From Magallana gigas (Eukaryota): a DNA stretch of 64,000 bases. Every line of letters begins with the position of its first letter. The first letter of the stretch is position 1. This document shows, piece by piece, positions 1-64,000 of this stretch. Location: the NCBI RefSeq assembly GCF_963853765.1, contig NC_088857.1, positions 56,730,001 through 56,794,000 on the forward strand. The letters are read 5' to 3'. Under the pieces are notes generated by a model. It was given only the letters and a program-made list of their open reading frames with translations. It was not told the DNA's origin and did no database searches. Position numbers and translations under genes: made by a program.

Positions 1-323
1 CTATAAATATAGGACCATGCAATTAAATAGTTCTTTTGTTTTAAAATACTAGTATCATTACCAAAATCTTGTCATAACTTACCCACAATTTATAAAACAT
101 CAAAACAAACAACTGAACAAAAAAGGTAACCGTAATGGAGTATGTTGCATGAAGAGATGGCTCCATTTTAACATCTTTACTCTGGTCCATGTTTGCGTCC
201 TATAGATCACAGTTAGCTCCCCTGAACACACCCTCCTGGAATGTCATGGCTTCCCTACTCTACAGACTCTGGAGTAAATGTCATTGACTAGTAAATTAAG
301 TAGTCCCTACACGGCCCGCGTTC

Positions 324-3300
324 CTACGCCGCAGTCTGTACCAGGCCAGGGTTGTCCTTGGGTTGGTCCGACTGTAACTGTCTCCCGAGGTATTCCCTGG
401 AAATCAACCAAGTCACACTCAGTAAAGATAGCTTCACTGATCAGATATATAAAACAGATAAGTAATCAGTCTCCTTGTAAAAATGCCATGCCAACAATTC
501 AACTTCCACCACACATGTATAATGCAGGTGGGAGTTACGGGCCTTTACTCACCAGTTGTGAACCATCAGTTTTTGGACAGCTATGAGGGCCTCGAATCGG
601 ACATTGGGGTCCTCATGGGACAGGTATTGCATCACCATCTGTTTCCCTCCCAGCTGTTCTATCACACTGAATAAAAAAATGGAATAAATCTGGGATTCAT
701 GAATCAAAACTGAGCTGTGAATGTTGGGTAAGAAAGATACATGTTTTACTTTGTTTTTAGCACTACATTCAGCTATAAGAACAAAGTAAAAAACTCGATG
801 CAGTTTACAGTCCCATTCCAGAAACTGATATAAAATACTTGGTTTCACTGAATTGTTATACTTATTGCATGTGCTTTTTGTTTCTAAGCCTTGAATTTAA
901 ATATCTGCTGGTAAATCACTACCGGTGTGGGCAATGATTAAATGTTTCAAATGGCTACCTACATGCTGCATACTGTCAAATAACCAGGCCCAAACATTTT
1001 GTTAACAAAGCTAGAATTCACATAATTATTGAACTCACACTTTTCCACGGGGATAATGGCGAACATATTCTCCAAGGTCATGGGCTGCCACTGATAGAAT
1101 CAAGGGGTCTTTGCTACTCTCTAGAAGTCGAACCAACATCCTACAGAGAAGCCGAAAAAGTTACACTTAACAGAGGATTTCAAACTGCTATGTTTATAAA
1201 TTTGAGACTTTACCTCATTTCATAGATCATGGTATATCATATATCATACAGTTCCTTACTTTAGAAGAGAATAATTATTTTCATTGAGCCTGATTGCGTT
1301 TTCCCTCCAGAATTTCTCATTCTTATGAACGGGACTCCACTCGAGCCGACCTGATTTCACCTCAGAAGTGTACTCATCAAACGAACTATCAAAATTGAAT
1401 AAGATACATGTATATACTAATACTGCAGGATCATTAAAATTAATAGTGACTCAGTTCTTGATTTTCTGGGTCCATCTAATCCCAAAAATTACATCTTCAA
1501 CAATAGTGTACATGTACCACAGTATTCATTAATTATTCATGCAAATATGAAATTTGACAAAAAATTGTCACCATAAATGATCCCACAGTATTCAGTAATA
1601 AATAATAGTAAATGGTATATATCACTGGTAAACAGTGACTGGTAATCAGTTGCAATTATGATAACTGACACTGGCTATTAGTAAAGAATAAAAAAAAATG
1701 ATGATAATGCACCATTAGAATATTAATGATGCCACTGAACTGATCAATTAAATACAGTTGTTCACTTCTTTATTGCTTACGCCCCCACCTGAGATCTTGG
1801 ACAGACTCCTGGAGTTTCTCATTGAGGAATTCAAGGTCGTCCACAATGTCAGGGTCGTCAAACTTCCTGGCCTCCAGGAGCTCGAGCTGTTTGAGCACCT
1901 TACACTGCACCATGGCAACCGCGTGCTCGTGGATCAAATCTCTCTCCTCCGGCTTCTCCAAAATATTCTACAAAAATAGCAAAGGTCACAAATTCTATTC
2001 AAACAGAAGAGGTTATATAACAAATGCAACATAAACAGAAATTCAGGTTAACTAACAATAATTTTGGTCGGGGCGTGATCAAATCCAATAAAGCCCGAAG
2101 GGCTTTATGATAGATTTGATCATAGCCCCGACCAAAATTGTTATCTCATGATATTCAAAAAATGAATCCTTATTACTTATTTTTCAGCAGAAGTACAATT
2201 ATTCAAACTAGAATATTAAGTATGCAAACCCTGCTTACGCCCCAACAATACTTCATTTGAATTTATTAGTATATATATAATAGTACAAAATCAATTCGTT
2301 GTGTTATCACAGACAAAGACACTGAAATATGTAGATATTAGGTAAAAATAAGAATAATCTTTGTCGGTACAAACCCTGAAGGTGGCCAGAATAATGCGGG
2401 ACACTTTCTCCTTCACACATTCACTCAGGATGTCAGACAGCACTGGGATGATCTTATCTCTGGATAAAAACAATGCATAGATGACGGCCTACATACACGT
2501 ACATGAAAAATATAGATAACATTCTCCACTTATAGGAATGAATATAAATAACATTCTCCACTTAAAGGAATGAATATAGATAACTTTCTCTATTTAAAGG
2601 AATGGATATACCGGTAATTAACATTCTTCAATTTTTCCTTACCACATAAGGGCTATATTCAATACTGGTAATATGTTATATTTGAATATCAATTAATACA
2701 ATGTACCTTTCAATACTAAAAAAATGTATCTGTATATAAAAAGACAATTTATTGATTCTAGCATTAAATAAATAAAATAAGCTGTGGAGTTATAATTGTG
2801 ATGAGAGATGTGACTCTCACTTGCTCATTCTCTCCGCGATGTGGGTACTGAAGCTGAGGCACCACAGACAGAAGATCAGCTGGTACTGGATCTGGAAGCC
2901 GACCTTACTCCCCAACAGAACCGAGACAATCCTACAACAACGGTAACAAAACATAAAAGGTAATAACCACAGACGACCTTACTCCCCAACAGAACCGAGA
3001 CAATCCTACAACAACGGTAACAAAACATAATAGGTAATAACCACAGACGACCTTACTCCCCAACAGAACCGAGACAATCCTACAACAACGGTAACAAAAC
3101 ATAATAGGTAAAAAACACAGACGACCTTACTCCCCAACAGAACCGAGACAATCCTACAACAACGGTAACAAAACATAAAAGGTAAAAACCACAGAAATCA
3201 CACTTCTCTATTGGCACAGTCCAAATCTATAACAAAACTAAATTTATTTAAGGTCCAAAAAATTACAATATTAGCTAGATAAACAGCATTGAAATTTATT

Positions 3301-5716
3301 AAATCTATAATGGAGGAAATTTAACAAAGAAAAAATGTTAGACTCCTGAGACCAGCATGTTTATGACTTCATCTAAACCAATACATTACATGATTTTAAT
3401 AAAATCTTGTTCTCAGAATTCCCAATATGTTACACAAGTAACTCACGTTGCTATTCCATCAACATCTACAAATACTTGGCGATATTTTTCAATTCGAAGC
3501 ATCATTTGGAGGCACCGGGCTGCTGTCTGTATGTATTCATTGCCCTATAGAATGTGATAATTTCATTGAATTATTCATTGTGACAGTAGGCCCATCATAC
3601 ATGTCTTAAAAGATAACATTACCATCATAGTATAATATATAAGAAGAATAAATACAAGTTGTAACTTCAATACTCTATTAGTTTCCTTACAGGGAGTCTG
3701 AGCTGGTTCTTTAACCAGTCCATGTAGAACCGGAGATCGTCTAATCCCATCAACTCTTTACTCCAGCAGGCAATCTTTGCAATGATTCTACTTGTCTGCC
3801 AAAAGTGAGAGACCAACAAAATATTAGGTATCTTTGTTAACTAGTGATTATACTGTACAGTATTTCAGCTTAGATAGAAAGGTTTAAAGAATAAATATGA
3901 ATGCATCATGAGAACTTGTGCTTGTAATTAGATGTAAAACAATATATATCTTGCCCATGATTTCAAAAGCAGTAATAAAATAAAGCAGCAACTTTTAGTA
4001 AATAACCCAATTTAATGTTGTGTTGTTGTTCTACCTTTTGGATGAATGTTACCCAATTGGTCTTGTTGAGGAGATGTATCAATGTGTATCTGACTATGAA
4101 CTTATTGTTCTGGTTTGGGAGATAAATGTGAACCTGATTGACTATGAACCAATTTTTCCCGTTGAGATGTGTGTGTACCTGATTGACTATGAACCTATCG
4201 TTCCGGTTGAGGAGATGTATGAATGGTGTCCACACTGACTCCTTCATCTGTTTCGCATACTCTTTTAGGATCTCTACCCGTGACTTGTCCTCCTAAAAAT
4301 AAATGCCCCAACTCATTCCTTTATTTGTAACAATGTAGACCATCTAACAAGATTAAAAATCATTAAAGTTTGTTTTTGGCTGTCCAAAGTTAATTTTTGT
4401 TTAACATTACCCATGCATATAAGTTAAGAAGAAATCGTCGTTTTAAAATATCAAACAAGCCATATTTTCAATTTTGTCTCTCTACTTTGATTTTTAAGTT
4501 TTTGAATCATAATAACTGCATTCTGTAGAAACATAAAATGTTTACGACCTATTAAGGACTACTGTAGAAGCAGAAATATTCATTGAGGATTTACCGTAAT
4601 TTCGTTATTTTTCGTTGGGAGTATAAATCAACGAAATTAAATCCATGACGAATTTTTATTCCAGGACTGAGGTATCAATGATAACAAAGAGATTACGATA
4701 TGACGAAATTAAATGACAATGAAATTTTAATTGGTTTGAAAACAACGAAATTTTGACCCAACGAAAAAATATGTGTTTCTACAGTATATATTGGGTACTT
4801 TTTATTGCCCTCCTTCTTAGGTTGGTATTTCAAAGGGAATATTACACATAGAATTAGGCAATTAGCTTGGTGCAGCCTTACCTGTAGAACATCATCCAAC
4901 ATGGTCAGGATATACTGCAAGGTCTGGTCCTTGGCAATTTGACTCATCAGATTGAAGAAAGTCCGGGCAAACTAAAACCAGAGAACCCAGACTACAGGCA
5001 TGACATAAAATACTGGTAATATGACTTTTACTTGGCCAAGACTGACTGTGTTGATTTCCTTGCATTATTAATTAAATGATAATAAAGCAAAAATTTCATT
5101 TCAATGCTAAATTGTTTATGCTCATTCAATATTCAATTATGAATATTAAAGTAAAGTTTTTAGTAACAAAGAATAAAGCACAAAAGAGTTATTTTTAGTT
5201 GAGGCAAGTGTTTATAGTCAAGAATTGAAACACAAGAATTGAAACACAAGATTTAAGGGGAATATCTCCTCAGTTACCTGTGGTCCAGCCTCCTTCAACA
5301 TGGCCGACTTTGTCTCACTGTTAGCATTATCAAATTGATAAATAAAATTGTAGTCCTCCTGAGAAATCATCTGCCCCCTGAAAACAACAAAGCAAGAGTT
5401 TTTTTTTATTACATCTTCATTATCAGCTGCAGCCAAAGATAAAGGGACAAGTTTATGATATTAATATTGGTAATTAATTTTGATTAACACAGAAAGTTAT
5501 TTATACACAAACCTTTTTTATGTTTAAATAAATTTTTTAGCCATTCCAATCAAGTTGCAAGTTAGGAAAAAATTAACAATACACTGACATGATGTGGTCT
5601 TCGAAGAATACTGGCTAATAAATAGGTCACTTACTGTACATAGCTTTGCCAGTTGACACGATTAGCTCGAACATCATTGGCTCTCTGCTGAAGTAAACTT
5701 GTGGCCACCTGAGCCC
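324..5716 (-). CDS. ATP6V1H: V-type proton ATPase subunit H (13 coding exons; first coding exon lies further upstream)
   Basis: Exons in transcription order: 5635-5716, 5278-5377, 4882-4971, 4179-4292, 3691-3795, 3447-3544, 2821-2931, 2375-2459, 1789-1967, 1260-1385, 1039-1140, 553-666, 324-396. All are GT-AG with compatible phases. The spliced translation has recognisable subunit-H motifs: [122 protein letters not shown]. Stop TAG at 324-326. Confidence 0.96.
1421..1590. mobile_element. MITE-like element, TACTGT-type termini
   Basis: TIRs tactgcaggatcatt / aatgatcccacagta (13 of 15 match). Confidence 0.55.
2058..2141. mobile_element. Foldback / palindromic non-autonomous element
   Basis: Arms ataattttggtcggggc..gatcaaatc..ataaagccc-gaa-gggctttat..gatttgatc..gccccgaccaaaattgt. 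Confidence 0.6.
2512..2610. repeat. 32-bp minisatellite, about 3 copies
   Basis: ataacattctccacttataggaatgaatat at 2516, 2548, 2580. Confidence 0.8.
2901..3194. repeat. 74-bp tandem repeat x4 containing the ATP6V1H splice acceptor and 31 nt of exon
   Basis: Units start at 2901, 2975, 3049, 3123. Confidence 0.95.
4560..4786. mobile_element. MITE-like element, TACTGT-type termini
   Basis: tactgtagaa...aaatatt / aatatgtg.ttctacagta termini; internal aacgaaatt motifs. Confidence 0.6.
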
Positions 5717-6412
5717 CTGTAAAGTTACAAGATGACATCAGATACAGCTAATAATAAGAGATTCTGTAAAATAAACTTTTGCTTGAGTACCTTTGGGTTC
5801 TACATAACTACGGTTCATTGTTACTGAATCGTCCTTACATCTGTTTCAGTCAATGTAATACACCACTGTCTTACAATGTTCACCTGTTACACACACAGTA
5901 TCCGTGGGCTCTCAGTCCGCATCATTTTACAGGTTCTCCACATAATCAATACACACAATCATACTAAACTGTCTGACAGACTGTGTCATTTAAATACATG
6001 CTCTCCTTAGAGGAATTAATTACTACAATAGCCTGTTGTCTGGTAACATTGCAATTGAAAGCAACTGCTCTCCAGGCTTCAAAAGCTGTTATTTCAAACC
6101 AATACTTAGTACCTTTTACAGGCAAATCTAATATACCAATTAATTACCTTCACTTTAATCATCCTATTAGTAAACCAATCAAGTTAACTCTTGTGTTTGT
6201 AATTAGTGCAACAACTTCCTCTAACACAAAAGTAGATAGTGAGATCAAAATAGGAGGCAAACTGAAGCATCTGACTGCATGTCAATTCTTTAGAGTAAAT
6301 GTTGAATAAAAGAACCATAGCTTTGAATACATCTTAGCATTAAAAAAGGGTTTAACATCAGATGTATGAGCATGTGTACTACTGTACAGCACAGACTATA
6401 CAGCTAAGCAGG

Positions 6413-7515
6413 CAGTAACTATACTGTAGTACTTTATACAATCATGTTCAGGTAGGAGATTACATTAGACTACTGTGACCTCAGTAACTATACTGTAGTA
6501 CTTTATACAATCATGTTCAGGTAGGAGATTACATTAGACTACTGTGACTTCAGTAACTATACTGTCGTACTTTATACAATCATGTTCAGGTAGGAGATTA
6601 CATTAGACTACTGTGACCTCAGTAACTTTACTGTAGTACTTTATACAATCATGTTCAGGTAGGAGATTACATTAGACTACTGTGATCTCAGTAACTATAC
6701 TGTAGTACTTTATACAATCATGTTCAGGTAGGAGATTACATTAGACTACTGTGACCTCAGTAACTTTACTGTAGTACTTTATACAATCATGTTCAGGTAG
6801 GAGATTACATTAGACTACTGTGACCTCAGTAACTATACTGTAGTACTTTATACAATCATGTTCAGGTAGGAGATTACATTAGACTACTGTGACCTCAGTA
6901 ACTCTACTGTCGTACTTTATACAATCATGTTCAGGTAGGAGATTACATTAGACTACTGTGATCTCAGTAACTATACTGTAGTACTTTATACAATCATGTT
7001 CAGGTAGGAGATTACATTAGACTACTGTGACCTCAGTAACTCTACTGTCGTACTTTATACAATCATGTTCAGGTAGGAGATTACATTAGACTACTCTGAC
7101 CTCAGTAACTATACTGTAGTACTTTATACAATCATGTTCAGGTAGGAGATTACATTAGACTACTGTGACCTCAGTAACTATACTGTAGTACTTTATACAA
7201 TCATGTTAAGGTAGGAGATTACATTAGACTACTATGACCTCAGTAACTCTACTGTCGTACTTTATACAATCATGTTCAGGTAGGAGATTACATTAGACTA
7301 CTGTGACCTCAGTAACTATACTGTAGTACTTTATACAATCATGTTAAGGTAGGAGATTACATTAGACTACTATGACCTCAGTAACTCTACTGTCGTACTT
7401 TATACAATCATGTTCAGGTAGGAGATTACATTAGACTACTGTGACCTCAGTAACTATACTGTAGTACTTTATACAATCATGTTCAGGTAGGAGATTACAT
7501 TAGACTACTACGACC
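6413..7515. repeat. 69-bp minisatellite, about 16 copies
   Basis: Unit cagtaactatactgtagtactttatacaatcatgttcaggtaggagattacattagactactgtgacct at 6413, 6482, 6551 and onward. Confidence 0.97.
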
Positions 7516-7522
7516 TCTGTAC

Positions 7523-7895
7523 CACCTTCTTTCTGTAGCATCTGCTTGTTGAGCATTGTTTGATCCACCTGGCTCTGAGACCGACGGAAGAGCTGTCCGG
7601 TCGACATCACCACCTTCCCGGGCTCCGAGAATCGACGCGAAAACAGGGCTGTCTTTTTGGTGTTTCCTTTGTCTTGGCGAGCACTTTTCTGTGAAGAAAA
7701 ATCAGTCACCATCTCAGCCGCAGTGTCATCTCTCTCATGTTCTTCTATTGCCTCTTGATCTCTCGAGTGATCCGAGCTTTGTTTTCCTGAGACACGTAAC
7801 CGTCTATATCTCTTCAGGGTTGAGTCAGAAGGTATCTCACTATTCTCTGAATCATTCTTCGAGTCAGCCACAGAGTAAGAGCTTGCTCGCCTCAT
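7523..7895 (-). CDS. Candidate alternative ATP6V1H start exon encoding a 124-aa Ser/Arg/Lys/Glu-rich N-terminal extension
   Basis: GC-richer open frame MRRASSYSVADSKNDSENSE...QMLQKEG in AT-rich surroundings. Two phase-1 donors (G|gtggta after 7526, G|gtacag after 7523) both join in frame to exon 5635-5716. A possible acceptor ctttag lies at 7942-7943. Confidence 0.5.
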
Positions 7896-8236
7896 AACAA
7901 ATCAACAGTTCTTCGATTTCAGGCTCAATAGCAATAACTGACTAAAGTGGGATTGCAGACTTCCAACTTTTGTGTAACTAAGAGTCAGCATATAATTGTC
8001 TAAAAATTCCTGATTTCACAGAAGTATATAAAAGCCACAGTCAGAGATAAGCAAAGAAAAAGCTGATAAATGACAGGTAAATAGGCTCTCTTGGTCAGGT
8101 TGTCAATGGGATTGAAACCAAAGGTGGATAGGTAACAAATGTTTTGGCCACGGGAATTCCTTGTCACATTAACTCTGGCCCAGCTGTTTCCCTCTGATTG
8201 CTGAAACCTTCCTGGTGAAAACAACCTCTCTCTCAC

Positions 8237-8243
8237 CTGTCAT
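8237..8243 (-). CDS. ATP6V1H: Candidate short first coding exon of ATP6V1H (ATG ACA G|gtgaga)
   Basis: The phase-1 donor matches the phase-1 start of exon 5635-5716, giving [15 protein letters not shown] and about 461 aa, close to the usual subunit-H size. The signal is tiny and could occur by chance. Confidence 0.4.
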
Positions 8244-8957
8244 TACACTTATAAGAACAGGTAAAACTACCTTCGGCTGAGACTCCTCTCACCTGACTGA
8301 CATAACATCATACTTACATCAACATAGTGTACACAGACCTGAAGGAGACTACAGGGGAAGACTGTATAAACTCTGTAGCCACAGGCCATGGCAAGGTACA
8401 TAACTATTTACATGTATAGTAATGTTACATCTTATATGATAATATATTGATAATTTTATGTGTATTTTTGGAATACTATCATAGGAGAAACAAACCAATG
8501 CTTTTTATTTTCAAGGAAATGAAATGGTCAACACTAGGTTTGTAGATATTTTAATACAGAATTTCATTTGTGTCAAAATCTATAGAGTCACTCTATAAAT
8601 ATGTCTAAATTCAATTTCTGTTGTAAGTTTCTATTAGCTGACTTGATTAAAAATTTAAATTTGACAAAATGTATACTAATAACTGTCACTACCATCATAA
8701 AAATCAAAACTGGTGTTTGTTTTGAGATGTATAATATGTGTGGTATTTTGAAAGAAAAAAAATTGCAGTTCACACTTCAACAATTAGCTTTTCTTTCATA
8801 ATCGACTATAGAACAACTACCAGTCAATTCCTATAGCAGGGATGAATGAAGAATTCAAAGTCTATTGGCTTGGTTTTATTTGAGTCGGACAAGTCTGTTG
8901 AATATTCAGTTGTCACAAAGCATACAGCTCACATCAAAAGAACATTGGCATGAAAGG

Positions 8958-8961
<4 letters not shown>

Positions 8962-8999
<38 letters not shown>
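8962..8999. repeat. (TC)n microsatellite
   Basis: About 19 uninterrupted TC units. Confidence 0.97.
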
Positions 9000-9001
<2 letters not shown>

Positions 9002-10144
9002 TACTGTAAGTCTGGATGAGAAACAAAACATGAGAATAAACAAACATATGTAGACAGCTACATGTGTAACAAGTAACAAAATGGTCAACAAGAAACCAAG
9101 ATCATTAAAGTTCTGTGAAATTTATCTACTAGTAGCCTGTTATATTTAGACTTATTACAAGAAAACACTTTAAGAAAATTAGAATGTGCATGTGGAAAAA
9201 CTGCATTCTTATCATTGTCTAAGTTGTCTTTTTTATAATAATGTGAGTGTACAATAAACATTATAGATGCCTGCAGTTTTGCTTTCAATAGTTACACATG
9301 TATCTGGTTGTCATGCACTTTGATTGAGAGGAAAACATGCTAAAATGAGAAACGCTTAAAGAGCGAGCAGGATAGAACCGCACCAACAAAATGATAGACT
9401 TGAGTTCTTTAAACTGAACATGATGCTCTGTAATGCATGCAATATCAAACTGCAACAGAAGTTAATGCTTTATCTTAACATACCAATTGGCAAACTCAGG
9501 TCTGAAATACAAGACAATTCAGTACATGAATAATGAAATGGTTTTAATTGTGCGAAAAGTCATCTTGGTGTTGGCATGTTCATTTTGCACACAAAAACTT
9601 CTAAGACAACTGAAACAAATGTACATATATAATCATGTATCCATAAATAGATAACACATAGTATACAAAAGGTAAGTATGGTACACATTAATCATATTCA
9701 TTGTTGTTTACTTGTGCTTATTAGGTTTGTTATATTCAAGGAATAAATTTCATTTCAATTAAAAATCAAACTCACAATTTTGATCACATGCTGCTTTTGA
9801 CTTAAGGTAAATAAGAACTAGCCAAAGGAATTTACAGGAAATGCTAATGTCACATTAGATGAGAGGTCAGCTTTGACATTTAACACGAATTCGCATGAAT
9901 TGTCTACATGTATCAAACATTTCTCTGAAACTTAATTTTATAGTACTGTTGTGCAAACATTTTTTTTTTCAATCACAGATCAAAATCACTCAGGGGTGGC
10001 AGTAAAAGGAAACTCTTTTTGCAATAGGTGTGATAAACAAAGGGTATTGAAATACATGTAATATTGAGCACAGCTAGAGGCAGGCAAAGCCCGCCTTGCA
10101 AAGCAATGCTTAATGGTAACACTTACAGTATATTTAATTAAGAA

Positions 10145-10708
10145 AGGACTATGTGCGGTATGGTTAAATATCTGCCCCCAATTTTAACCAATTTTCAAAT
10201 AGTATCATATAAAAACCAAATCTTCATAAATCGACGCCTATCACTTTAATCTTGATTTTAGTCACCATTGCTCTATTGCTGTTTATCTATGACGTCACCT
10301 AAATGACCTAATTCCTGCAACTTTGCAAAAAAATGAAAATATTGTCATTTTTGCTTTATATTTTGCATTCGGAAGTATAGAGCGCAGGTCTGCTCAAGTA
10401 CGATTTTAACATATGTTTTTCTTCAGATAATTATACACATTATATTAAAAAATTGTACTTGAGCAAGCCTGCGCTTGATGTTTCCCAGTTGAAAAACGAT
10501 CAGAAAACACCCATATTTTGCTACAAAACATCAATTTATCAAAATAAGCCAATCTTTATGACGTCATTTCTACATTATGACGTCACTGTGGTGTTAACCT
10601 TGTACACCCTTATTTTCAAGATGATTTTAACTATCTTCCACCTTATTTTTAAAGCTCTTTATAAAACTTTAATTTTGGGGGCAAATAATGCATAAAACCC
10701 GAAGTCCT
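10145..10708. mobile_element. Non-autonomous DNA transposon, Kolobok-like termini
   Basis: AGGACT...tgcccccaa / ttggggca...AGTCCT degenerate TIRs, with TTAG on the right flank and AGAA on the left (decayed TTAA-type context). Internal inverted repeat at 10381-10401 / 10455-10475. Confidence 0.5.
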
Positions 10709-11420
10709 TTAGGTAAAATGTAAGTTGAAGCTGGGATACTAACAGCTAAAACAACTTCTTAGCTACTGAGCACCACCATATTAACAGCTCTTTTGTTTTG
10801 TTAACACTATCATTAAATGAGTGGCGCTTGTCATTGTATATTGCCCCTAAACTCTTAAAAACTTTCCAAGGTTTTTAAGCTCATGTGATTTGAATGAATA
10901 TAACTGACTTTGAAAGCCAAATATGTTACAACAGTGTTACAATCAGGATTCACTTATGTATTGACAAATCATTAAATGGGTAAAAAACTTAACATCAAGG
11001 ATCCAAATCTTAGATATTGAATAAAATAACAAATTTCAATTTATGAACAGATGAAATCTAAAGAAAAGGAACTTTTCTTTGCCGGTTTTACTTTGATTAT
11101 CATTCACATGTATGATTAAGCAGGTGGAACCAATTGTGTATATGTTTCAAATTAATTTTGTTCTCTCGTTTACAAAAATCAAACTAAATATGCACTAAAT
11201 ATTAGAATGGACTTCAAGACATTTGATGATCCATTTTGTTTGCATAAAATTTCAGTTGTTCTAGTTTTGTGAATCGTACCTGTGCTTATTTAAGTGATAC
11301 CACCATCGATTAATTTCACTCGGCTTTTTGTTTTGATATAGATGTAAGTGTTGTCAAACACAGCTTAAATAAAATGATGTCAAATTCTGACCACAGGTCT
11401 CTGAATTTCTATCAACAATT

Positions 11421-11520
11421 CGTTAAATGTTTGGGAACAAAGAGCGATATGTACCATAGCCATGTATTTATATATAGATAGGGTACATGTATATATCTCT
11501 CGGTTCCCAAACATTTAACG
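11421..11520. mobile_element. 100-bp foldback element
   Basis: Perfect 18-bp inverted termini cgttaaatgtttgggaac / gttcccaaacatttaacg, with further imperfect pairing inward. Confidence 0.6.
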
Positions 11521-12819
11521 GCTTAATGATATAATTCAGAGGCCTGTGGTCTGACGACAAATTGATTTCTGACATTCCCTACGATTAGTTATTTGTGTTG
11601 CAATTTTTTGACTATTACCTTTTTCAATGTCATCGATATTACTGATGACACTTCCTAGATTTGAGATGTTAGCCATCTTTACTCGGCAGTAATCAAATTT
11701 TATCCACAAATTCTTCTGTCTCTCGGATAATTTATCATATGACTTGACTCTGAAATGATCTTTATCTTGTTGTTTGTGATTACGCTTTGATAAACGTTTT
11801 CCTGATTGCGTACTTTCAGTGAACATCGATCCCGACCATAATAAATATGCCCTCTCCTCCAACTAGGTCGCTATAGTTGGAGCGGATCAAAGATTTAATT
11901 ATTATTGGTCCCATATGATCGGCATTTGTCTCAGGGAGAATGTTTCAAACATATGATTGCCTTTAAAAATTTTTACAGTGAAATGTAAACTTGTGAGTAA
12001 ATTATGTCAAAAATATAAAGTATAGTTTATTTCAGTGTTTAACGCGTTCAAATTTTGTCCGATCGAATCATCCCCGACATTTTAAGTAGAATTATATGTA
12101 TAGGAAAAAGTTTTTTTCCCCATTTCATTTGTAAAAAATTACAAACATACGATTTTCTTTTCATTTTCAACGATGGAAAGTTAGCGTATACGTAAACTTT
12201 TTGCCCCATTAAAAGCAAAAACGAAGCTGCACATGACTGGGTAGTTTTAATACTACATGTATTAGCCCTCGTAGTTTAGTCCTATTAACGTGTCGTACCA
12301 ACATACAGAAGTGTATAGAATAAAAGGACGTTTACGAATCAAATTTAATTTTATTTGTAATAAAAAAAATATATAATATCTTTCCACTCAGAACAACGTT
12401 TATTCAATTGTTGCGTTAAAGTCTCTCAAGTCAATGTAAGACGTTGGCTCCGACGTGGATAACGTCGATTTTGAAGAAGCAGCGAATTGAATAAAATATT
12501 TACCTCTGGACATTATCTAACAATTCATTTCACTAAAAATTTTTTTTTAATGATAAATGTTTTTAAAATAAAACGTTACACGATAATATGTACATTTTAC
12601 TTTGCATTTGCGGTTTACTACAGTAATGCACAATACCTATTTTCTTTTGAGAAGTGGACATGCAATACCACATAACCTAGCTATGTATGGATGTAGGCTA
12701 TGCCTATCCACTTCTTAAAAGAGAATATCATTATACCCTGAGCAGAAAGAGCACAAATTTAAACCCGCGACCGACCTTAGAAGGAAATCACAATTTTGCC
12801 AACATCGCTTCAAGCATAC

Positions 12820-12924
12820 CACAGGGACCAAGCCCGTTCTAACATTAATTTCAATGTAACCATAAATAAAGTCTTTATTTATGGTTACATTGAAATTAAT
12901 GTTAAAACGGGCTTGGCCCCTGTG
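12820..12924. mobile_element. 105-bp near-perfect palindromic MITE with 8-bp target-site duplication
   Basis: 52-bp arms with 2 mismatches and a 1-nt loop; AAGCATAC directly repeated at 12812-12819 and 12925-12932. Confidence 0.85.
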
Positions 12925-13094
12925 AAGCATACCGTTTTATTTTCCTTTCAGTCGGAATTGTATTTATAAAGATGCGCGAGGTTTTTCTTCTTTAGAGAAC
13001 AGAGTCAGTGCTTAGTGGTCTCCTTGCTCCAGTCTCACAATATATTGAGGATACTTTGTTGAATCGAAGGAGCGATACTATATATAGATTGCTC

Positions 13095-13243
13095 CTTCGC
13101 CTTCGCACGTACCCTCGCACTAGCGAAGATGACCCTCGCACTCTCGCCTTCGGAACTTCGCCGTCGCATATCTTCGCATTTTCGCTCCCTTGCCTTCGCA
13201 ACTTAGCATTTTTGCCTTCGCAACTTCGCACTCTCGCACCATC
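13095..13243 (+). repeat. Degenerate TCGC-rich low-complexity tract
   Basis: About a dozen (T/C)TCGC motifs, all on the same strand. Confidence 0.7.
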
Positions 13244-13960
13244 GGAGCACCATATTTAATACACTTGTTACTAAAGAGTGTTCGTCTTCGGCAAATTTAT
13301 ACATATAAAGACAGGGACGTATATACTAACGGGATTGGCAACTCTCGCAAGTCTCGCCGAATTTCGTTGGTCATTTTTAACTTCATATATCTATGATATT
13401 ACCTGATGTATCGATATAAAACCTTTAAAAAACTATCTTGAAATTATTCAAGAATTGTTATTTGTACTTTATTAACCTGATCTGGTCATAATTACGACGG
13501 AGTTCTCATAACCCCGAGACCCGTTTTTGCCCCATTTCCGAGTATTTCTGTTGGAAGGGGCAGATTCCCCCCCCCCCCCCCCCCCCTCCAAAAAAAACCC
13601 ATTCTCAAAATTTAACTTTTTAAAACAAATATATTTTTATTATAATACGTTAATATAAGTATAGAAAAATAAGACGATATTTGTACATTAAATGGGGTAA
13701 TGGGGTTGGGACAGTAGAATTAAACGGAAATAAACCTGAAGATATGTAATAGGATAAAAAGGAAGGGTTGTATTTCAAAGAAATACTCATTTCATACACT
13801 CATTTCTCCATGTTTTTTATATTTAAAGAAAATATATACATACAGTTCATTGTATCTGATTTGATACACAAATCACATTTTTGGTACCTCCCCTCCCCTT
13901 GTCTTAGAAATAAAACATGCACTCAAATCAGACTCCGAAACCACTGTATGTATTTTATCT

Positions 13961-14018
13961 GAAGAAAACTACAAGAACAATAGACAAACTCCACCAAATT
14001 GTATGAAATATATTTAAT
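13961..14018 (-). terminator. Candidate polyadenylation signal of the mucin gene (ATTAAA plus GU-rich downstream element)
   Basis: ATTAAA at 14013-14018 on the minus strand, followed by TTGGTGGAGTTTGTCTATTGTTCTTGTAGTTTTCTTC. This implies a 3' UTR of about 1.3 kb. Confidence 0.35.
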
Positions 14019-15293
14019 TCATAAAAATATTAATATAAAAATATAAGATATATTAAATAGAATTTGTAAACAATTGAACCTCATAGATGCATCAACATAT
14101 ATTTTTATAAGCAAATTAGGGAGAGAACTTTAAGAATCACAAAAATAAGACATGTTCAATTTTGTTCAAGTGTGTTCAACATAAATTGACTTTAACACAG
14201 GTATAAATATTAAAACAACATAAATAATCACAAGCTAGCTACCATAGTATAGAGTTGATCATGATGAAATGCTATATTTTGCACAGACTTTCTCAATCTG
14301 CCTCCCCCATACCCCACTATATAGTGTAAACATCTGAACTTCCATAATGAATAGATGGACGGATAAGTATAGTACACAGACTATCAGCAGAAGTAGTAAT
14401 GTACCTTCCTGAGTCAATCAGTAGTTCTGATACACCCCGCTACAGCTCTGGAACGAGCAATAGCATGTCAGAATGTTCAGCTGAATTTAACCAGATTAAT
14501 ATTGAACAGGGGGATAAGGGGCAGTCGGTCTTTACTTTCTGAATCATTTACAAAATTAATCGAACTATGATTGGCTGGAAAGACTTTAGAAGAACCTCAG
14601 ATGTGTATACTGTGTATAGTTAAATATTAAAACAATGTCATGGAATGTGAAATAAAGCAATACATGTACAACATAAGATCTAGTTTCTACAGTGTACCAT
14701 AGGCCTCCACTCTAGTTCATTGGCCGTGTTTCTTACTGATATAGTGAGCCACTAAACAAGAGAGCCAGAGTCTCCCTTCTCCACGTTTGTTGCATAGAAT
14801 GTATCAAAGCTTACACTCACAACAAGTTAAAACACATGAATTAAACAATCTGGCAAGTGGACATATCAGTCAAGAATAATAGCTGAACACAAAGAAAATC
14901 TCATGAAAGGGAAACAACTCTATAAGAACCAGACTGTCTGTATCTCTACAAACAACTCCCACGAGGATTGCATTATACATAATAAACAATATTCGTCTAC
15001 TAAACTAGTATTTCTATGTTTCCACACTAGATAATGCACTGACTATTTAGTGATGCATCTTGATCCCACAAAGATGAAATGCTTAGCACTTCAACAAACA
15101 AAGAACAAATAAAAACACAAAGAGTTTGATATCAGCACCAATACAAGTCTGTGAAACTAATGGAGATGGCGGGCATGAGATGGATGTGGCGATGTCTCGT
15201 TAAGTTAAGGATGATTATGTAAGTCTTTGGTTGGTTCCTTCACCAGGAAGGATTATGTAGCCTACATCTTTGGTTGGATCCTTCATCAGGAAG

Positions 15294-16250
15294 CTACGCT
15301 TCAGACCCAAAGTCTTCCTGTAAAAGAAAATAAAACCCAGCTAATAAAGTACCAGTACCGATATTGCATAATTATACCAAAATTTATTTATTAACACATT
15401 GATTACAAGACTAAATAAACTGAAAACCTAAAATACAAGACTTAATCAAACGATCTTAAAATAGACGCAAAACACTCTTAAAGTAGACAATAATAGAATA
15501 AACCGAATATTACCATATAAGGAGCTGTGGGCGTTTGTTCAAAACTAGGTCTATCTATGCGAAACTGTAACAGAAGAAATATATAAATTCATCTAAAAAA
15601 CCTATTAAATAATACTCACAGAATGTAAAGACAACAGTATAATACAAAGAAGCATCTAACTTAATTTTAGAACACATACTTTTTCTTTGGCAAAATGTTT
15701 CCTAAAACCAGGTGTTATATTATGTAAAATCAAAACATGTACCGGTATATATATTTTCACATGAAATAAGAGAAATTTAAGCCTGCTTTGCTGGGTGTTA
15801 TGTGTTTGATATACTCCAGAATTATGACAAGTTTATTTGAAGCTTAGTTTACCTCCTCCTTGGGATCCAGTGTATTGAACAGAAAGTCCCAGGAAAAGTT
15901 GGAGGAGGGAGGGAGGTCTTCTCTACGAGATTCTGAAAAACAGGAATCGAAAAAATCCAGAAATCTTGTCAAACCAAAATCACTCATTTTTAACGAGTAA
16001 AAAGATACACACTACAGAGGTTAATATTACTATGAGGTGAAATCACTCACCGAAATAGGAGCTTTCATTGAAGGTGTCTCCTTCAGGTCTATAAAACCTG
16101 TTCCCGTAGCTGAAGGGCAGCTCAGGGAATTCCTGCTGTTGTCTCTGGGAGTCAATGATGTCCCTGGGCTGCTGACCAAAGGGGGATGCTCCAAACATTC
16201 CCACCCCCAGTCCCCCAAACTCCTGGGGTTTGTGTCCTGAAATCTTGGAG
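15294..16250 (-). CDS. Mucin cytoplasmic tail exons (16051-16250, 15853-15932, 15514-15564, 15294-15317)
   Basis: ...FNESSYF|[27 protein letters not shown]|[17 protein letters not shown]|EDFGSEA*; phases are continuous. Confidence 0.82.
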
Positions 16251-19200
16251 CTGACAGAGCCAAATGCTGCCCGGATATGGTAGCTATAGTAAAAATCATG
16301 TCAAAAAATGAATTCTTTTCATTCAAATCCATGGTTTAAATAATCAAGAAAGAATACAGAAAACAGGTTATATAAATACACAAGAGCACCTTTTCATAAG
16401 ACCACGAAACTATCAAATACTCAACTATATATAATATTTTCCAAATAAAGTTCACAGTATCAACTATCTTATAAATAATATAAACTCCAACGGTTCAGAT
16501 AAGAAATTAATAGTGTTTGAATAGGCTGAAAAAGAAAAAAAATCAATCAAGTTGCCTAAAAGCATCAATTAATACTCACGGATCTACGGACGAGAACTCT
16601 GAGTCTGTGCTGGACCGTCGGGCCCGCCTACGTCGACGACAGAGGAGACACATCAGTAGTAGAACCAGGAGGGAGAGGATCAGCCCCAGGGGTAGACCCA
16701 GACCCAGGCCAAGAATCAGGTCAATGTTAGAGGGTACTGTAAACACAAGTTATCTCCCTTATTAATCACTCCGTATTCTAATATTAGAGAATGCTAATGA
16801 TGATGATGACACTGATAAACAATTCTTTATAAGTCTACCAATATAAGTATATTCAAGTAAAACACAAATATTGAATGAGCCTGACCTTCTGTTTGTGCGG
16901 GGGTGGTAACAGTTGTGGCTGGGGCTGCCCTGTAAATGAGAAAAAGGCTTCTAATCATGACATTTAATTACCAATTGGTTTGACACAAAGAGGTTTATTT
17001 ACACAATTGCAAATCCAGAAAAAGAGGTTTACTATATTATTACCGACATCAAGGAGACATAAAAAGATGTGAAATCCGAGGACAAGCACTTACACACACT
17101 GGTATTCATTTGTTGCCTTTACACAGATTTGTTGTGGAGAGCATGTGTAGCATATCACTGCGACTGTAAAATAATGGATCATTGTAAGATAATGGATCAT
17201 TGTAAAATAATGGATCATTGTAAAATAATGGATTATTGATGGAGCTTCAATGCATAGAAGATGGTGGATCACTGATGGAGGTTTAATGCATAGAAGATGA
17301 TGGATCACTGATGGAGGTTTAATGCATAGTAGATGATGGCCCATCCCTGATAGAGATTTAATGCATAGAAGATGATGGCCCATCCCTGATAGAGGTTTAA
17401 TGCATGGAAGATGATGGCCCATCCCTGATAGAGGTTTAATGTATAGAAGATGATGGCCAATCCCTGATAGATGTTTAATGCATGGAAGATGATGGCCCAT
17501 CCCTGATAGAGGTTTAATGCATAGAAGATGATGGCCCATCCCTGATAGAGTTTTAATGCATGGAAGATGATGGCCCATCCCTGATAGAGATTAAATGCAT
17601 GGAAAATGATGGCCCATCCCTGATAGAGGTTTAATGCATGGAAGATGATTGCCCACCCCTGATAGAGGTTTTATGAATGGAAGATGATGGCCCATCCCTG
17701 ATAGAGATTTAATGTATAGAAGATGATGGCCAATCCCTGATAGAGGTTTAATGCAAGGAAAATGATGGCCCATCCCTGATAGAGGTTTAATGCATAGAAG
17801 ATGATGGCCCATCCCTGATAGAGTTTTAATGCATGGAAGATGATGGCCCATCCCTGATAGAGATTAAATGCATGGAAAATGATGGCCCATCCCTGATAGA
17901 GGTTTAATGCATGGAAGATGATTGCCCACCCCTGATAGAGGTTTTATGAATGGAAGATGATGGCCCATCCCTGATAGAGATTTAATGTATAGAAGATGAT
18001 GGCCAATCCCTGATAGAGGTTTAATGCAAGGAAAATGATGGCCCATCCCTGATAGAGATTTAATGCATGGAAGATGATGGCCCATCCCTGATAGAGGTTT
18101 AATGCATAGAAGATGATGGCCAATCCCTGATAGAGGTTTAATGCATGGAAGATGATGGCCCATCCCTGATAGAGGTTTAATGCATGGAAGATGATGGCCC
18201 ATCCCTGATAGAGATTTAATGCATGGAAGATGATGGCCCATCCCTGATAGAGGTTTAATGCATAGAAGATGATGGCCGATCACTGATAGAGGTTTAATGC
18301 ATAGAAGATGATGGCCCATCCTTGATAGAGGTGTAATGTATAGAAGATGATGGCCTATTACTGATAGAGATTTAATGCATAGAAGATGATGGCCTATCAC
18401 TGATAGAGATTTAATGCATAGAAGATGATGGCCCATCCCTTATAGAGATTTAATGCATAGAAGATGGATCACTGATAGAGGTGAAGACCTCGTAAGTTGT
18501 TAGAACTTGTGTCCTAACCATTTGCATACATATGTTATATATGTTCAAATCAAATCAGAGGTTTAATGCATAGAAGATAAGATAGAATAATCAAATACAT
18601 GATGTATATATAATAGCAAAGCGAATTTATAGTAATCCATGTCAGAATTCATAGTCCAAAAAACATCTAGTACACATAAATAGTCAATTAAAACATATAT
18701 TGCACACAATAATAACAATCGTGCATGTACATCTGATAGGGGTTATTCTATCTTTGTTCATGCACTAGCTTTTTTTAAAGGAAACCAAAAAGGTGTAAAA
18801 TATTGAAAGCATAATAATCTAAATTTAATTAGAACACATGTATTCATGCAGTCCCTGTTGACTGAGGGTGAGCATGTCTCTGATTCTTATTTAAACACAT
18901 TTTATTGAGAAATCAAATGGATTGTGTAACAGACAAAGCCTATATAAACTCTCTCAAGAAATGGATTCTCCTTCAGTACATGGGTCTCCGTGTGTTTGTC
19001 TGGAGACTTACTGAGGCTGGTGGAATTTCCTATGTAAGTCTGGTTGTTGAGGGCCACACAGCTGGGGTCTAGGTTCAGGCACTTCTTGCTGTCCACCGTC
19101 TGATATAGCATCTGCCCGACCGTCCGTCTGACCCCCTCCGTCACACTGGTGTTCAGTGATACGTGGGCAACAATCTGGGTTTTCGAGTTTGATATCTCCC

Positions 19201-22200
19201 TAGTAGGAATATAGATATTATGTAGTTAATTAACATGTGTACTTTCACATCAAGTGATCGAGTTATATGTGTAAACTCCTCATTTCAAAGAAAAAAATTA
19301 AAATTTTATCTCTCACCTAAACTCGCTGACATAGATCTCTTCAATGTTTGTCAGGTTCAGTATTGTACCAAGCTGCAAGAAATCAAATCATTAATTTTAC
19401 ATTTATAACAAGAACCTACAGGAATAAAAGTTATTTGTTTTTTTAAAATAATCAAAGATCAGTTCTTGTGTAACTAAGTTTTGTTTTTTTGTCATTGACA
19501 GAATGACCTAAAAAGGAGCCAAAAATAATACTCTTAACATTTTATGAAATATCTATGTCATAACAAAACATCCTCAACCTTTGACCTTGAACTGTATTCT
19601 ATGCATTCACCAAGGTCACTTTTCCAGATAACAAAAATAAAGTGACCACACTTGAGTATATCTCTAATTTGTTTTCCAAGCTTACATAACTTTTCAGAAG
19701 AAGGATTTATAAACCAAGATGGAAGTAGAGATGTCTTACAGAGGATGCGATCTTGTCCGAGTACTCTTTGAATCCGGGGCTACGGGAGTCATTGAGAGCG
19801 GGATCAAAGTCCCTCTCCAAGGACAGCTGTACCATCAAAGTCTTGTCCTCATCTACAATCACAATTAAACATTATAAGGAAGAGATACACATTACAATAT
19901 ATAGGTAAAGATTAACAGAAAGCTACAAAATATGTTATTATTCCAAGGGCAAACTGCTTTGATGGCTGGTTTTGATGCCAATTCTTTTTATTATTGATAG
20001 TTTTGTACTCACCAAGGGAAGATCTATAAAAACAAGAAAATAAAATATAACAGAGATATAATGGTGCTGCAATGATACAGATTTTAAAATTTACTACCCA
20101 TATGTAGCAATATAACATTACATTAAATCCTATGGAAATAGTCAGTGGCATTGTGATTATAATAAGTAGATTTCTCTGCATTTTTACAGACTTAAGTGAT
20201 GAGATGTGACTGTGTGTACATGTACTAACCTGCAGAGGTACTCAGAAGCAGTGTGGAAGTAACAAGATTGTGGACACAGCACACACTGGGCAGGCTCTAC
20301 ACAAAGACATCACAATCAAATGTATGAACAGCATATGAAACAATGTAATACAAATGCTGTATCATGAATGAACTACCAGCATAGGAAAACAATCTAATAT
20401 AATTATTGGTATCAGGTGCATTAACTTTTTATTTGTAAATGTACGTCGTTCGTCTTTCCCGATCATTCTTTGTGGTTGACTGGTACTCACCTTGACTGGT
20501 TCCTACAGTAGGTTCACGCAGGATATTGTACTTGGAAAGTCTGACACTGATTTTGGAGCGTCGGAGGTTTACCAGAGCAGAGCTCACATTGGCTATGTCC
20601 TCGGGGGTAACATCTCTGTCCATCACCAGGTAGAACTCCACAGTCGTATTGCCAGACCTAATCACAATGAATGGCATAAAGAATGAATTATCTTTATAAT
20701 AAAGCAGTGCAGAGGAATTGAGATTCATTAGCTACTTAATTGAGAGCACTCGAAATCTGTCAGATTGTGAACTTACTGTGCAGCATCTTTCCTGAAATAA
20801 AAAGAAAACATCATATTAAGTCTCCTCATTGTTATATCTATTAAACATAAAGACAAATTCTCTCAATCATTTAGTAACAATGTTTCACTTAGTTCACATG
20901 ATGCAGCCAGCTGGAAGAATTTCTCACCTGAATTTTGTAACTACAGGTACAACATTTTCGAAACCAGGTATCTCTCTGAAGGATTTTCTCAACTGTGAAA
21001 CATAAAGTATAATGATGTAAAATGTAATTATTATAATTTTTAAACAGGCCAGTGCATGTATAAATAAAATCACAAGGAAATTATAAATTGATTATTATGA
21101 TAGTATAAAATTATGATTAGCAATAAAAAAAAAAGCCCAATACAGTTTCAAAGTCAAATAAAATTTATATTTTGGGGTAGTTAGAGTATCTGATCAGACA
21201 GGAATGTTTCATTGCTGGTACACTAACAATTAAGACTGGTACACTAACAAGACTGGTACACTAACAAGACTGGTACACTAACAAGACTGGTACACTAACA
21301 AGTCTTTGTGTCTGACACTGAGTTTACTTACAGTCAGGTACACTAACAAGACTGGTACACTAACAAGACTGGTAAACTAACAAGACTGGTACACTAACAA
21401 GACTGGTACACTAACAAGACTGGTACACTAACAAGACTGGTACACTAACAAGTCTTTGTGTCTGACACTGAGCTTACTTACAGTCAGGTACACTAACAAG
21501 ACTGGTACACTAACAAGACTGGTAAACTAACAAGACTGGTACACTAACAAGACTGGTACACTAACAAGACTGGTACACTAACAAGACTGGTACACTTACA
21601 AGACTGGTACACTAACAAGACTGGTACACTAACAAGACTGGTACACTAACAAAACTTGTACACTAACAAGACTGGTACACTAACAAGACTTGTACACTAA
21701 CAAGACTGGTACACTTACAAGACTTGTACACTAACAAGACTGGTACACTAACAAGACTTTGTGTCTGACACTGAGTTTACTTACAGTCAGGTACACTAAC
21801 AAGACTGGTACACTAACAAGACTGGAACACTAACAAGACTGGTACACTAACAAGACTGGTACACTAACAAGACTGGTACACTAACAAGACTGGTACACTA
21901 ACAAGACTGGTACACTAACAAGACTGGTACACTTACAAGACTTGTACACTAACAAGACTGGTACACTAACAAGACTGGTACACTAACAAGACTGGTACAC
22001 TAACAAGACTTGTACACTAACAAGACTGGTACACTAACAAGACTGGTACACTAACAAGACTGGTACACTAACAAGACTGGTACACTAACAAGACTGGTAC
22101 ACTTACAAGACTTGTACACTAACAAGACTGGTACACTAACAAGACTTTGTGTCTGACACTGAGTTTACTTACAGTCAGGTACACTAACAAGACTGGTACA

Positions 22201-25200
22201 CTAACAAGACTGGTACACTAACAAGACTGGTACACTTACAAGACTGGTACACTAACAAGACTGGTACACTAACAAGACTTTGTGTCTGACACTGAGTTTA
22301 CTTACAGTCAGGTACACTAACAAGACTGGTACACTAACAAGACTGGTAAACTAACAAGACTGGTACACTAACAAGACTGGTACACTAACAAGACTGGTAC
22401 ACTAACAAGACTGGTACACTAACAAGACTGGTACACTAACAAGTCTTTGTGTCTGACACTGAGTTTACTTACAGAGTCCTCAAAGTCTTTCTTGGTGTTC
22501 TTGTAGATGGCAGTTGGGGGGTGGAAAAGGTCCTCCAGGAAGGGGTAATCGGTGGTCATGTTGACAGGGATCTTGTTGTCTATGGCTACAAACATCAAAC
22601 AAGATGTGTAATAGCTTGTGTAATGACCAGGGTATCAGTCATAATATATAATTAAGTAATAGATGGGGAGGCGTGAACAGACCAATACGAGAAGTCAGGT
22701 AACCTACCAACACAAGTTTCGTTGTCTTGTGGGTTTAAGCGAGAGTTCGAGCTGCAGTAACATTCAGGGTTTCCATCCTTGATTCTACAGGCATAAGAAC
22801 AGTTCTTTGCAGCATTACAGGGATCCAAATCTGAAAAAATGTACAAGTCTAATATTTAAACAAATCTATCAAATGATAAGTATTCAAAATCAGTACTGTA
22901 TTATCATAACATGGAATGCTTTGCTGCTGCATTACAGCAAACAATTTAATTCAGTCATTACTTCTATTACGTCAAGTATATAATTGTTTCTATGAAATTC
23001 TGTCATGATCCGATTTATCTTTGCAAGCAGAATGCTATTAGTGGTTATATGACACCTGTGCTTACCTTGGACACAGGTGCGCTGGTCATCGGCCAGGTGG
23101 AAGCCCGTGTGACACTGACAGAAGAAGCTGCCCAGGGTGTCCACACAGATCTGTTGGCAGTCGTCACTCTTCAGAGTACACTCGTCCAGATCTGAAGTGG
23201 TATTCATGATCGTTAAAATATTTAAAACACAAGTGGAATTCATTGTTAGAATATTTAAAACACAGTAAAAATAACTAATTTAATCTTAATTAAGCCACCT
23301 GAAAACTGAAACATGACCACTATCTTTTAAATTAATTTAACAAAACAGCAAAGTTGAATATTTCTAATGCCATCATGGTAATAATAAGCATTGGTCATTA
23401 TTTTCCACACTATCATCTGATACAAAGCTGGACATAGGGCTCACTATGGCATGTCTTGTTGTCAGCGTCCAGTATGAATCCATCGCTACAGGAGCAGAGG
23501 AATCCACCGTCCATGTTGTAACAGCGCTGGGAACAGTCATGCTGGTTTGTCTCACACTCATTGATGTCTACAATTTAATCAAGGACGGTTAATGAAATTT
23601 CACAAATCCAGTAAACAAATTTCATCAAATTCAATAAACATGCTCACAAGAAAAGTCTTGGCTGCGATATTTATTGTTATTTTTGCATACAGAGATTCTG
23701 TATCCTTTCATTTTATAACTGGGTTTAATGCAAAACATGACAGATGGGAAAAAGATACCGCATCTCAATAGAATGTCCTTATATGTCCAAGTTCTTTTTA
23801 CACAATTTTGACTGTAATGTTTTGGTATATTACATGCAACATAAAGCATGTATCACATTTTCTTTTCACATACAATACCAGATGAGAGATGGTCATAAAT
23901 CTAGAGACTACAGCTAACAAAATGAAGTTGTATTAGCCTGTTGTTGTTAATCATGTTAATGCTAAGACCACTGTTTGACAGTAATAAGGTACCTGTGCAC
24001 TGTGTACTCTGACTGTTGGAGAGTTTGGTATATCCCGGATCACACTGACAGATGTAGGATGGCTCACGGTTCACGCAGTGAGAGTTCTCTCCGCACTTAT
24101 TGGTGGAGCTGTTGTGACATTCGTCTATGTCTGTCGAGCACTGGGCGCCGGTCCAGCCGGCCTCGCACACACACCCTCCCAGAGAGTCACAGTAAAGTGC
24201 CCCCACTCCACAGCCACACTGGTTCTCACAGCCAATGCCCCAACTGTCTGTCTTGTTACAACCTTAAATGAAGTTTTTAGTACTATGCTAAGGTTGCTCA
24301 ATAAAATTGATCAAAGAGGGTCATGATCGTGTGTCATAAATTCATTGGTCTCTGCTACATTAATACTATAATTATAAATTCTTGCAATATATCATCAAAA
24401 ACCTACTGAGCTCAACACAATACAATAAATTATATAGCATCTCAAATACCGATATTTCATGGATGTCAACATTCAGGTCACGGGGACCTAGAGAAATACC
24501 GGTACTCTGCTTACCTTGACACGTTTTCTTATCTGCCAGCAGAGCGGTTCCTGGGGGACAGGAGCAGTGGAATCCCCCCGCCGTGTTGTTACAGAGGTCA
24601 GAACAGCCATGTGCAATGTCAGCACACTCATCTATGTCTGTAAAAATTGTCATAAAAGAAATAAAATTTATGAATTTATTTACCAGTACTCATATAAACC
24701 TTACACTTTTATCATATTTATATTCATATACCTTATACACAAGTTTATTGTATACAAATTTTGGACCCTTTATGTTACATTTTCAATTAATTGCAAAAAA
24801 TCCTAACTTTTGATACATGCTCATGGTCTGGATATGTCTGCTACATATGTTGGAATGTTTGCTTGGGAAACTTTTAGTAAGTTTTTCAATATGTCAAATG
24901 TTTTGTCAAATTTATCAAAATGTAAACAATCTTAAAGGCAAACTCAGAAATATACTGTTAATTATACATTTTATTCCTCTTTTTCCACAATGTAATATCC
25001 ACTCAAATGCTTTGTTCGTATACACAGAAACCATTAATTTAACATAGTAAAAATATCTATTTTAACAGTAAATAGTTGATGCCAATAATCACAGATATTA
25101 AGTGTACCTGTGCACTGGTTGGAGGTCTGATTGAGCCGATATCCCTGGAGACAGAAGCAGAAGGGGGAGCCTGAGCTGTTGGTTGTACATCCTCCCAGCT

Positions 25201-28200
25201 GGGCTTCATCACAGGACAGGCTTGATCCCTCACAGGGGTTGGAGGCTAATCAAGAACAAACAATGGAACAGATTAAACACTGGAGTGACATATTAGTTTA
25301 GTAGAAATTACGCTGGATCCCTCACAGGGGTTGGAGGCTAATCAAGTACAAACAATGGAACAAATTAAACACTAGACAAACAATGGAACAAATTAAAAGC
25401 TAGACAAACAATGGAACAAATAAAAAGCTAGACAAACAATGGAACAGGTTAAACACTAAACAAACAATGGAACAGGTTAAACACTAAACAAACAATGGAA
25501 CAGATTAAACACTAGACAAACAATGGAACAGATTAAATACTAGAGTGAGCTATAAGTTAAGTAGAAATTGAGAATTAACAAAATATGTTTGTTGAAGATT
25601 AATTACTGTAAGAGGTGGTTGGATGCAGATAATGCAGAGATTCCAAAATATCTGATTCTGAATAAGAGTTAAGAGCTATTGTAAAGGGCTGGTGTGCAGA
25701 ACCTTACATTTGACACAGGTCCTCCTGTTATCCTGCAGTAAGTAGCCTATGTTACATTTACAGTTGTAGCTACCCTCGGTGTTGACACAGTGATGATTAC
25801 AATCATCTGTCTGAAGCTCGCACTCATTCACATCTGATGAAAAAAAAATAGACTGGACTGTTAAAAAAATACAACTATTAAGAAAACCCAATATCATACA
25901 CCATGACTGATGTAAACAGAGCTTATGGCTTGTTGAAACATATATAAATATAACCACAGTTGACTGTAAATAAACATCCTAACAAATTGGACGTTTTCAT
26001 TCAGCTAAAAATAAAAATATCTAGTTTAACCTCTCACTTACCAGTATGTACATGTAACTACCATGTATTAAATATCCTGTTATACCTCTCACTGATGTAC
26101 ATGTAACTACCATGTAATAAAAATCTTGTTATATCTCTTACTTATGTACACGTAACTACCATGTAATAAAATCTTGTTATACCTCTCACTGATGTTCAGG
26201 TAACTACCATGTAATAAAAATCTTGTTATACCTCTCACTGATGTTCAGGTAACTACCATGTAATAAAAATCTTGTTATACCTCTCACTGATGTTCAGGTA
26301 ACTACCATGTAATAAAAATCTTGTTATACCTCTCACTGATGTTCAGGTAACTTCCATATGTGATAAAATATCCTGTTATACCTTTCACAGATGTTAAGGT
26401 AACTACCATGTAATAAAAATCTTGTTATACCTCTCACTAATGTTCAGGTAACTACCATGTATTAAATATCCTGTTATACCTTTCACAGATGTACAGGTAA
26501 CTACCATGTACTAATCATCCTGTTATACCTCTTACTTATGTACAGGTAACTACCAAGTAATAAAAATCCTGTTATACCTCTCACTGATGTACACGTAACT
26601 ACCATGTAATAAAAATCCTGTTATACCTCTCACTGATGTACCGGTAACTACCATGTAATAAAAATCTTGTTATACCTCTCACTGATGTTCAGGTAACTAC
26701 CAATGTGATAAATATCCTGTTATACCTTTCACAGATGTACACGTAACTACCATGTAATAAAAATCTTGTTATTCCTCTCACTTATGTACACGTAACTAGC
26801 ATGTATCAAAAAACTTGTTATACCTCTCAATGATGTACAGGTAACTACCATGTATTAAAAAACTTGTTATACCTCTCACTGATGTACAGGTAACTACCAT
26901 GTAATAAATATCCTGTTATACCTCTCACTGATGTACAGGTAACTACCATGTAATAAAAATCTTGTTATACCTCTCAATGATGTTCAGGTAACTTCCAATG
27001 TGATAAATATCCTGTTATGCCTTTCTCAGATGTACACGTAACTACCATGTAATAAAAATCTTGTTATATCTCTTACTTATGTACACGTAACTACCATGTA
27101 TTAAAAATCTTGTTATACCTCTCACTGATGTTCAGGTTACTACCATGTAGTAAATATCCTGTTATACCTCTCACAGATGTACAAATAACTACCATGTAAT
27201 AAAAATCTTGCTATACCTCTACATTGTCCAGACGCCTCCCTTTGATACCCAGGCAGGCAGTCACATCGATAACTTCCCAGGGTATCGGCACAAACCTCCA
27301 GCACTGTACAGTTGTAGAGAGATTCCTTGCACTCGTTAATATCTGAACAAACAGACAAATGTCATCCACTGGGTAAATATGATGTTAAAATTCAAGTGTT
27401 GGTCCTATGAACTTTCGTCTTAACACTCTGTTATAACTTTGATTTATATCTGTGGTCTATCACTTTGTTCAAACTAAACTTTACGTAATTGAAAAGAAGA
27501 GATAAAAAGGGTTACATTCTATATTACTGAAAACATACTGACATTTACTTCTGAAGGAAGAAATTGTATGACCTACTTTCACAGTTTCCAGTGGTCTGAT
27601 TCCTCAGGTAGCCCGCCTTACACTGACACACATAGGACCCGGGGGTGTCCACACAGTTCTCCAGACCCCCGCACGGTCCCCCACCCACACACTCGTTAAT
27701 GTTGACCTCACAGTGGGTCCCTGACCAACCGTCCTTACACTGGCAGCCAAACTTAGAATCACAGGAGATGGAATTCTGGGTACAGTCACATGACTGGTTA
27801 CAGTTCACGCCCCAATGAACAGTGTCACATTCTGCAAGATCAGAGGATAAAGATAATCATCTTCTTAAATTATTGAAAGATAAAGGCGCATGATTCACAA
27901 TAAGTACACAATAAAATCTTCTGATGATAATTAAACTCCAAACTATAGTAGGTCTTTTTACAGAAATTAAGTTGTAGAATGATCAAAAAACAAATTCTTT
28001 GACAAAAAGTAAAGTTAATCCATAAAATCCCTATGATCAATTTCCATTACCTGTGCAAGATTTCTGGTCATCCATCAGTTGGAAGCCTGTCACACAGCTA
28101 CATGTATATCCGCCTTCAGTGTTTGTACACAACTGAGGACATTTCTTGCCAGTCACCTCCAGACATTCATCAATATCTGCAGTGAATTGCAATCAGACAA

Positions 28201-31200
28201 TGAAAATATAGATTATGATTTAATAATGCAAATATCTAGAGAAAATCTTATTGCACAACCAGTGACCATCCACCATTCCCTGTTAAGTGTTCAGAAATTA
28301 AGATATTCTGTATTTTTGGTGGTTTTTCTTTAAGTTAGATACTTAATATATTCTTCTAAACAGAAATAATAACGGCAGCATATGAAATGAGTCTATGCCT
28401 TGAAATATTTTTAGAATTGGTAGGACGACAAAATAGTGCCTTTAAGTGCCTTTAAGCAGTATAGTTCCTATACTTGCGCAGTATATAATTTTATTGTGAC
28501 ATTTTGTATCAGTGGGCTTGACACATGTCAGAAAAGAGGATTTGCAATTTTAAAAGCAAGGGTTAGGGTAAAATAATTAGCACACAAAGGAAATAATTGA
28601 AATTGTTTGATGTACACCCTTTACAAAACTGGGAAATTCCCTTCTTTTACTTTCATTTTCAGAGTTTTTCAATACAGATGCATTTTGCTGGAAAATGAAT
28701 CCAACATCACATTACATAATTTTTAACATGATAGAGACAATCTGATGAGCTTTCATTTCAAGGGATCCCTCAAACATTAGGGCAGGAGCTATGAACCCTA
28801 ATTTTAACTTGACATTACCATCTATGGAAAATCAGTAAGACTGGACTATACACATATACTATATAGTATACATACCACGGCAAGTTTTCCCGTCCTCTGC
28901 TAGTGTGAAGCCATCTTTACAGTAGCAGCGGGGGGAGTTTGACTCCACAACACAGATGTGAGAGCAGCCAAAGTTGGTGCAGCCAACTGGGACAGTGTCT
29001 ATACGAGAGAAAAGGAACGACTGTAGAATGTAGACTCTAATACTAACTTTTCTACATTGCAATAAACATGTAATCATCTTTAAATAGTGGAGATTTGCAT
29101 TAATTATCTGTAATGCTGACAAATTAATTTTCAATAAAAATAGTTAAACAAATTTTCAATTAGTTTCCAAACACATAGATATGTGCTAATAGTTTCTACA
29201 CGCACCTTGCTGACAGGTTTTGTTGTCCTGGCTCAGGATATAGCCCTCTCTACAGGAACACACATATCCTCCCTCTGTGTTGTTACACAGCTGTTCACAT
29301 TCACTCGTTTGTTCTAAGCATTCGTTCACATCTGAGCAACCAAAACACAAAATTTTAAGGTTACTGATCAGAATTGGAATTATTTTATTTCAGTAAATTA
29401 AATTTTTTTGTTTTAGAATATATTTTCAGCCATTTGCTAGAACTTACAAGTCTTCTGTAATTAAAATCTAAGCTGTACCCTACTGATGAGATGATATCAA
29501 AAGTTTATTGCTCTCAGGTAGATTTTTGATTCTTTAGTTTCTGTTTGATGTTTTACTCTGTTCTTACCGAGACATTCCAGGTCCTGGTTGGGGTCGGAGC
29601 GGTACCCTGACTGACAGCTACAGCTGAAGGAGCCCTCCACATTAGTGCACTGCTGACGGACTCCACACTGGCTACCACTGACACACTCATCCACATCTGT
29701 CAAAGTGCAAGTCTATATTTACACCTATTCTACACAAAAATCATTAATCACATTCAACACATGATTTACCACCAGTACTCTCATCCACATCTGTCAAAGA
29801 ACAAATATTCGAGGTCTACACCATAATCATTAACCAAAGTCAACATTATCTGATCTTTTAAGTGAAAATTTGTCTTTAAAGATTCATAAAACCTTAACTA
29901 AAAGAGACATAAATGCAGCTCCTAATAATTTACAGTACCTCCCCACACATTTATTGGTGGAACCTCTCCACACATTTATTGGTGGAACCTCCCCACACAG
30001 ATATTGGTGGAAGCTACCCACGCACTAATTGATGATACCTACCTACACATTTTTGGCAGTACCTACCCATGCATTTATTGGCGATACCTACGTAAACCCA
30101 CACACTTATTGGTGGAACCTTTTCACACATTTATCAGTGGAACCTACCCACACACTTCTTTTCGTTGCCCTGTATGTATCCGGGGATACACTTGTCACAC
30201 TTGTAGGCTACACTTGTGTTATTATGTTCCTCAGGACTGTTATCTGAGCAAACAGAGGGGGACACACAGGGGTCGTCATGGCAACCATCTATGTCCACTG
30301 AACAACTTTCACCTTGAATAAAAAACCACAATATATTTGGTTACAAATCAGTCTTTGCTGGGTAATTATATATGATATCGGAAAATAAGTTCTTACAAAG
30401 ATGAAATTAATTTGGTTTAGGAATCGGTGGCCCCTGAGCCACGTCCTGGTAAAGGTGTAGGTTATTATTCAATATAAAGCTGGGGACTACATGCAGGTGT
30501 CAAAGCTAAAGTCCGGGCATTTCAGCAGTTTACAGATCATTGTTTTTTGAGGAAACTGAAATCAGTCTCCTGTAGAAAACATAATTTTTGTGAGACATTA
30601 TGGACATTATAAGGAGTTTTAGAATCACTGCTGAGAAATGAGATAAATTAAATTAATTCTGATTTAAAACAACAGAATACTGTAAACCAACTTTTATTTA
30701 AGTGCTAGAAATTTTTGCGAGATGCGCGAGAGCCTTGTTGTTGCGAATATTTGTTGCAGGGAACCAGTCCATGTCGTTTGACTGTTACAACAAAATGGGT
30801 CTGGATAAGGCTAAGTCACAAATATTTGTCGTCATGAACCTGAGTTGATCTCTAGAAAATTGCAAAATAAAGTTGCCACAAATAAAAGTTGGTTTAAAGT
30901 AACATTAATATTTTTTATTTCAGGGTTTTATTTTTGGTTTTTTTTGGGGGGGGGGGGGGGGTAATTTTAGTTTTAAAGCATTAGCATACCTTCCCAACCG
31001 ATGTGACAGATACAGGGTACAGACAGCTGGTTGGGCTGAGAGGTCGGTGTGGGGTGGTCAAAATCACAGTCACCGTGACCAGAACAGCCAGAGCATTTAA
31101 CGATCACTACAGTCAGGGTGTGGGAGGCTGAACCCTTCATATCCACAGCCCAGAAACTACGGAAAAATAGAATGTATAAAAAAATTAAAGTCAAGTTAAT

Positions 31201-34200
31201 TAAACAGAGTCCCATGTGTACTGCCTCGATATTACAAGAAAAACACAATATTAATACACTGTATATATACTGGTAAGCTGTATATGATAAATCAGCCACA
31301 TTAATACAGTGCTTTTCATGTTTGCTATCCAAAAACTATAGGAAACATTTAAATGTTAAATAAGAAATTAACATCCCATGAATGCAGAAAATGCGCACTT
31401 TGTTATTAATACTTCAGTTTGATGAAGTGTACCTGATTTGCTGGTGCTCCGCTGTAGGGGTATAGATGTAAGATATGTTAGCTGTTCCGGACCCTGTGGA
31501 GTTTCCGTCTGGACTAATCACTGTCACAAGGTCTCCATCCGGATCAAAAGCATCCGCTGACAAGTTCAGACTCTGTCCCAAGGTTGCATTGACCTTCAGC
31601 TGACCTTTGATCTCAGGGGGGTTGTTTTCTATAACCAATCCAATGCAAAATATTCACAAGCTTGCGCATAAATGAATGTCATTATTCAATGCATAGATCC
31701 AGAAAATTTTTCCAAGGGGGGTCTGACTGTCATTTGAGTTTGCCTGGGGGGGGGGGGGGGGGGGGGGTTCCAAGGTATATCATTGGAAATCTTAACATGA
31801 GTAATTCAAAGAAATTTGAATTTAGCAGGGGGTTGGGGGGTCTGTACCTCCCTGATGAACGCATGATATTACCCCAACCTTTCTCCCAACATTTATAAAC
31901 ATTCTAACAGAATTTGATAATTAAAAACTTTCAATTATACTAACTAATTTGCGGCAATGTAGGAAATCAAGAAAAGAACTTGTATGACTATATGACTTGT
32001 ACCTTTTCTGACAAATATAATTATTTCTTATTGTGCAATACCCCAAGTAGACCCTTTACAACCCTGGTATATACAACTCTGTACCTGCTTCTAGCTGCCT
32101 TTGGACCTCTATGTCCATCACACGTTTGCTGTTGTCTGCGATGGCCTGGTTTCCGGTGATGAGGAAGTCGAACAGACAGCCTCTCTCCCCCTTACACGTC
32201 TTATTGGCCTCAGCTAGCCGCGTAGAGTTAAAGTCCTCCAGGAACATTGGTGTAAAGCTGGTGTTCTGGTACATATTGCAGTCCTCTCCAGCTCGGTAGT
32301 AGAATATGGATTCATTACAGTCTATGCGCCCTGCAAAAACAAATATTTACATTTTTTTATTAATCAAAACACCAACTTCTTTCATGTACGTCATTTTTAT
32401 CTCAGTTTTTTTGTTCTTTAGATTTGAAGTTTAAATTGACATAAAAAATAACCAGCAAAATGTAGAATTTTTGTGAAGATGAACATATGAACATTGTAAT
32501 ATAAATGGTTCAAACGGCAGAGCGCAAGCGTAAAGCATTTCTGATAAATAAAATGAGTTCATGTACTAACAAGATTCTCCAAAGATAGAATATATGTCTC
32601 TTTCAGTGGGGGTTTCTGGTAGAACTGAGCCATTTTTCAGGGTCAGGTCATCGGTGGAGTTGCCGTTAACGTTTCCCAAAAGTCCCCCGATAGAAGTGAC
32701 ATTTGACAGAGATGTCGGAAGCAGCACGGTCAAATCCAACATCTCTACATTGAAAGATATTGTCAGGGCAATCTCTGAAATGAAAAATGTTAAATAATTA
32801 TATATATATATCAATTAAATCACATAATATACAGTGTACGAAATAAACATTCTTGTATGCATGAATTAAACATTCAAGCAAACATATAAATTATAGAAAT
32901 TTAAAATTAAAAAAAAAAAAATCACTACATTTGGTGGAGGCATTTCTTTTATTACTTAATTAATCATTTCATATGTAATATTTCTTCTAATTTAATTTAA
33001 GTTATAGACTAGAAGAAATTTTTTCATTTGTTAATATTGCATAAAACAATGTTTTTTTTAAAATGACTTATTGCAATTCACCAATGATAACGAAGTGACT
33101 GCAGTGGTAACTATGCACGCAGATTAAGGTTGGTTTTATACTATAATCTAAATGACTGGGCATGCATGTTTATCCACAAATTAATAATGAACCAAGAAAT
33201 AACTCTGACAGTAAAATTCAACCAAATCAGACCTGAAGCAAAGAGGATTTGTACTGAATGGTTGCTGAGCTGGGATTTACGAGACAGACGAAGCTGGTTG
33301 TGGATTGTACATATGTAGTTCATGTCCTGGTAGAACTCGTTGGTGACATCCAAGCCATTACAGAACACGATCATCCCTGAAAATGTACAAAACAAACTGT
33401 GTCTGCATATACATCTTACAGGATGGTCTACAGATTTCTAGGTATACTATTATTTGTCAAAAAATTGGTGTGTGTTGCCAGTCCTTTCTTTTCAACACTA
33501 GTTTAACATAAATACTTTACAAAGAGAGAGAGAATGATGTTATAATGATATAGACATTACTTTCTGATAATTCCATCAGTATGAAATCTCACCATTTTTC
33601 TGCAGATTGACTTCCACTTGAGCTGTGACATTATCTTCCTTGGCCACGAAGGCACTGAAAATAGAGGCTGGTACTTGGCTCCCAGAAATATTCTGTGCTA
33701 ATGATGTTCGTGACTGAAGCTCGAAAACTGTTCCTTCGCTTGAGATGTTTCTTATCTCCAGCATGGTGTACTCTCCAATCCCATTGTAAGTATACGAATA
33801 TCCATCAATCGTGTCAATGTGTGGATCGCCATAGCTAATGCCTAGGTTGAAAATATCAGATTTAATTCAGGAATCATTTCAACAGCTATTACAGTATTCA
33901 TAGGGATATCAGTTGAAATATTTTTCTCTTTATACAATGAAGATCAGTTGAGTTAGTTAATGTTAATTATTTCTCAGAGTCATAAAGTTGCATAAGGCCA
34001 GTGCTTAATTATCCCTGGTTTCCATGGTGCTAAACAGATGAGAGTCTGACTGACTACCCATGGATGGGATACCAGTCCATTGCAGGTTAACTCCCAGCAT
34101 AAGCCGGTACCCAATTCCAGCTGGGTAGACTGAGACATTGTAGAAATAGTGCCTTGTCTAAGTGCACAATACACAGCATCAAGTGACCACAGCAGAGTTT

Positions 34201-37200
34201 GAACCAGCAACCTTTAGACCTAATGCCTATGACCACTGAGCCATGTGCTCCACACAAGCAGTTATTGAGCAATTGGTTGAAGTATTGATAAGCATGGTCT
34301 GTAAGTCATGAGTTCAAAACCAACTGAGGTTTTTACAGTTTTTAGCCTTTAATAAGAAATATTGAAATGCATTAAATATCGTAGGTAAAAATATGAGCAA
34401 TTTCAACACTTCAAAACTGTTTCAATGATAAATGTACTCTAATCCACATTACTAGACCAATTAAAGTACCTTTATCTCATAACACCACTGTTGGTAGTGT
34501 GGGTAGATGTGTCAGTATTCAGTACATACCACTTTCTGGATATGTCAGTATTCAGTACATACCACTTTCTGGATATGTCAGGATTCAGTACATACCACTT
34601 TCTGGATATGTCAGTATTCAGTACATACCACTTTCTGGATGTGTCAGTATTCAGTACATACCACTTTCTGGATATGTCAGTATTCAGTACATACCACTTT
34701 CTGGATGTGTCAGGATTCAGTACATACCACTTTCTGGATGTGTCAGTATTCAGTACATACCACTTTCTGGATATGTCAGTATTCAGTACGTACCACTTTC
34801 TGGTGGTTTGTATGACAAGCAGTTGTCAGAGGGTCTCTGGTTGAAGAACAAGTCACAGAGTCCGGCCTTCACACAGCACCAAGTGTAGGGGGTCACATCA
34901 TGACTCAGGGAGAGGGAGGGGTACAACAGAGGGTTGTACAGGTACACATAGCCCGCACCTGACACACCCGTCAAAAGGGGCCCCTCGGGGGAACTTGTGC
35001 TGTAGCAGCATTTCTAGAAATAAAATGTCATATACATTAAATTAGCTATAGATAGATTGGTATTAATATTTGTGCCTTAAATAAATCTACTAAAACTACT
35101 GTGATTGGAATCGTTCAGTTTTCTAAAGGTATAATATTGTTTAACAACTACAATGGCTGCATGTATGTAGGAAAGCCATGGCATGCTAGTTGATGGTAAA
35201 GAGAACCTTACCCGGGTGAACAAGTAATCCCCAGGGGAATGGACTTTGAAGTAACAGCCTGGTTCCTCTGTACTGGCCATGAACCGAGGATCAGCCTGCA
35301 TCTGACGGACATTACATGGACAAGAAGCTAGAAGGCCGTGAGCCAGTGATGTCATTTCCTGCTCGCCTCGAGCTGATGTTATCCTCCAGTTGTGGCACCT
35401 CTCCACGTAATTAATGTCAGAATTGGAACAAGTGTCCAACTTATAAATCCACAGTCCTTTGGTATTCTTAGCTAATAAAAAAGGTTGATATGTTAAAGTT
35501 TCAGATGAGTTTTTAAATTGTCAATTGTAGATATTCATTTCAAAACTGAGGCAGTCTGTTATACAGCAAACATGCAACAATGCTGCTAAATTATCACCGT
35601 TTTTGCAGTACTAAACGTGACAAATATATTATTTATAAGTTAACTTGGAGGCAGCAGAATTATACCATTGTCGCCTTTGTTGATGACTTCACTGTAGATG
35701 GAAGGAGTGAGGGAGCCTGGAAGATTGAAAATACTGCGGGACGATTCTCCACATCGATACCCCATCACAGCTTTCTTCGGGGGCAAGAAATGCATGGCTT
35801 TATACAAGAACCCAGTGTAAGTCGTCAGCCCGTCACTGGCCAGCAGAAGTTGAAATGTGGCATTCTGATTATGAATGTAGATGGACATTATAGTAACAAT
35901 TGATTTTGTTATAGTAATATCAGATTGCGATGTTACCAGTTTACAATTTATAAAAACGCAAACTCCTGACACACAGTAAAATATGTTGTATTTACTTCAT
36001 CAGATCATAGGCGTCGGAACCGGGGGAGGTTTAGCTTTCTTGTTTTTTTTTTTTTTTTTAAGTCTAGCCCCCCACTTTCAATTTACTTCCGACGCCACTT
36101 TTATTGTATTTATAAATTGTTAAAGAAGAGTTATATAACATACCTGAGTCTCGTGAAGTCGAGCTGGCGACTGAACCACATTCTCCCACGTGACCACAAG
36201 CACTGTGTTCGGTTCAAATGAATCCGCTACACTGCTTTTTCTGAAGTTTCCCCTCACTAACGATTTGACCTCGGACATAATTAAGGAAACATCCGTAGAG
36301 TCAAATTTATTATACAGATGGTACCAGATTTTGGAGTCATTTTTCAGGTCTATGTCTGACCAGAATGGTGCCACTATTTTTTGTGAATTGCCCGATTTTA
36401 GCAAGGCGGGCTTTGCACTTTCAAAATTTGAATCCAGTGTTATATATCCATTGGTGTGTATCTGAAATTTACAGAAATAATAAACATTAAGGCTTATATT
36501 CCAAGAATACTTATATTGCGTTTAAGTCCCACACAATGTACTATAGACACACGCAATCGCGTTACAAACATGGCAAGTAATCAAGTAATATGGCGGATCC
36601 CAATTCATCGGCATGCTTAGGGGGATATGGTATACATGGTATATATACAGATATAGAGTTCATGGTATGTGCACGATTCCTTTCTCGATGATTTCTACCA
36701 CTGACTCTGTCGTGTACTTTACAAGTAAGAGGTAATTCTGACGTGTATGTGTACACAGTGACTTTGTTTATTAATTTGTTATAGCCACAATATGGCTATG
36801 CATAGGCATATGTGGTAATCATATGCATAAACATAGTAAATATGCATAGAGGGATGCGGATAAAACGCACGAATAAACGACACGATAAAACGACAAAATT
36901 GTCCCTCCCTCTCCCCCCCCCCCCCCCCCCCCCCTTTTTTGAATTACTGGAATTACAATGCCATTTAAAGATATTGGTAGGTCAAATCACAGCTAGGGAC
37001 ATCTTATCTGCTCTGCTTTCTATGACATACTTATCTGCACTGCTTTCTATGACATACATATATATACATGTATAAATAATACAATATGTATAAATAATAT
37101 ATATGTCATAGAGAACAGAACGGAAAAGATGCCAACGTGGTCAAATGAGAGATTAGTATATATGATATTATAGAACTAAAGTAACTATTACTGCTGTTAA

Positions 37201-40200
37201 AATCCTATCCAAAAAGCTTTGAAAGGAGGCGCTGGAGGAAGGAGATTTTGGAGCTTAGTGGAATATTTTGCACACACTATATATTATATGTATATCTTAC
37301 AATTCGAAGTTGCATTTTATATATCAATCTCATTTTTTTAAAATTTAATTTTAGAATGACCTAGCTTCCTAGTTTTGTGAAAGGGATATAGTACTTTTTT
37401 AAAGACTTAATATATACATTGTTCGTTTCACAACTGCCCAATTCAGATACATGTATATCTATTTATATTCCTAAAGTTGGTCTTTTTCTTATATCTGATA
37501 CTCAATTGTGTAAAAAATTGAATTGCTTTGGATGCAGATTAGTTGATATCAATAATTTTTTTTTTCAAATGATTTCTTACTATTGTCTTAACAATTTTAA
37601 CTTGGATTCATATTGCTTGTGTAATAATTATTTCACACTAATGCAAGGTGTAACAGCAAACCACACAATCTTATACCCTGTGGGGAAAATTCATTTGACA
37701 GAAATCACTTTTAAACTTGATAAACTTAATTACAGGTGCAATTATGATTCAGCTCATGAATAACATCTAATAAGGTCACTGTATCCTAACAACTGTACTA
37801 CTGTGGAATCATTAGAACTTTAGGTGGCTCAATTTTGTGGGTATTTGTGGGAAGCCTGGTCTCTCCATGAATTCACATACTCAAAGAGAGTAAAGATCTA
37901 TCTCTGTTACTGAAACTGAAAACCGATGCATCCATAAATTACCCCCCCCCCCCCCCCCCCCACACACACACAAATAAGCAAAAAACCAAAAATTCAAGAA
38001 AATTGGCCTCAATAAATTAAAATGATTCCACTAAGTAAATTAAGCTCACATAAAAGATGTAATGCTTAGTCTGTACGTACAAATACTCTGTTGGATATCT
38101 GGCAGTTACACGTGAATCCCACAGGGTTCTCCACAACAGCGACCAAAGCATCGTCCCCACCCCTGCCCTCTTCATCATTGGCCACACCCCCAAACGGAAG
38201 TAGCGCGGTGGACTCTGTAACATTGTAACATGAGAGAGATGAAGACTAAGAGAGATGAAGTGTAAAGATTGTAACTAAACACAGTACAATATTGTTCAGT
38301 TATTCAGTGTTGCATAAACTTAAATAAAACGATAGATTGGCCCCTGGTACCCGGCCTTACTGACCTGCTGCAGGGAGAGTGGTCATTAAAGTTGTCAAAT
38401 CCGCAGTGACTCTGGATCCAGCGGTTGATGTGGTGATTCCTGATGTCAATGTTGTGCCAGGGGTCGATGTGGTGGTGTAACTGGTGGTTACCCCAGGGGT
38501 CACTGTAGTGGTGTCGCTGGTGGTGACCCCAGGGGTCAATGTAGTGGTGTCACTTGTAGTGAGCTTGGATGTTGTGGTGTCTGTTTCGGTGGTTTCAGAG
38601 TAAGATGTGGTGGTACTGCTTTCAGTGGTTCCTGCATAATGTTATTTTTATGTTTTAGTTGAATCCTAGGGTCAACAAATTAGTACAAAAGGGAAAAAGC
38701 AAAAGAATGTGAATATATAAGGAAAGGAAATGTACACTGGTTAAAGAAATGCATGGTTGAGAAGGTATTTTGTATTGTATAAACTTTTCAGTCCTTGGAA
38801 AAAATCAACCATGCTCTATGTCTAATTTTTAGGACCCCATATTTCATTAAAAAAAAGAGCATCTTCAGACAACAAGAAGAGATAGTAAGGATAATAATAA
38901 AAAAATCCCTCCAATATGAACTAGATTACAACAATGCTAGAAATGGTCTGAACTTAAATATTACATCAAGCATGACCAATGCCATTTTGAAAAAAAAAAT
39001 TAGAGGGAGGGGGTTGTGTTTTAATCAATTTCTCTATGTAATCATTGCAGCAGGTGAATGTTAAGTAGTTCCGACTTCTACACTCATGATCTATGTAAAA
39101 TGGTTTTCTGAAAAAGTAAGATGTGCCCAAACCCAAACCTTGTTACTCATTAGAAATTAATAGAAATAAAAGATAACCTGCGATAAACAAAATCAAAATA
39201 AACCAAATCAAATAATAAAATAAACTTTTTATTTCTCTAATCTTAATTATACCAGCTGCAGGTCTGCGGCTCTCGGTAAAAAAAAATTTGGATGGATGAC
39301 ATCAGGTCATCCTGTAGCTCCCAGTCTGAAAAAAATTTGAATGGACGACCTGAGGTTGTCCATCCAATTTTTTTTTCAGACCCAGAGCTACAGACCTGCA
39401 GCTAATCTTATACCAAGGATGCCATTTAGTATCTTTTCAGTACAGATATTTACTAAAGGGACAAAATATTATATCATACAATTTCGAGTATAGTTTACAA
39501 CAATACCTCGGATACTGAAATATTTCTTTGAAAAAGAGTTGGGTACGTTAGTTATAGCAAGCTGGTCTTATTAAATGCTTCCAAAATAAAGAGAGAAAAT
39601 ATGATTAACATCAAATCAGCAATGTTCATATATAATTGATATTCATTTGATAAGTTATCTTAAAAAATTCTTTGATTTTCATATATATGTGATTTACTGC
39701 ACAGATGTTGCAATGCAGTGCCTAAGTGAAACTATTTCATACCAATCTCAATCACAAAGTTAACGATTTCAATCTAGAAAATTAACATTTGCAAATTCAA
39801 TGAAAGAGGTAAAATTGTAAAAAGACATATTTCATAGCCAGACATATATTTCATGCTGTGAGCAAAATTCTAGACTAACATATGCCCAATAAATTTCAGG
39901 TCAAACTGTAAAAATATAAACAATATATGACTTAGGTTTATTAATAATTCTTGTTGGTTTAAATTTATGAACTTTTTATATGAATGAAAAATCCTGCGGA
40001 CTTTTTCAGCATTCTATAAGTACCTAAGATAACTGTAGTACTAGCTTGGGCAATGGTAGTTATCAGGCCAGCAGTGGTAGTCTCACTAGTGGAAGACTCC
40101 GTGCTGCCTACTGTGGTGGTGGTTGCGTCTGGCACAGTAGTTGAAGAAGTGAGTCCAGAGGTGGATGTGGTAGCCTTACTTGTAGTAGTTTCAGCTGTAT

Positions 40201-43200
40201 TTGTTGTGGTATCTGCAGCTGTTATGCTTGTGGCCTCAGTAGCGCTCGTGGTACTTGCTTCAGTTGTGGTACTGCTTTGTTCACCAGTGATTGTCTTGCC
40301 AGCAGTGGTAGTCTCGCTAGTGGACGACTCTGTGCTACCTTCTGTGGTGGTTGTTGCATCTGGCACAATAGTTGAAGTGAGTACAGAGGTGGATGTGCTA
40401 GCCTCACTTGTAGTACTTTCAGCGGTTGTTGTTGTGGTATCTGTAGCTGTTGTGCTTGTGGCTTCAGTAGCGCTTGAGGAACTTACTTCATTTGCAGTAC
40501 TACTTTGTGCACCGGTGGTTGTCAGATCAGTAGCGGTTGTCTCGGTAATGGACGACTCCATGCTACCTTCTTTTGTGGTGGTTGCATCTGGCACAGAAGT
40601 TGACGAAGTGAGTCCAGAGGTGGATGTGCTAGCCTCACTTGAAGTAGTTTCAGTTGTTGTTATTGTGGCGACTGCAGGTGTTGTGCTTGTGGCTTCACTA
40701 GTGCTCGTTGTAGTTGCTTCAGTTGCGGCAGTGCTTTGTACATTGGTAGTGTCCATGCCTGCAGTAGTAGTTTCACTCGTGGATGACTCTTTGCTGTCTG
40801 GTGTGAATGTGGTTGCGTCTGGCTCAGAAGTTGAAGAGGTGATTCCAGAGGCGGATGTGCTAGCCTCAATTGTAGTAGTTTCAGCTGTTGTTGTGGCGAC
40901 TGCTTTTGTTCGGCTAGTGGCCTCAGTTGTGTTCGTGGTACTTGGTTCAGTTGCAGTACTGCTTTGTTCACCAGTGATTGTCTTGCCAGCAGTGGAAGTC
41001 TCGCTAGTGGACGTCTCTTTGCTACCTTCTGTGGTGGTGGTTGCGTCTGGCACAGAAGTTGAAGTGAGTACAGAGGTGGATGTGCTAGCCTCACTTGTAG
41101 CAATTTCAGCTGTTGTTGTTTTGGAGACTGTAGGTGTTGGGCTTGTGGCCTCAGTAGCGCTCGTTGTAGTTGCTTCAGTTGCGGTAGTACTTTGTACATT
41201 GGTAGGGTGCATGCCAGCAGTAGTAGTCTCGCTGGTAGAGGACTCAGTGTTGCCTATTGTGGTGGTGGTAGCGTCTAGCACAGAAGTTGAAGACGTGAGT
41301 CCAGTGGTGAATGTGCTAGCCTCACTTGTATTAGTTTCAGCTGTTGTTGTTGTGGCGACTGCAGCTGTTGGGATTGTGGCATCAGTAGTGTTTGTGGTAC
41401 TTGCTTCAGTTGCAGTACTGCTTTGTTCAGCAGTTGTTGTCTTGCCAGTAATGGTAGTCTCGCTAGTGGACGACTCCGTGCCACCCTCTGTGGTGGTGGA
41501 TGCGTCTGGCACATTAGTTGAAGTGAGTCCAGAGAACGATGTGCTAGCATCAGTTATTGTAGTTTCAGCGGTTGTTGTTGTGGCTTCTGTATCTGTTGTA
41601 TTTGTGGTTTCACTAGCGGTCGTAATACTTGCTTCAATCGTAGTACTGCTTTGTGCACCGGTAGTGTTCACGCCAGCAGTGGTAGTCTCACCAGTGAACG
41701 ACTCTGTGCTGCCTGCTGTGTGGGTGGTTGCACCTGGCTCAGAAGTTGAAGAAGTAAGTCCAGTGGTGAATGTGCTAGCCTCACTTGTAGCAATTTCAGC
41801 TGTTGTTGTTGTGGCAACTGCATCTGTTTGGCCTGTGGCCTCAGTAGTGTTCGGGGTACTTGCTTCAGTTGCAGTACTGCTTTGTTCAGCAGTTGTTGTC
41901 TTGCCAGCAATGGTAGTCTTGCTAGTGGATGACTCTGTGCTACCCTCTCTGGTGGTGGTTGCGTCTGGCACATTAGTTGAAGTGTGTCCAGAAGTGGATG
42001 TGCTAATCTCATTTGTAGTAGTTTCAGTGGTTGTTGTTGTGGCTTCTGTAGCTGTTGTGTTTGTGGTTTCAGTAGCGCTCGTAATACTTGCTTCAGTTGC
42101 GGTACTGCTTTTGGCACCGGTAGTATTCAGGCCAGCAGTGGTAGTCTCACTAGTGGACGACTCTATGCTGCTTGCTGTGTTGGTGGTTGCGTCTGGAACA
42201 GAAGTTGAAGAGGTGATTCCAGTGGTGAATGTGCTAGCCTCACTTGAAGAACTTTTAGCTGTTGTTGTTTTGGAGACTGTAGGTGTTGGGCTTGTGGCCT
42301 CAGTAGTGTTCGTGGTACTTGCTTCAGTTGCAGTACTGCTTTGTTCACCAGTGATTGTCTTGCCAGCAGTGGAAGTCTCGCTAGTGGACGACTTTGTGCT
42401 ACCTTCTGTGGTGGTGGTTGCGTCTGGCACAGAAGTTGAAGTGAGTACAGAGGTGGATGTGCTAGCCTCACTTGTAGTAGTTTCAGCGGTTGTTGTTGTA
42501 TCTTCTGTAGCTGTTGTATTTGTGGCTTCAGTAGCGCTCGTAATTCTTGCTTCAATCGTAGTACTGCTTTGTGCACCGGTAGTATTCAGGCCAACAGTGA
42601 TAGTCTCACCAGTGGACAACTCTGGGCTGCCTGTTCTGTTGGTGGTTGCGTCTGGCACAGAAGTTGAAGACGTGAGTCCAGTGGTGAATGTGATAGCCTC
42701 ACTTGTAGCAATTTCAGCTGTTGTTGTTTTGGAGACTGTAGGTGTTGGGCTTGTGACCTCAGTAGCGCTCGTTGTAGTTGCTTCAGTTGCGGTAGTACTT
42801 TGTACATTGGTAGGGTGTATGCCAGCAGTAGTAGTCTCGCTGGTAGAAGACTCAGTGTTGCCTATTGTGGTGGTGGTAGTGTCTAGCAGATCTAGAGTAG
42901 TTGAAGAAGTGAGTGCAGAGGCGGATGTGCTAGCCTCACTTGTATTAGTTTCAGCTGTTGTTGTGTCAACTGCAGCTGTTGGGATTGTGGCCTCAGTAGT
43001 GTTTGTGGTACTTGCTTCAGTTGCAGTACTGCTTTGTTCAGCAGTTGTTGTCTTGCCAGTAATGGTAGTCTCGCTAGTGGACGACTCCGTGCTACCCTCT
43101 GTGGTGGTGGATACGTCTGGCACATTAGTTGAAAAGAGTCCAGAGACGGATGTGCTAGCATCAGTTATTGTAGTTTCAGCGGTTGTTGTTGTGGCTTCTG

Positions 43201-46200
43201 TATCTGTTGTATTTGTGGTTTCACTAGCGGTCGTAATACTTGCTTCAGTCGTAGTACTGCTTTGTGCACCGGTAGTGTTCACGCCAGCAGTGGTAGTCTC
43301 ACCAGTGAACGACTCTGTGCTGCCTGCTGTGTGGGTGGTTGCGCCTGTCACAGAAGTTGAAGAAGTAAGTCCAGTGGTGAATGTGCTAGCCTCACTTGTA
43401 GCAATTTCAGCTGTTGTTGTTGTGGCGACTGCATCTGTTTGGCCTGTGGCCTCAGTAGTGTTCGGGGTACTTGCTTCAGTTGCAGTACTGCTTTGTTCAG
43501 CAGTTGTTGTCTTGCCAGCAATGGTAGTCTCGCTAATGGATGACTCTCTGCTACCCTCTCTGGTGGTGGTTGCGTCTGGCACATTAGTTGAAGTGAGTCC
43601 AGAGGTGGATGTGCTAACCTCATTTGTAGTAGTTTCAGTTGTTGTTGTTGTGGCTTCTGTAGCTGTTGTGTTTGTGGTTTCAGTAGTGCTCGTAATACTT
43701 GCTTCAGTTGCGGTACTGCTTTTGGCACCGGTAGTATTCAGGCCAGCAGTGGTAATCTCACTAGTGGACGACTCTGTGCTGCTTGCTGTGTTGGTGATTG
43801 CGTCTGGAACAGAAATTGAAGACGTGAGTCCAGTGGTGAATGTGCTAGCCTCACTTGAAGAACTTTTAGCTGTTGTTGTTTTGGAGACTGTAGGTGTTGG
43901 GCTTGTGGCCTCAGTAGTGTTCGTGGTACTTGCTTCAGTTGCAGTACTGCTTTGTTCAGCAGTTGTTGTCTTGCCAGCAATGGTAGTCTCGCTAGTGGGC
44001 GACTCCGTGCTACCCTCTGTGGTGGTGGTTGCGACTGGCACATTAGTTGAAGTGAATACAGAGGTGGAAGTGGATGTGCTAGCCTCACTTGTAGTAGTTT
44101 CAGTGGTTGTTGTTGTGGCTTCTGTAGCTGTTGTATTTGTGGCCTCAGTAGCGTTCGTAATAATTGCTTCAAGCGTAGTACTGCTTTGTGCACCGGTAGT
44201 ATTCAGGCCAGCAGTGGTAGTCTCACCAGTGGACGACTCTGTGCTGCCTGCTGTGTTGGTGGTTGTGTCTGGCACAGAAGTTGAAGAAGTGAGCCCAGAG
44301 GTGAATGTGCTAGCCTCACTTGTAGCAATTTCAGCTGTTGTTGTTTTGGAGACTGTAGGTGTTGTGCTTGTGGGCTCAGTAGTGTTCGTGGTACTTGCTT
44401 CAGTTGCAGTACTGCTTTGTTCAGCAGTTGTTGTCTTGCCAGCAATGGTAGTCTCGCTAGTGGACGACTCTGTGCTACCCTCTGTGGTGGTGGTTGTGAC
44501 TGGCACATTAGTTGAAGTTAGTACAGAAGTGGATGTGCTAGCCTCACTTGTAGTAGTTTCAGCGGTTGTTGTTGTGGCTTCTGTAGCTGTTGTGTTTGTG
44601 ATTTCAGTAGTACTCATAATACTTGCTTCAGTTGCGGTACTGCTTTGTGCATCGGTAGTATTCAGGCCAGTAGTGGTAATCTCACCAGTGGACGACTCTG
44701 TGCTGCCTGCTGTATTGGTGGATGCGTCTGGCACAGAAGTTGAAGAAGTGAGTCCAGTGGTGAATGTGCTAGCCTCACTTGTAGCAATTTCAGCTGTTGT
44801 TGTTTTGGAGACTGTAGGTGTTGGGCTTGTGGCCTCAGTAGCGCTCGTTGTAGTTGCTTCAGTTGCGGTAGTGCTTTGTACATTGGTAGGGTGCATGCCA
44901 GCAGTAGTAGTCTCGCTGGTAGAGGACTCAGTGTTGCCTATTGTGGTGGTGGTAGCGTTTAGTACAGAAGTTGAAGACGTGAGTCCAGTGGTGAATGTGC
45001 TAGCTTCACTTGTAGAACTTTTAGCTGTTGTTGTTTTGGAGACTGTAGGTGTTGTGCTTGTGGCCTCAGTAGTGTTCGTGGTACTTGCTTCAGTTGCAGT
45101 ACTGCTTTGTTCAGCAGTTGTTGTCTTGCCAGCAATGGTAGTCTCGCTAGTGGGCGACTCTGTGCTACCCTCTGTGGTGGTGGTTGTGACTGGCACATTA
45201 GTTGAAGTTAGTACAGAGGTTGATGTGGATGTACTAGCCTCACTTGTAGTAGTTTCAGTGGTTGTTGTTGTGGTTTCTGTAGCTGTTGTTTTTGTGGCCT
45301 CAGTAGCGTTCGTAATACTTGCTTCAAGCGTAGTACTGCTTTGTGCACCGGTAGTATTCAGGCCAGCAGTGGTAGTCTCACCAGTGGACGACTTTGTGCT
45401 GCCTGCTGTGTTGGTGGTTGTGTCTGGCACAGAAGTTGAAGAAGTGAGCCCAGAGGTGAATGTGCTAGCCTCACTTGTAGCAATTTCAGCTGTTGTTGTT
45501 GTGGCGACTGCATCTGTTGGGCTTGTGGGCTCAGTAGTGTTCGTGGTACTTGCTGCAGTTGCAGTACTGCTTTGTTCAGCAGTTGTTGTCTTGCCAGCAA
45601 TGATAGTCTCGCTAGTGGACGACTCTGTGCTACCCTCTGTGGTGGTGGTTGTGACTGGCACATTAGTTGAAGTTAGTACAGAGGTGGATGTGCTAGCCTC
45701 ACTTGTAGTAGTTTCAGCGGTTGTTGTTGTGGTTTCTGTAGCTGTTGTGTTTGTGACTTCAGTAGTACTCGTAATACTTGCTTCAGTTGCGGTACTGCTT
45801 TGTGCATCGGTAGTATTCAGGCCAGTAGTGGTAATCTCACCAGTGGACGACTCTGTGCTGCCTGCTGTATTGGTGGATGCGTCTAGCACAGAAGTTGAAG
45901 AAGTGAGTCCAGTGGTGAATGTGCTAGCCTCACTTGTAGCAATTTCAGCTGTTGTTGTTTTGGAGACTGTAGGTGTTGGGCTTGTGGCCTCAGTAGCGCT
46001 CGTTGTAGTTGCTTCAGTTGCGGTAGTGCTTTGTACATTGGTAGGGTGCATGCCAGCAGTAGTAGTCTCGCTGGTAGAGGACTCAGTGTTGCCTATTGTG
46101 GTGGTGGTAGCGTCTATCAGAGTAGTTGAAGAAGTAAGTGCAGAGGCGGATGTGCTAGCCTCACTTGTATTAGTTTCAGCTGTTGTTGTTGTGGCGACTG

Positions 46201-49200
46201 CAGCTGTTGGGCTTGTGGCCTCAGTAGTGTTCGTGGTACTTGCTTCAGTTGCAGTACTGCTTTGTTCAGCAGTTGTTGTCTTGCCAGTAATGGTAATCTC
46301 GCTAGTGGGCGACTCCGTGGCACCCTTTGTGGTGGTGGATGCGTCTGGCACATTAGTTGAAGTAAGTCCAGAGACGGATGTGCTAGCCTCAGTTATTGTA
46401 GTTTCAGCGGTGGTTGTTGTGGCTTCTGTAGCTGTTGTATTTGTGGTTTCACTAGCGGTCGTAATACTTGCTTCAATCGTAGTACTGCTTTGTGCACTGG
46501 TAGTGTTCACGCCAGCAGTGGTAGTCTTACCAGTGAACGACTCTGTGCTGCCTGCTGTGTTGGTGGTTGCACCTGGCACAGAAGTTGAAGAAGTAAGTCC
46601 AGTGGTGAATGTGCTAGCCTCACTTGTAGCAATTTCAGCTGTTGTTGTTGTGGCGACTGCATCTGTTTGGGATGTGGCCTCAGTAGTGTTCGTGATACTT
46701 GCTTCAGTTGCAGTACTGCTTTGTTCAGCAGTTGTTGTCTTGCCAGCAATGGTAGTATTGCTAGTGGACGACTCGTTGCTACCCTCTGTGGTGGTGGTTG
46801 CATCTGGCACATTAGTTGAAGTGAGTCCAGAGGTTGATGTGCTAACCTCTTTTGTAGTAGATTCAGTGGTTATTGTTGTGGCTTCTGTAGCTGTTTTGTT
46901 TGTGGTTTCAGTAGTGCTCGTAATACTTGCTTCAAGCGTAGTACTGCTTTGTGCATCGGTAGTATTCAGGCCAGTAGTGGTAATCTCACCAGTGGACGAC
47001 TCTGTGCTGCCTGCTGTATTGGTGGATGCGTCTGGCACAGAAGTTGAAGAAGTGAGTCCAGTGGTGAATGTGCTAGCCTCACTTGTAGCAATTTCAGCTG
47101 TTGTTGTTTTGGAGACTGTAGGTGTTGGGCTTGTGGCCTCAGTGGCGCTCGTTGTAGTTGCTTCAGTTGCGGTAGTGCTTTGTACATTGGTAGGGTGCAT
47201 GCCAGCAGTAGTAGTCTCGCTGGTAGAGGACTCAGTGTTGCCTATTGTGGTGGTGGTAGCGTTTAGCACAGAAGTTGAAGACGTGAGTCCAGTGGTGAAT
47301 GTGCTAGCCTCACTTGTAGAACTTTTAGCTGTTGTTGTTTTGGAGACTGTAGGTGTTGTGCTTGTGGCCTCAGTAGTGTTCGTGGTACTTGCTTCAGTTG
47401 CAGTACTGCTTTGTTCAGCAGTTGTTGTCTTGCCAGCAATGGTAGTCTCGCTAGTGGGCGACTCCGTGCTACCCTCTGTGGTGGTGGTTGTGACTGGCAC
47501 ATTAGTTGAAGTTAGTACAGAGGTTGATGTGGATATACTAGCCTCACTTGTAGTAGTTTCAGTGGTTGTTGTTGTGGCTTCTGTAGCTGTTGTTTTTGTG
47601 GCCTCAGTAGCGTTCGTAATACTTGCTTCAAGCGTGGTACTGCTTTGTGCACCGGTAGTATTCAGGCCAGCAGTGGTAGTCTCACCAGTGGACGACTTTG
47701 TGCTGCCTGCTGTGTTGGTGGTTGTGTCTGGCACAGAAGTTGAAGAAGTGAGCCCAGAGGTGAATGTGCTAGCCTCACTTGTAGCAATTTCAGCTGTTGT
47801 TGTTGTGGCGACTGCATCTGTTGGGCTTGTGGGCTCAGTAGTGTTCGTGGTACTTGCTTCAGTTGCAGTACTGCTTTGTTCAACAGTTGTTGTCTTGCCA
47901 GCAATGGTAGTCTCGCTAGTGGACGACTCCGTGCTACCCTCTGTGGTGGTGGTTGTGACTGGCACATTAGTTGAAGTTAGTACAGAGGTGGATGTGCTAG
48001 CCTCACTTGTAGTAGTTTCAGCGGTTGTTGTTGTGGTTTCTGTAGCTGTTGTGTTTGTGACTTCAGTAGTACTCGTAATACTTGCTTCAGTTGCGGTACT
48101 GCTTTGTGCATCGGTAGTATTCAGGCCAGTAGTGGTAATCTCACCAGTGGACGACTCTGTGCTGCCTGCTGTATTGGTGGATGCGTCTAGCACAGAAGTT
48201 GAAGAAGTGAGTCCAGTGGTGAATGTGCTAGCCTCACTTGTAGCAATTTCAGCTGTTGTTGTTTTGGAGACTGTAGGTGTTGGGCTTGTGGCCTCAGTAG
48301 CGCTCGTTATAGTTGCTTCAGTTGCGGTAGTGCTTTGTACATTGGTAGGGTGCATGCCAGCAGTAGTAGTCTCGCTGGTAGAGGACTCAGTGTTGCCTAT
48401 TGTGGTGGTGGTAGCGTCTATCAGAGTAGTTGAAGAAGTGAGTGCAGAGGCGGATGTGCTAGTCTCACTTGTATTAGTTTCAGCTGTTGTTGTTGTGGCG
48501 ACTGCAGCTGTTGGGCTTGTGGCCTCAGTAGTGTTCGTGGTACTTGCTTCAGTTGCAGTACTGCTTTGTTCAGCAGTTGTTGTCTTGCCAGTAATGGTAG
48601 TCTCGCTAGTGGACGACTCTGTGGCACCCTTTGTGGTGGTGGATGCGTCTGGCACATTAGTTGAAGTGAGTCCAGAGACGGATGTGCTAGCCTCAGTTCT
48701 TGCAGTTTCAGCGGTGGTTGTTGTGGCTTCTGTAGCTGTTGTATCTGTGGTTTCACTAGCGGTCGTAATACTTGCTTCAATCGTAGTACTGCTTTGTGCA
48801 CTGGTAGTGTTCACGCCAGCAGTGGTAGTCTTACCAGTGAACGACTCTGTGCTGCCTGCTGTGTTGGTGGTTGCACCTGGCACAGAAGTTGAAGAAGTAA
48901 CTCCAGTGGTGAATGTGCTAGCCTCACTTGTAGCAATTTCAGCTGTTGTTGTTGTGGCGACTGCATCTGTTTGGGCTGTGGCCTCAGTAGTGTTCGTGAT
49001 ACTTGCTTCAGTTGCAGTACTGCTGTGTTCAGCAGTTGTTGTCTTGCCATCAATGGTAGTATTGCTAGTGGACGACTCGTTGCTACCCTCTGTGGTGGTG
49101 GTTGCATCTGGCACATTAGTTGAAGTGAGTCCAGAGGTTGATGTGCTAACCTCTTTTGTAGTAGATTCAGTGGTTGTTGTTGTGGCTTCTGTAGCTGTTT

Positions 49201-52200
49201 TGTTTGTGGTTTCAGTAGTGCTCGTAATACTTGCTTCAAGCGTACTACTGCTTTGTGCACCGGTAGTATTCAGGCCAGCAGTGGTAGTCTCACCAGTGGA
49301 CGACTCTGTGCTGCCTGCTGTGTTGGTGGTTGCGTCTGGCACAGAAGTTGAAGACGTGAGTCCAGTGGTGAATGTGCTAGCCTCACTGGTAGCAATTTCA
49401 GCTGTTGTTGTTTTGGAGACTGTAGGTGTTGGGCTTGTGGCCTCAGTAGCGCTCGTAATACTTGCTTCAAGCGTAGTACTGCTTTGTGCACCGGTAGTAT
49501 TCAGGCCAGCAGTGGTAGTCTCGCTGGTAGAGGACTCAGTGTTGCCTATTGTGGTGATGGTAGCGTCTAGCACAGAAGTTGAAGACGTGAGTCCAGTGGT
49601 GAATGTGCTAGCCTCACTTGTAGAACTTTTAGCTGTTGTTGTTTTGGAGACTGTAGGTTTTGTGCTTGTGGCCTCAGTAGTGTTCATGGTACTTGCTTCA
49701 GTTGCAGTACTGCTTTGTTCAGCAGTTGTTGTCTTGCCAGCAATGGTAGTCTCGCTAGTGGGCGACTCCGTGCTACCCTCTGTGGTGGTGGTTGCGACTG
49801 GCACATTAGTTGAAGTTAGTACAGAGGTTGATGTGGATGTACTAGCCTCACTTGTAGTAGTTTCAGTGGTTGTTGTTGTGGCCTCTGTAGCTGTTGTTTT
49901 TGTGGCCTCAGTAGCGTTCGTATTACTTGCTTCAAGCGTAGTACTGCTTTGTGCACCGGTAGTATTCAGGCCAGCAGTGGTAGTCTCACCAGTGGACAAC
50001 TCTGTGCTGCCTGCTGTGTGGGTGGTTGTGTCTGGCCAAGAAGTTGAAGAAGTGAGTCCAGAGGTGAATGTGCTAGCCTCACTTGTAGCAATTTCAGCTG
50101 TTGTTGTTGTGGCAACTGCATCTGTTTGGGCTGTGGCCTCAGTAGTGTTCGTGATACTTGCTTCAGTTGCAGTACTGCTTTGTTCAGCAGTTGTTGTCTT
50201 GCCAGCAATGGTAGTATTGCTAGTGGACGACTCGTTGCTACCCTCTGTGGTGGTGGTTGCATCTGGTACATTAGTTGAAGTGAGTCCAGAGGTTGATGTG
50301 CTAACCTCTTTTGTAGTAGATTCAGTGGTTGTTGTTGTGGCTTCTGTAGCTGTTTTGTTTGTGGTTTCAGTAGTGCTCGTAATACTTGCTTCAAGCGTAG
50401 TACTGCTTTGTGCACCGGTAGTATTCAGGCCAGCAGTGGTAGTCTCACCAGTGGACAACTCTGTGCTGCCTGCTGTGTTGGTGGTTGCGTCTGGCACAGA
50501 AGTTGAAGACGTGAGTCCAGTGGTGAATGTGCTAGCCTCACTGGTAGCAATTTCAGCTGTTGTTGTTTTGGAGACTGTAGGTTTTGTGCTTGTGGCCTCA
50601 GTAGTGTTCATGGTACTTGCTTCAGTTGCAGTACTGCTTTGTTCAGCAGTTGTTGTCTTGCCAGCAATGGTAGTCTCGCTAGTGGGCGACTCCGTGCTAC
50701 CCTCTGTGGTGGTGGTTGCGACTGGCACATTAGTTGAAGTTAGTACAGAGGTTGATGTGGATGTACTAGCCTCACTTGTAGTAGTTTCAGTGGTTGTTGT
50801 TGTGGCCTCTGTAGCTGTTGTTTTTGTGGCCTCAGTAGCGTTCGTATTACTTGCTTCAAGCGTAGTACTGCTTTGTGCACCGGTAGTATTCAGGCCAGCA
50901 GTGGTAGTCTCACCAGTGGACAACTCTGTGCTGCCTGCTGTGTGGGTGGTTGTGTCTGGCCAAGAAGTTGAAGAAGTGAGTCCAGAGGTGAATGTGCTAG
51001 CCTCACTTGTAGCAATTTCAGCTGTTGTTGTTGTGGCAACTGCATCTGTTTGGGCTGTGGCCTCAGTAGTGTTCGTGATACTTGCTTCAGTTGCAGTACT
51101 GCTTTGTTCAGCAGTTGTTGTCTTGCCAGCAATGGTAGTATTGCTAGTGGACGACTCGTTGCTACCCTCTGTGGTGGTGGTTGCATCTGGTACATTAGTT
51201 GAAGTGAGTCCAGAGGTTGATGTGCTAACCTCTTTTGTAGTAGATTCAGTGGTTGTTGTTGTGGCTTCTGTAGCTGTTTTGTTTGTGGTTTCAGTAGTGC
51301 TCGTAATACTTGCTTCAAGCGTAGTACTGCTTTGTGCACCGGTAGTATTCAGGCCAGCAGTGGTAGTCTCACCAGTGGACAACTCTGTGCTGCCTGCTGT
51401 GTTGGTGGTTGCGTCTGGCACAGAAGTTGAAGACGTGAGTCCAGTGGTGAATGTGCTAGCCTCACTGGTAGCAATTTCAGCTGTTGTTGTTTTGGAGACT
51501 GTAGGTGTTGGGCTTGTGGCCTCAGTAGCGCTCGTAATACTTGCTTCAAGCGTAGTACTGCTTTGTGCACCGGTAGTATTCAGGCCAGCAGTGGTAGTCT
51601 CGCTGGTAGAGGACTCAGTGTTGCCTATTGTGGTGATGGTAGCGTCTAGCACAGAAGTTGAAGACGTGAGTCCAGTGGTGAATGTGCTAGCCTCACTTGT
51701 AGAACTTTTAGCTGTTGTTGTTTTGGAGACTGTAGGTTTTGTGCTTGTGGGCTCAGTAGTGTTCGTGGTACTTGCTTCAGTTGCAGTACTGCTTTGTTCA
51801 GCAGTTGTTGTCTTCCCAGCAATGGTAGTCTTGCTAGTGGACGACTCTGTGCTACCCTCTGTGGTGGTGGTTTCGTCTGGCACATTAGTTGAAGTGAGTC
51901 CAGAGGTGGATGTGCTAGCCTCATTTGTAGTAGTTTGAGTGGTTGTTGTTGTGGCTTCTGTAGCTGTTGTGTTTGTGGTTTCAGTACTGCTCGTGGTACT
52001 TGCTTCAGTTGCGGTACTGCTTTGTGCACCAGTAGTATTCAGGCTAGCAGTGGTAATCTCACCAACGGACGACTCTGTGCTGCCTGCTGTGTTGGTGGTT
52101 GCGTCTGGCACAGAAGTTGAAGAAGTGAGTCCAGTGGTGAATGTGCTAGCCTCACTTGTAGCAATTTCAGCTGTTGTTGTTTTGGAGACTGTAGGTGTTG

Positions 52201-55200
52201 GGCTTGTGGCCTCAGTAGCGCTCGTTGTAGTTGCTTCAATTGTAGTAGTGCTTTGTACATTGGTAGGGTGCATGCCAGCAGTAGTAGTCTCACTGGTTGA
52301 GGAATCAGTGTTGCCTATTGTGGTGGTGGTAGCATCTAGCAGAGTAGTTGAAGAAGTGAGTGCAGAGGCGGATGTACTAGCCTCACTTGTATTAGTTTCA
52401 GCTGTTGGTGTTGTGGCGACTGCATCTGTTGGGCTTGTGGCCTCAGTAGTGTTCGTGGTACTTGCTTCAGTTGCAGTACTGCTTTGTTCAGCAGTTGTTG
52501 TCTTGCCAGCAATGGTAGTCTCGCTAGTGGAAGACTCCGTGCTACCCTCTGTGGTGGTGGATGCGACTGGCGGATTAGTTGAAGTGAGTGCAGAGACGGA
52601 TGTGCTAGCCTCAGTTATTGTAGTTTCAGCGGTTGTTGTTGTGGCTTCTGTAGCTGTTGTATTTGTGGTTTCACTAGCGGTCGTAATACTTGCTTCAATC
52701 GTAGTACTGCTTTGTGCACCGATAGTGTTCACGCCAGCAGTGGAAGTCTCACCAGTGGACGACTCTGTGCCGCCTGCTGTGTTGGTGGTTGCGCCTGGCA
52801 CCGAAGTTGAGGAAGTAAGTCCAGTGGTGAATGTGCTAGCCTCACTTGTAACAATTTCAGATGTTGTTGTTGTGGCGACTGCATCTGTTGGGCTTGTGGC
52901 CTCAGTAGTGTTCGTGGTACTTGCTTCAGTTGCAGTACTGCTGTGTTCAGCAGTTGTTGTCTTGCCATCAATGATAGTCTCGCTAGTGGACGACTCTGTG
53001 CTACCCTCTGTGGTGGTGGTTGCGTCTGGCACATTAGTTGAAGTGAGTCCAGAGGTGGATGTGCTAACCTCATTTTTAGAAGTTTCAGCGGTTGTTGTTG
53101 TGGCTTCTGTAGCTGTTGTGTTTGTGGTTTCAGTAGTGCTCGTAATACTTGCTTCAGTTGCGGTACTGCTTTGTGCAGCGGTAGTATTTAGGCCAGCAGT
53201 GATAGTCTCACTAGTGGACGACTCTGTGCTGCCTGCTGTGTTGATGGTTTCGTCTAGCACAGAAGTTGAAGAAGTGAGTCCAGTGGTGAATGTGCTAGCC
53301 TCACTTGTAGAAATTATAGTTGTTATTATTTTGGTGACTGTAGGTGTTGGGCTTGTGGCCTCAGCAGTGTTTGTGGTACTTGCTTCAGTTGCAGTTCTAC
53401 TTTGTTCAGCAGTTGTTGTCTTGCCAGCAATGGTAGTCTCGCTAGTTGGCGACTCCGTTCTACCCTCTGTGGTGGTGGTTGCGACTGGCACATTAGTTGA
53501 AGTGAATACAGAGGTAGATGTGTATGTGCTAGCCTCACTTGTAGTAGTTTCAGTGGTTGTTGTTGTTGCTTCTGTAGCTGTTGTATTTGTGGCCTCAGTA
53601 GCAATCGTAATACTTGCTTCAGTTGCGGTACTGCTTTGTGCACCGGTAGTATTCAGGCCAGTAGTGGTAATCTCACTAGTGGACGACTCTGTGCTGCCTG
53701 CTGTATTGGTGGTTGCGTCTGTCACAGAAGTTGAAGAAGTGAGTCCAGTGGTGAATGTGCTAGCCTCACTTGTAGCAATTTCAGCTGTTGTTGTTTTGGA
53801 GACTGTAGGTGTTAGGCTTGTGACCTCAGTGGTGTTCGTGGTACTTGCTTCAGCTGCAGTACTGCTTTGTTCAGCAGTTGTTGTCTTGCCATCAATGGTA
53901 GTCTCGCTAGTGGACGACTCTGTGCTACCGTCTGTGGTGGTGGATGCGTCTGGCACATTTGTTGAAGTGAGTCCAGATGTGGATGTGCTAAATTCATTTT
54001 TAGAAGTTTCAGTGGTTGTTGTTGTGGCTTCTGTAGCTGTTGTTTTTGTTGTTTCAGTAGTGCTCGTAATACTTGCTTCAGTTGCGGTACTGCTTTGTGC
54101 AGCGGTAGTATTTAGGCCAGCAGTGGTAGTCTCACTAGTGGACGACTCTGTGCTGCCTGCTGTGTTGATGGTTGCGTCTGGCACAGAAGTTGAAGAAATG
54201 AGTCCAGAGGTGAATGTGCTAGCCTCACTTGTAGCAATTTCAGCTGTTGTTGTTGTGGCGACTGCATCTGTTGGGCTTGTGGCCTCAGTAGTGTTTGTGG
54301 TACTTGCTTCAGTTGCAGTACTGCTTTGTTCAGCAGTTGTTGTCTTGCTATCAATGGTAGTCTTGCTAGTGGACAACTCTGTGCTACCCTCTCTGGTGGT
54401 GGTTGCGTCTGGCACATTAGTTGAAGTGGGTGTAGAGGTGGATGTGGTAACCTCATTTGTAGTAGTTTCAGTGGTTGTTGTTATGGCTTCTGTAGCTGTT
54501 GTGTTTGTGGTTTCAGTAGTGCTCGTAATATTTGCTTCAAGCGTAGTACTACTCTGTGCACCGGTAGTATTCAGACCAGCAGTGGTAGTCTCGCTAGTGG
54601 ACGACTCCGTGCTGCCTACTGCGTTGGTGGAGGCGTCTGGCACAGTAGTTGAAGAAGTGAGTCCAGTGGTGGATGTGCTAGCCTCATTTGTTGTACGTTC
54701 AGCTGTTGTTGTTGTGGTATCTGCAGCTGTTGTGCTTGTGGCCTCAGTAGCGCTCGTGGAACTTGCTTCAGTTGTGGTACTGCTTTGTGCACCGGTGGTT
54801 GTCAGGCCAGCAGTGGTAGTCTCGCTAGTGGAAGACTCCGTGCTGCCTACTGTGGTGATGGTTGCGTCTGGCACAGTAGTTGAAGAAGTGATTTCAGAGG
54901 TGGATGCTGTATCGTTTTTTGTTGTTTCGGCTGTTATATGAATGTTTATATAACTTTCTGAATTATCAATATTTAAGGCATGCAAGTAATTGCATTTTTG
55001 CATATACTTGGTTAAAGTTGATAAAAAATATGATAAATTTTGCTTTAAAATAATAATTTGCATGTTTAGTTAATGATTAATATGTTAAAGTTTGATAGCA
55101 ATTGTTGATATCGTTTGTTCAAACCAAATTAAATTTCTATTATATTACTTGGAACGAATTATATTACATTGAATTTATAAGAGATGGCTTGATACTGTGT

Positions 55201-58200
55201 AAGTTTTTTGCACTCGTAAACATTTGATGTTTTCATGTCAATTTGTATATAAATATCAAACATTTTGCCAAATAAATAGTAGATGGCAATGCATTCATGT
55301 CATGAATATTTTAACAAATCAGCAAGCATGTTCACGAAGCTAGCATAGGACTATGGTGTGTCCTAAATACATCTTAGGGTATGTCTTAGTCTTAAGTCTG
55401 TTTCTCGAAGCTCTCCTAAATTTAGGAAACGCCATAACTTTTTCCTAACTTTAAGACATCACTTACCTTGTCCTTGGGGGATATAGTGACTGCTGTGAAG
55501 ATTTTCCTTAAGACCGGTAGAATAAAACAATACTTTCTACAGTTCTAGCATTCCGACAAACCTTAAATTCCTAATCCGGAAAGGGGGGGGGGGGTTCATT
55601 CATTCTATCAAACAAAATTAAGTGGAGAGGGACCTGACAAATTACATATTTTTTCGCAAATATTGTCTTTAGCATATTAAAATTATTTTTGACCTATTTT
55701 GAACATCTTCATTGTATACTGAGTTACATTAATTGTTTTGATTACTTTTAAGTATTCAAATGTCAATGTCAAATGTTATTAGACAAGTAGGTTAAAGGAT
55801 TGACAACTCGATGATTTCTCGAAGTTCACCAGTGTAGGATACACATTTCTACACTATAAATGCATTCAACAAATTTAAGATGACACATAATCAAACATCA
55901 TAGAAGCTTAGAAGTTTAATTGCACATGGAAGATAGGCGTGTACCAACTATTCAACTAATTTCACTTTCTGCTAATAAACTCTGAAATATCAGTGTCTTT
56001 AAAAGAGTTACAAATAAATGCTATGAATTTCTTTAAAACAAAACTTACGTCTGGAGCTTGTAGAGATGTATGCATCCGTCGTTGTCAAAGTATTTGAGAT
56101 TGTAGTTATACTTTCTGTAGAGCTAGCCAAGCTGCGGTCCGTAGAAATAACAGTGGTAAAAACTAAAATCAAAAGACGATAATTCTGTAACGCACGTTGA
56201 TAAGAACATCTTTAAATTAAAGCAGGTTTACATATACAAAATTGAAGTCTATGAATATCTTTTTTTGGATTCACTTTTATATTTACTTCATAGAGAATTT
56301 GCTGTATTGAATTGAACTTTTTTATATTCCGTTATTACAGAAAAAAATATACATGAACTGATTTCAAATTGAATTACATACATGTATATTATGAATAGTT
56401 ATAATAAGTTATCCAAAATCGAACGGCAACTTAATTACCCTAGTATATCTGACCAGTGTCATGCCGATACGTGACTCATTACAATGATATTCCATTCATG
56501 ATTAACATTATTCCCGCATCATGACAAAAATTACAGATAAAATCACGTTTTTTTAGCAAGAAAATAGAAATCAGCAGAAAACGAAGCGATCAAATTTTAA
56601 ACGACCCTTTTTCTATTAAATCAGTTTTGTTCCAAAAAAACAAAAGACCAACGCTAGGGACGTGATAGAGCAGATCTAATATTGAGAGTATCCACGTTAA
56701 CGGATCAATTTTTATTGTTAGGGATGTTTAAGCAAGATAGAATGAAACTTGAAAAATTATTTTTTTTTCCGAATAAAATAGGAATTAATGTGTTCATAAC
56801 ATACATCCAGATAACATGAACGCAATGCAGACCTTTATCAGAAAACCTTGTTATAAATGAGTAACATGGTTTTATGATTGTTCATTTATTTGAAATTGCC
56901 AGACCACTTTTGCATTTCCAGCAGACGTAATTATACATGTGATTTCTACTTAACAGTTTTCGATATGGTTTAATAGTTCTAGATAGATAACAATTATTTT
57001 CTTGTCTTTTAGTGAACGAGATTTTCGCATGAATTTTATATGACAAATAAGCAGAAACTATGTCCAATAACTACCTTTTCTTTGTTTGCAGGAATAATTC
57101 AATAAAACATTAGATTCTTAGACTATTTTTATGTTGGCTAAAGTTTAAACTTGTTTTACACTTCATTTAGCACTCTATGTCGGTAAGAGTAAACTTCAAA
57201 CAAGATTGATTGGAATCTAGGTGATAATTTTTTGGTATATATTAGATCATTCTAAAACGACGTGCTCTTGTGCTGACAAAACCTAGGCAGCATGCCGTCG
57301 CACTACACGACTTCGACAATCCGCCATCACCGTAAAATAACATCGCACAACATGCCATGGTGCTGACACAACTTCGGAAAAGATGCCGTTGCGATAACGA
57401 CACTTCAACAAAAATGTTGGTGCTAAAACAACTTTATATATTGAATTGTCTTGACAACACGTCTTTGCGCTAGCGCGACCTCGATACCATGCCATAGCAG
57501 AAACAAAACTTTACACAACACACCGTCGCTGGGTCAAATTTTTCAAAACAAGCTGTAGCGCAAGCACGACTTCGACATCACGCTATGGTACTGAGACAAC
57601 TTCGCTTAACGCCGTTGAACTAATCCAATTTCAGACTGTCGTCTGTAGACGTTTATGAGTGGTGGGCCTTTGCAGAAATAATTTTAAACACCAAATTTAA
57701 AACGTAAAATTTTTTTAAACATCATAAAAACGGCCTTAAACTTCCCTAATGTTATAAAAGCATCTAAATCAGTTTCCGAGCTTAACCGATACAGCAATCT
57801 ATTATGAATTCATTTCACATATAATTCTATGCAAAAGTATAATATACACATACACTCTGCTGTTGTATTTTTTGCAACTGTTTTACTTGTGGCCTCAGTA
57901 GCGCTTGTGGTACTTGTGTCAGTTAAGGTACTGCTTTGTGCACCGGTGGTTGTCAGGTCAGCAGTGGTAGTCTCGCTAGTGGAAGACTCCGTGCTGCCTA
58001 CTGTGGTGGTGGTTAGGTCTAGCACAGAAGTTGAAGAAGTGAGTCCATAGGTGGATGTGCTAGCCTCACTTGTAGTAGTTTCAGCTGTATTTGTTGTGGT
58101 ATCTGCAGCTGTTGTGCTTGTGGCCTCAGTAGCGCTCGTGGTACTTGCTTCAGTTGTGGTACTGCTTTGTGCACCGGTGGTTGTCAGGCCAGCAGTGGTA

Positions 58201-61200
58201 GTCTCGCTAGTGGACGACTCCGTGCTGCCTACTGTGGTGGTGGTTGCGTCTGGCACAGTAGTTGAAGAAGTGAAACCAGAGGTGGATGTGCTAGCCTCAC
58301 TTGTAGTACTTTCAGCTGTTGTTGTTGTGGTATCTGCAGCTGTTGTGATTGTGGCCTCAGTAGCGCTCGTGTTACTTGCTTCAGTTGTGGTACTGCTTTG
58401 TGCACCGGTGGTTGTCAGGCCAGCAGTGGTAGTCTCGCTAGTGGAAGACTCCGTGCTGCCTACTGTGGTGGTGGTTGCGTCTGGCACATTAGTTGAAGAA
58501 GTGAGTCCAGAGGTGGATGTGCTAGCCTCACTTGTAGTACTTTCAGCTGTTGTTGTTGTGGTATCTGCAGCTGTTGTGCTTGTGATTTCAGTAGCGCTCG
58601 TGGTACTTGCTTCAGTTTTGGTACTGCTTTGTGCACCGGTGGTTGTCAGGCCAGCAGTGGTAGTCTCGCTATTGGAAGACTCCGTGCTGCCTACTGTGGT
58701 GGTGGTTGCGTCTGGCACAGTAGTTGAAGAAGTGAGTCCAGAGGTGGATGTGCTAGCCTCACTTGTAGTACTTTCAGCTGTTGTTGTTGTGGTATCTGCA
58801 GCTGTTGTGCTTGTGGCCTCAGTAGCGCTCGTGGTACTTGCTTCAGTTGTGGTACTGCTTTGTGCACCGGTGGTTGTCAGGCCAGTAGTGGTAGTCTCGC
58901 TAGTGGAAGACTCCGTGCTGCCTACTGTGGTGGTGGTTGCGTCTGGCACAGTAGTTGAAGAAGTGAGTCCAGAGGTGGATGTGCTAGCCTCACTTGTAGT
59001 ACTTTCAGCTGTTGTTGTTGTGGTATCTGCAGCTGTTGTGCTTGTGGCCTCAGTAGCGCTCGTGGTACTTGCTTCAGTTGTGGTACTGCTTTGTGCACCG
59101 GTGGTTGTCAGGCCAGTAGTGGTAGTCTCGCTAGTGGAAGACTCCGTGCTGCCTACTGTGGTGGTGGTTGCGTCTGGCACAGTAGTTGAAGAAGTGAGTC
59201 CAGAGGTGGATGTGCTAGCCTCACTTGTACTACTTTCAGCTGTTGTTGTTGTGGTATCTGCAGCTGTTGTGCCTGTGGCCTCAGTAGCGCTCGTGGTACT
59301 TGCTTCAGTTGTGGTACTGCTTTGTGCAGCGATGGTTGTCAGGCCAGCAGTGGTAGTCTCGCTAGTGGAAGACTCCGTGCTGCCTTCTGTGGTGGTGGTT
59401 GCGTCTGGCACAGTAGTTGAAGAAGTGAGTCCAGAGGTGGATGTGCTAGCCTCACTTGTAGTACTTTCAGCTGTTGTTGTTGTGGTATCTGCAGCTGTTG
59501 TGCTTGTGGCCTCAGTAGCACTCGTGGTACTTGCTTCAGTTGTGGTACTGCTTTGTGCACCGGTGGTTGTCAGGCCAGTAGTGGTAGTCTCGCTAGTGGA
59601 AGACTCCGTGCTGCCTACTGTGGTGGTGGTTGCGTCTGGCACAGTATTTGAAGAAGTGAGTCCATAGGTGGATGTGCTAGCCTCACTTGTAGTAGTTTCA
59701 GCTGTATTTGTTGTGGTATCTGCAGCTGTTGTGCTTGTGGCCTCAGTAGCGCTCGTGGTACTTGCTTCAGTTGTGGTACTGCTTTGTGCACCGGTGGTTG
59801 TCAGGCCAGCAGTGGTAGTCTCGCTAGTGGACGACTCCGTGCTGCCTACTGTGGTGGTGGTTGCGTCTGGCACAGTAGTTGAAGAAGTGAGTCCAGAGGT
59901 GGATGTGCTAGCCTCACTTGTAGTAGTTTCAGCTGTTGTTGTTGTGGTATCTGCAGCTGTTGTGATTGTGGCCTCAGTAGCGCTCGTGTTACTTGCTTCA
60001 GTTGTGGTACTGCTTTGTGCACCGGTGGTTGTCAGGCCAGCAGTGGTAGTCTCGCTAGTGGAAGACTCCGTGCTGCCTACTGTGGTGGTGGTTGCGTCTG
60101 GCACATTAGTTGAAGAAGTGAGTCCAGAGGTGGATGTGCTAGCCTCACTTGTAGTAGTTTCAGCTGTTGTTGTTGTGGTATCTGCAGCTGTTGTGCTTGT
60201 GATTTCAGTAGCGCTCGTGGTACTTGCTTCAGTTGTGGTACTGCTTTGTGCACCGGTGGTTGTCAGGCCAGCAGTGGTAGTCTCGCTAGTGGAAGACTCC
60301 GTGCTGCCTACTGTGGTGGTGGTTGCGTCTGGCACAGTAGTTGAAGAAGTGAGTCCAGAGGTGGATGTGCTAGCCTCACTTGTAGTACTTTCAGCTGTTG
60401 TTGTTGTGGTATCTGCAGCTGTTGTGCTTGTGGCCTCAGTAGCGCTCGTGGTACTTGCTTCAGTTGTGGTACTGCTTTGTGCACCGGTGGTTGTCAGGCC
60501 AGTAGTGGTAGTCTCGCTAGTGGAAGACTCCGTGCTGCCTACTGTGGTGGTGGTTGCGTCTGGCACAGTAGTTGAAGAAGTGAGTCCAGAGGTGGATGTG
60601 CTAGCCTCACTTGTAGTACTTTCAGCTGTTGTTGTTGTGGTATCTGCAGCTGTTGTGCCTGTGGCCTCAGTAGCGCTCGTGGTACTTGCTTCAGTTGTGG
60701 TACTGCTTTGTGCAGCGATGGTTGTAAGGCCAGCAGTGGTAGTCTCGCTAGTGGAAGACTCCGTGCTGCCTACTGTGGTGGTGGTTGCGTCTGGCACAGT
60801 AGTTGAAGAAGTGAGTCCAGAGGTGGATGTGCTAGCCTCACTTGTAGTACTTTCAGCTGTTGTTGTTGTGGTATCTGCAGCTGTTGTGCTTGTGGTCTCA
60901 GTAGCGCTCGTGGTACTTGCTTCAGTTGTGGTACTGGTTTTTGCACCGGTGGTTGTCAGGCCAGCAGTGGTAGTCTCGCTATTGGAAGACTCCGTGCTGC
61001 CTACTGTGGTGGTGGTTGCGTCTGGCACAGTAGTTGAAGAAGTGAGTCCAGAGGTGGATGTGCTAGCCTCACTTGTAGTAGTTTCAGCTGTTGTTGTTGT
61101 GGTATCTGCAGCTGTTGTGATTGTGGCCTCAGTAGCGCTCGTGTTACTTGCTTCAGTTGTGGTACTGCTTTGTGCACCGGTGGTTGTCAGGCCAGCAGTG

Positions 61201-64000
61201 GTAGTCTCGCTAGTGGAAGACTCCGTGCTGCCTACTGTGGTGGTGGTTGCGTCTGGCACATTAGTTGAAGAAGTGAGTCCAGAGGTGGATGTGCTAGCCT
61301 CACTTGTAGTACTTTCAGCTGTTGTTGTTGTGGTATCTGCAGCTGTTGTGCTTGTGATTTCAGTAGCGCTCGTGGTACTTTCTTCAGTTGTGGTACTGCT
61401 TTGTGCACCGGTGGTTGTCAGGCCAGCAGTGGTAGTCTCGCTATTGGAAGACTCCGTGCTGCCTACTGTGGTGGTGGTTGCGTCTGGCACAGTAGTTGAA
61501 GAAGTGAGTCCAGAGGTGGATGTGCTAGCCTCACTTGTAGTACTTTCAGCTGTTGTTGTTGTGGTATCTGCAGCTGTTGTGCTTGTGGCCTCAGTAGCGC
61601 TCGTGGTACTTGCTTCAGTTGTGGTACTGCTTTGTGCACCGGTGGTTGTCAGGCCAGTAGTGGTAGTCTCGCTAGTGGAAGACTCCGTGCTGCCTACTGT
61701 GGTGGTGGTTGCGTCTGGCACAGTAGTTGAAGAAGTGAGTCCAGAGGTGGATGTGCTAGCCTCACTTGTAGTAGTTTCAGCTGTTGTTGTTGTGGTAACT
61801 GCAGCTGTTGTGCTTGTGGTTTCAGTAGCGCTCGTGGTACTTGCTTCAGTTGTGGTACTGCTTTGTGCACCGGTGGTTGTCAGGCCAGCAGTGGTAGTCT
61901 CGCTATTGGAAGACTCCGTGCTGCCTACTGTGGTGGTGGTTGCGTCTGGCACAGTTGTTGAAGAAGTGAGTCCAGAGGTGGATGTGCTAGCCTCACTTGT
62001 AGTACTTTCAGCTGTTGTTGTTGTGGTATCTGCAGCTGTTGTGCCTGTGGCCTCAGTAGCGCTCGTGGTACTTGCTTCAGTTGTGGTACTGCTTTGTGCA
62101 CCGGTGGTTGTCAGGCCAGTAGTGGTAGTCTCGCTAGTGGAAGACTCCGTGCTGCCTACTGTGGTGGTGGTTGCGTCTGGCACATTAGTTGAAGAAGTGA
62201 GTCCAGAGGTGGATGTGCTAGCCTCACTTGTAGTACTTTCAGCTGTTGTTGTTGTGGTATCTGCAGCTGTTGTGCCTGTGGCCTCAGTAGCGCTCGTGGT
62301 ACTTGCTTCAGTTGTGGTACTGCTTTGTGCAGCGATGGTTGTCAGGCCAGCAGTGGTAGTCTCGCTAGTGGAAGACTCCGTGCTGCCTACTGTGGTGGTG
62401 GTTGCGTCTGGCACAGTAGTTGAAGAAGTGAGTCCAGAGGTGGATGTGCTAGCCTCACTTGTAGTACTTTCAGCTGTTGTTGTTGTGGTATCTGCAGCTG
62501 TTGTGCTTGTGGTTTCAGTAGCGCTCGTGGTACTTGCTTCAGTTGTGGTACTGCTTTGTGCACCGGTGGTTGTCAGGCCAGCAGTGGTAGTCTCGCTATT
62601 GGAAGACTCCGTGCTGCCTACTGTGGTAGTGGTTGCGTCTGGCACAGTAGTTGAAGAAGTGAGTCCAGAGGTGGATGTGCTAGCCTCACTTGTAGTACTT
62701 TCAGCTGTTGTTGTTGTGGTATCTGCAGCTGTTGTGCTTGTGGCCTCAGTAGCGCTCGTGGTACTTGCTTCAGTTGTGGTACTGCTTTGTGCACCGGTGG
62801 TTGTCAGGCCAGCAGTGGTAGTCTCGCTAGTGGAAGACTCCGTGCTGCCTACTGTGGTGGTGGTTGCGTCTGGCACATTAGTTGAAGAAGTGAGTCCAGA
62901 GGTGGATGTGCTAGCCTCACTTGTAGTAGTTTCAGCTGTTGTTGTTGTGGTATCTGCAGCTGTTGTGCTTGTGGTTTCAGTAGCGCTCGTGGTACTTGCT
63001 TCAGTTGTGGTACTGCTTTGTGCACCGGTGGTTGTCAGGCCAGCAGTGGTAGTCTCGCTAGTGGAAGACTCCGTGCTGCCTACTGTGGTGGTGGTTGCGT
63101 CTGGCACAGTTGTTGAAGAAGTGAGTCCAGAGGTGGATGTGCTAGCCTCACTTGTAGTACTTTCAGCTGTTGTTGTTGTGGTATCTGCAGCTGTTGTGCC
63201 TGTGGCCTCAGTAGCGCTCGTGGTACTTGCTTCAGTTGTGGTACTGCTTTGTGCACCGGTGGTTGTCAGGCCAGTAGTGGTAGTCTCGCTAGTGGAAGAC
63301 TCCGTGCTGCCTACTGTGGTGGTGGTTGCGTCTGGCACATTAGTTGAAGAAGTGAGTCCAGAGGTGGATGTGCTAGCCTCACTTGTAGTACTTTCAGCTG
63401 TTGTTGTTGTGGTATCTGCAGCTGTTGTGCCTGTGGCCTCAGTAGCGCTCGTGGTACTTGCTTCAGTTGTGGTACTGCTTTGTGCAGCGATGGTTGTCAG
63501 GCTAGCAGTGGTAGTCTCGCTAGTGGAAGACTCCGTGCTGCCTACTGTGGTGGTGGTTGCGTCTGGCACAGTAGTTGAAGAAGTGAGTCCAGAGGTGGAT
63601 GTGCTAGCCTCACTTGTAGTACTTTCAGCTGTTGTTGTTGTGGTATCTGCAGCTGTTGTGCTTGTGGTTTCAGTAGCGCTCGTGGTACTTGCTTCAGTTG
63701 TGGTACTGCTTTGTGCACCGGTGGTTGTCAGGCCAGCAGTGGTAGTCTCGCTATTGGAAGACTCCGTGCTGCCTACTGTTGTGGTGGTTGCGTCTGGCAC
63801 AGTAGTTGAAGAAGTGAGTCCAGAGGTGGATGTGCTAGCCTCACTTGTAGTACTTTCAGCTGTTGTTGTTGTGGTATCTGCAGCTGTTGTGCTTGTGGCC
63901 TCAGTAGCGCTCGTGGTACTTGCTTCAGTTGTGGTACTGCTTTGTGCACCGGTGGTTGTCAGGCCAGCAGTGGTAGTCTCGCTAGTGGAAGACTCCGTGC
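15294..64000 (-). CDS. Giant transmembrane mucin (PTS-NIDO-AMOP-VWD-Ig-like-EGFx~17-SEAx2-TM-tail), MUC4/SUSD2-like core; 5' end outside window
   Basis: 44 exons joined by GT-AG sites with matching phases. The 42 exons from 38631 to 15294 total 6104 nt (2 + 2034 codons) and end in TAG at 15294-15296. Adding the 14,907-nt exon and at least 6,147 nt of the last repeat exon gives about 27.2 kb of CDS, about 9,050 aa in the window. Confidence 0.9.
16580..16736 (-). CDS. Mucin transmembrane exon
   Basis: [27 protein letters not shown] followed by the stop-transfer sequence RRRRRARR. Confidence 0.92.
16886..19852 (-). CDS. Mucin SEA-like module 2 plus Cys-rich and linker exons (19740-19852, 19317-19372, 19012-19199, 17094-17163, 16886-16929)
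   Basis: [29 protein letters not shown]|[19 protein letters not shown]| matches the SEA N-terminal motif (F...L.D..S..F). Confidence 0.75.
17164..18480. repeat. Compound minisatellite: 18-bp, 36-bp and 39-bp units
   Basis: tgtaaaataatggatcat x4, then 36-bp units, then about 28 copies of tccctgatagaggtttaatgcatggaagatgatggccca with a 273-bp higher-order duplication. Confidence 0.95.
20013..22585 (-). CDS. Mucin SEA-like module 1 plus Cys-rich exon (22473-22585, 20928-20992, 20777-20791, 20491-20657, 20230-20296, 20013-20023)
   Basis: [25 protein letters not shown]|[22 protein letters not shown]|...[10 protein letters not shown] fits a SEA pattern; phases are continuous. Confidence 0.72.
21215..22472. 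repeat. 17-bp minisatellite with interspersed donor-bearing units
   Basis: aagactggtacactaac arrays broken by ctttgtgtctgacactgagtttacttacag near 21300, 21450, 21755, 22141, 22277 and 22441. Confidence 0.96.
22708..30312 (-). CDS. Mucin EGF / calcium-binding EGF array (14 exons, all phase 1-1)
   Basis: Exons 30148-30312, 29568-29696, 29206-29331, 28876-28998, 28051-28176, 27577-27831, 27217-27342, 25708-25833, 25108-25245, 24515-24637, 23993-24262, 23445-23567, 23066-23191, 22708-22830. They show D[IV][DN]EC...C.NT.G.[FY].C.C..G[FY] consensus motifs. Confidence 0.92.
25225..25570. repeat. Duplicated acceptor region plus 28-bp repeat x7
   Basis: gatccctcacaggggttggaggctaatcaag occurs twice, 92 nt apart; acaaacaatggaacaaattaaacactag units run 25348-25543. 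Confidence 0.88.
26030..27220. repeat. 49-bp minisatellite, about 24 copies
   Basis: Unit ttatacctctcactgatgttcaggtaactaccatgtaataaaaatcttg; the array runs up to the exon donor at 27216. Confidence 0.95.
29937..30155. repeat. Degenerate 25-bp minisatellite, about 8 copies
   Basis: acctccccacacatttattggtgga and variants, ending in the donor of exon 30148-30312. Confidence 0.8.
30678..30901. mobile_element. MITE-like element, TACTGT-type termini
   Basis: 22-bp TIR tactgtaaaccaacttttattt / aaataaaagttggtttaaagta (1 mismatch). Confidence 0.75.
30990..31628 (-). CDS. Mucin Ig/cadherin-like beta-sandwich plus first EGF-like module (exons 31433-31628, 30990-31156)
   Basis: [32 protein letters not shown]...FWAVDMKG...[10 protein letters not shown]...CICHIGWEG. 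Confidence 0.75.
31688..31865. mobile_element. Decayed MITE with poly-G core
   Basis: atgcatagatccagaaaattttt ... G-run ... gatgaacgcatg termini. Confidence 0.5.
32085..33841 (-). CDS. Mucin VWD domain and following Cys-containing linker (exons 33593-33841, 33233-33376, 32571-32774, 32085-32330)
   Basis: [25 protein letters not shown]..., [15 protein letters not shown]..., FGES|WRI...FTPMF...[10 protein letters not shown]. Confidence 0.88.
33990..34251 (-). mobile_element. tRNA-derived SINE
   Basis: Minus-strand head ggagcacatggctcagtggtc with A-box TGGCTCAGTGG (34233-34243) and B-box GGTTCAAAC (34197-34205). The body has a cccagctggaattgggtaccggc segment resembling conserved invertebrate SINE cores. 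The 3' end is approximate. Confidence 0.72.
34506..34802. repeat. 33-bp minisatellite x9 containing exon end plus splice donor
   Basis: Unit gtcagtattcagtacataccactttctggatat; the last unit is the true AMOP-exon donor at 34793. Confidence 0.96.
34794..35471 (-). CDS. Mucin AMOP domain (exons 35212-35471, 34794-35013)
   Basis: ERCHNW...[17 protein letters not shown]...R|KCCYS...[29 protein letters not shown] is AMOP-like. Confidence 0.85.
35666..38214 (-). CDS. Mucin NIDO domain (exons 38081-38214, 36144-36461, 35666-35864)
   Basis: [18 protein letters not shown]...VF|IHTNGYITL...[10 protein letters not shown]...[11 protein letters not shown]...Q|[21 protein letters not shown] matches the NIDO pattern. 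Confidence 0.88.
36006..36098. mobile_element. Short MITE (ggcgtcggaa / ttccgacgcc termini)
   Basis: cataggcgtcggaaccggggg ... gcccccc ... cttccgacgcca. Confidence 0.6.
37799..38037. mobile_element. MITE-like element, TACTGT-type termini with poly-C core
   Basis: tactgtggaatcatt / aatgattccactaagta; same terminal family as 1421-1590. Confidence 0.55.
38365..38631 (-). CDS. Mucin short PTS linker exon ([14 protein letters not shown]...TTPGVTTS...TTLPAA)
   Basis: atgcag|GA acceptor, GCA G|gtcagt donor; 267 nt, phase 1-1. Confidence 0.85.
39254..39403. mobile_element. Foldback element with about 57-bp arms
   Basis: agctgcaggtctg...aaaaaaaatttggatggatgacatcaggtc pairs with gacctgaggttgtccatccaattttttttt...cagacctgcagct. 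Confidence 0.7.
40024..54930 (-). CDS. Mucin PTS exon B: single 14,907-nt exon, about 65 diverged 76-78-aa Thr/Ser repeats
   Basis: Lies within the 5032-aa ORF 39965-55063. Acceptor ataacag|CCGAA at 54931, donor TTA G|gtactt at 40023; phase 1-1. Confidence 0.92.
57854..64000 (-). CDS. Mucin PTS exon A: homogeneous 231-bp / 77-aa tandem repeat (about 26.6 units in window, open past window end)
   Basis: Consensus [77 protein letters not shown]; period 231 nt (e.g. 58711 to 58942). Phase-1 donor GAG T|gtatgt at 57853. Confidence 0.9.

Follow-up and report, generated by a model that had tools for sequence, protein, structure and literature searches.

The stretch of DNA analysed here, a window of 64,000 nucleotides on chromosome piece C5 of the Pacific oyster Magallana gigas, holds the downstream part of what is, with a probability of roughly 0.8, a single, very large gene for a type I membrane mucin. 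The gene is read from the minus strand, spans ~105 kb and combines a MUC4-type core with a pair of SEA domains and an extended rod of EGF modules. Such a hybrid of NIDO-AMOP-VWD and SEA modules was put forward in the original prediction, and Pfam searches, hhalign and predicted folds agree on it. Following the transcript contig L017, the domain order is NIDO, a divergent AMOP, VWD carrying a GDPH motif, C8-3, an Ig-like module, 17-18 EGFs, SEA1, a 4-Cys module, SEA2, a second 4-Cys module, a transmembrane (TM) helix and a cytoplasmic tail. The features are summarized in Table 1, where positions above 64000 are in the extended window numbering; 224 kb were examined in all.

Table 1. Features of the oyster mucin gene, listed from its upstream end
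Feature	Position	Strand	Details
Exon C, giant Thr/Ser repeat	120757-82255	-	12,834 codons; upstream of the window; likely start codon and signal peptide
Exon B, 3' part in the window	57854-64000	-	stop-free segment, composition; donor GAGT|gtatgt, phase 1
114-nt Thr/Ser-rich exon	56049-56162	-	in the B/A intron; phase 1-1; ttttag| and |gtaagt
Exon A, giant Thr/Ser repeat	40024-54930	-	14,907 nt, 4,969 codons, phase 1-1
Linker exon, non-repetitive, Thr/Ser-rich	38365-38631	-	267 nt; joins repeats to NIDO; L017 99.6% identity
NIDO	35666-38214	-	exons 38214-38081, 36461-36144, 35864-35666
AMOP, divergent	34794-35471	-	exons 35471-35212, 35013-34794; 11 Cys
VWD	32571-33841	-	exons 33841-33593, 33376-33233, 32774-32571
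MUC4-type C8-3	32085-32330	-	PF23263 36.2 bits on the exon, 34.2 on P0001
Ig-like (Big_9 / cadherin-like)	31433-31628	-	PF17963 22.5 bits on the exon, 20.5 on P0001
EGF rod	22708-31156	-	15 exons; 17-18 EGF-like modules, 10 with calcium-binding consensus
SEA1	20491-22585	-	exons 22585-22473, 20992-20927, micro-exon 20791-20777, 20657-20491
First 4-Cys mini-module and 11-nt micro-exon, between SEA1 and SEA2	20013-20296	-	exon 20296-20230; 20023-20013
SEA2	19012-19852	-	exons 19852-19740, 19372-19304, 19202-19012
Second 4-Cys mini-module, Thr-rich stalk, TM exon	16580-17163	-	17163-17094; 16929-16886; 16736-16580
Cytoplasmic tail, including 3' UTR	14695-16283	-	exons 16283-16051, 15938-15853, 15564-15514, 15317-15294

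The continuity of the gene was followed in transcripts. The intronless contig L017 starts with 95 nt within a giant repeat exon, continues into the 114-nt exon and from there into 42 downstream exons, and in both L017 and L018 a single open frame connects the Thr/Ser repeats with the NIDO exons and continues to the stop codon, which ends at 15294; the alignment of L017 extends the 3' UTR to ~14695. Exon A is skipped in both contigs (56049 to 38631), while RefSeq, Ensembl and UniProt models contain its 3' end, and the junction from exon A to the 38631 exon, reading ...TTVILG|TTESS, is present in models P0127, P0123 and P0120. The one continuous frame of the original prediction was thus recovered between the repeats and NIDO, but with exon A left out, and the 40024-to-38631 link that it proposed had support only from database gene models; the transcript joins 56049 to 38631. 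The predicted exon list could be extended by the 114-nt exon between B and A and by two micro-exons used in the transcript (20791-20777 and 20023-20013). Domains were searched for in single exons of the window and in P0001, a transcript protein of another individual with 95-100% identity, and the folds were predicted from P0001 rather than from the joined exons of the window.

In the core, NIDO, VWD and C8-3_MUC4 all exceeded their Pfam cut-offs. NIDO (PF06119) reached 96.7 bits on P0001 against a cut-off of 25, with 53 and 28.7 bits on single window exons, and VWD reached 48 bits on P0001 residues 380-670, again with matches at the level of exons. The GDPH autocleavage motif is located at residue 389 of P0001, in the first VWD exon. 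AMOP scored 14.4-18.1 bits in Pfam, which is under the 25-bit cut-off, and in a pairwise BLASTP comparison with a bona fide AMOP protein only the AMOP-VWD linker was matched, so that a profile comparison was needed. When a 17-sequence family alignment was compared by hhalign with a bona fide AMOP domain, that of Mercenaria P0155 (79 bits in Pfam), the match covered 134 columns with a probability of 96.2% and an E-value of 2e-9, and the conserved cysteines were aligned. An Ig-like module and about 17 EGFs were also expected, and both could be assigned. The Ig-like module falls just under the 23.6-bit cut-off of PF17963 in the oyster, and its Biomphalaria homologue lies above it with 28.6 bits; the EGF rod gave 10 EGF_CA matches and contains 106 cysteines, corresponding to 17-18 six-Cys modules.

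The two SEA modules were predicted within 19012-22585, a span which equals the exon ends exactly. SEA1 was identified by Pfam with 30.1 bits on P0001 (cut-off 26.4), and profile A1 matched the PDB SEA domain 1ivz with an E-value of 2e-5; SEA2 obtained only 18.8 bits, below the cut-off. Both were recognized by their predicted folds. The AF2 model of SEA1 aligned to SEA5 of MUC16 with a Z-score of 13.7 and 2.2 A over 111 residues. SEA2 was folded alone (pLDDT 83.8), and the five best of 48,161 PDB chains were SEA domains, with MUC16 SEA5 as the best match (Z-score 13.6, 2.4 A, 111 residues); in Foldseek, SEA domains were the sole matches at E<=1e-3. A two-domain Foldseek search returned tandem ferredoxins as top matches, at ~20 A rmsd, and these were dismissed as spurious in favor of the single-domain matches. 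Neither the exon-by-exon Pfam search for SEA across the SEA region nor a six-frame scan of the whole genome with PF01390 produced a match in the window, because the coding sequence of each SEA domain is distributed over three or four exons. Where the cleavage site would lie, SEA1 reads FRKDAAQSG|NTTVEF, without a serine after the glycine. The G|S(V/I)VV motif is absent from SEA1 and SEA2, and according to the alignment and predicted strands no Ser, Thr or Cys follows the glycine at the turn; lacking this nucleophile, both SEA domains are probably uncleaved structural modules. The original prediction had counted a missing SEA fold, or transcripts that never join the repeat exons to NIDO, as evidence against itself; what was found were the SEA matches given above and the repeat-to-NIDO joining in L017 and L018.

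An EGF module precedes SEA1. Behind both SEA1 and SEA2 lies a conserved 4-Cys hairpin module without a Pfam EGF match of its own. The first of these modules was delineated from the L017 alignment and splice-site contexts, and its cysteines are conserved in alignment A1. The membrane anchor consists of a 27-residue hydrophobic stretch followed by RRRRRARR. A TM helix and a tail of about 135 aa were expected; both are present, but the tail, which is conserved, comprises 148 aa in total.

Upstream of the linker exon, the protein is dominated by a Thr/Ser repeat unit of 231 bp (77 aa), acidic and poor in proline, which extends from 40055 to 64000 within the window and fills three giant stop-free exons. 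Threonine and serine make up 54-63% of the repeat residues, and throughout exons A, B and C the coding frame is free of stops, whereas the other two frames contain 86-984. Together with exon A, the 2,049 codons of exon B found at 64000-57854 give ~7,018 aa of repeats in the window, in line with the more than 7,000 aa predicted. The total length of more than 9,000 aa was correct in so far as the repeat array is giant, but understated: the repeats continue ~57 kb past the window edge and reach a total of up to ~25,000 residues, array lengths that rest on the assembly of a 98-99% homogeneous repeat and could be altered by mis-assembly. Exon B as a whole comprises 21,465 nt (7,155 codons) and has its upstream end at 79318, beyond the window. 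Its last 95 nt are found in L017 (95.8% identity), although for these 95 nt the 3' ends of exons B and C (94.7%) are indistinguishable.

The repeats of exon B are 98-99% identical to those of exon C, while those of exon A, which contains 94 N-glycosylation sequons, are ~86% identical to the B/C repeats and are, judged by their sequence, older and more divergent. The introns C/B and B/A are 97% identical across 2.75 kb. The 114-nt exon, aligned to L017 positions 96-209 at 97.4% identity, has a twin copy at 80560-80447 in the C/B intron which matches equally well. The locus appears to be a clear case of mucin arrays enlarged through duplication of an exon plus its intron. Exon B was also considered as a chimera of an A-like 5' part and a C-like 3' part, which was rejected as it is C-like throughout, and a kinship of the 114-nt exon with the beginning of exon C was dropped as their DNA shows no significant similarity. 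The start codon and signal peptide most likely come from exon C; a search with this putative N-terminus gave no match. If all three giant exons are kept, the largest possible CDS is 81.2 kb, encoding 27,078 aa, and depending on the exons kept the protein would range from ~15,000 to 27,078 aa.

That all three giant exons are joined in one mRNA, which would yield a type I membrane mucin of 27,078 aa, is a tentative reading of the sequence and rather unlikely. There is nearly an even chance that the giant exons instead serve as alternative cassettes, seldom or never used together, giving proteins of ~7,000-22,000 aa with one or two arrays. All repeat exons and 114-nt exons have phase 1-1, so that any of them can be skipped with the frame kept, and exon A, omitted from L017 and L018, is represented by its 3' end in the database models; however, no skipping of exon B or C was seen, their 3' ends are indistinguishable in L017, and exon C apparently holds the sole start codon and signal peptide. 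Exon B and its intron might also be a false duplication or a haplotype-specific copy, so that an assembly artefact or polymorphism inflates the gene. The intron identity of 97% is near the usual allelic divergence in oysters, and the near-identical repeats of exons B and C and the equally good twin of the 114-nt exon would fit such a copy. We consider it improbable, since the 224 kb contain no N gaps, exon B has its own acceptor context, with a resemblance to the exon A acceptor, and keeps its frame through all its codons, and open repeat frames of more than 3,000 aa occur at the same place in the assemblies of two other oyster species.

The two remaining alternatives concern the identity of the product. 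The NCBI annotation of C. angulata, in which the repeat exon has its own 4,609-aa model immediately upstream, would imply that the repeats belong to a gene distinct from the one encoding NIDO, EGFs and SEA. This is very improbable, as in L017 and L018 a repeat exon is spliced to the NIDO exons with the frame kept, several models link exon A to the 38631 exon, and the repeat frames stay open as far as consensus donors, with all phases matching. It is also unlikely, though less so, that the protein is mainly secreted or part of a matrix, either as shed mucus or as a shell-matrix 'mucin-like protein' resembling the coral skeletal homologue. The family takes its name from a coral skeletal-matrix protein with NIDO-AMOP-VWD-EGF (PMC3748352), its members are annotated as 'mucin-like protein' in molluscs and sponges, and the GDPH motif would permit release of the mucin subunit. 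On the other hand, the clear TM helix, the poly-Arg stop-transfer sequence and the conserved tail, as well as the two SEA domains adjoining the membrane as in tethered mucins, speak for membrane anchoring, and a search of the searchable literature for accessions of this gene found none, including no proteomic hit. A single gene for a membrane-tethered mucin remains the preferred reading.

The gene is only partly represented in existing annotation. Public M. gigas models are 332-2,659 aa long, cover at most ~10% of the gene's length and are named "mucin-4" (the old RefSeq name), "Fibrillin-1" or uncharacterized; an exact look-up of the current RefSeq fragment P0118 returned no record. The expectation that annotation would split or truncate the gene was thus confirmed in M. 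gigas and, through the separate repeat exon, in C. angulata. As the models are short, RNA-seq quantification, proteomics and orthology tables handle the gene as fragments or as 'Fibrillin-1'. In both C. angulata and Saccostrea echinata, each with an independent assembly, a giant Thr/Ser frame lies directly upstream of the NIDO exons, and V-ATPase H is located downstream of the mucin gene.

Autocleavage of VWD at GDPH is established for MUC4, MUC2 and FCGBP, and by analogy with MUC4 the oyster precursor may cut itself at this motif. The huge mucin alpha-subunit would then be held non-covalently on a membrane-bound beta-subunit and could be shed. Its repeats, if densely O-glycosylated, would form an extended, negatively charged brush, which on the epithelia of gill, mantle or gut would make up the apical glycocalyx or a tethered mucus. 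The calcium-binding EGF array may act as a stiff spacer, and the SEA domains would sit close to the membrane as structural elements rather than as cleavage sites that part under force. Brush length may be tuned by the cassette exons and probably also by variation in repeat number.

Vertebrate MUC4, known in rat as the sialomucin complex ASGP-1/ASGP-2, shares with the oyster protein an N-terminal tandem-repeat domain encoded by a giant exon, O-glycosylated in MUC4 and probably so in the oyster, followed by NIDO, AMOP, VWD with GDPH, C8-3, EGFs and a single TM helix, and both would be two-subunit, tethered and sheddable mucins, in the oyster by inference from MUC4. The oyster protein differs in its additional two SEA domains and Ig-like module, in having 17-18 EGFs instead of 3, in an AMOP too divergent for the Pfam cut-off, and in its repeats, which are 77 aa long, poor in proline, acidic and distributed over three giant exons, compared with the 16-aa unit of MUC4. 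The cytoplasmic tail of MUC4 is ~22 aa, much shorter than that of the oyster protein. Judged by domain content only, the oyster protein is MUC4-like in its core but, with SEA present, does not have the vertebrate MUC4 architecture. In its membrane-proximal SEA domains it resembles MUC16 and MUC3/12/13/17, its folds matching MUC16 SEA best, and its extreme size also recalls MUC16. The alternation of SEA domains with small Cys-rich modules may correspond to the EGF-SEA-EGF cassette of MUC3/12/13/17, although the 4-Cys modules gave no Pfam EGF match. These mucins, in turn, lack the NIDO-AMOP-VWD core, and the oyster SEA domains lack their G|SVVV autoproteolysis motif.

A homologous NIDO-AMOP-VWD(-C8-3) core with cbEGFs is present in the 'mucin-like protein' family, which includes proteins from Acropora, Haliotis and C. 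virginica, and also in SUSD2 and Drosophila Mesh; the oyster core matched mollusc, echinoderm, sponge and coral members with E-values of 1e-37 to 1e-206. Most members have no SEA domain detectable by Pfam, are modelled without a giant mucin domain and in some cases contain FN3, CUB or Sushi domains, whereas NIDO and SEA were found together in relatives of the oyster. The combination is not new in itself: cnidarian mucin4-like proteins of Actinia tenebrosa and other sea anemones carry NIDO-AMOP-VWD with a C-terminal SEA and TM (PMC9080433, 2022), the same set as in the oyster, and the authors took it as support for the idea of Zaretsky and Wreschner that MUC4 arose from a SEA-bearing ancestor. 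The novelty originally suggested is thereby reduced to the oyster form. The cnidarian proteins are transcriptome-derived and have one SEA domain and short, variable low-complexity regions, and neither a long EGF rod nor giant repeat exons are described for them, while the oyster protein carries a second SEA domain and a 4-Cys module behind each of the two.

In classical surveys the earliest-branching MUC4-like protein was found in Xenopus, and NIDO-AMOP-VWD and SEA mucins were treated as separate classes (Lang et al., PMC4948705). The oyster locus provides a transcript-supported bilaterian invertebrate gene that has a giant mucin domain and both sets of modules, and strengthens the case, begun with the sea anemones, for an ancestral membrane mucin with SEA domains that were lost in vertebrate MUC4. 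That the oyster domain set preserves such an ancestral membrane mucin is, taken jointly with the single-mRNA reading of 27,078 aa, a doubtful proposition. If true, a product of this length would to our knowledge exceed every other mucin and rank with the longest polypeptides known from animals. Its brush could reach several micrometres from the cell, calculated roughly at 0.25 nm per residue. The gene product is probably a major component of the glycocalyx or mucus of oyster epithelia, and at such a location it would belong to the surface on which the oyster sorts its food particles and first encounters pathogens such as OsHV-1 and Vibrio.

The window DNA was searched exon by exon, and whole-domain searches and fold predictions were performed on P0001 and its relatives rather than on the joined window exons. 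P0001 (1,962 aa, 99% identical), which was retrieved by a search with the NIDO exon, is encoded by two intronless transcript contigs, L017 and L018, from runs SRR13528979 and SRR13528983. At the exon level, matches were obtained to NIDO, VWD, C8-3_MUC4, an Ig-like Big_9 module and many EGF/cbEGF modules. In P0001, Pfam identified NIDO (96.7 bits), VWD (48 bits), C8-3_MUC4 (34.2 bits) and ten EGF_CA domains, and the 106 cysteines of residues 746 to 1480 correspond to 17-18 six-cysteine EGF modules, ten of them carrying the calcium-binding consensus D/N-x-D/N-E-C. GDPH is found at residue 389, and a transmembrane helix (1788-1814) is followed by a tail of 148 aa. AMOP scored 18.1 bits against a Pfam cut-off of 25; when a 17-member family alignment of this region was compared by hhalign with a bona fide AMOP, that of a SUSD2-like protein from Mercenaria, the probability was 96.2% (E 2e-9, 134 columns) and the conserved cysteines lined up.

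The presence of SEA domains, on which the original prediction chiefly depended, was confirmed for both modules. SEA1 (residues 1490-1574) scored 30.1 bits against a Pfam cut-off of 26.4, and a five-sequence profile of residues 1478-1790 matched the solved SEA domains of murine MUC16 (1ivz, E 2e-5) and ADGRF1 (E 3.5e-5). In the AlphaFold2 model of these residues (pLDDT 83.7), a small cysteine-rich hairpin follows each of two beta-alpha-beta-beta-alpha-beta modules. Module 1 was most similar to human MUC16 SEA5 (Z 13.7, 2.2 A, 111 residues) and next to the SEA domains of 1ivz, TMPRSS6, TMPRSS11D and GPR126, with unrelated folds at Z <=8. The Pfam score of SEA2 was only 18.8 bits. Its separately folded model (pLDDT 83.8) was compared with 48,161 chains; the top five matches were all SEA domains, headed by MUC16 SEA5 (Z 13.6, 2.4 A, 111 residues), and all six Foldseek hits at E<=1e-3 were SEA domains too. 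Based on these profile, Pfam, fold and Foldseek matches, both SEA domains are real. The turn between strands 2 and 3, the self-cleavage site of other SEA domains, reads SG/NTTVEF in SEA1 and SNSKTQIV in SEA2; as neither has Ser, Thr or Cys after Gly, both are predicted not to self-cleave. Two micro-exons with perfect splice signals are included in L017, the longer of which adds KDAAQ to the SEA1 turn. Without it, this turn (FRSG/NTTV) is equal in length to that of MUC1 (FRPG/SVVV).

L017 aligned to the window with 90.6-100% identity per exon, and at least 94% in all but three exons, with canonical GT-AG signals resolved at 38 of its 43 junctions. A single open frame leads from the Thr/Ser repeats through to the NIDO exons. 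The original prediction had placed a junction from 40024 to 38631. This junction is carried, in gene models only, by RefSeq 'mucin-4 isoform X1' (XP_019918870.1), UniProt A0A8W8NWN4 and C. angulata XP_052694144.1, but not by L017, in which exon A is skipped.

Features of the mucin locus and its surroundings (numbers above 64000 continue into the adjoining DNA of the same chromosome)
Feature	Position	Strand	Remarks
Exon C	120757-82255	-	38,503 nt; 12,834 codons
C/B intron	79319-82254		
Thr/Ser exon copy in C/B intron	80560-80447		114 nt
Exon B	79318-57854	-	21,465 nt; 7,155 codons
L017 exon 1	57948-57854	-	last 95 nt of giant exon; or indistinguishable twin at end of exon C
B/A intron	55070-57853		
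L017 exon 2, in B/A intron	56162-56049	-	114 nt
Exon A	54930-40024	-	14,907 nt; 4,969 codons
231-bp-period array	40055 to 64000		Tandem Repeats Finder, window
L017 exon 3	38631-38365	-	
L017 remaining 41 exons	stop codon ends 15294; 3' UTR to ~14695	-	
Micro-exon	20791-20777	-	15 nt
Micro-exon	20023-20013	-	11 nt
Intronic minisatellite	34506-34803		33 bp x9
Intronic minisatellite	26046-27220		49 bp x24
Intronic minisatellite	21232-22443		17 bp x72
Intronic minisatellite	17237-18466		39 bp x32
Minisatellite near or within V-ATPase H gene	6413-7521		69 bp x16
V-ATPase subunit H gene	552-5460, possibly to 7901	-	V-ATPase_H_N, V-ATPase_H_C
Opposite-strand frame	40053-51938	+	3,961 aa
Opposite-strand frame	51939-54941	+	1,000 aa

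Within the window, the repeats form one array whose unit is 77 aa in the coding frame; the array is split over three giant exons, not one. The repeats contain approximately 37-42% Thr, 17-20% Ser and 12-13% Ala. For a Pro/Thr/Ser-rich (PTS) domain they are acidic (Glu ~8-9%, Asp 1.7-2.6%) and unusually low in Pro (1.3-2.3%). No stop was found in the coding frame of exons A, B and C, against 86-984 in the other two frames. The repeats of exon A are ~86% identical to those of B and C, yet its frame is open across its whole length, which argues for selection beyond mere repeat homogeneity. N-glycosylation sequons number 94 in the older exon A alone versus 6-10 in B and C. The donor GAGT/gtatgt is common to the ends of exons B and C and the acceptor acag/CC to the starts of exons B and A; since all giant-exon boundaries are in phase 1, every giant exon is symmetric. 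The C/B and B/A introns each contain one copy of the 114-nt Thr/Ser exon and are 97% identical across 2.75 kb, so the array grew by duplication of an exon along with its intron. The two opposite-strand frames are antisense read-through of the stop-free unit, with no sign of genes.

Unlike the starts of B and A, that of exon C contains an in-frame ATG and, after it, a hydrophobic stretch (TILFLLLII-RAQ-SSS), which together form a putative start codon and signal peptide. An A/T-rich TATA-like sequence is located ~45 nt upstream. A database search with this putative N-terminus gave no match. By arithmetic from the exon coordinates, the coding sequence would be 81,237 nt (27,078 aa) with every exon used and 22,109 aa without exon A. 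As assembled, the three-exon repeat domain exceeds every annotated model several-fold in length. The M. gigas public models are of 332, 590, 1,923, 2,097 and 2,532-2,659 aa, named 'uncharacterized', 'Fibrillin-1' or 'mucin-4', and the repeat frame of C. angulata is a separate 4,609-aa gene in NCBI models; the gene is thus split and truncated by annotation, as had been anticipated.

The window (C5:56,730,001-56,794,000) belongs to a 564-Mb assembly of the Pacific oyster Magallana (Crassostrea) gigas, and the protein cluster of this gene comprises XP_065939866.1 and other M. gigas and C. angulata proteins. Independently assembled genomes of C. angulata and Saccostrea echinata likewise have the V-ATPase subunit H gene downstream of the mucin gene, and synteny is therefore conserved; in both, an open Thr/Ser frame of >3,000 aa lies immediately upstream on the same strand. 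The open segment 7503-7901 had no Pfam match, and several of the large minisatellites yield long spurious open frames.

The oyster core resembles that of MUC4, and the membrane-proximal part resembles MUC16 and the MUC3 family. The novelty originally claimed for this combination does not extend to the architecture itself, already published for mucin4-like proteins of sea anemones and tied there to Zaretsky and Wreschner's hypothesis of a SEA domain lost from MUC4 (PMC9080433). In earlier surveys, the MUC4-like protein that branched earliest came from Xenopus (PMC4948705). No publication on this oyster gene emerged from the literature searches. The new element is a bilaterian representative that has two SEA domains, a rod of 17-18 EGF modules and a three-exon repeat domain. 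The NIDO-AMOP-VWD core has homologues in molluscs, sea urchins and sponges, which make up a 'mucin-like protein' family; in this family, Pfam SEA was detected in oyster members only (M. gigas, Saccostrea echinata, a C. virginica paralogue and one Logan transcript). NIDO, cbEGFs and a two-SEA cassette are also present in a shorter paralogous oyster lineage of ~1,590 aa (P0014 and P0134, C. virginica LOC111121500 and LOC111121491, and P0140), whose SEA region is only ~23% identical to that of the M. gigas protein. More than one oyster gene thus has the NIDO-plus-SEA design.

The protein is probably a type I membrane mucin, in which densely O-glycosylated repeats would form an extended, negatively charged brush. 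GDPH autocleavage is established for MUC4, MUC2 and FCGBP; by analogy, it may here give a non-covalent alpha/beta complex from which the mucin subunit can be released. The rod of calcium-binding EGFs could, with the SEA modules predicted to stay uncleaved, serve as a spacer keeping the core off the membrane, and brush length may be set by cassette exons together with repeat-number variation. Extended mucin domains measure roughly 0.25 nm per residue, and the ~25,000 repeat residues would at this value span several micrometres.
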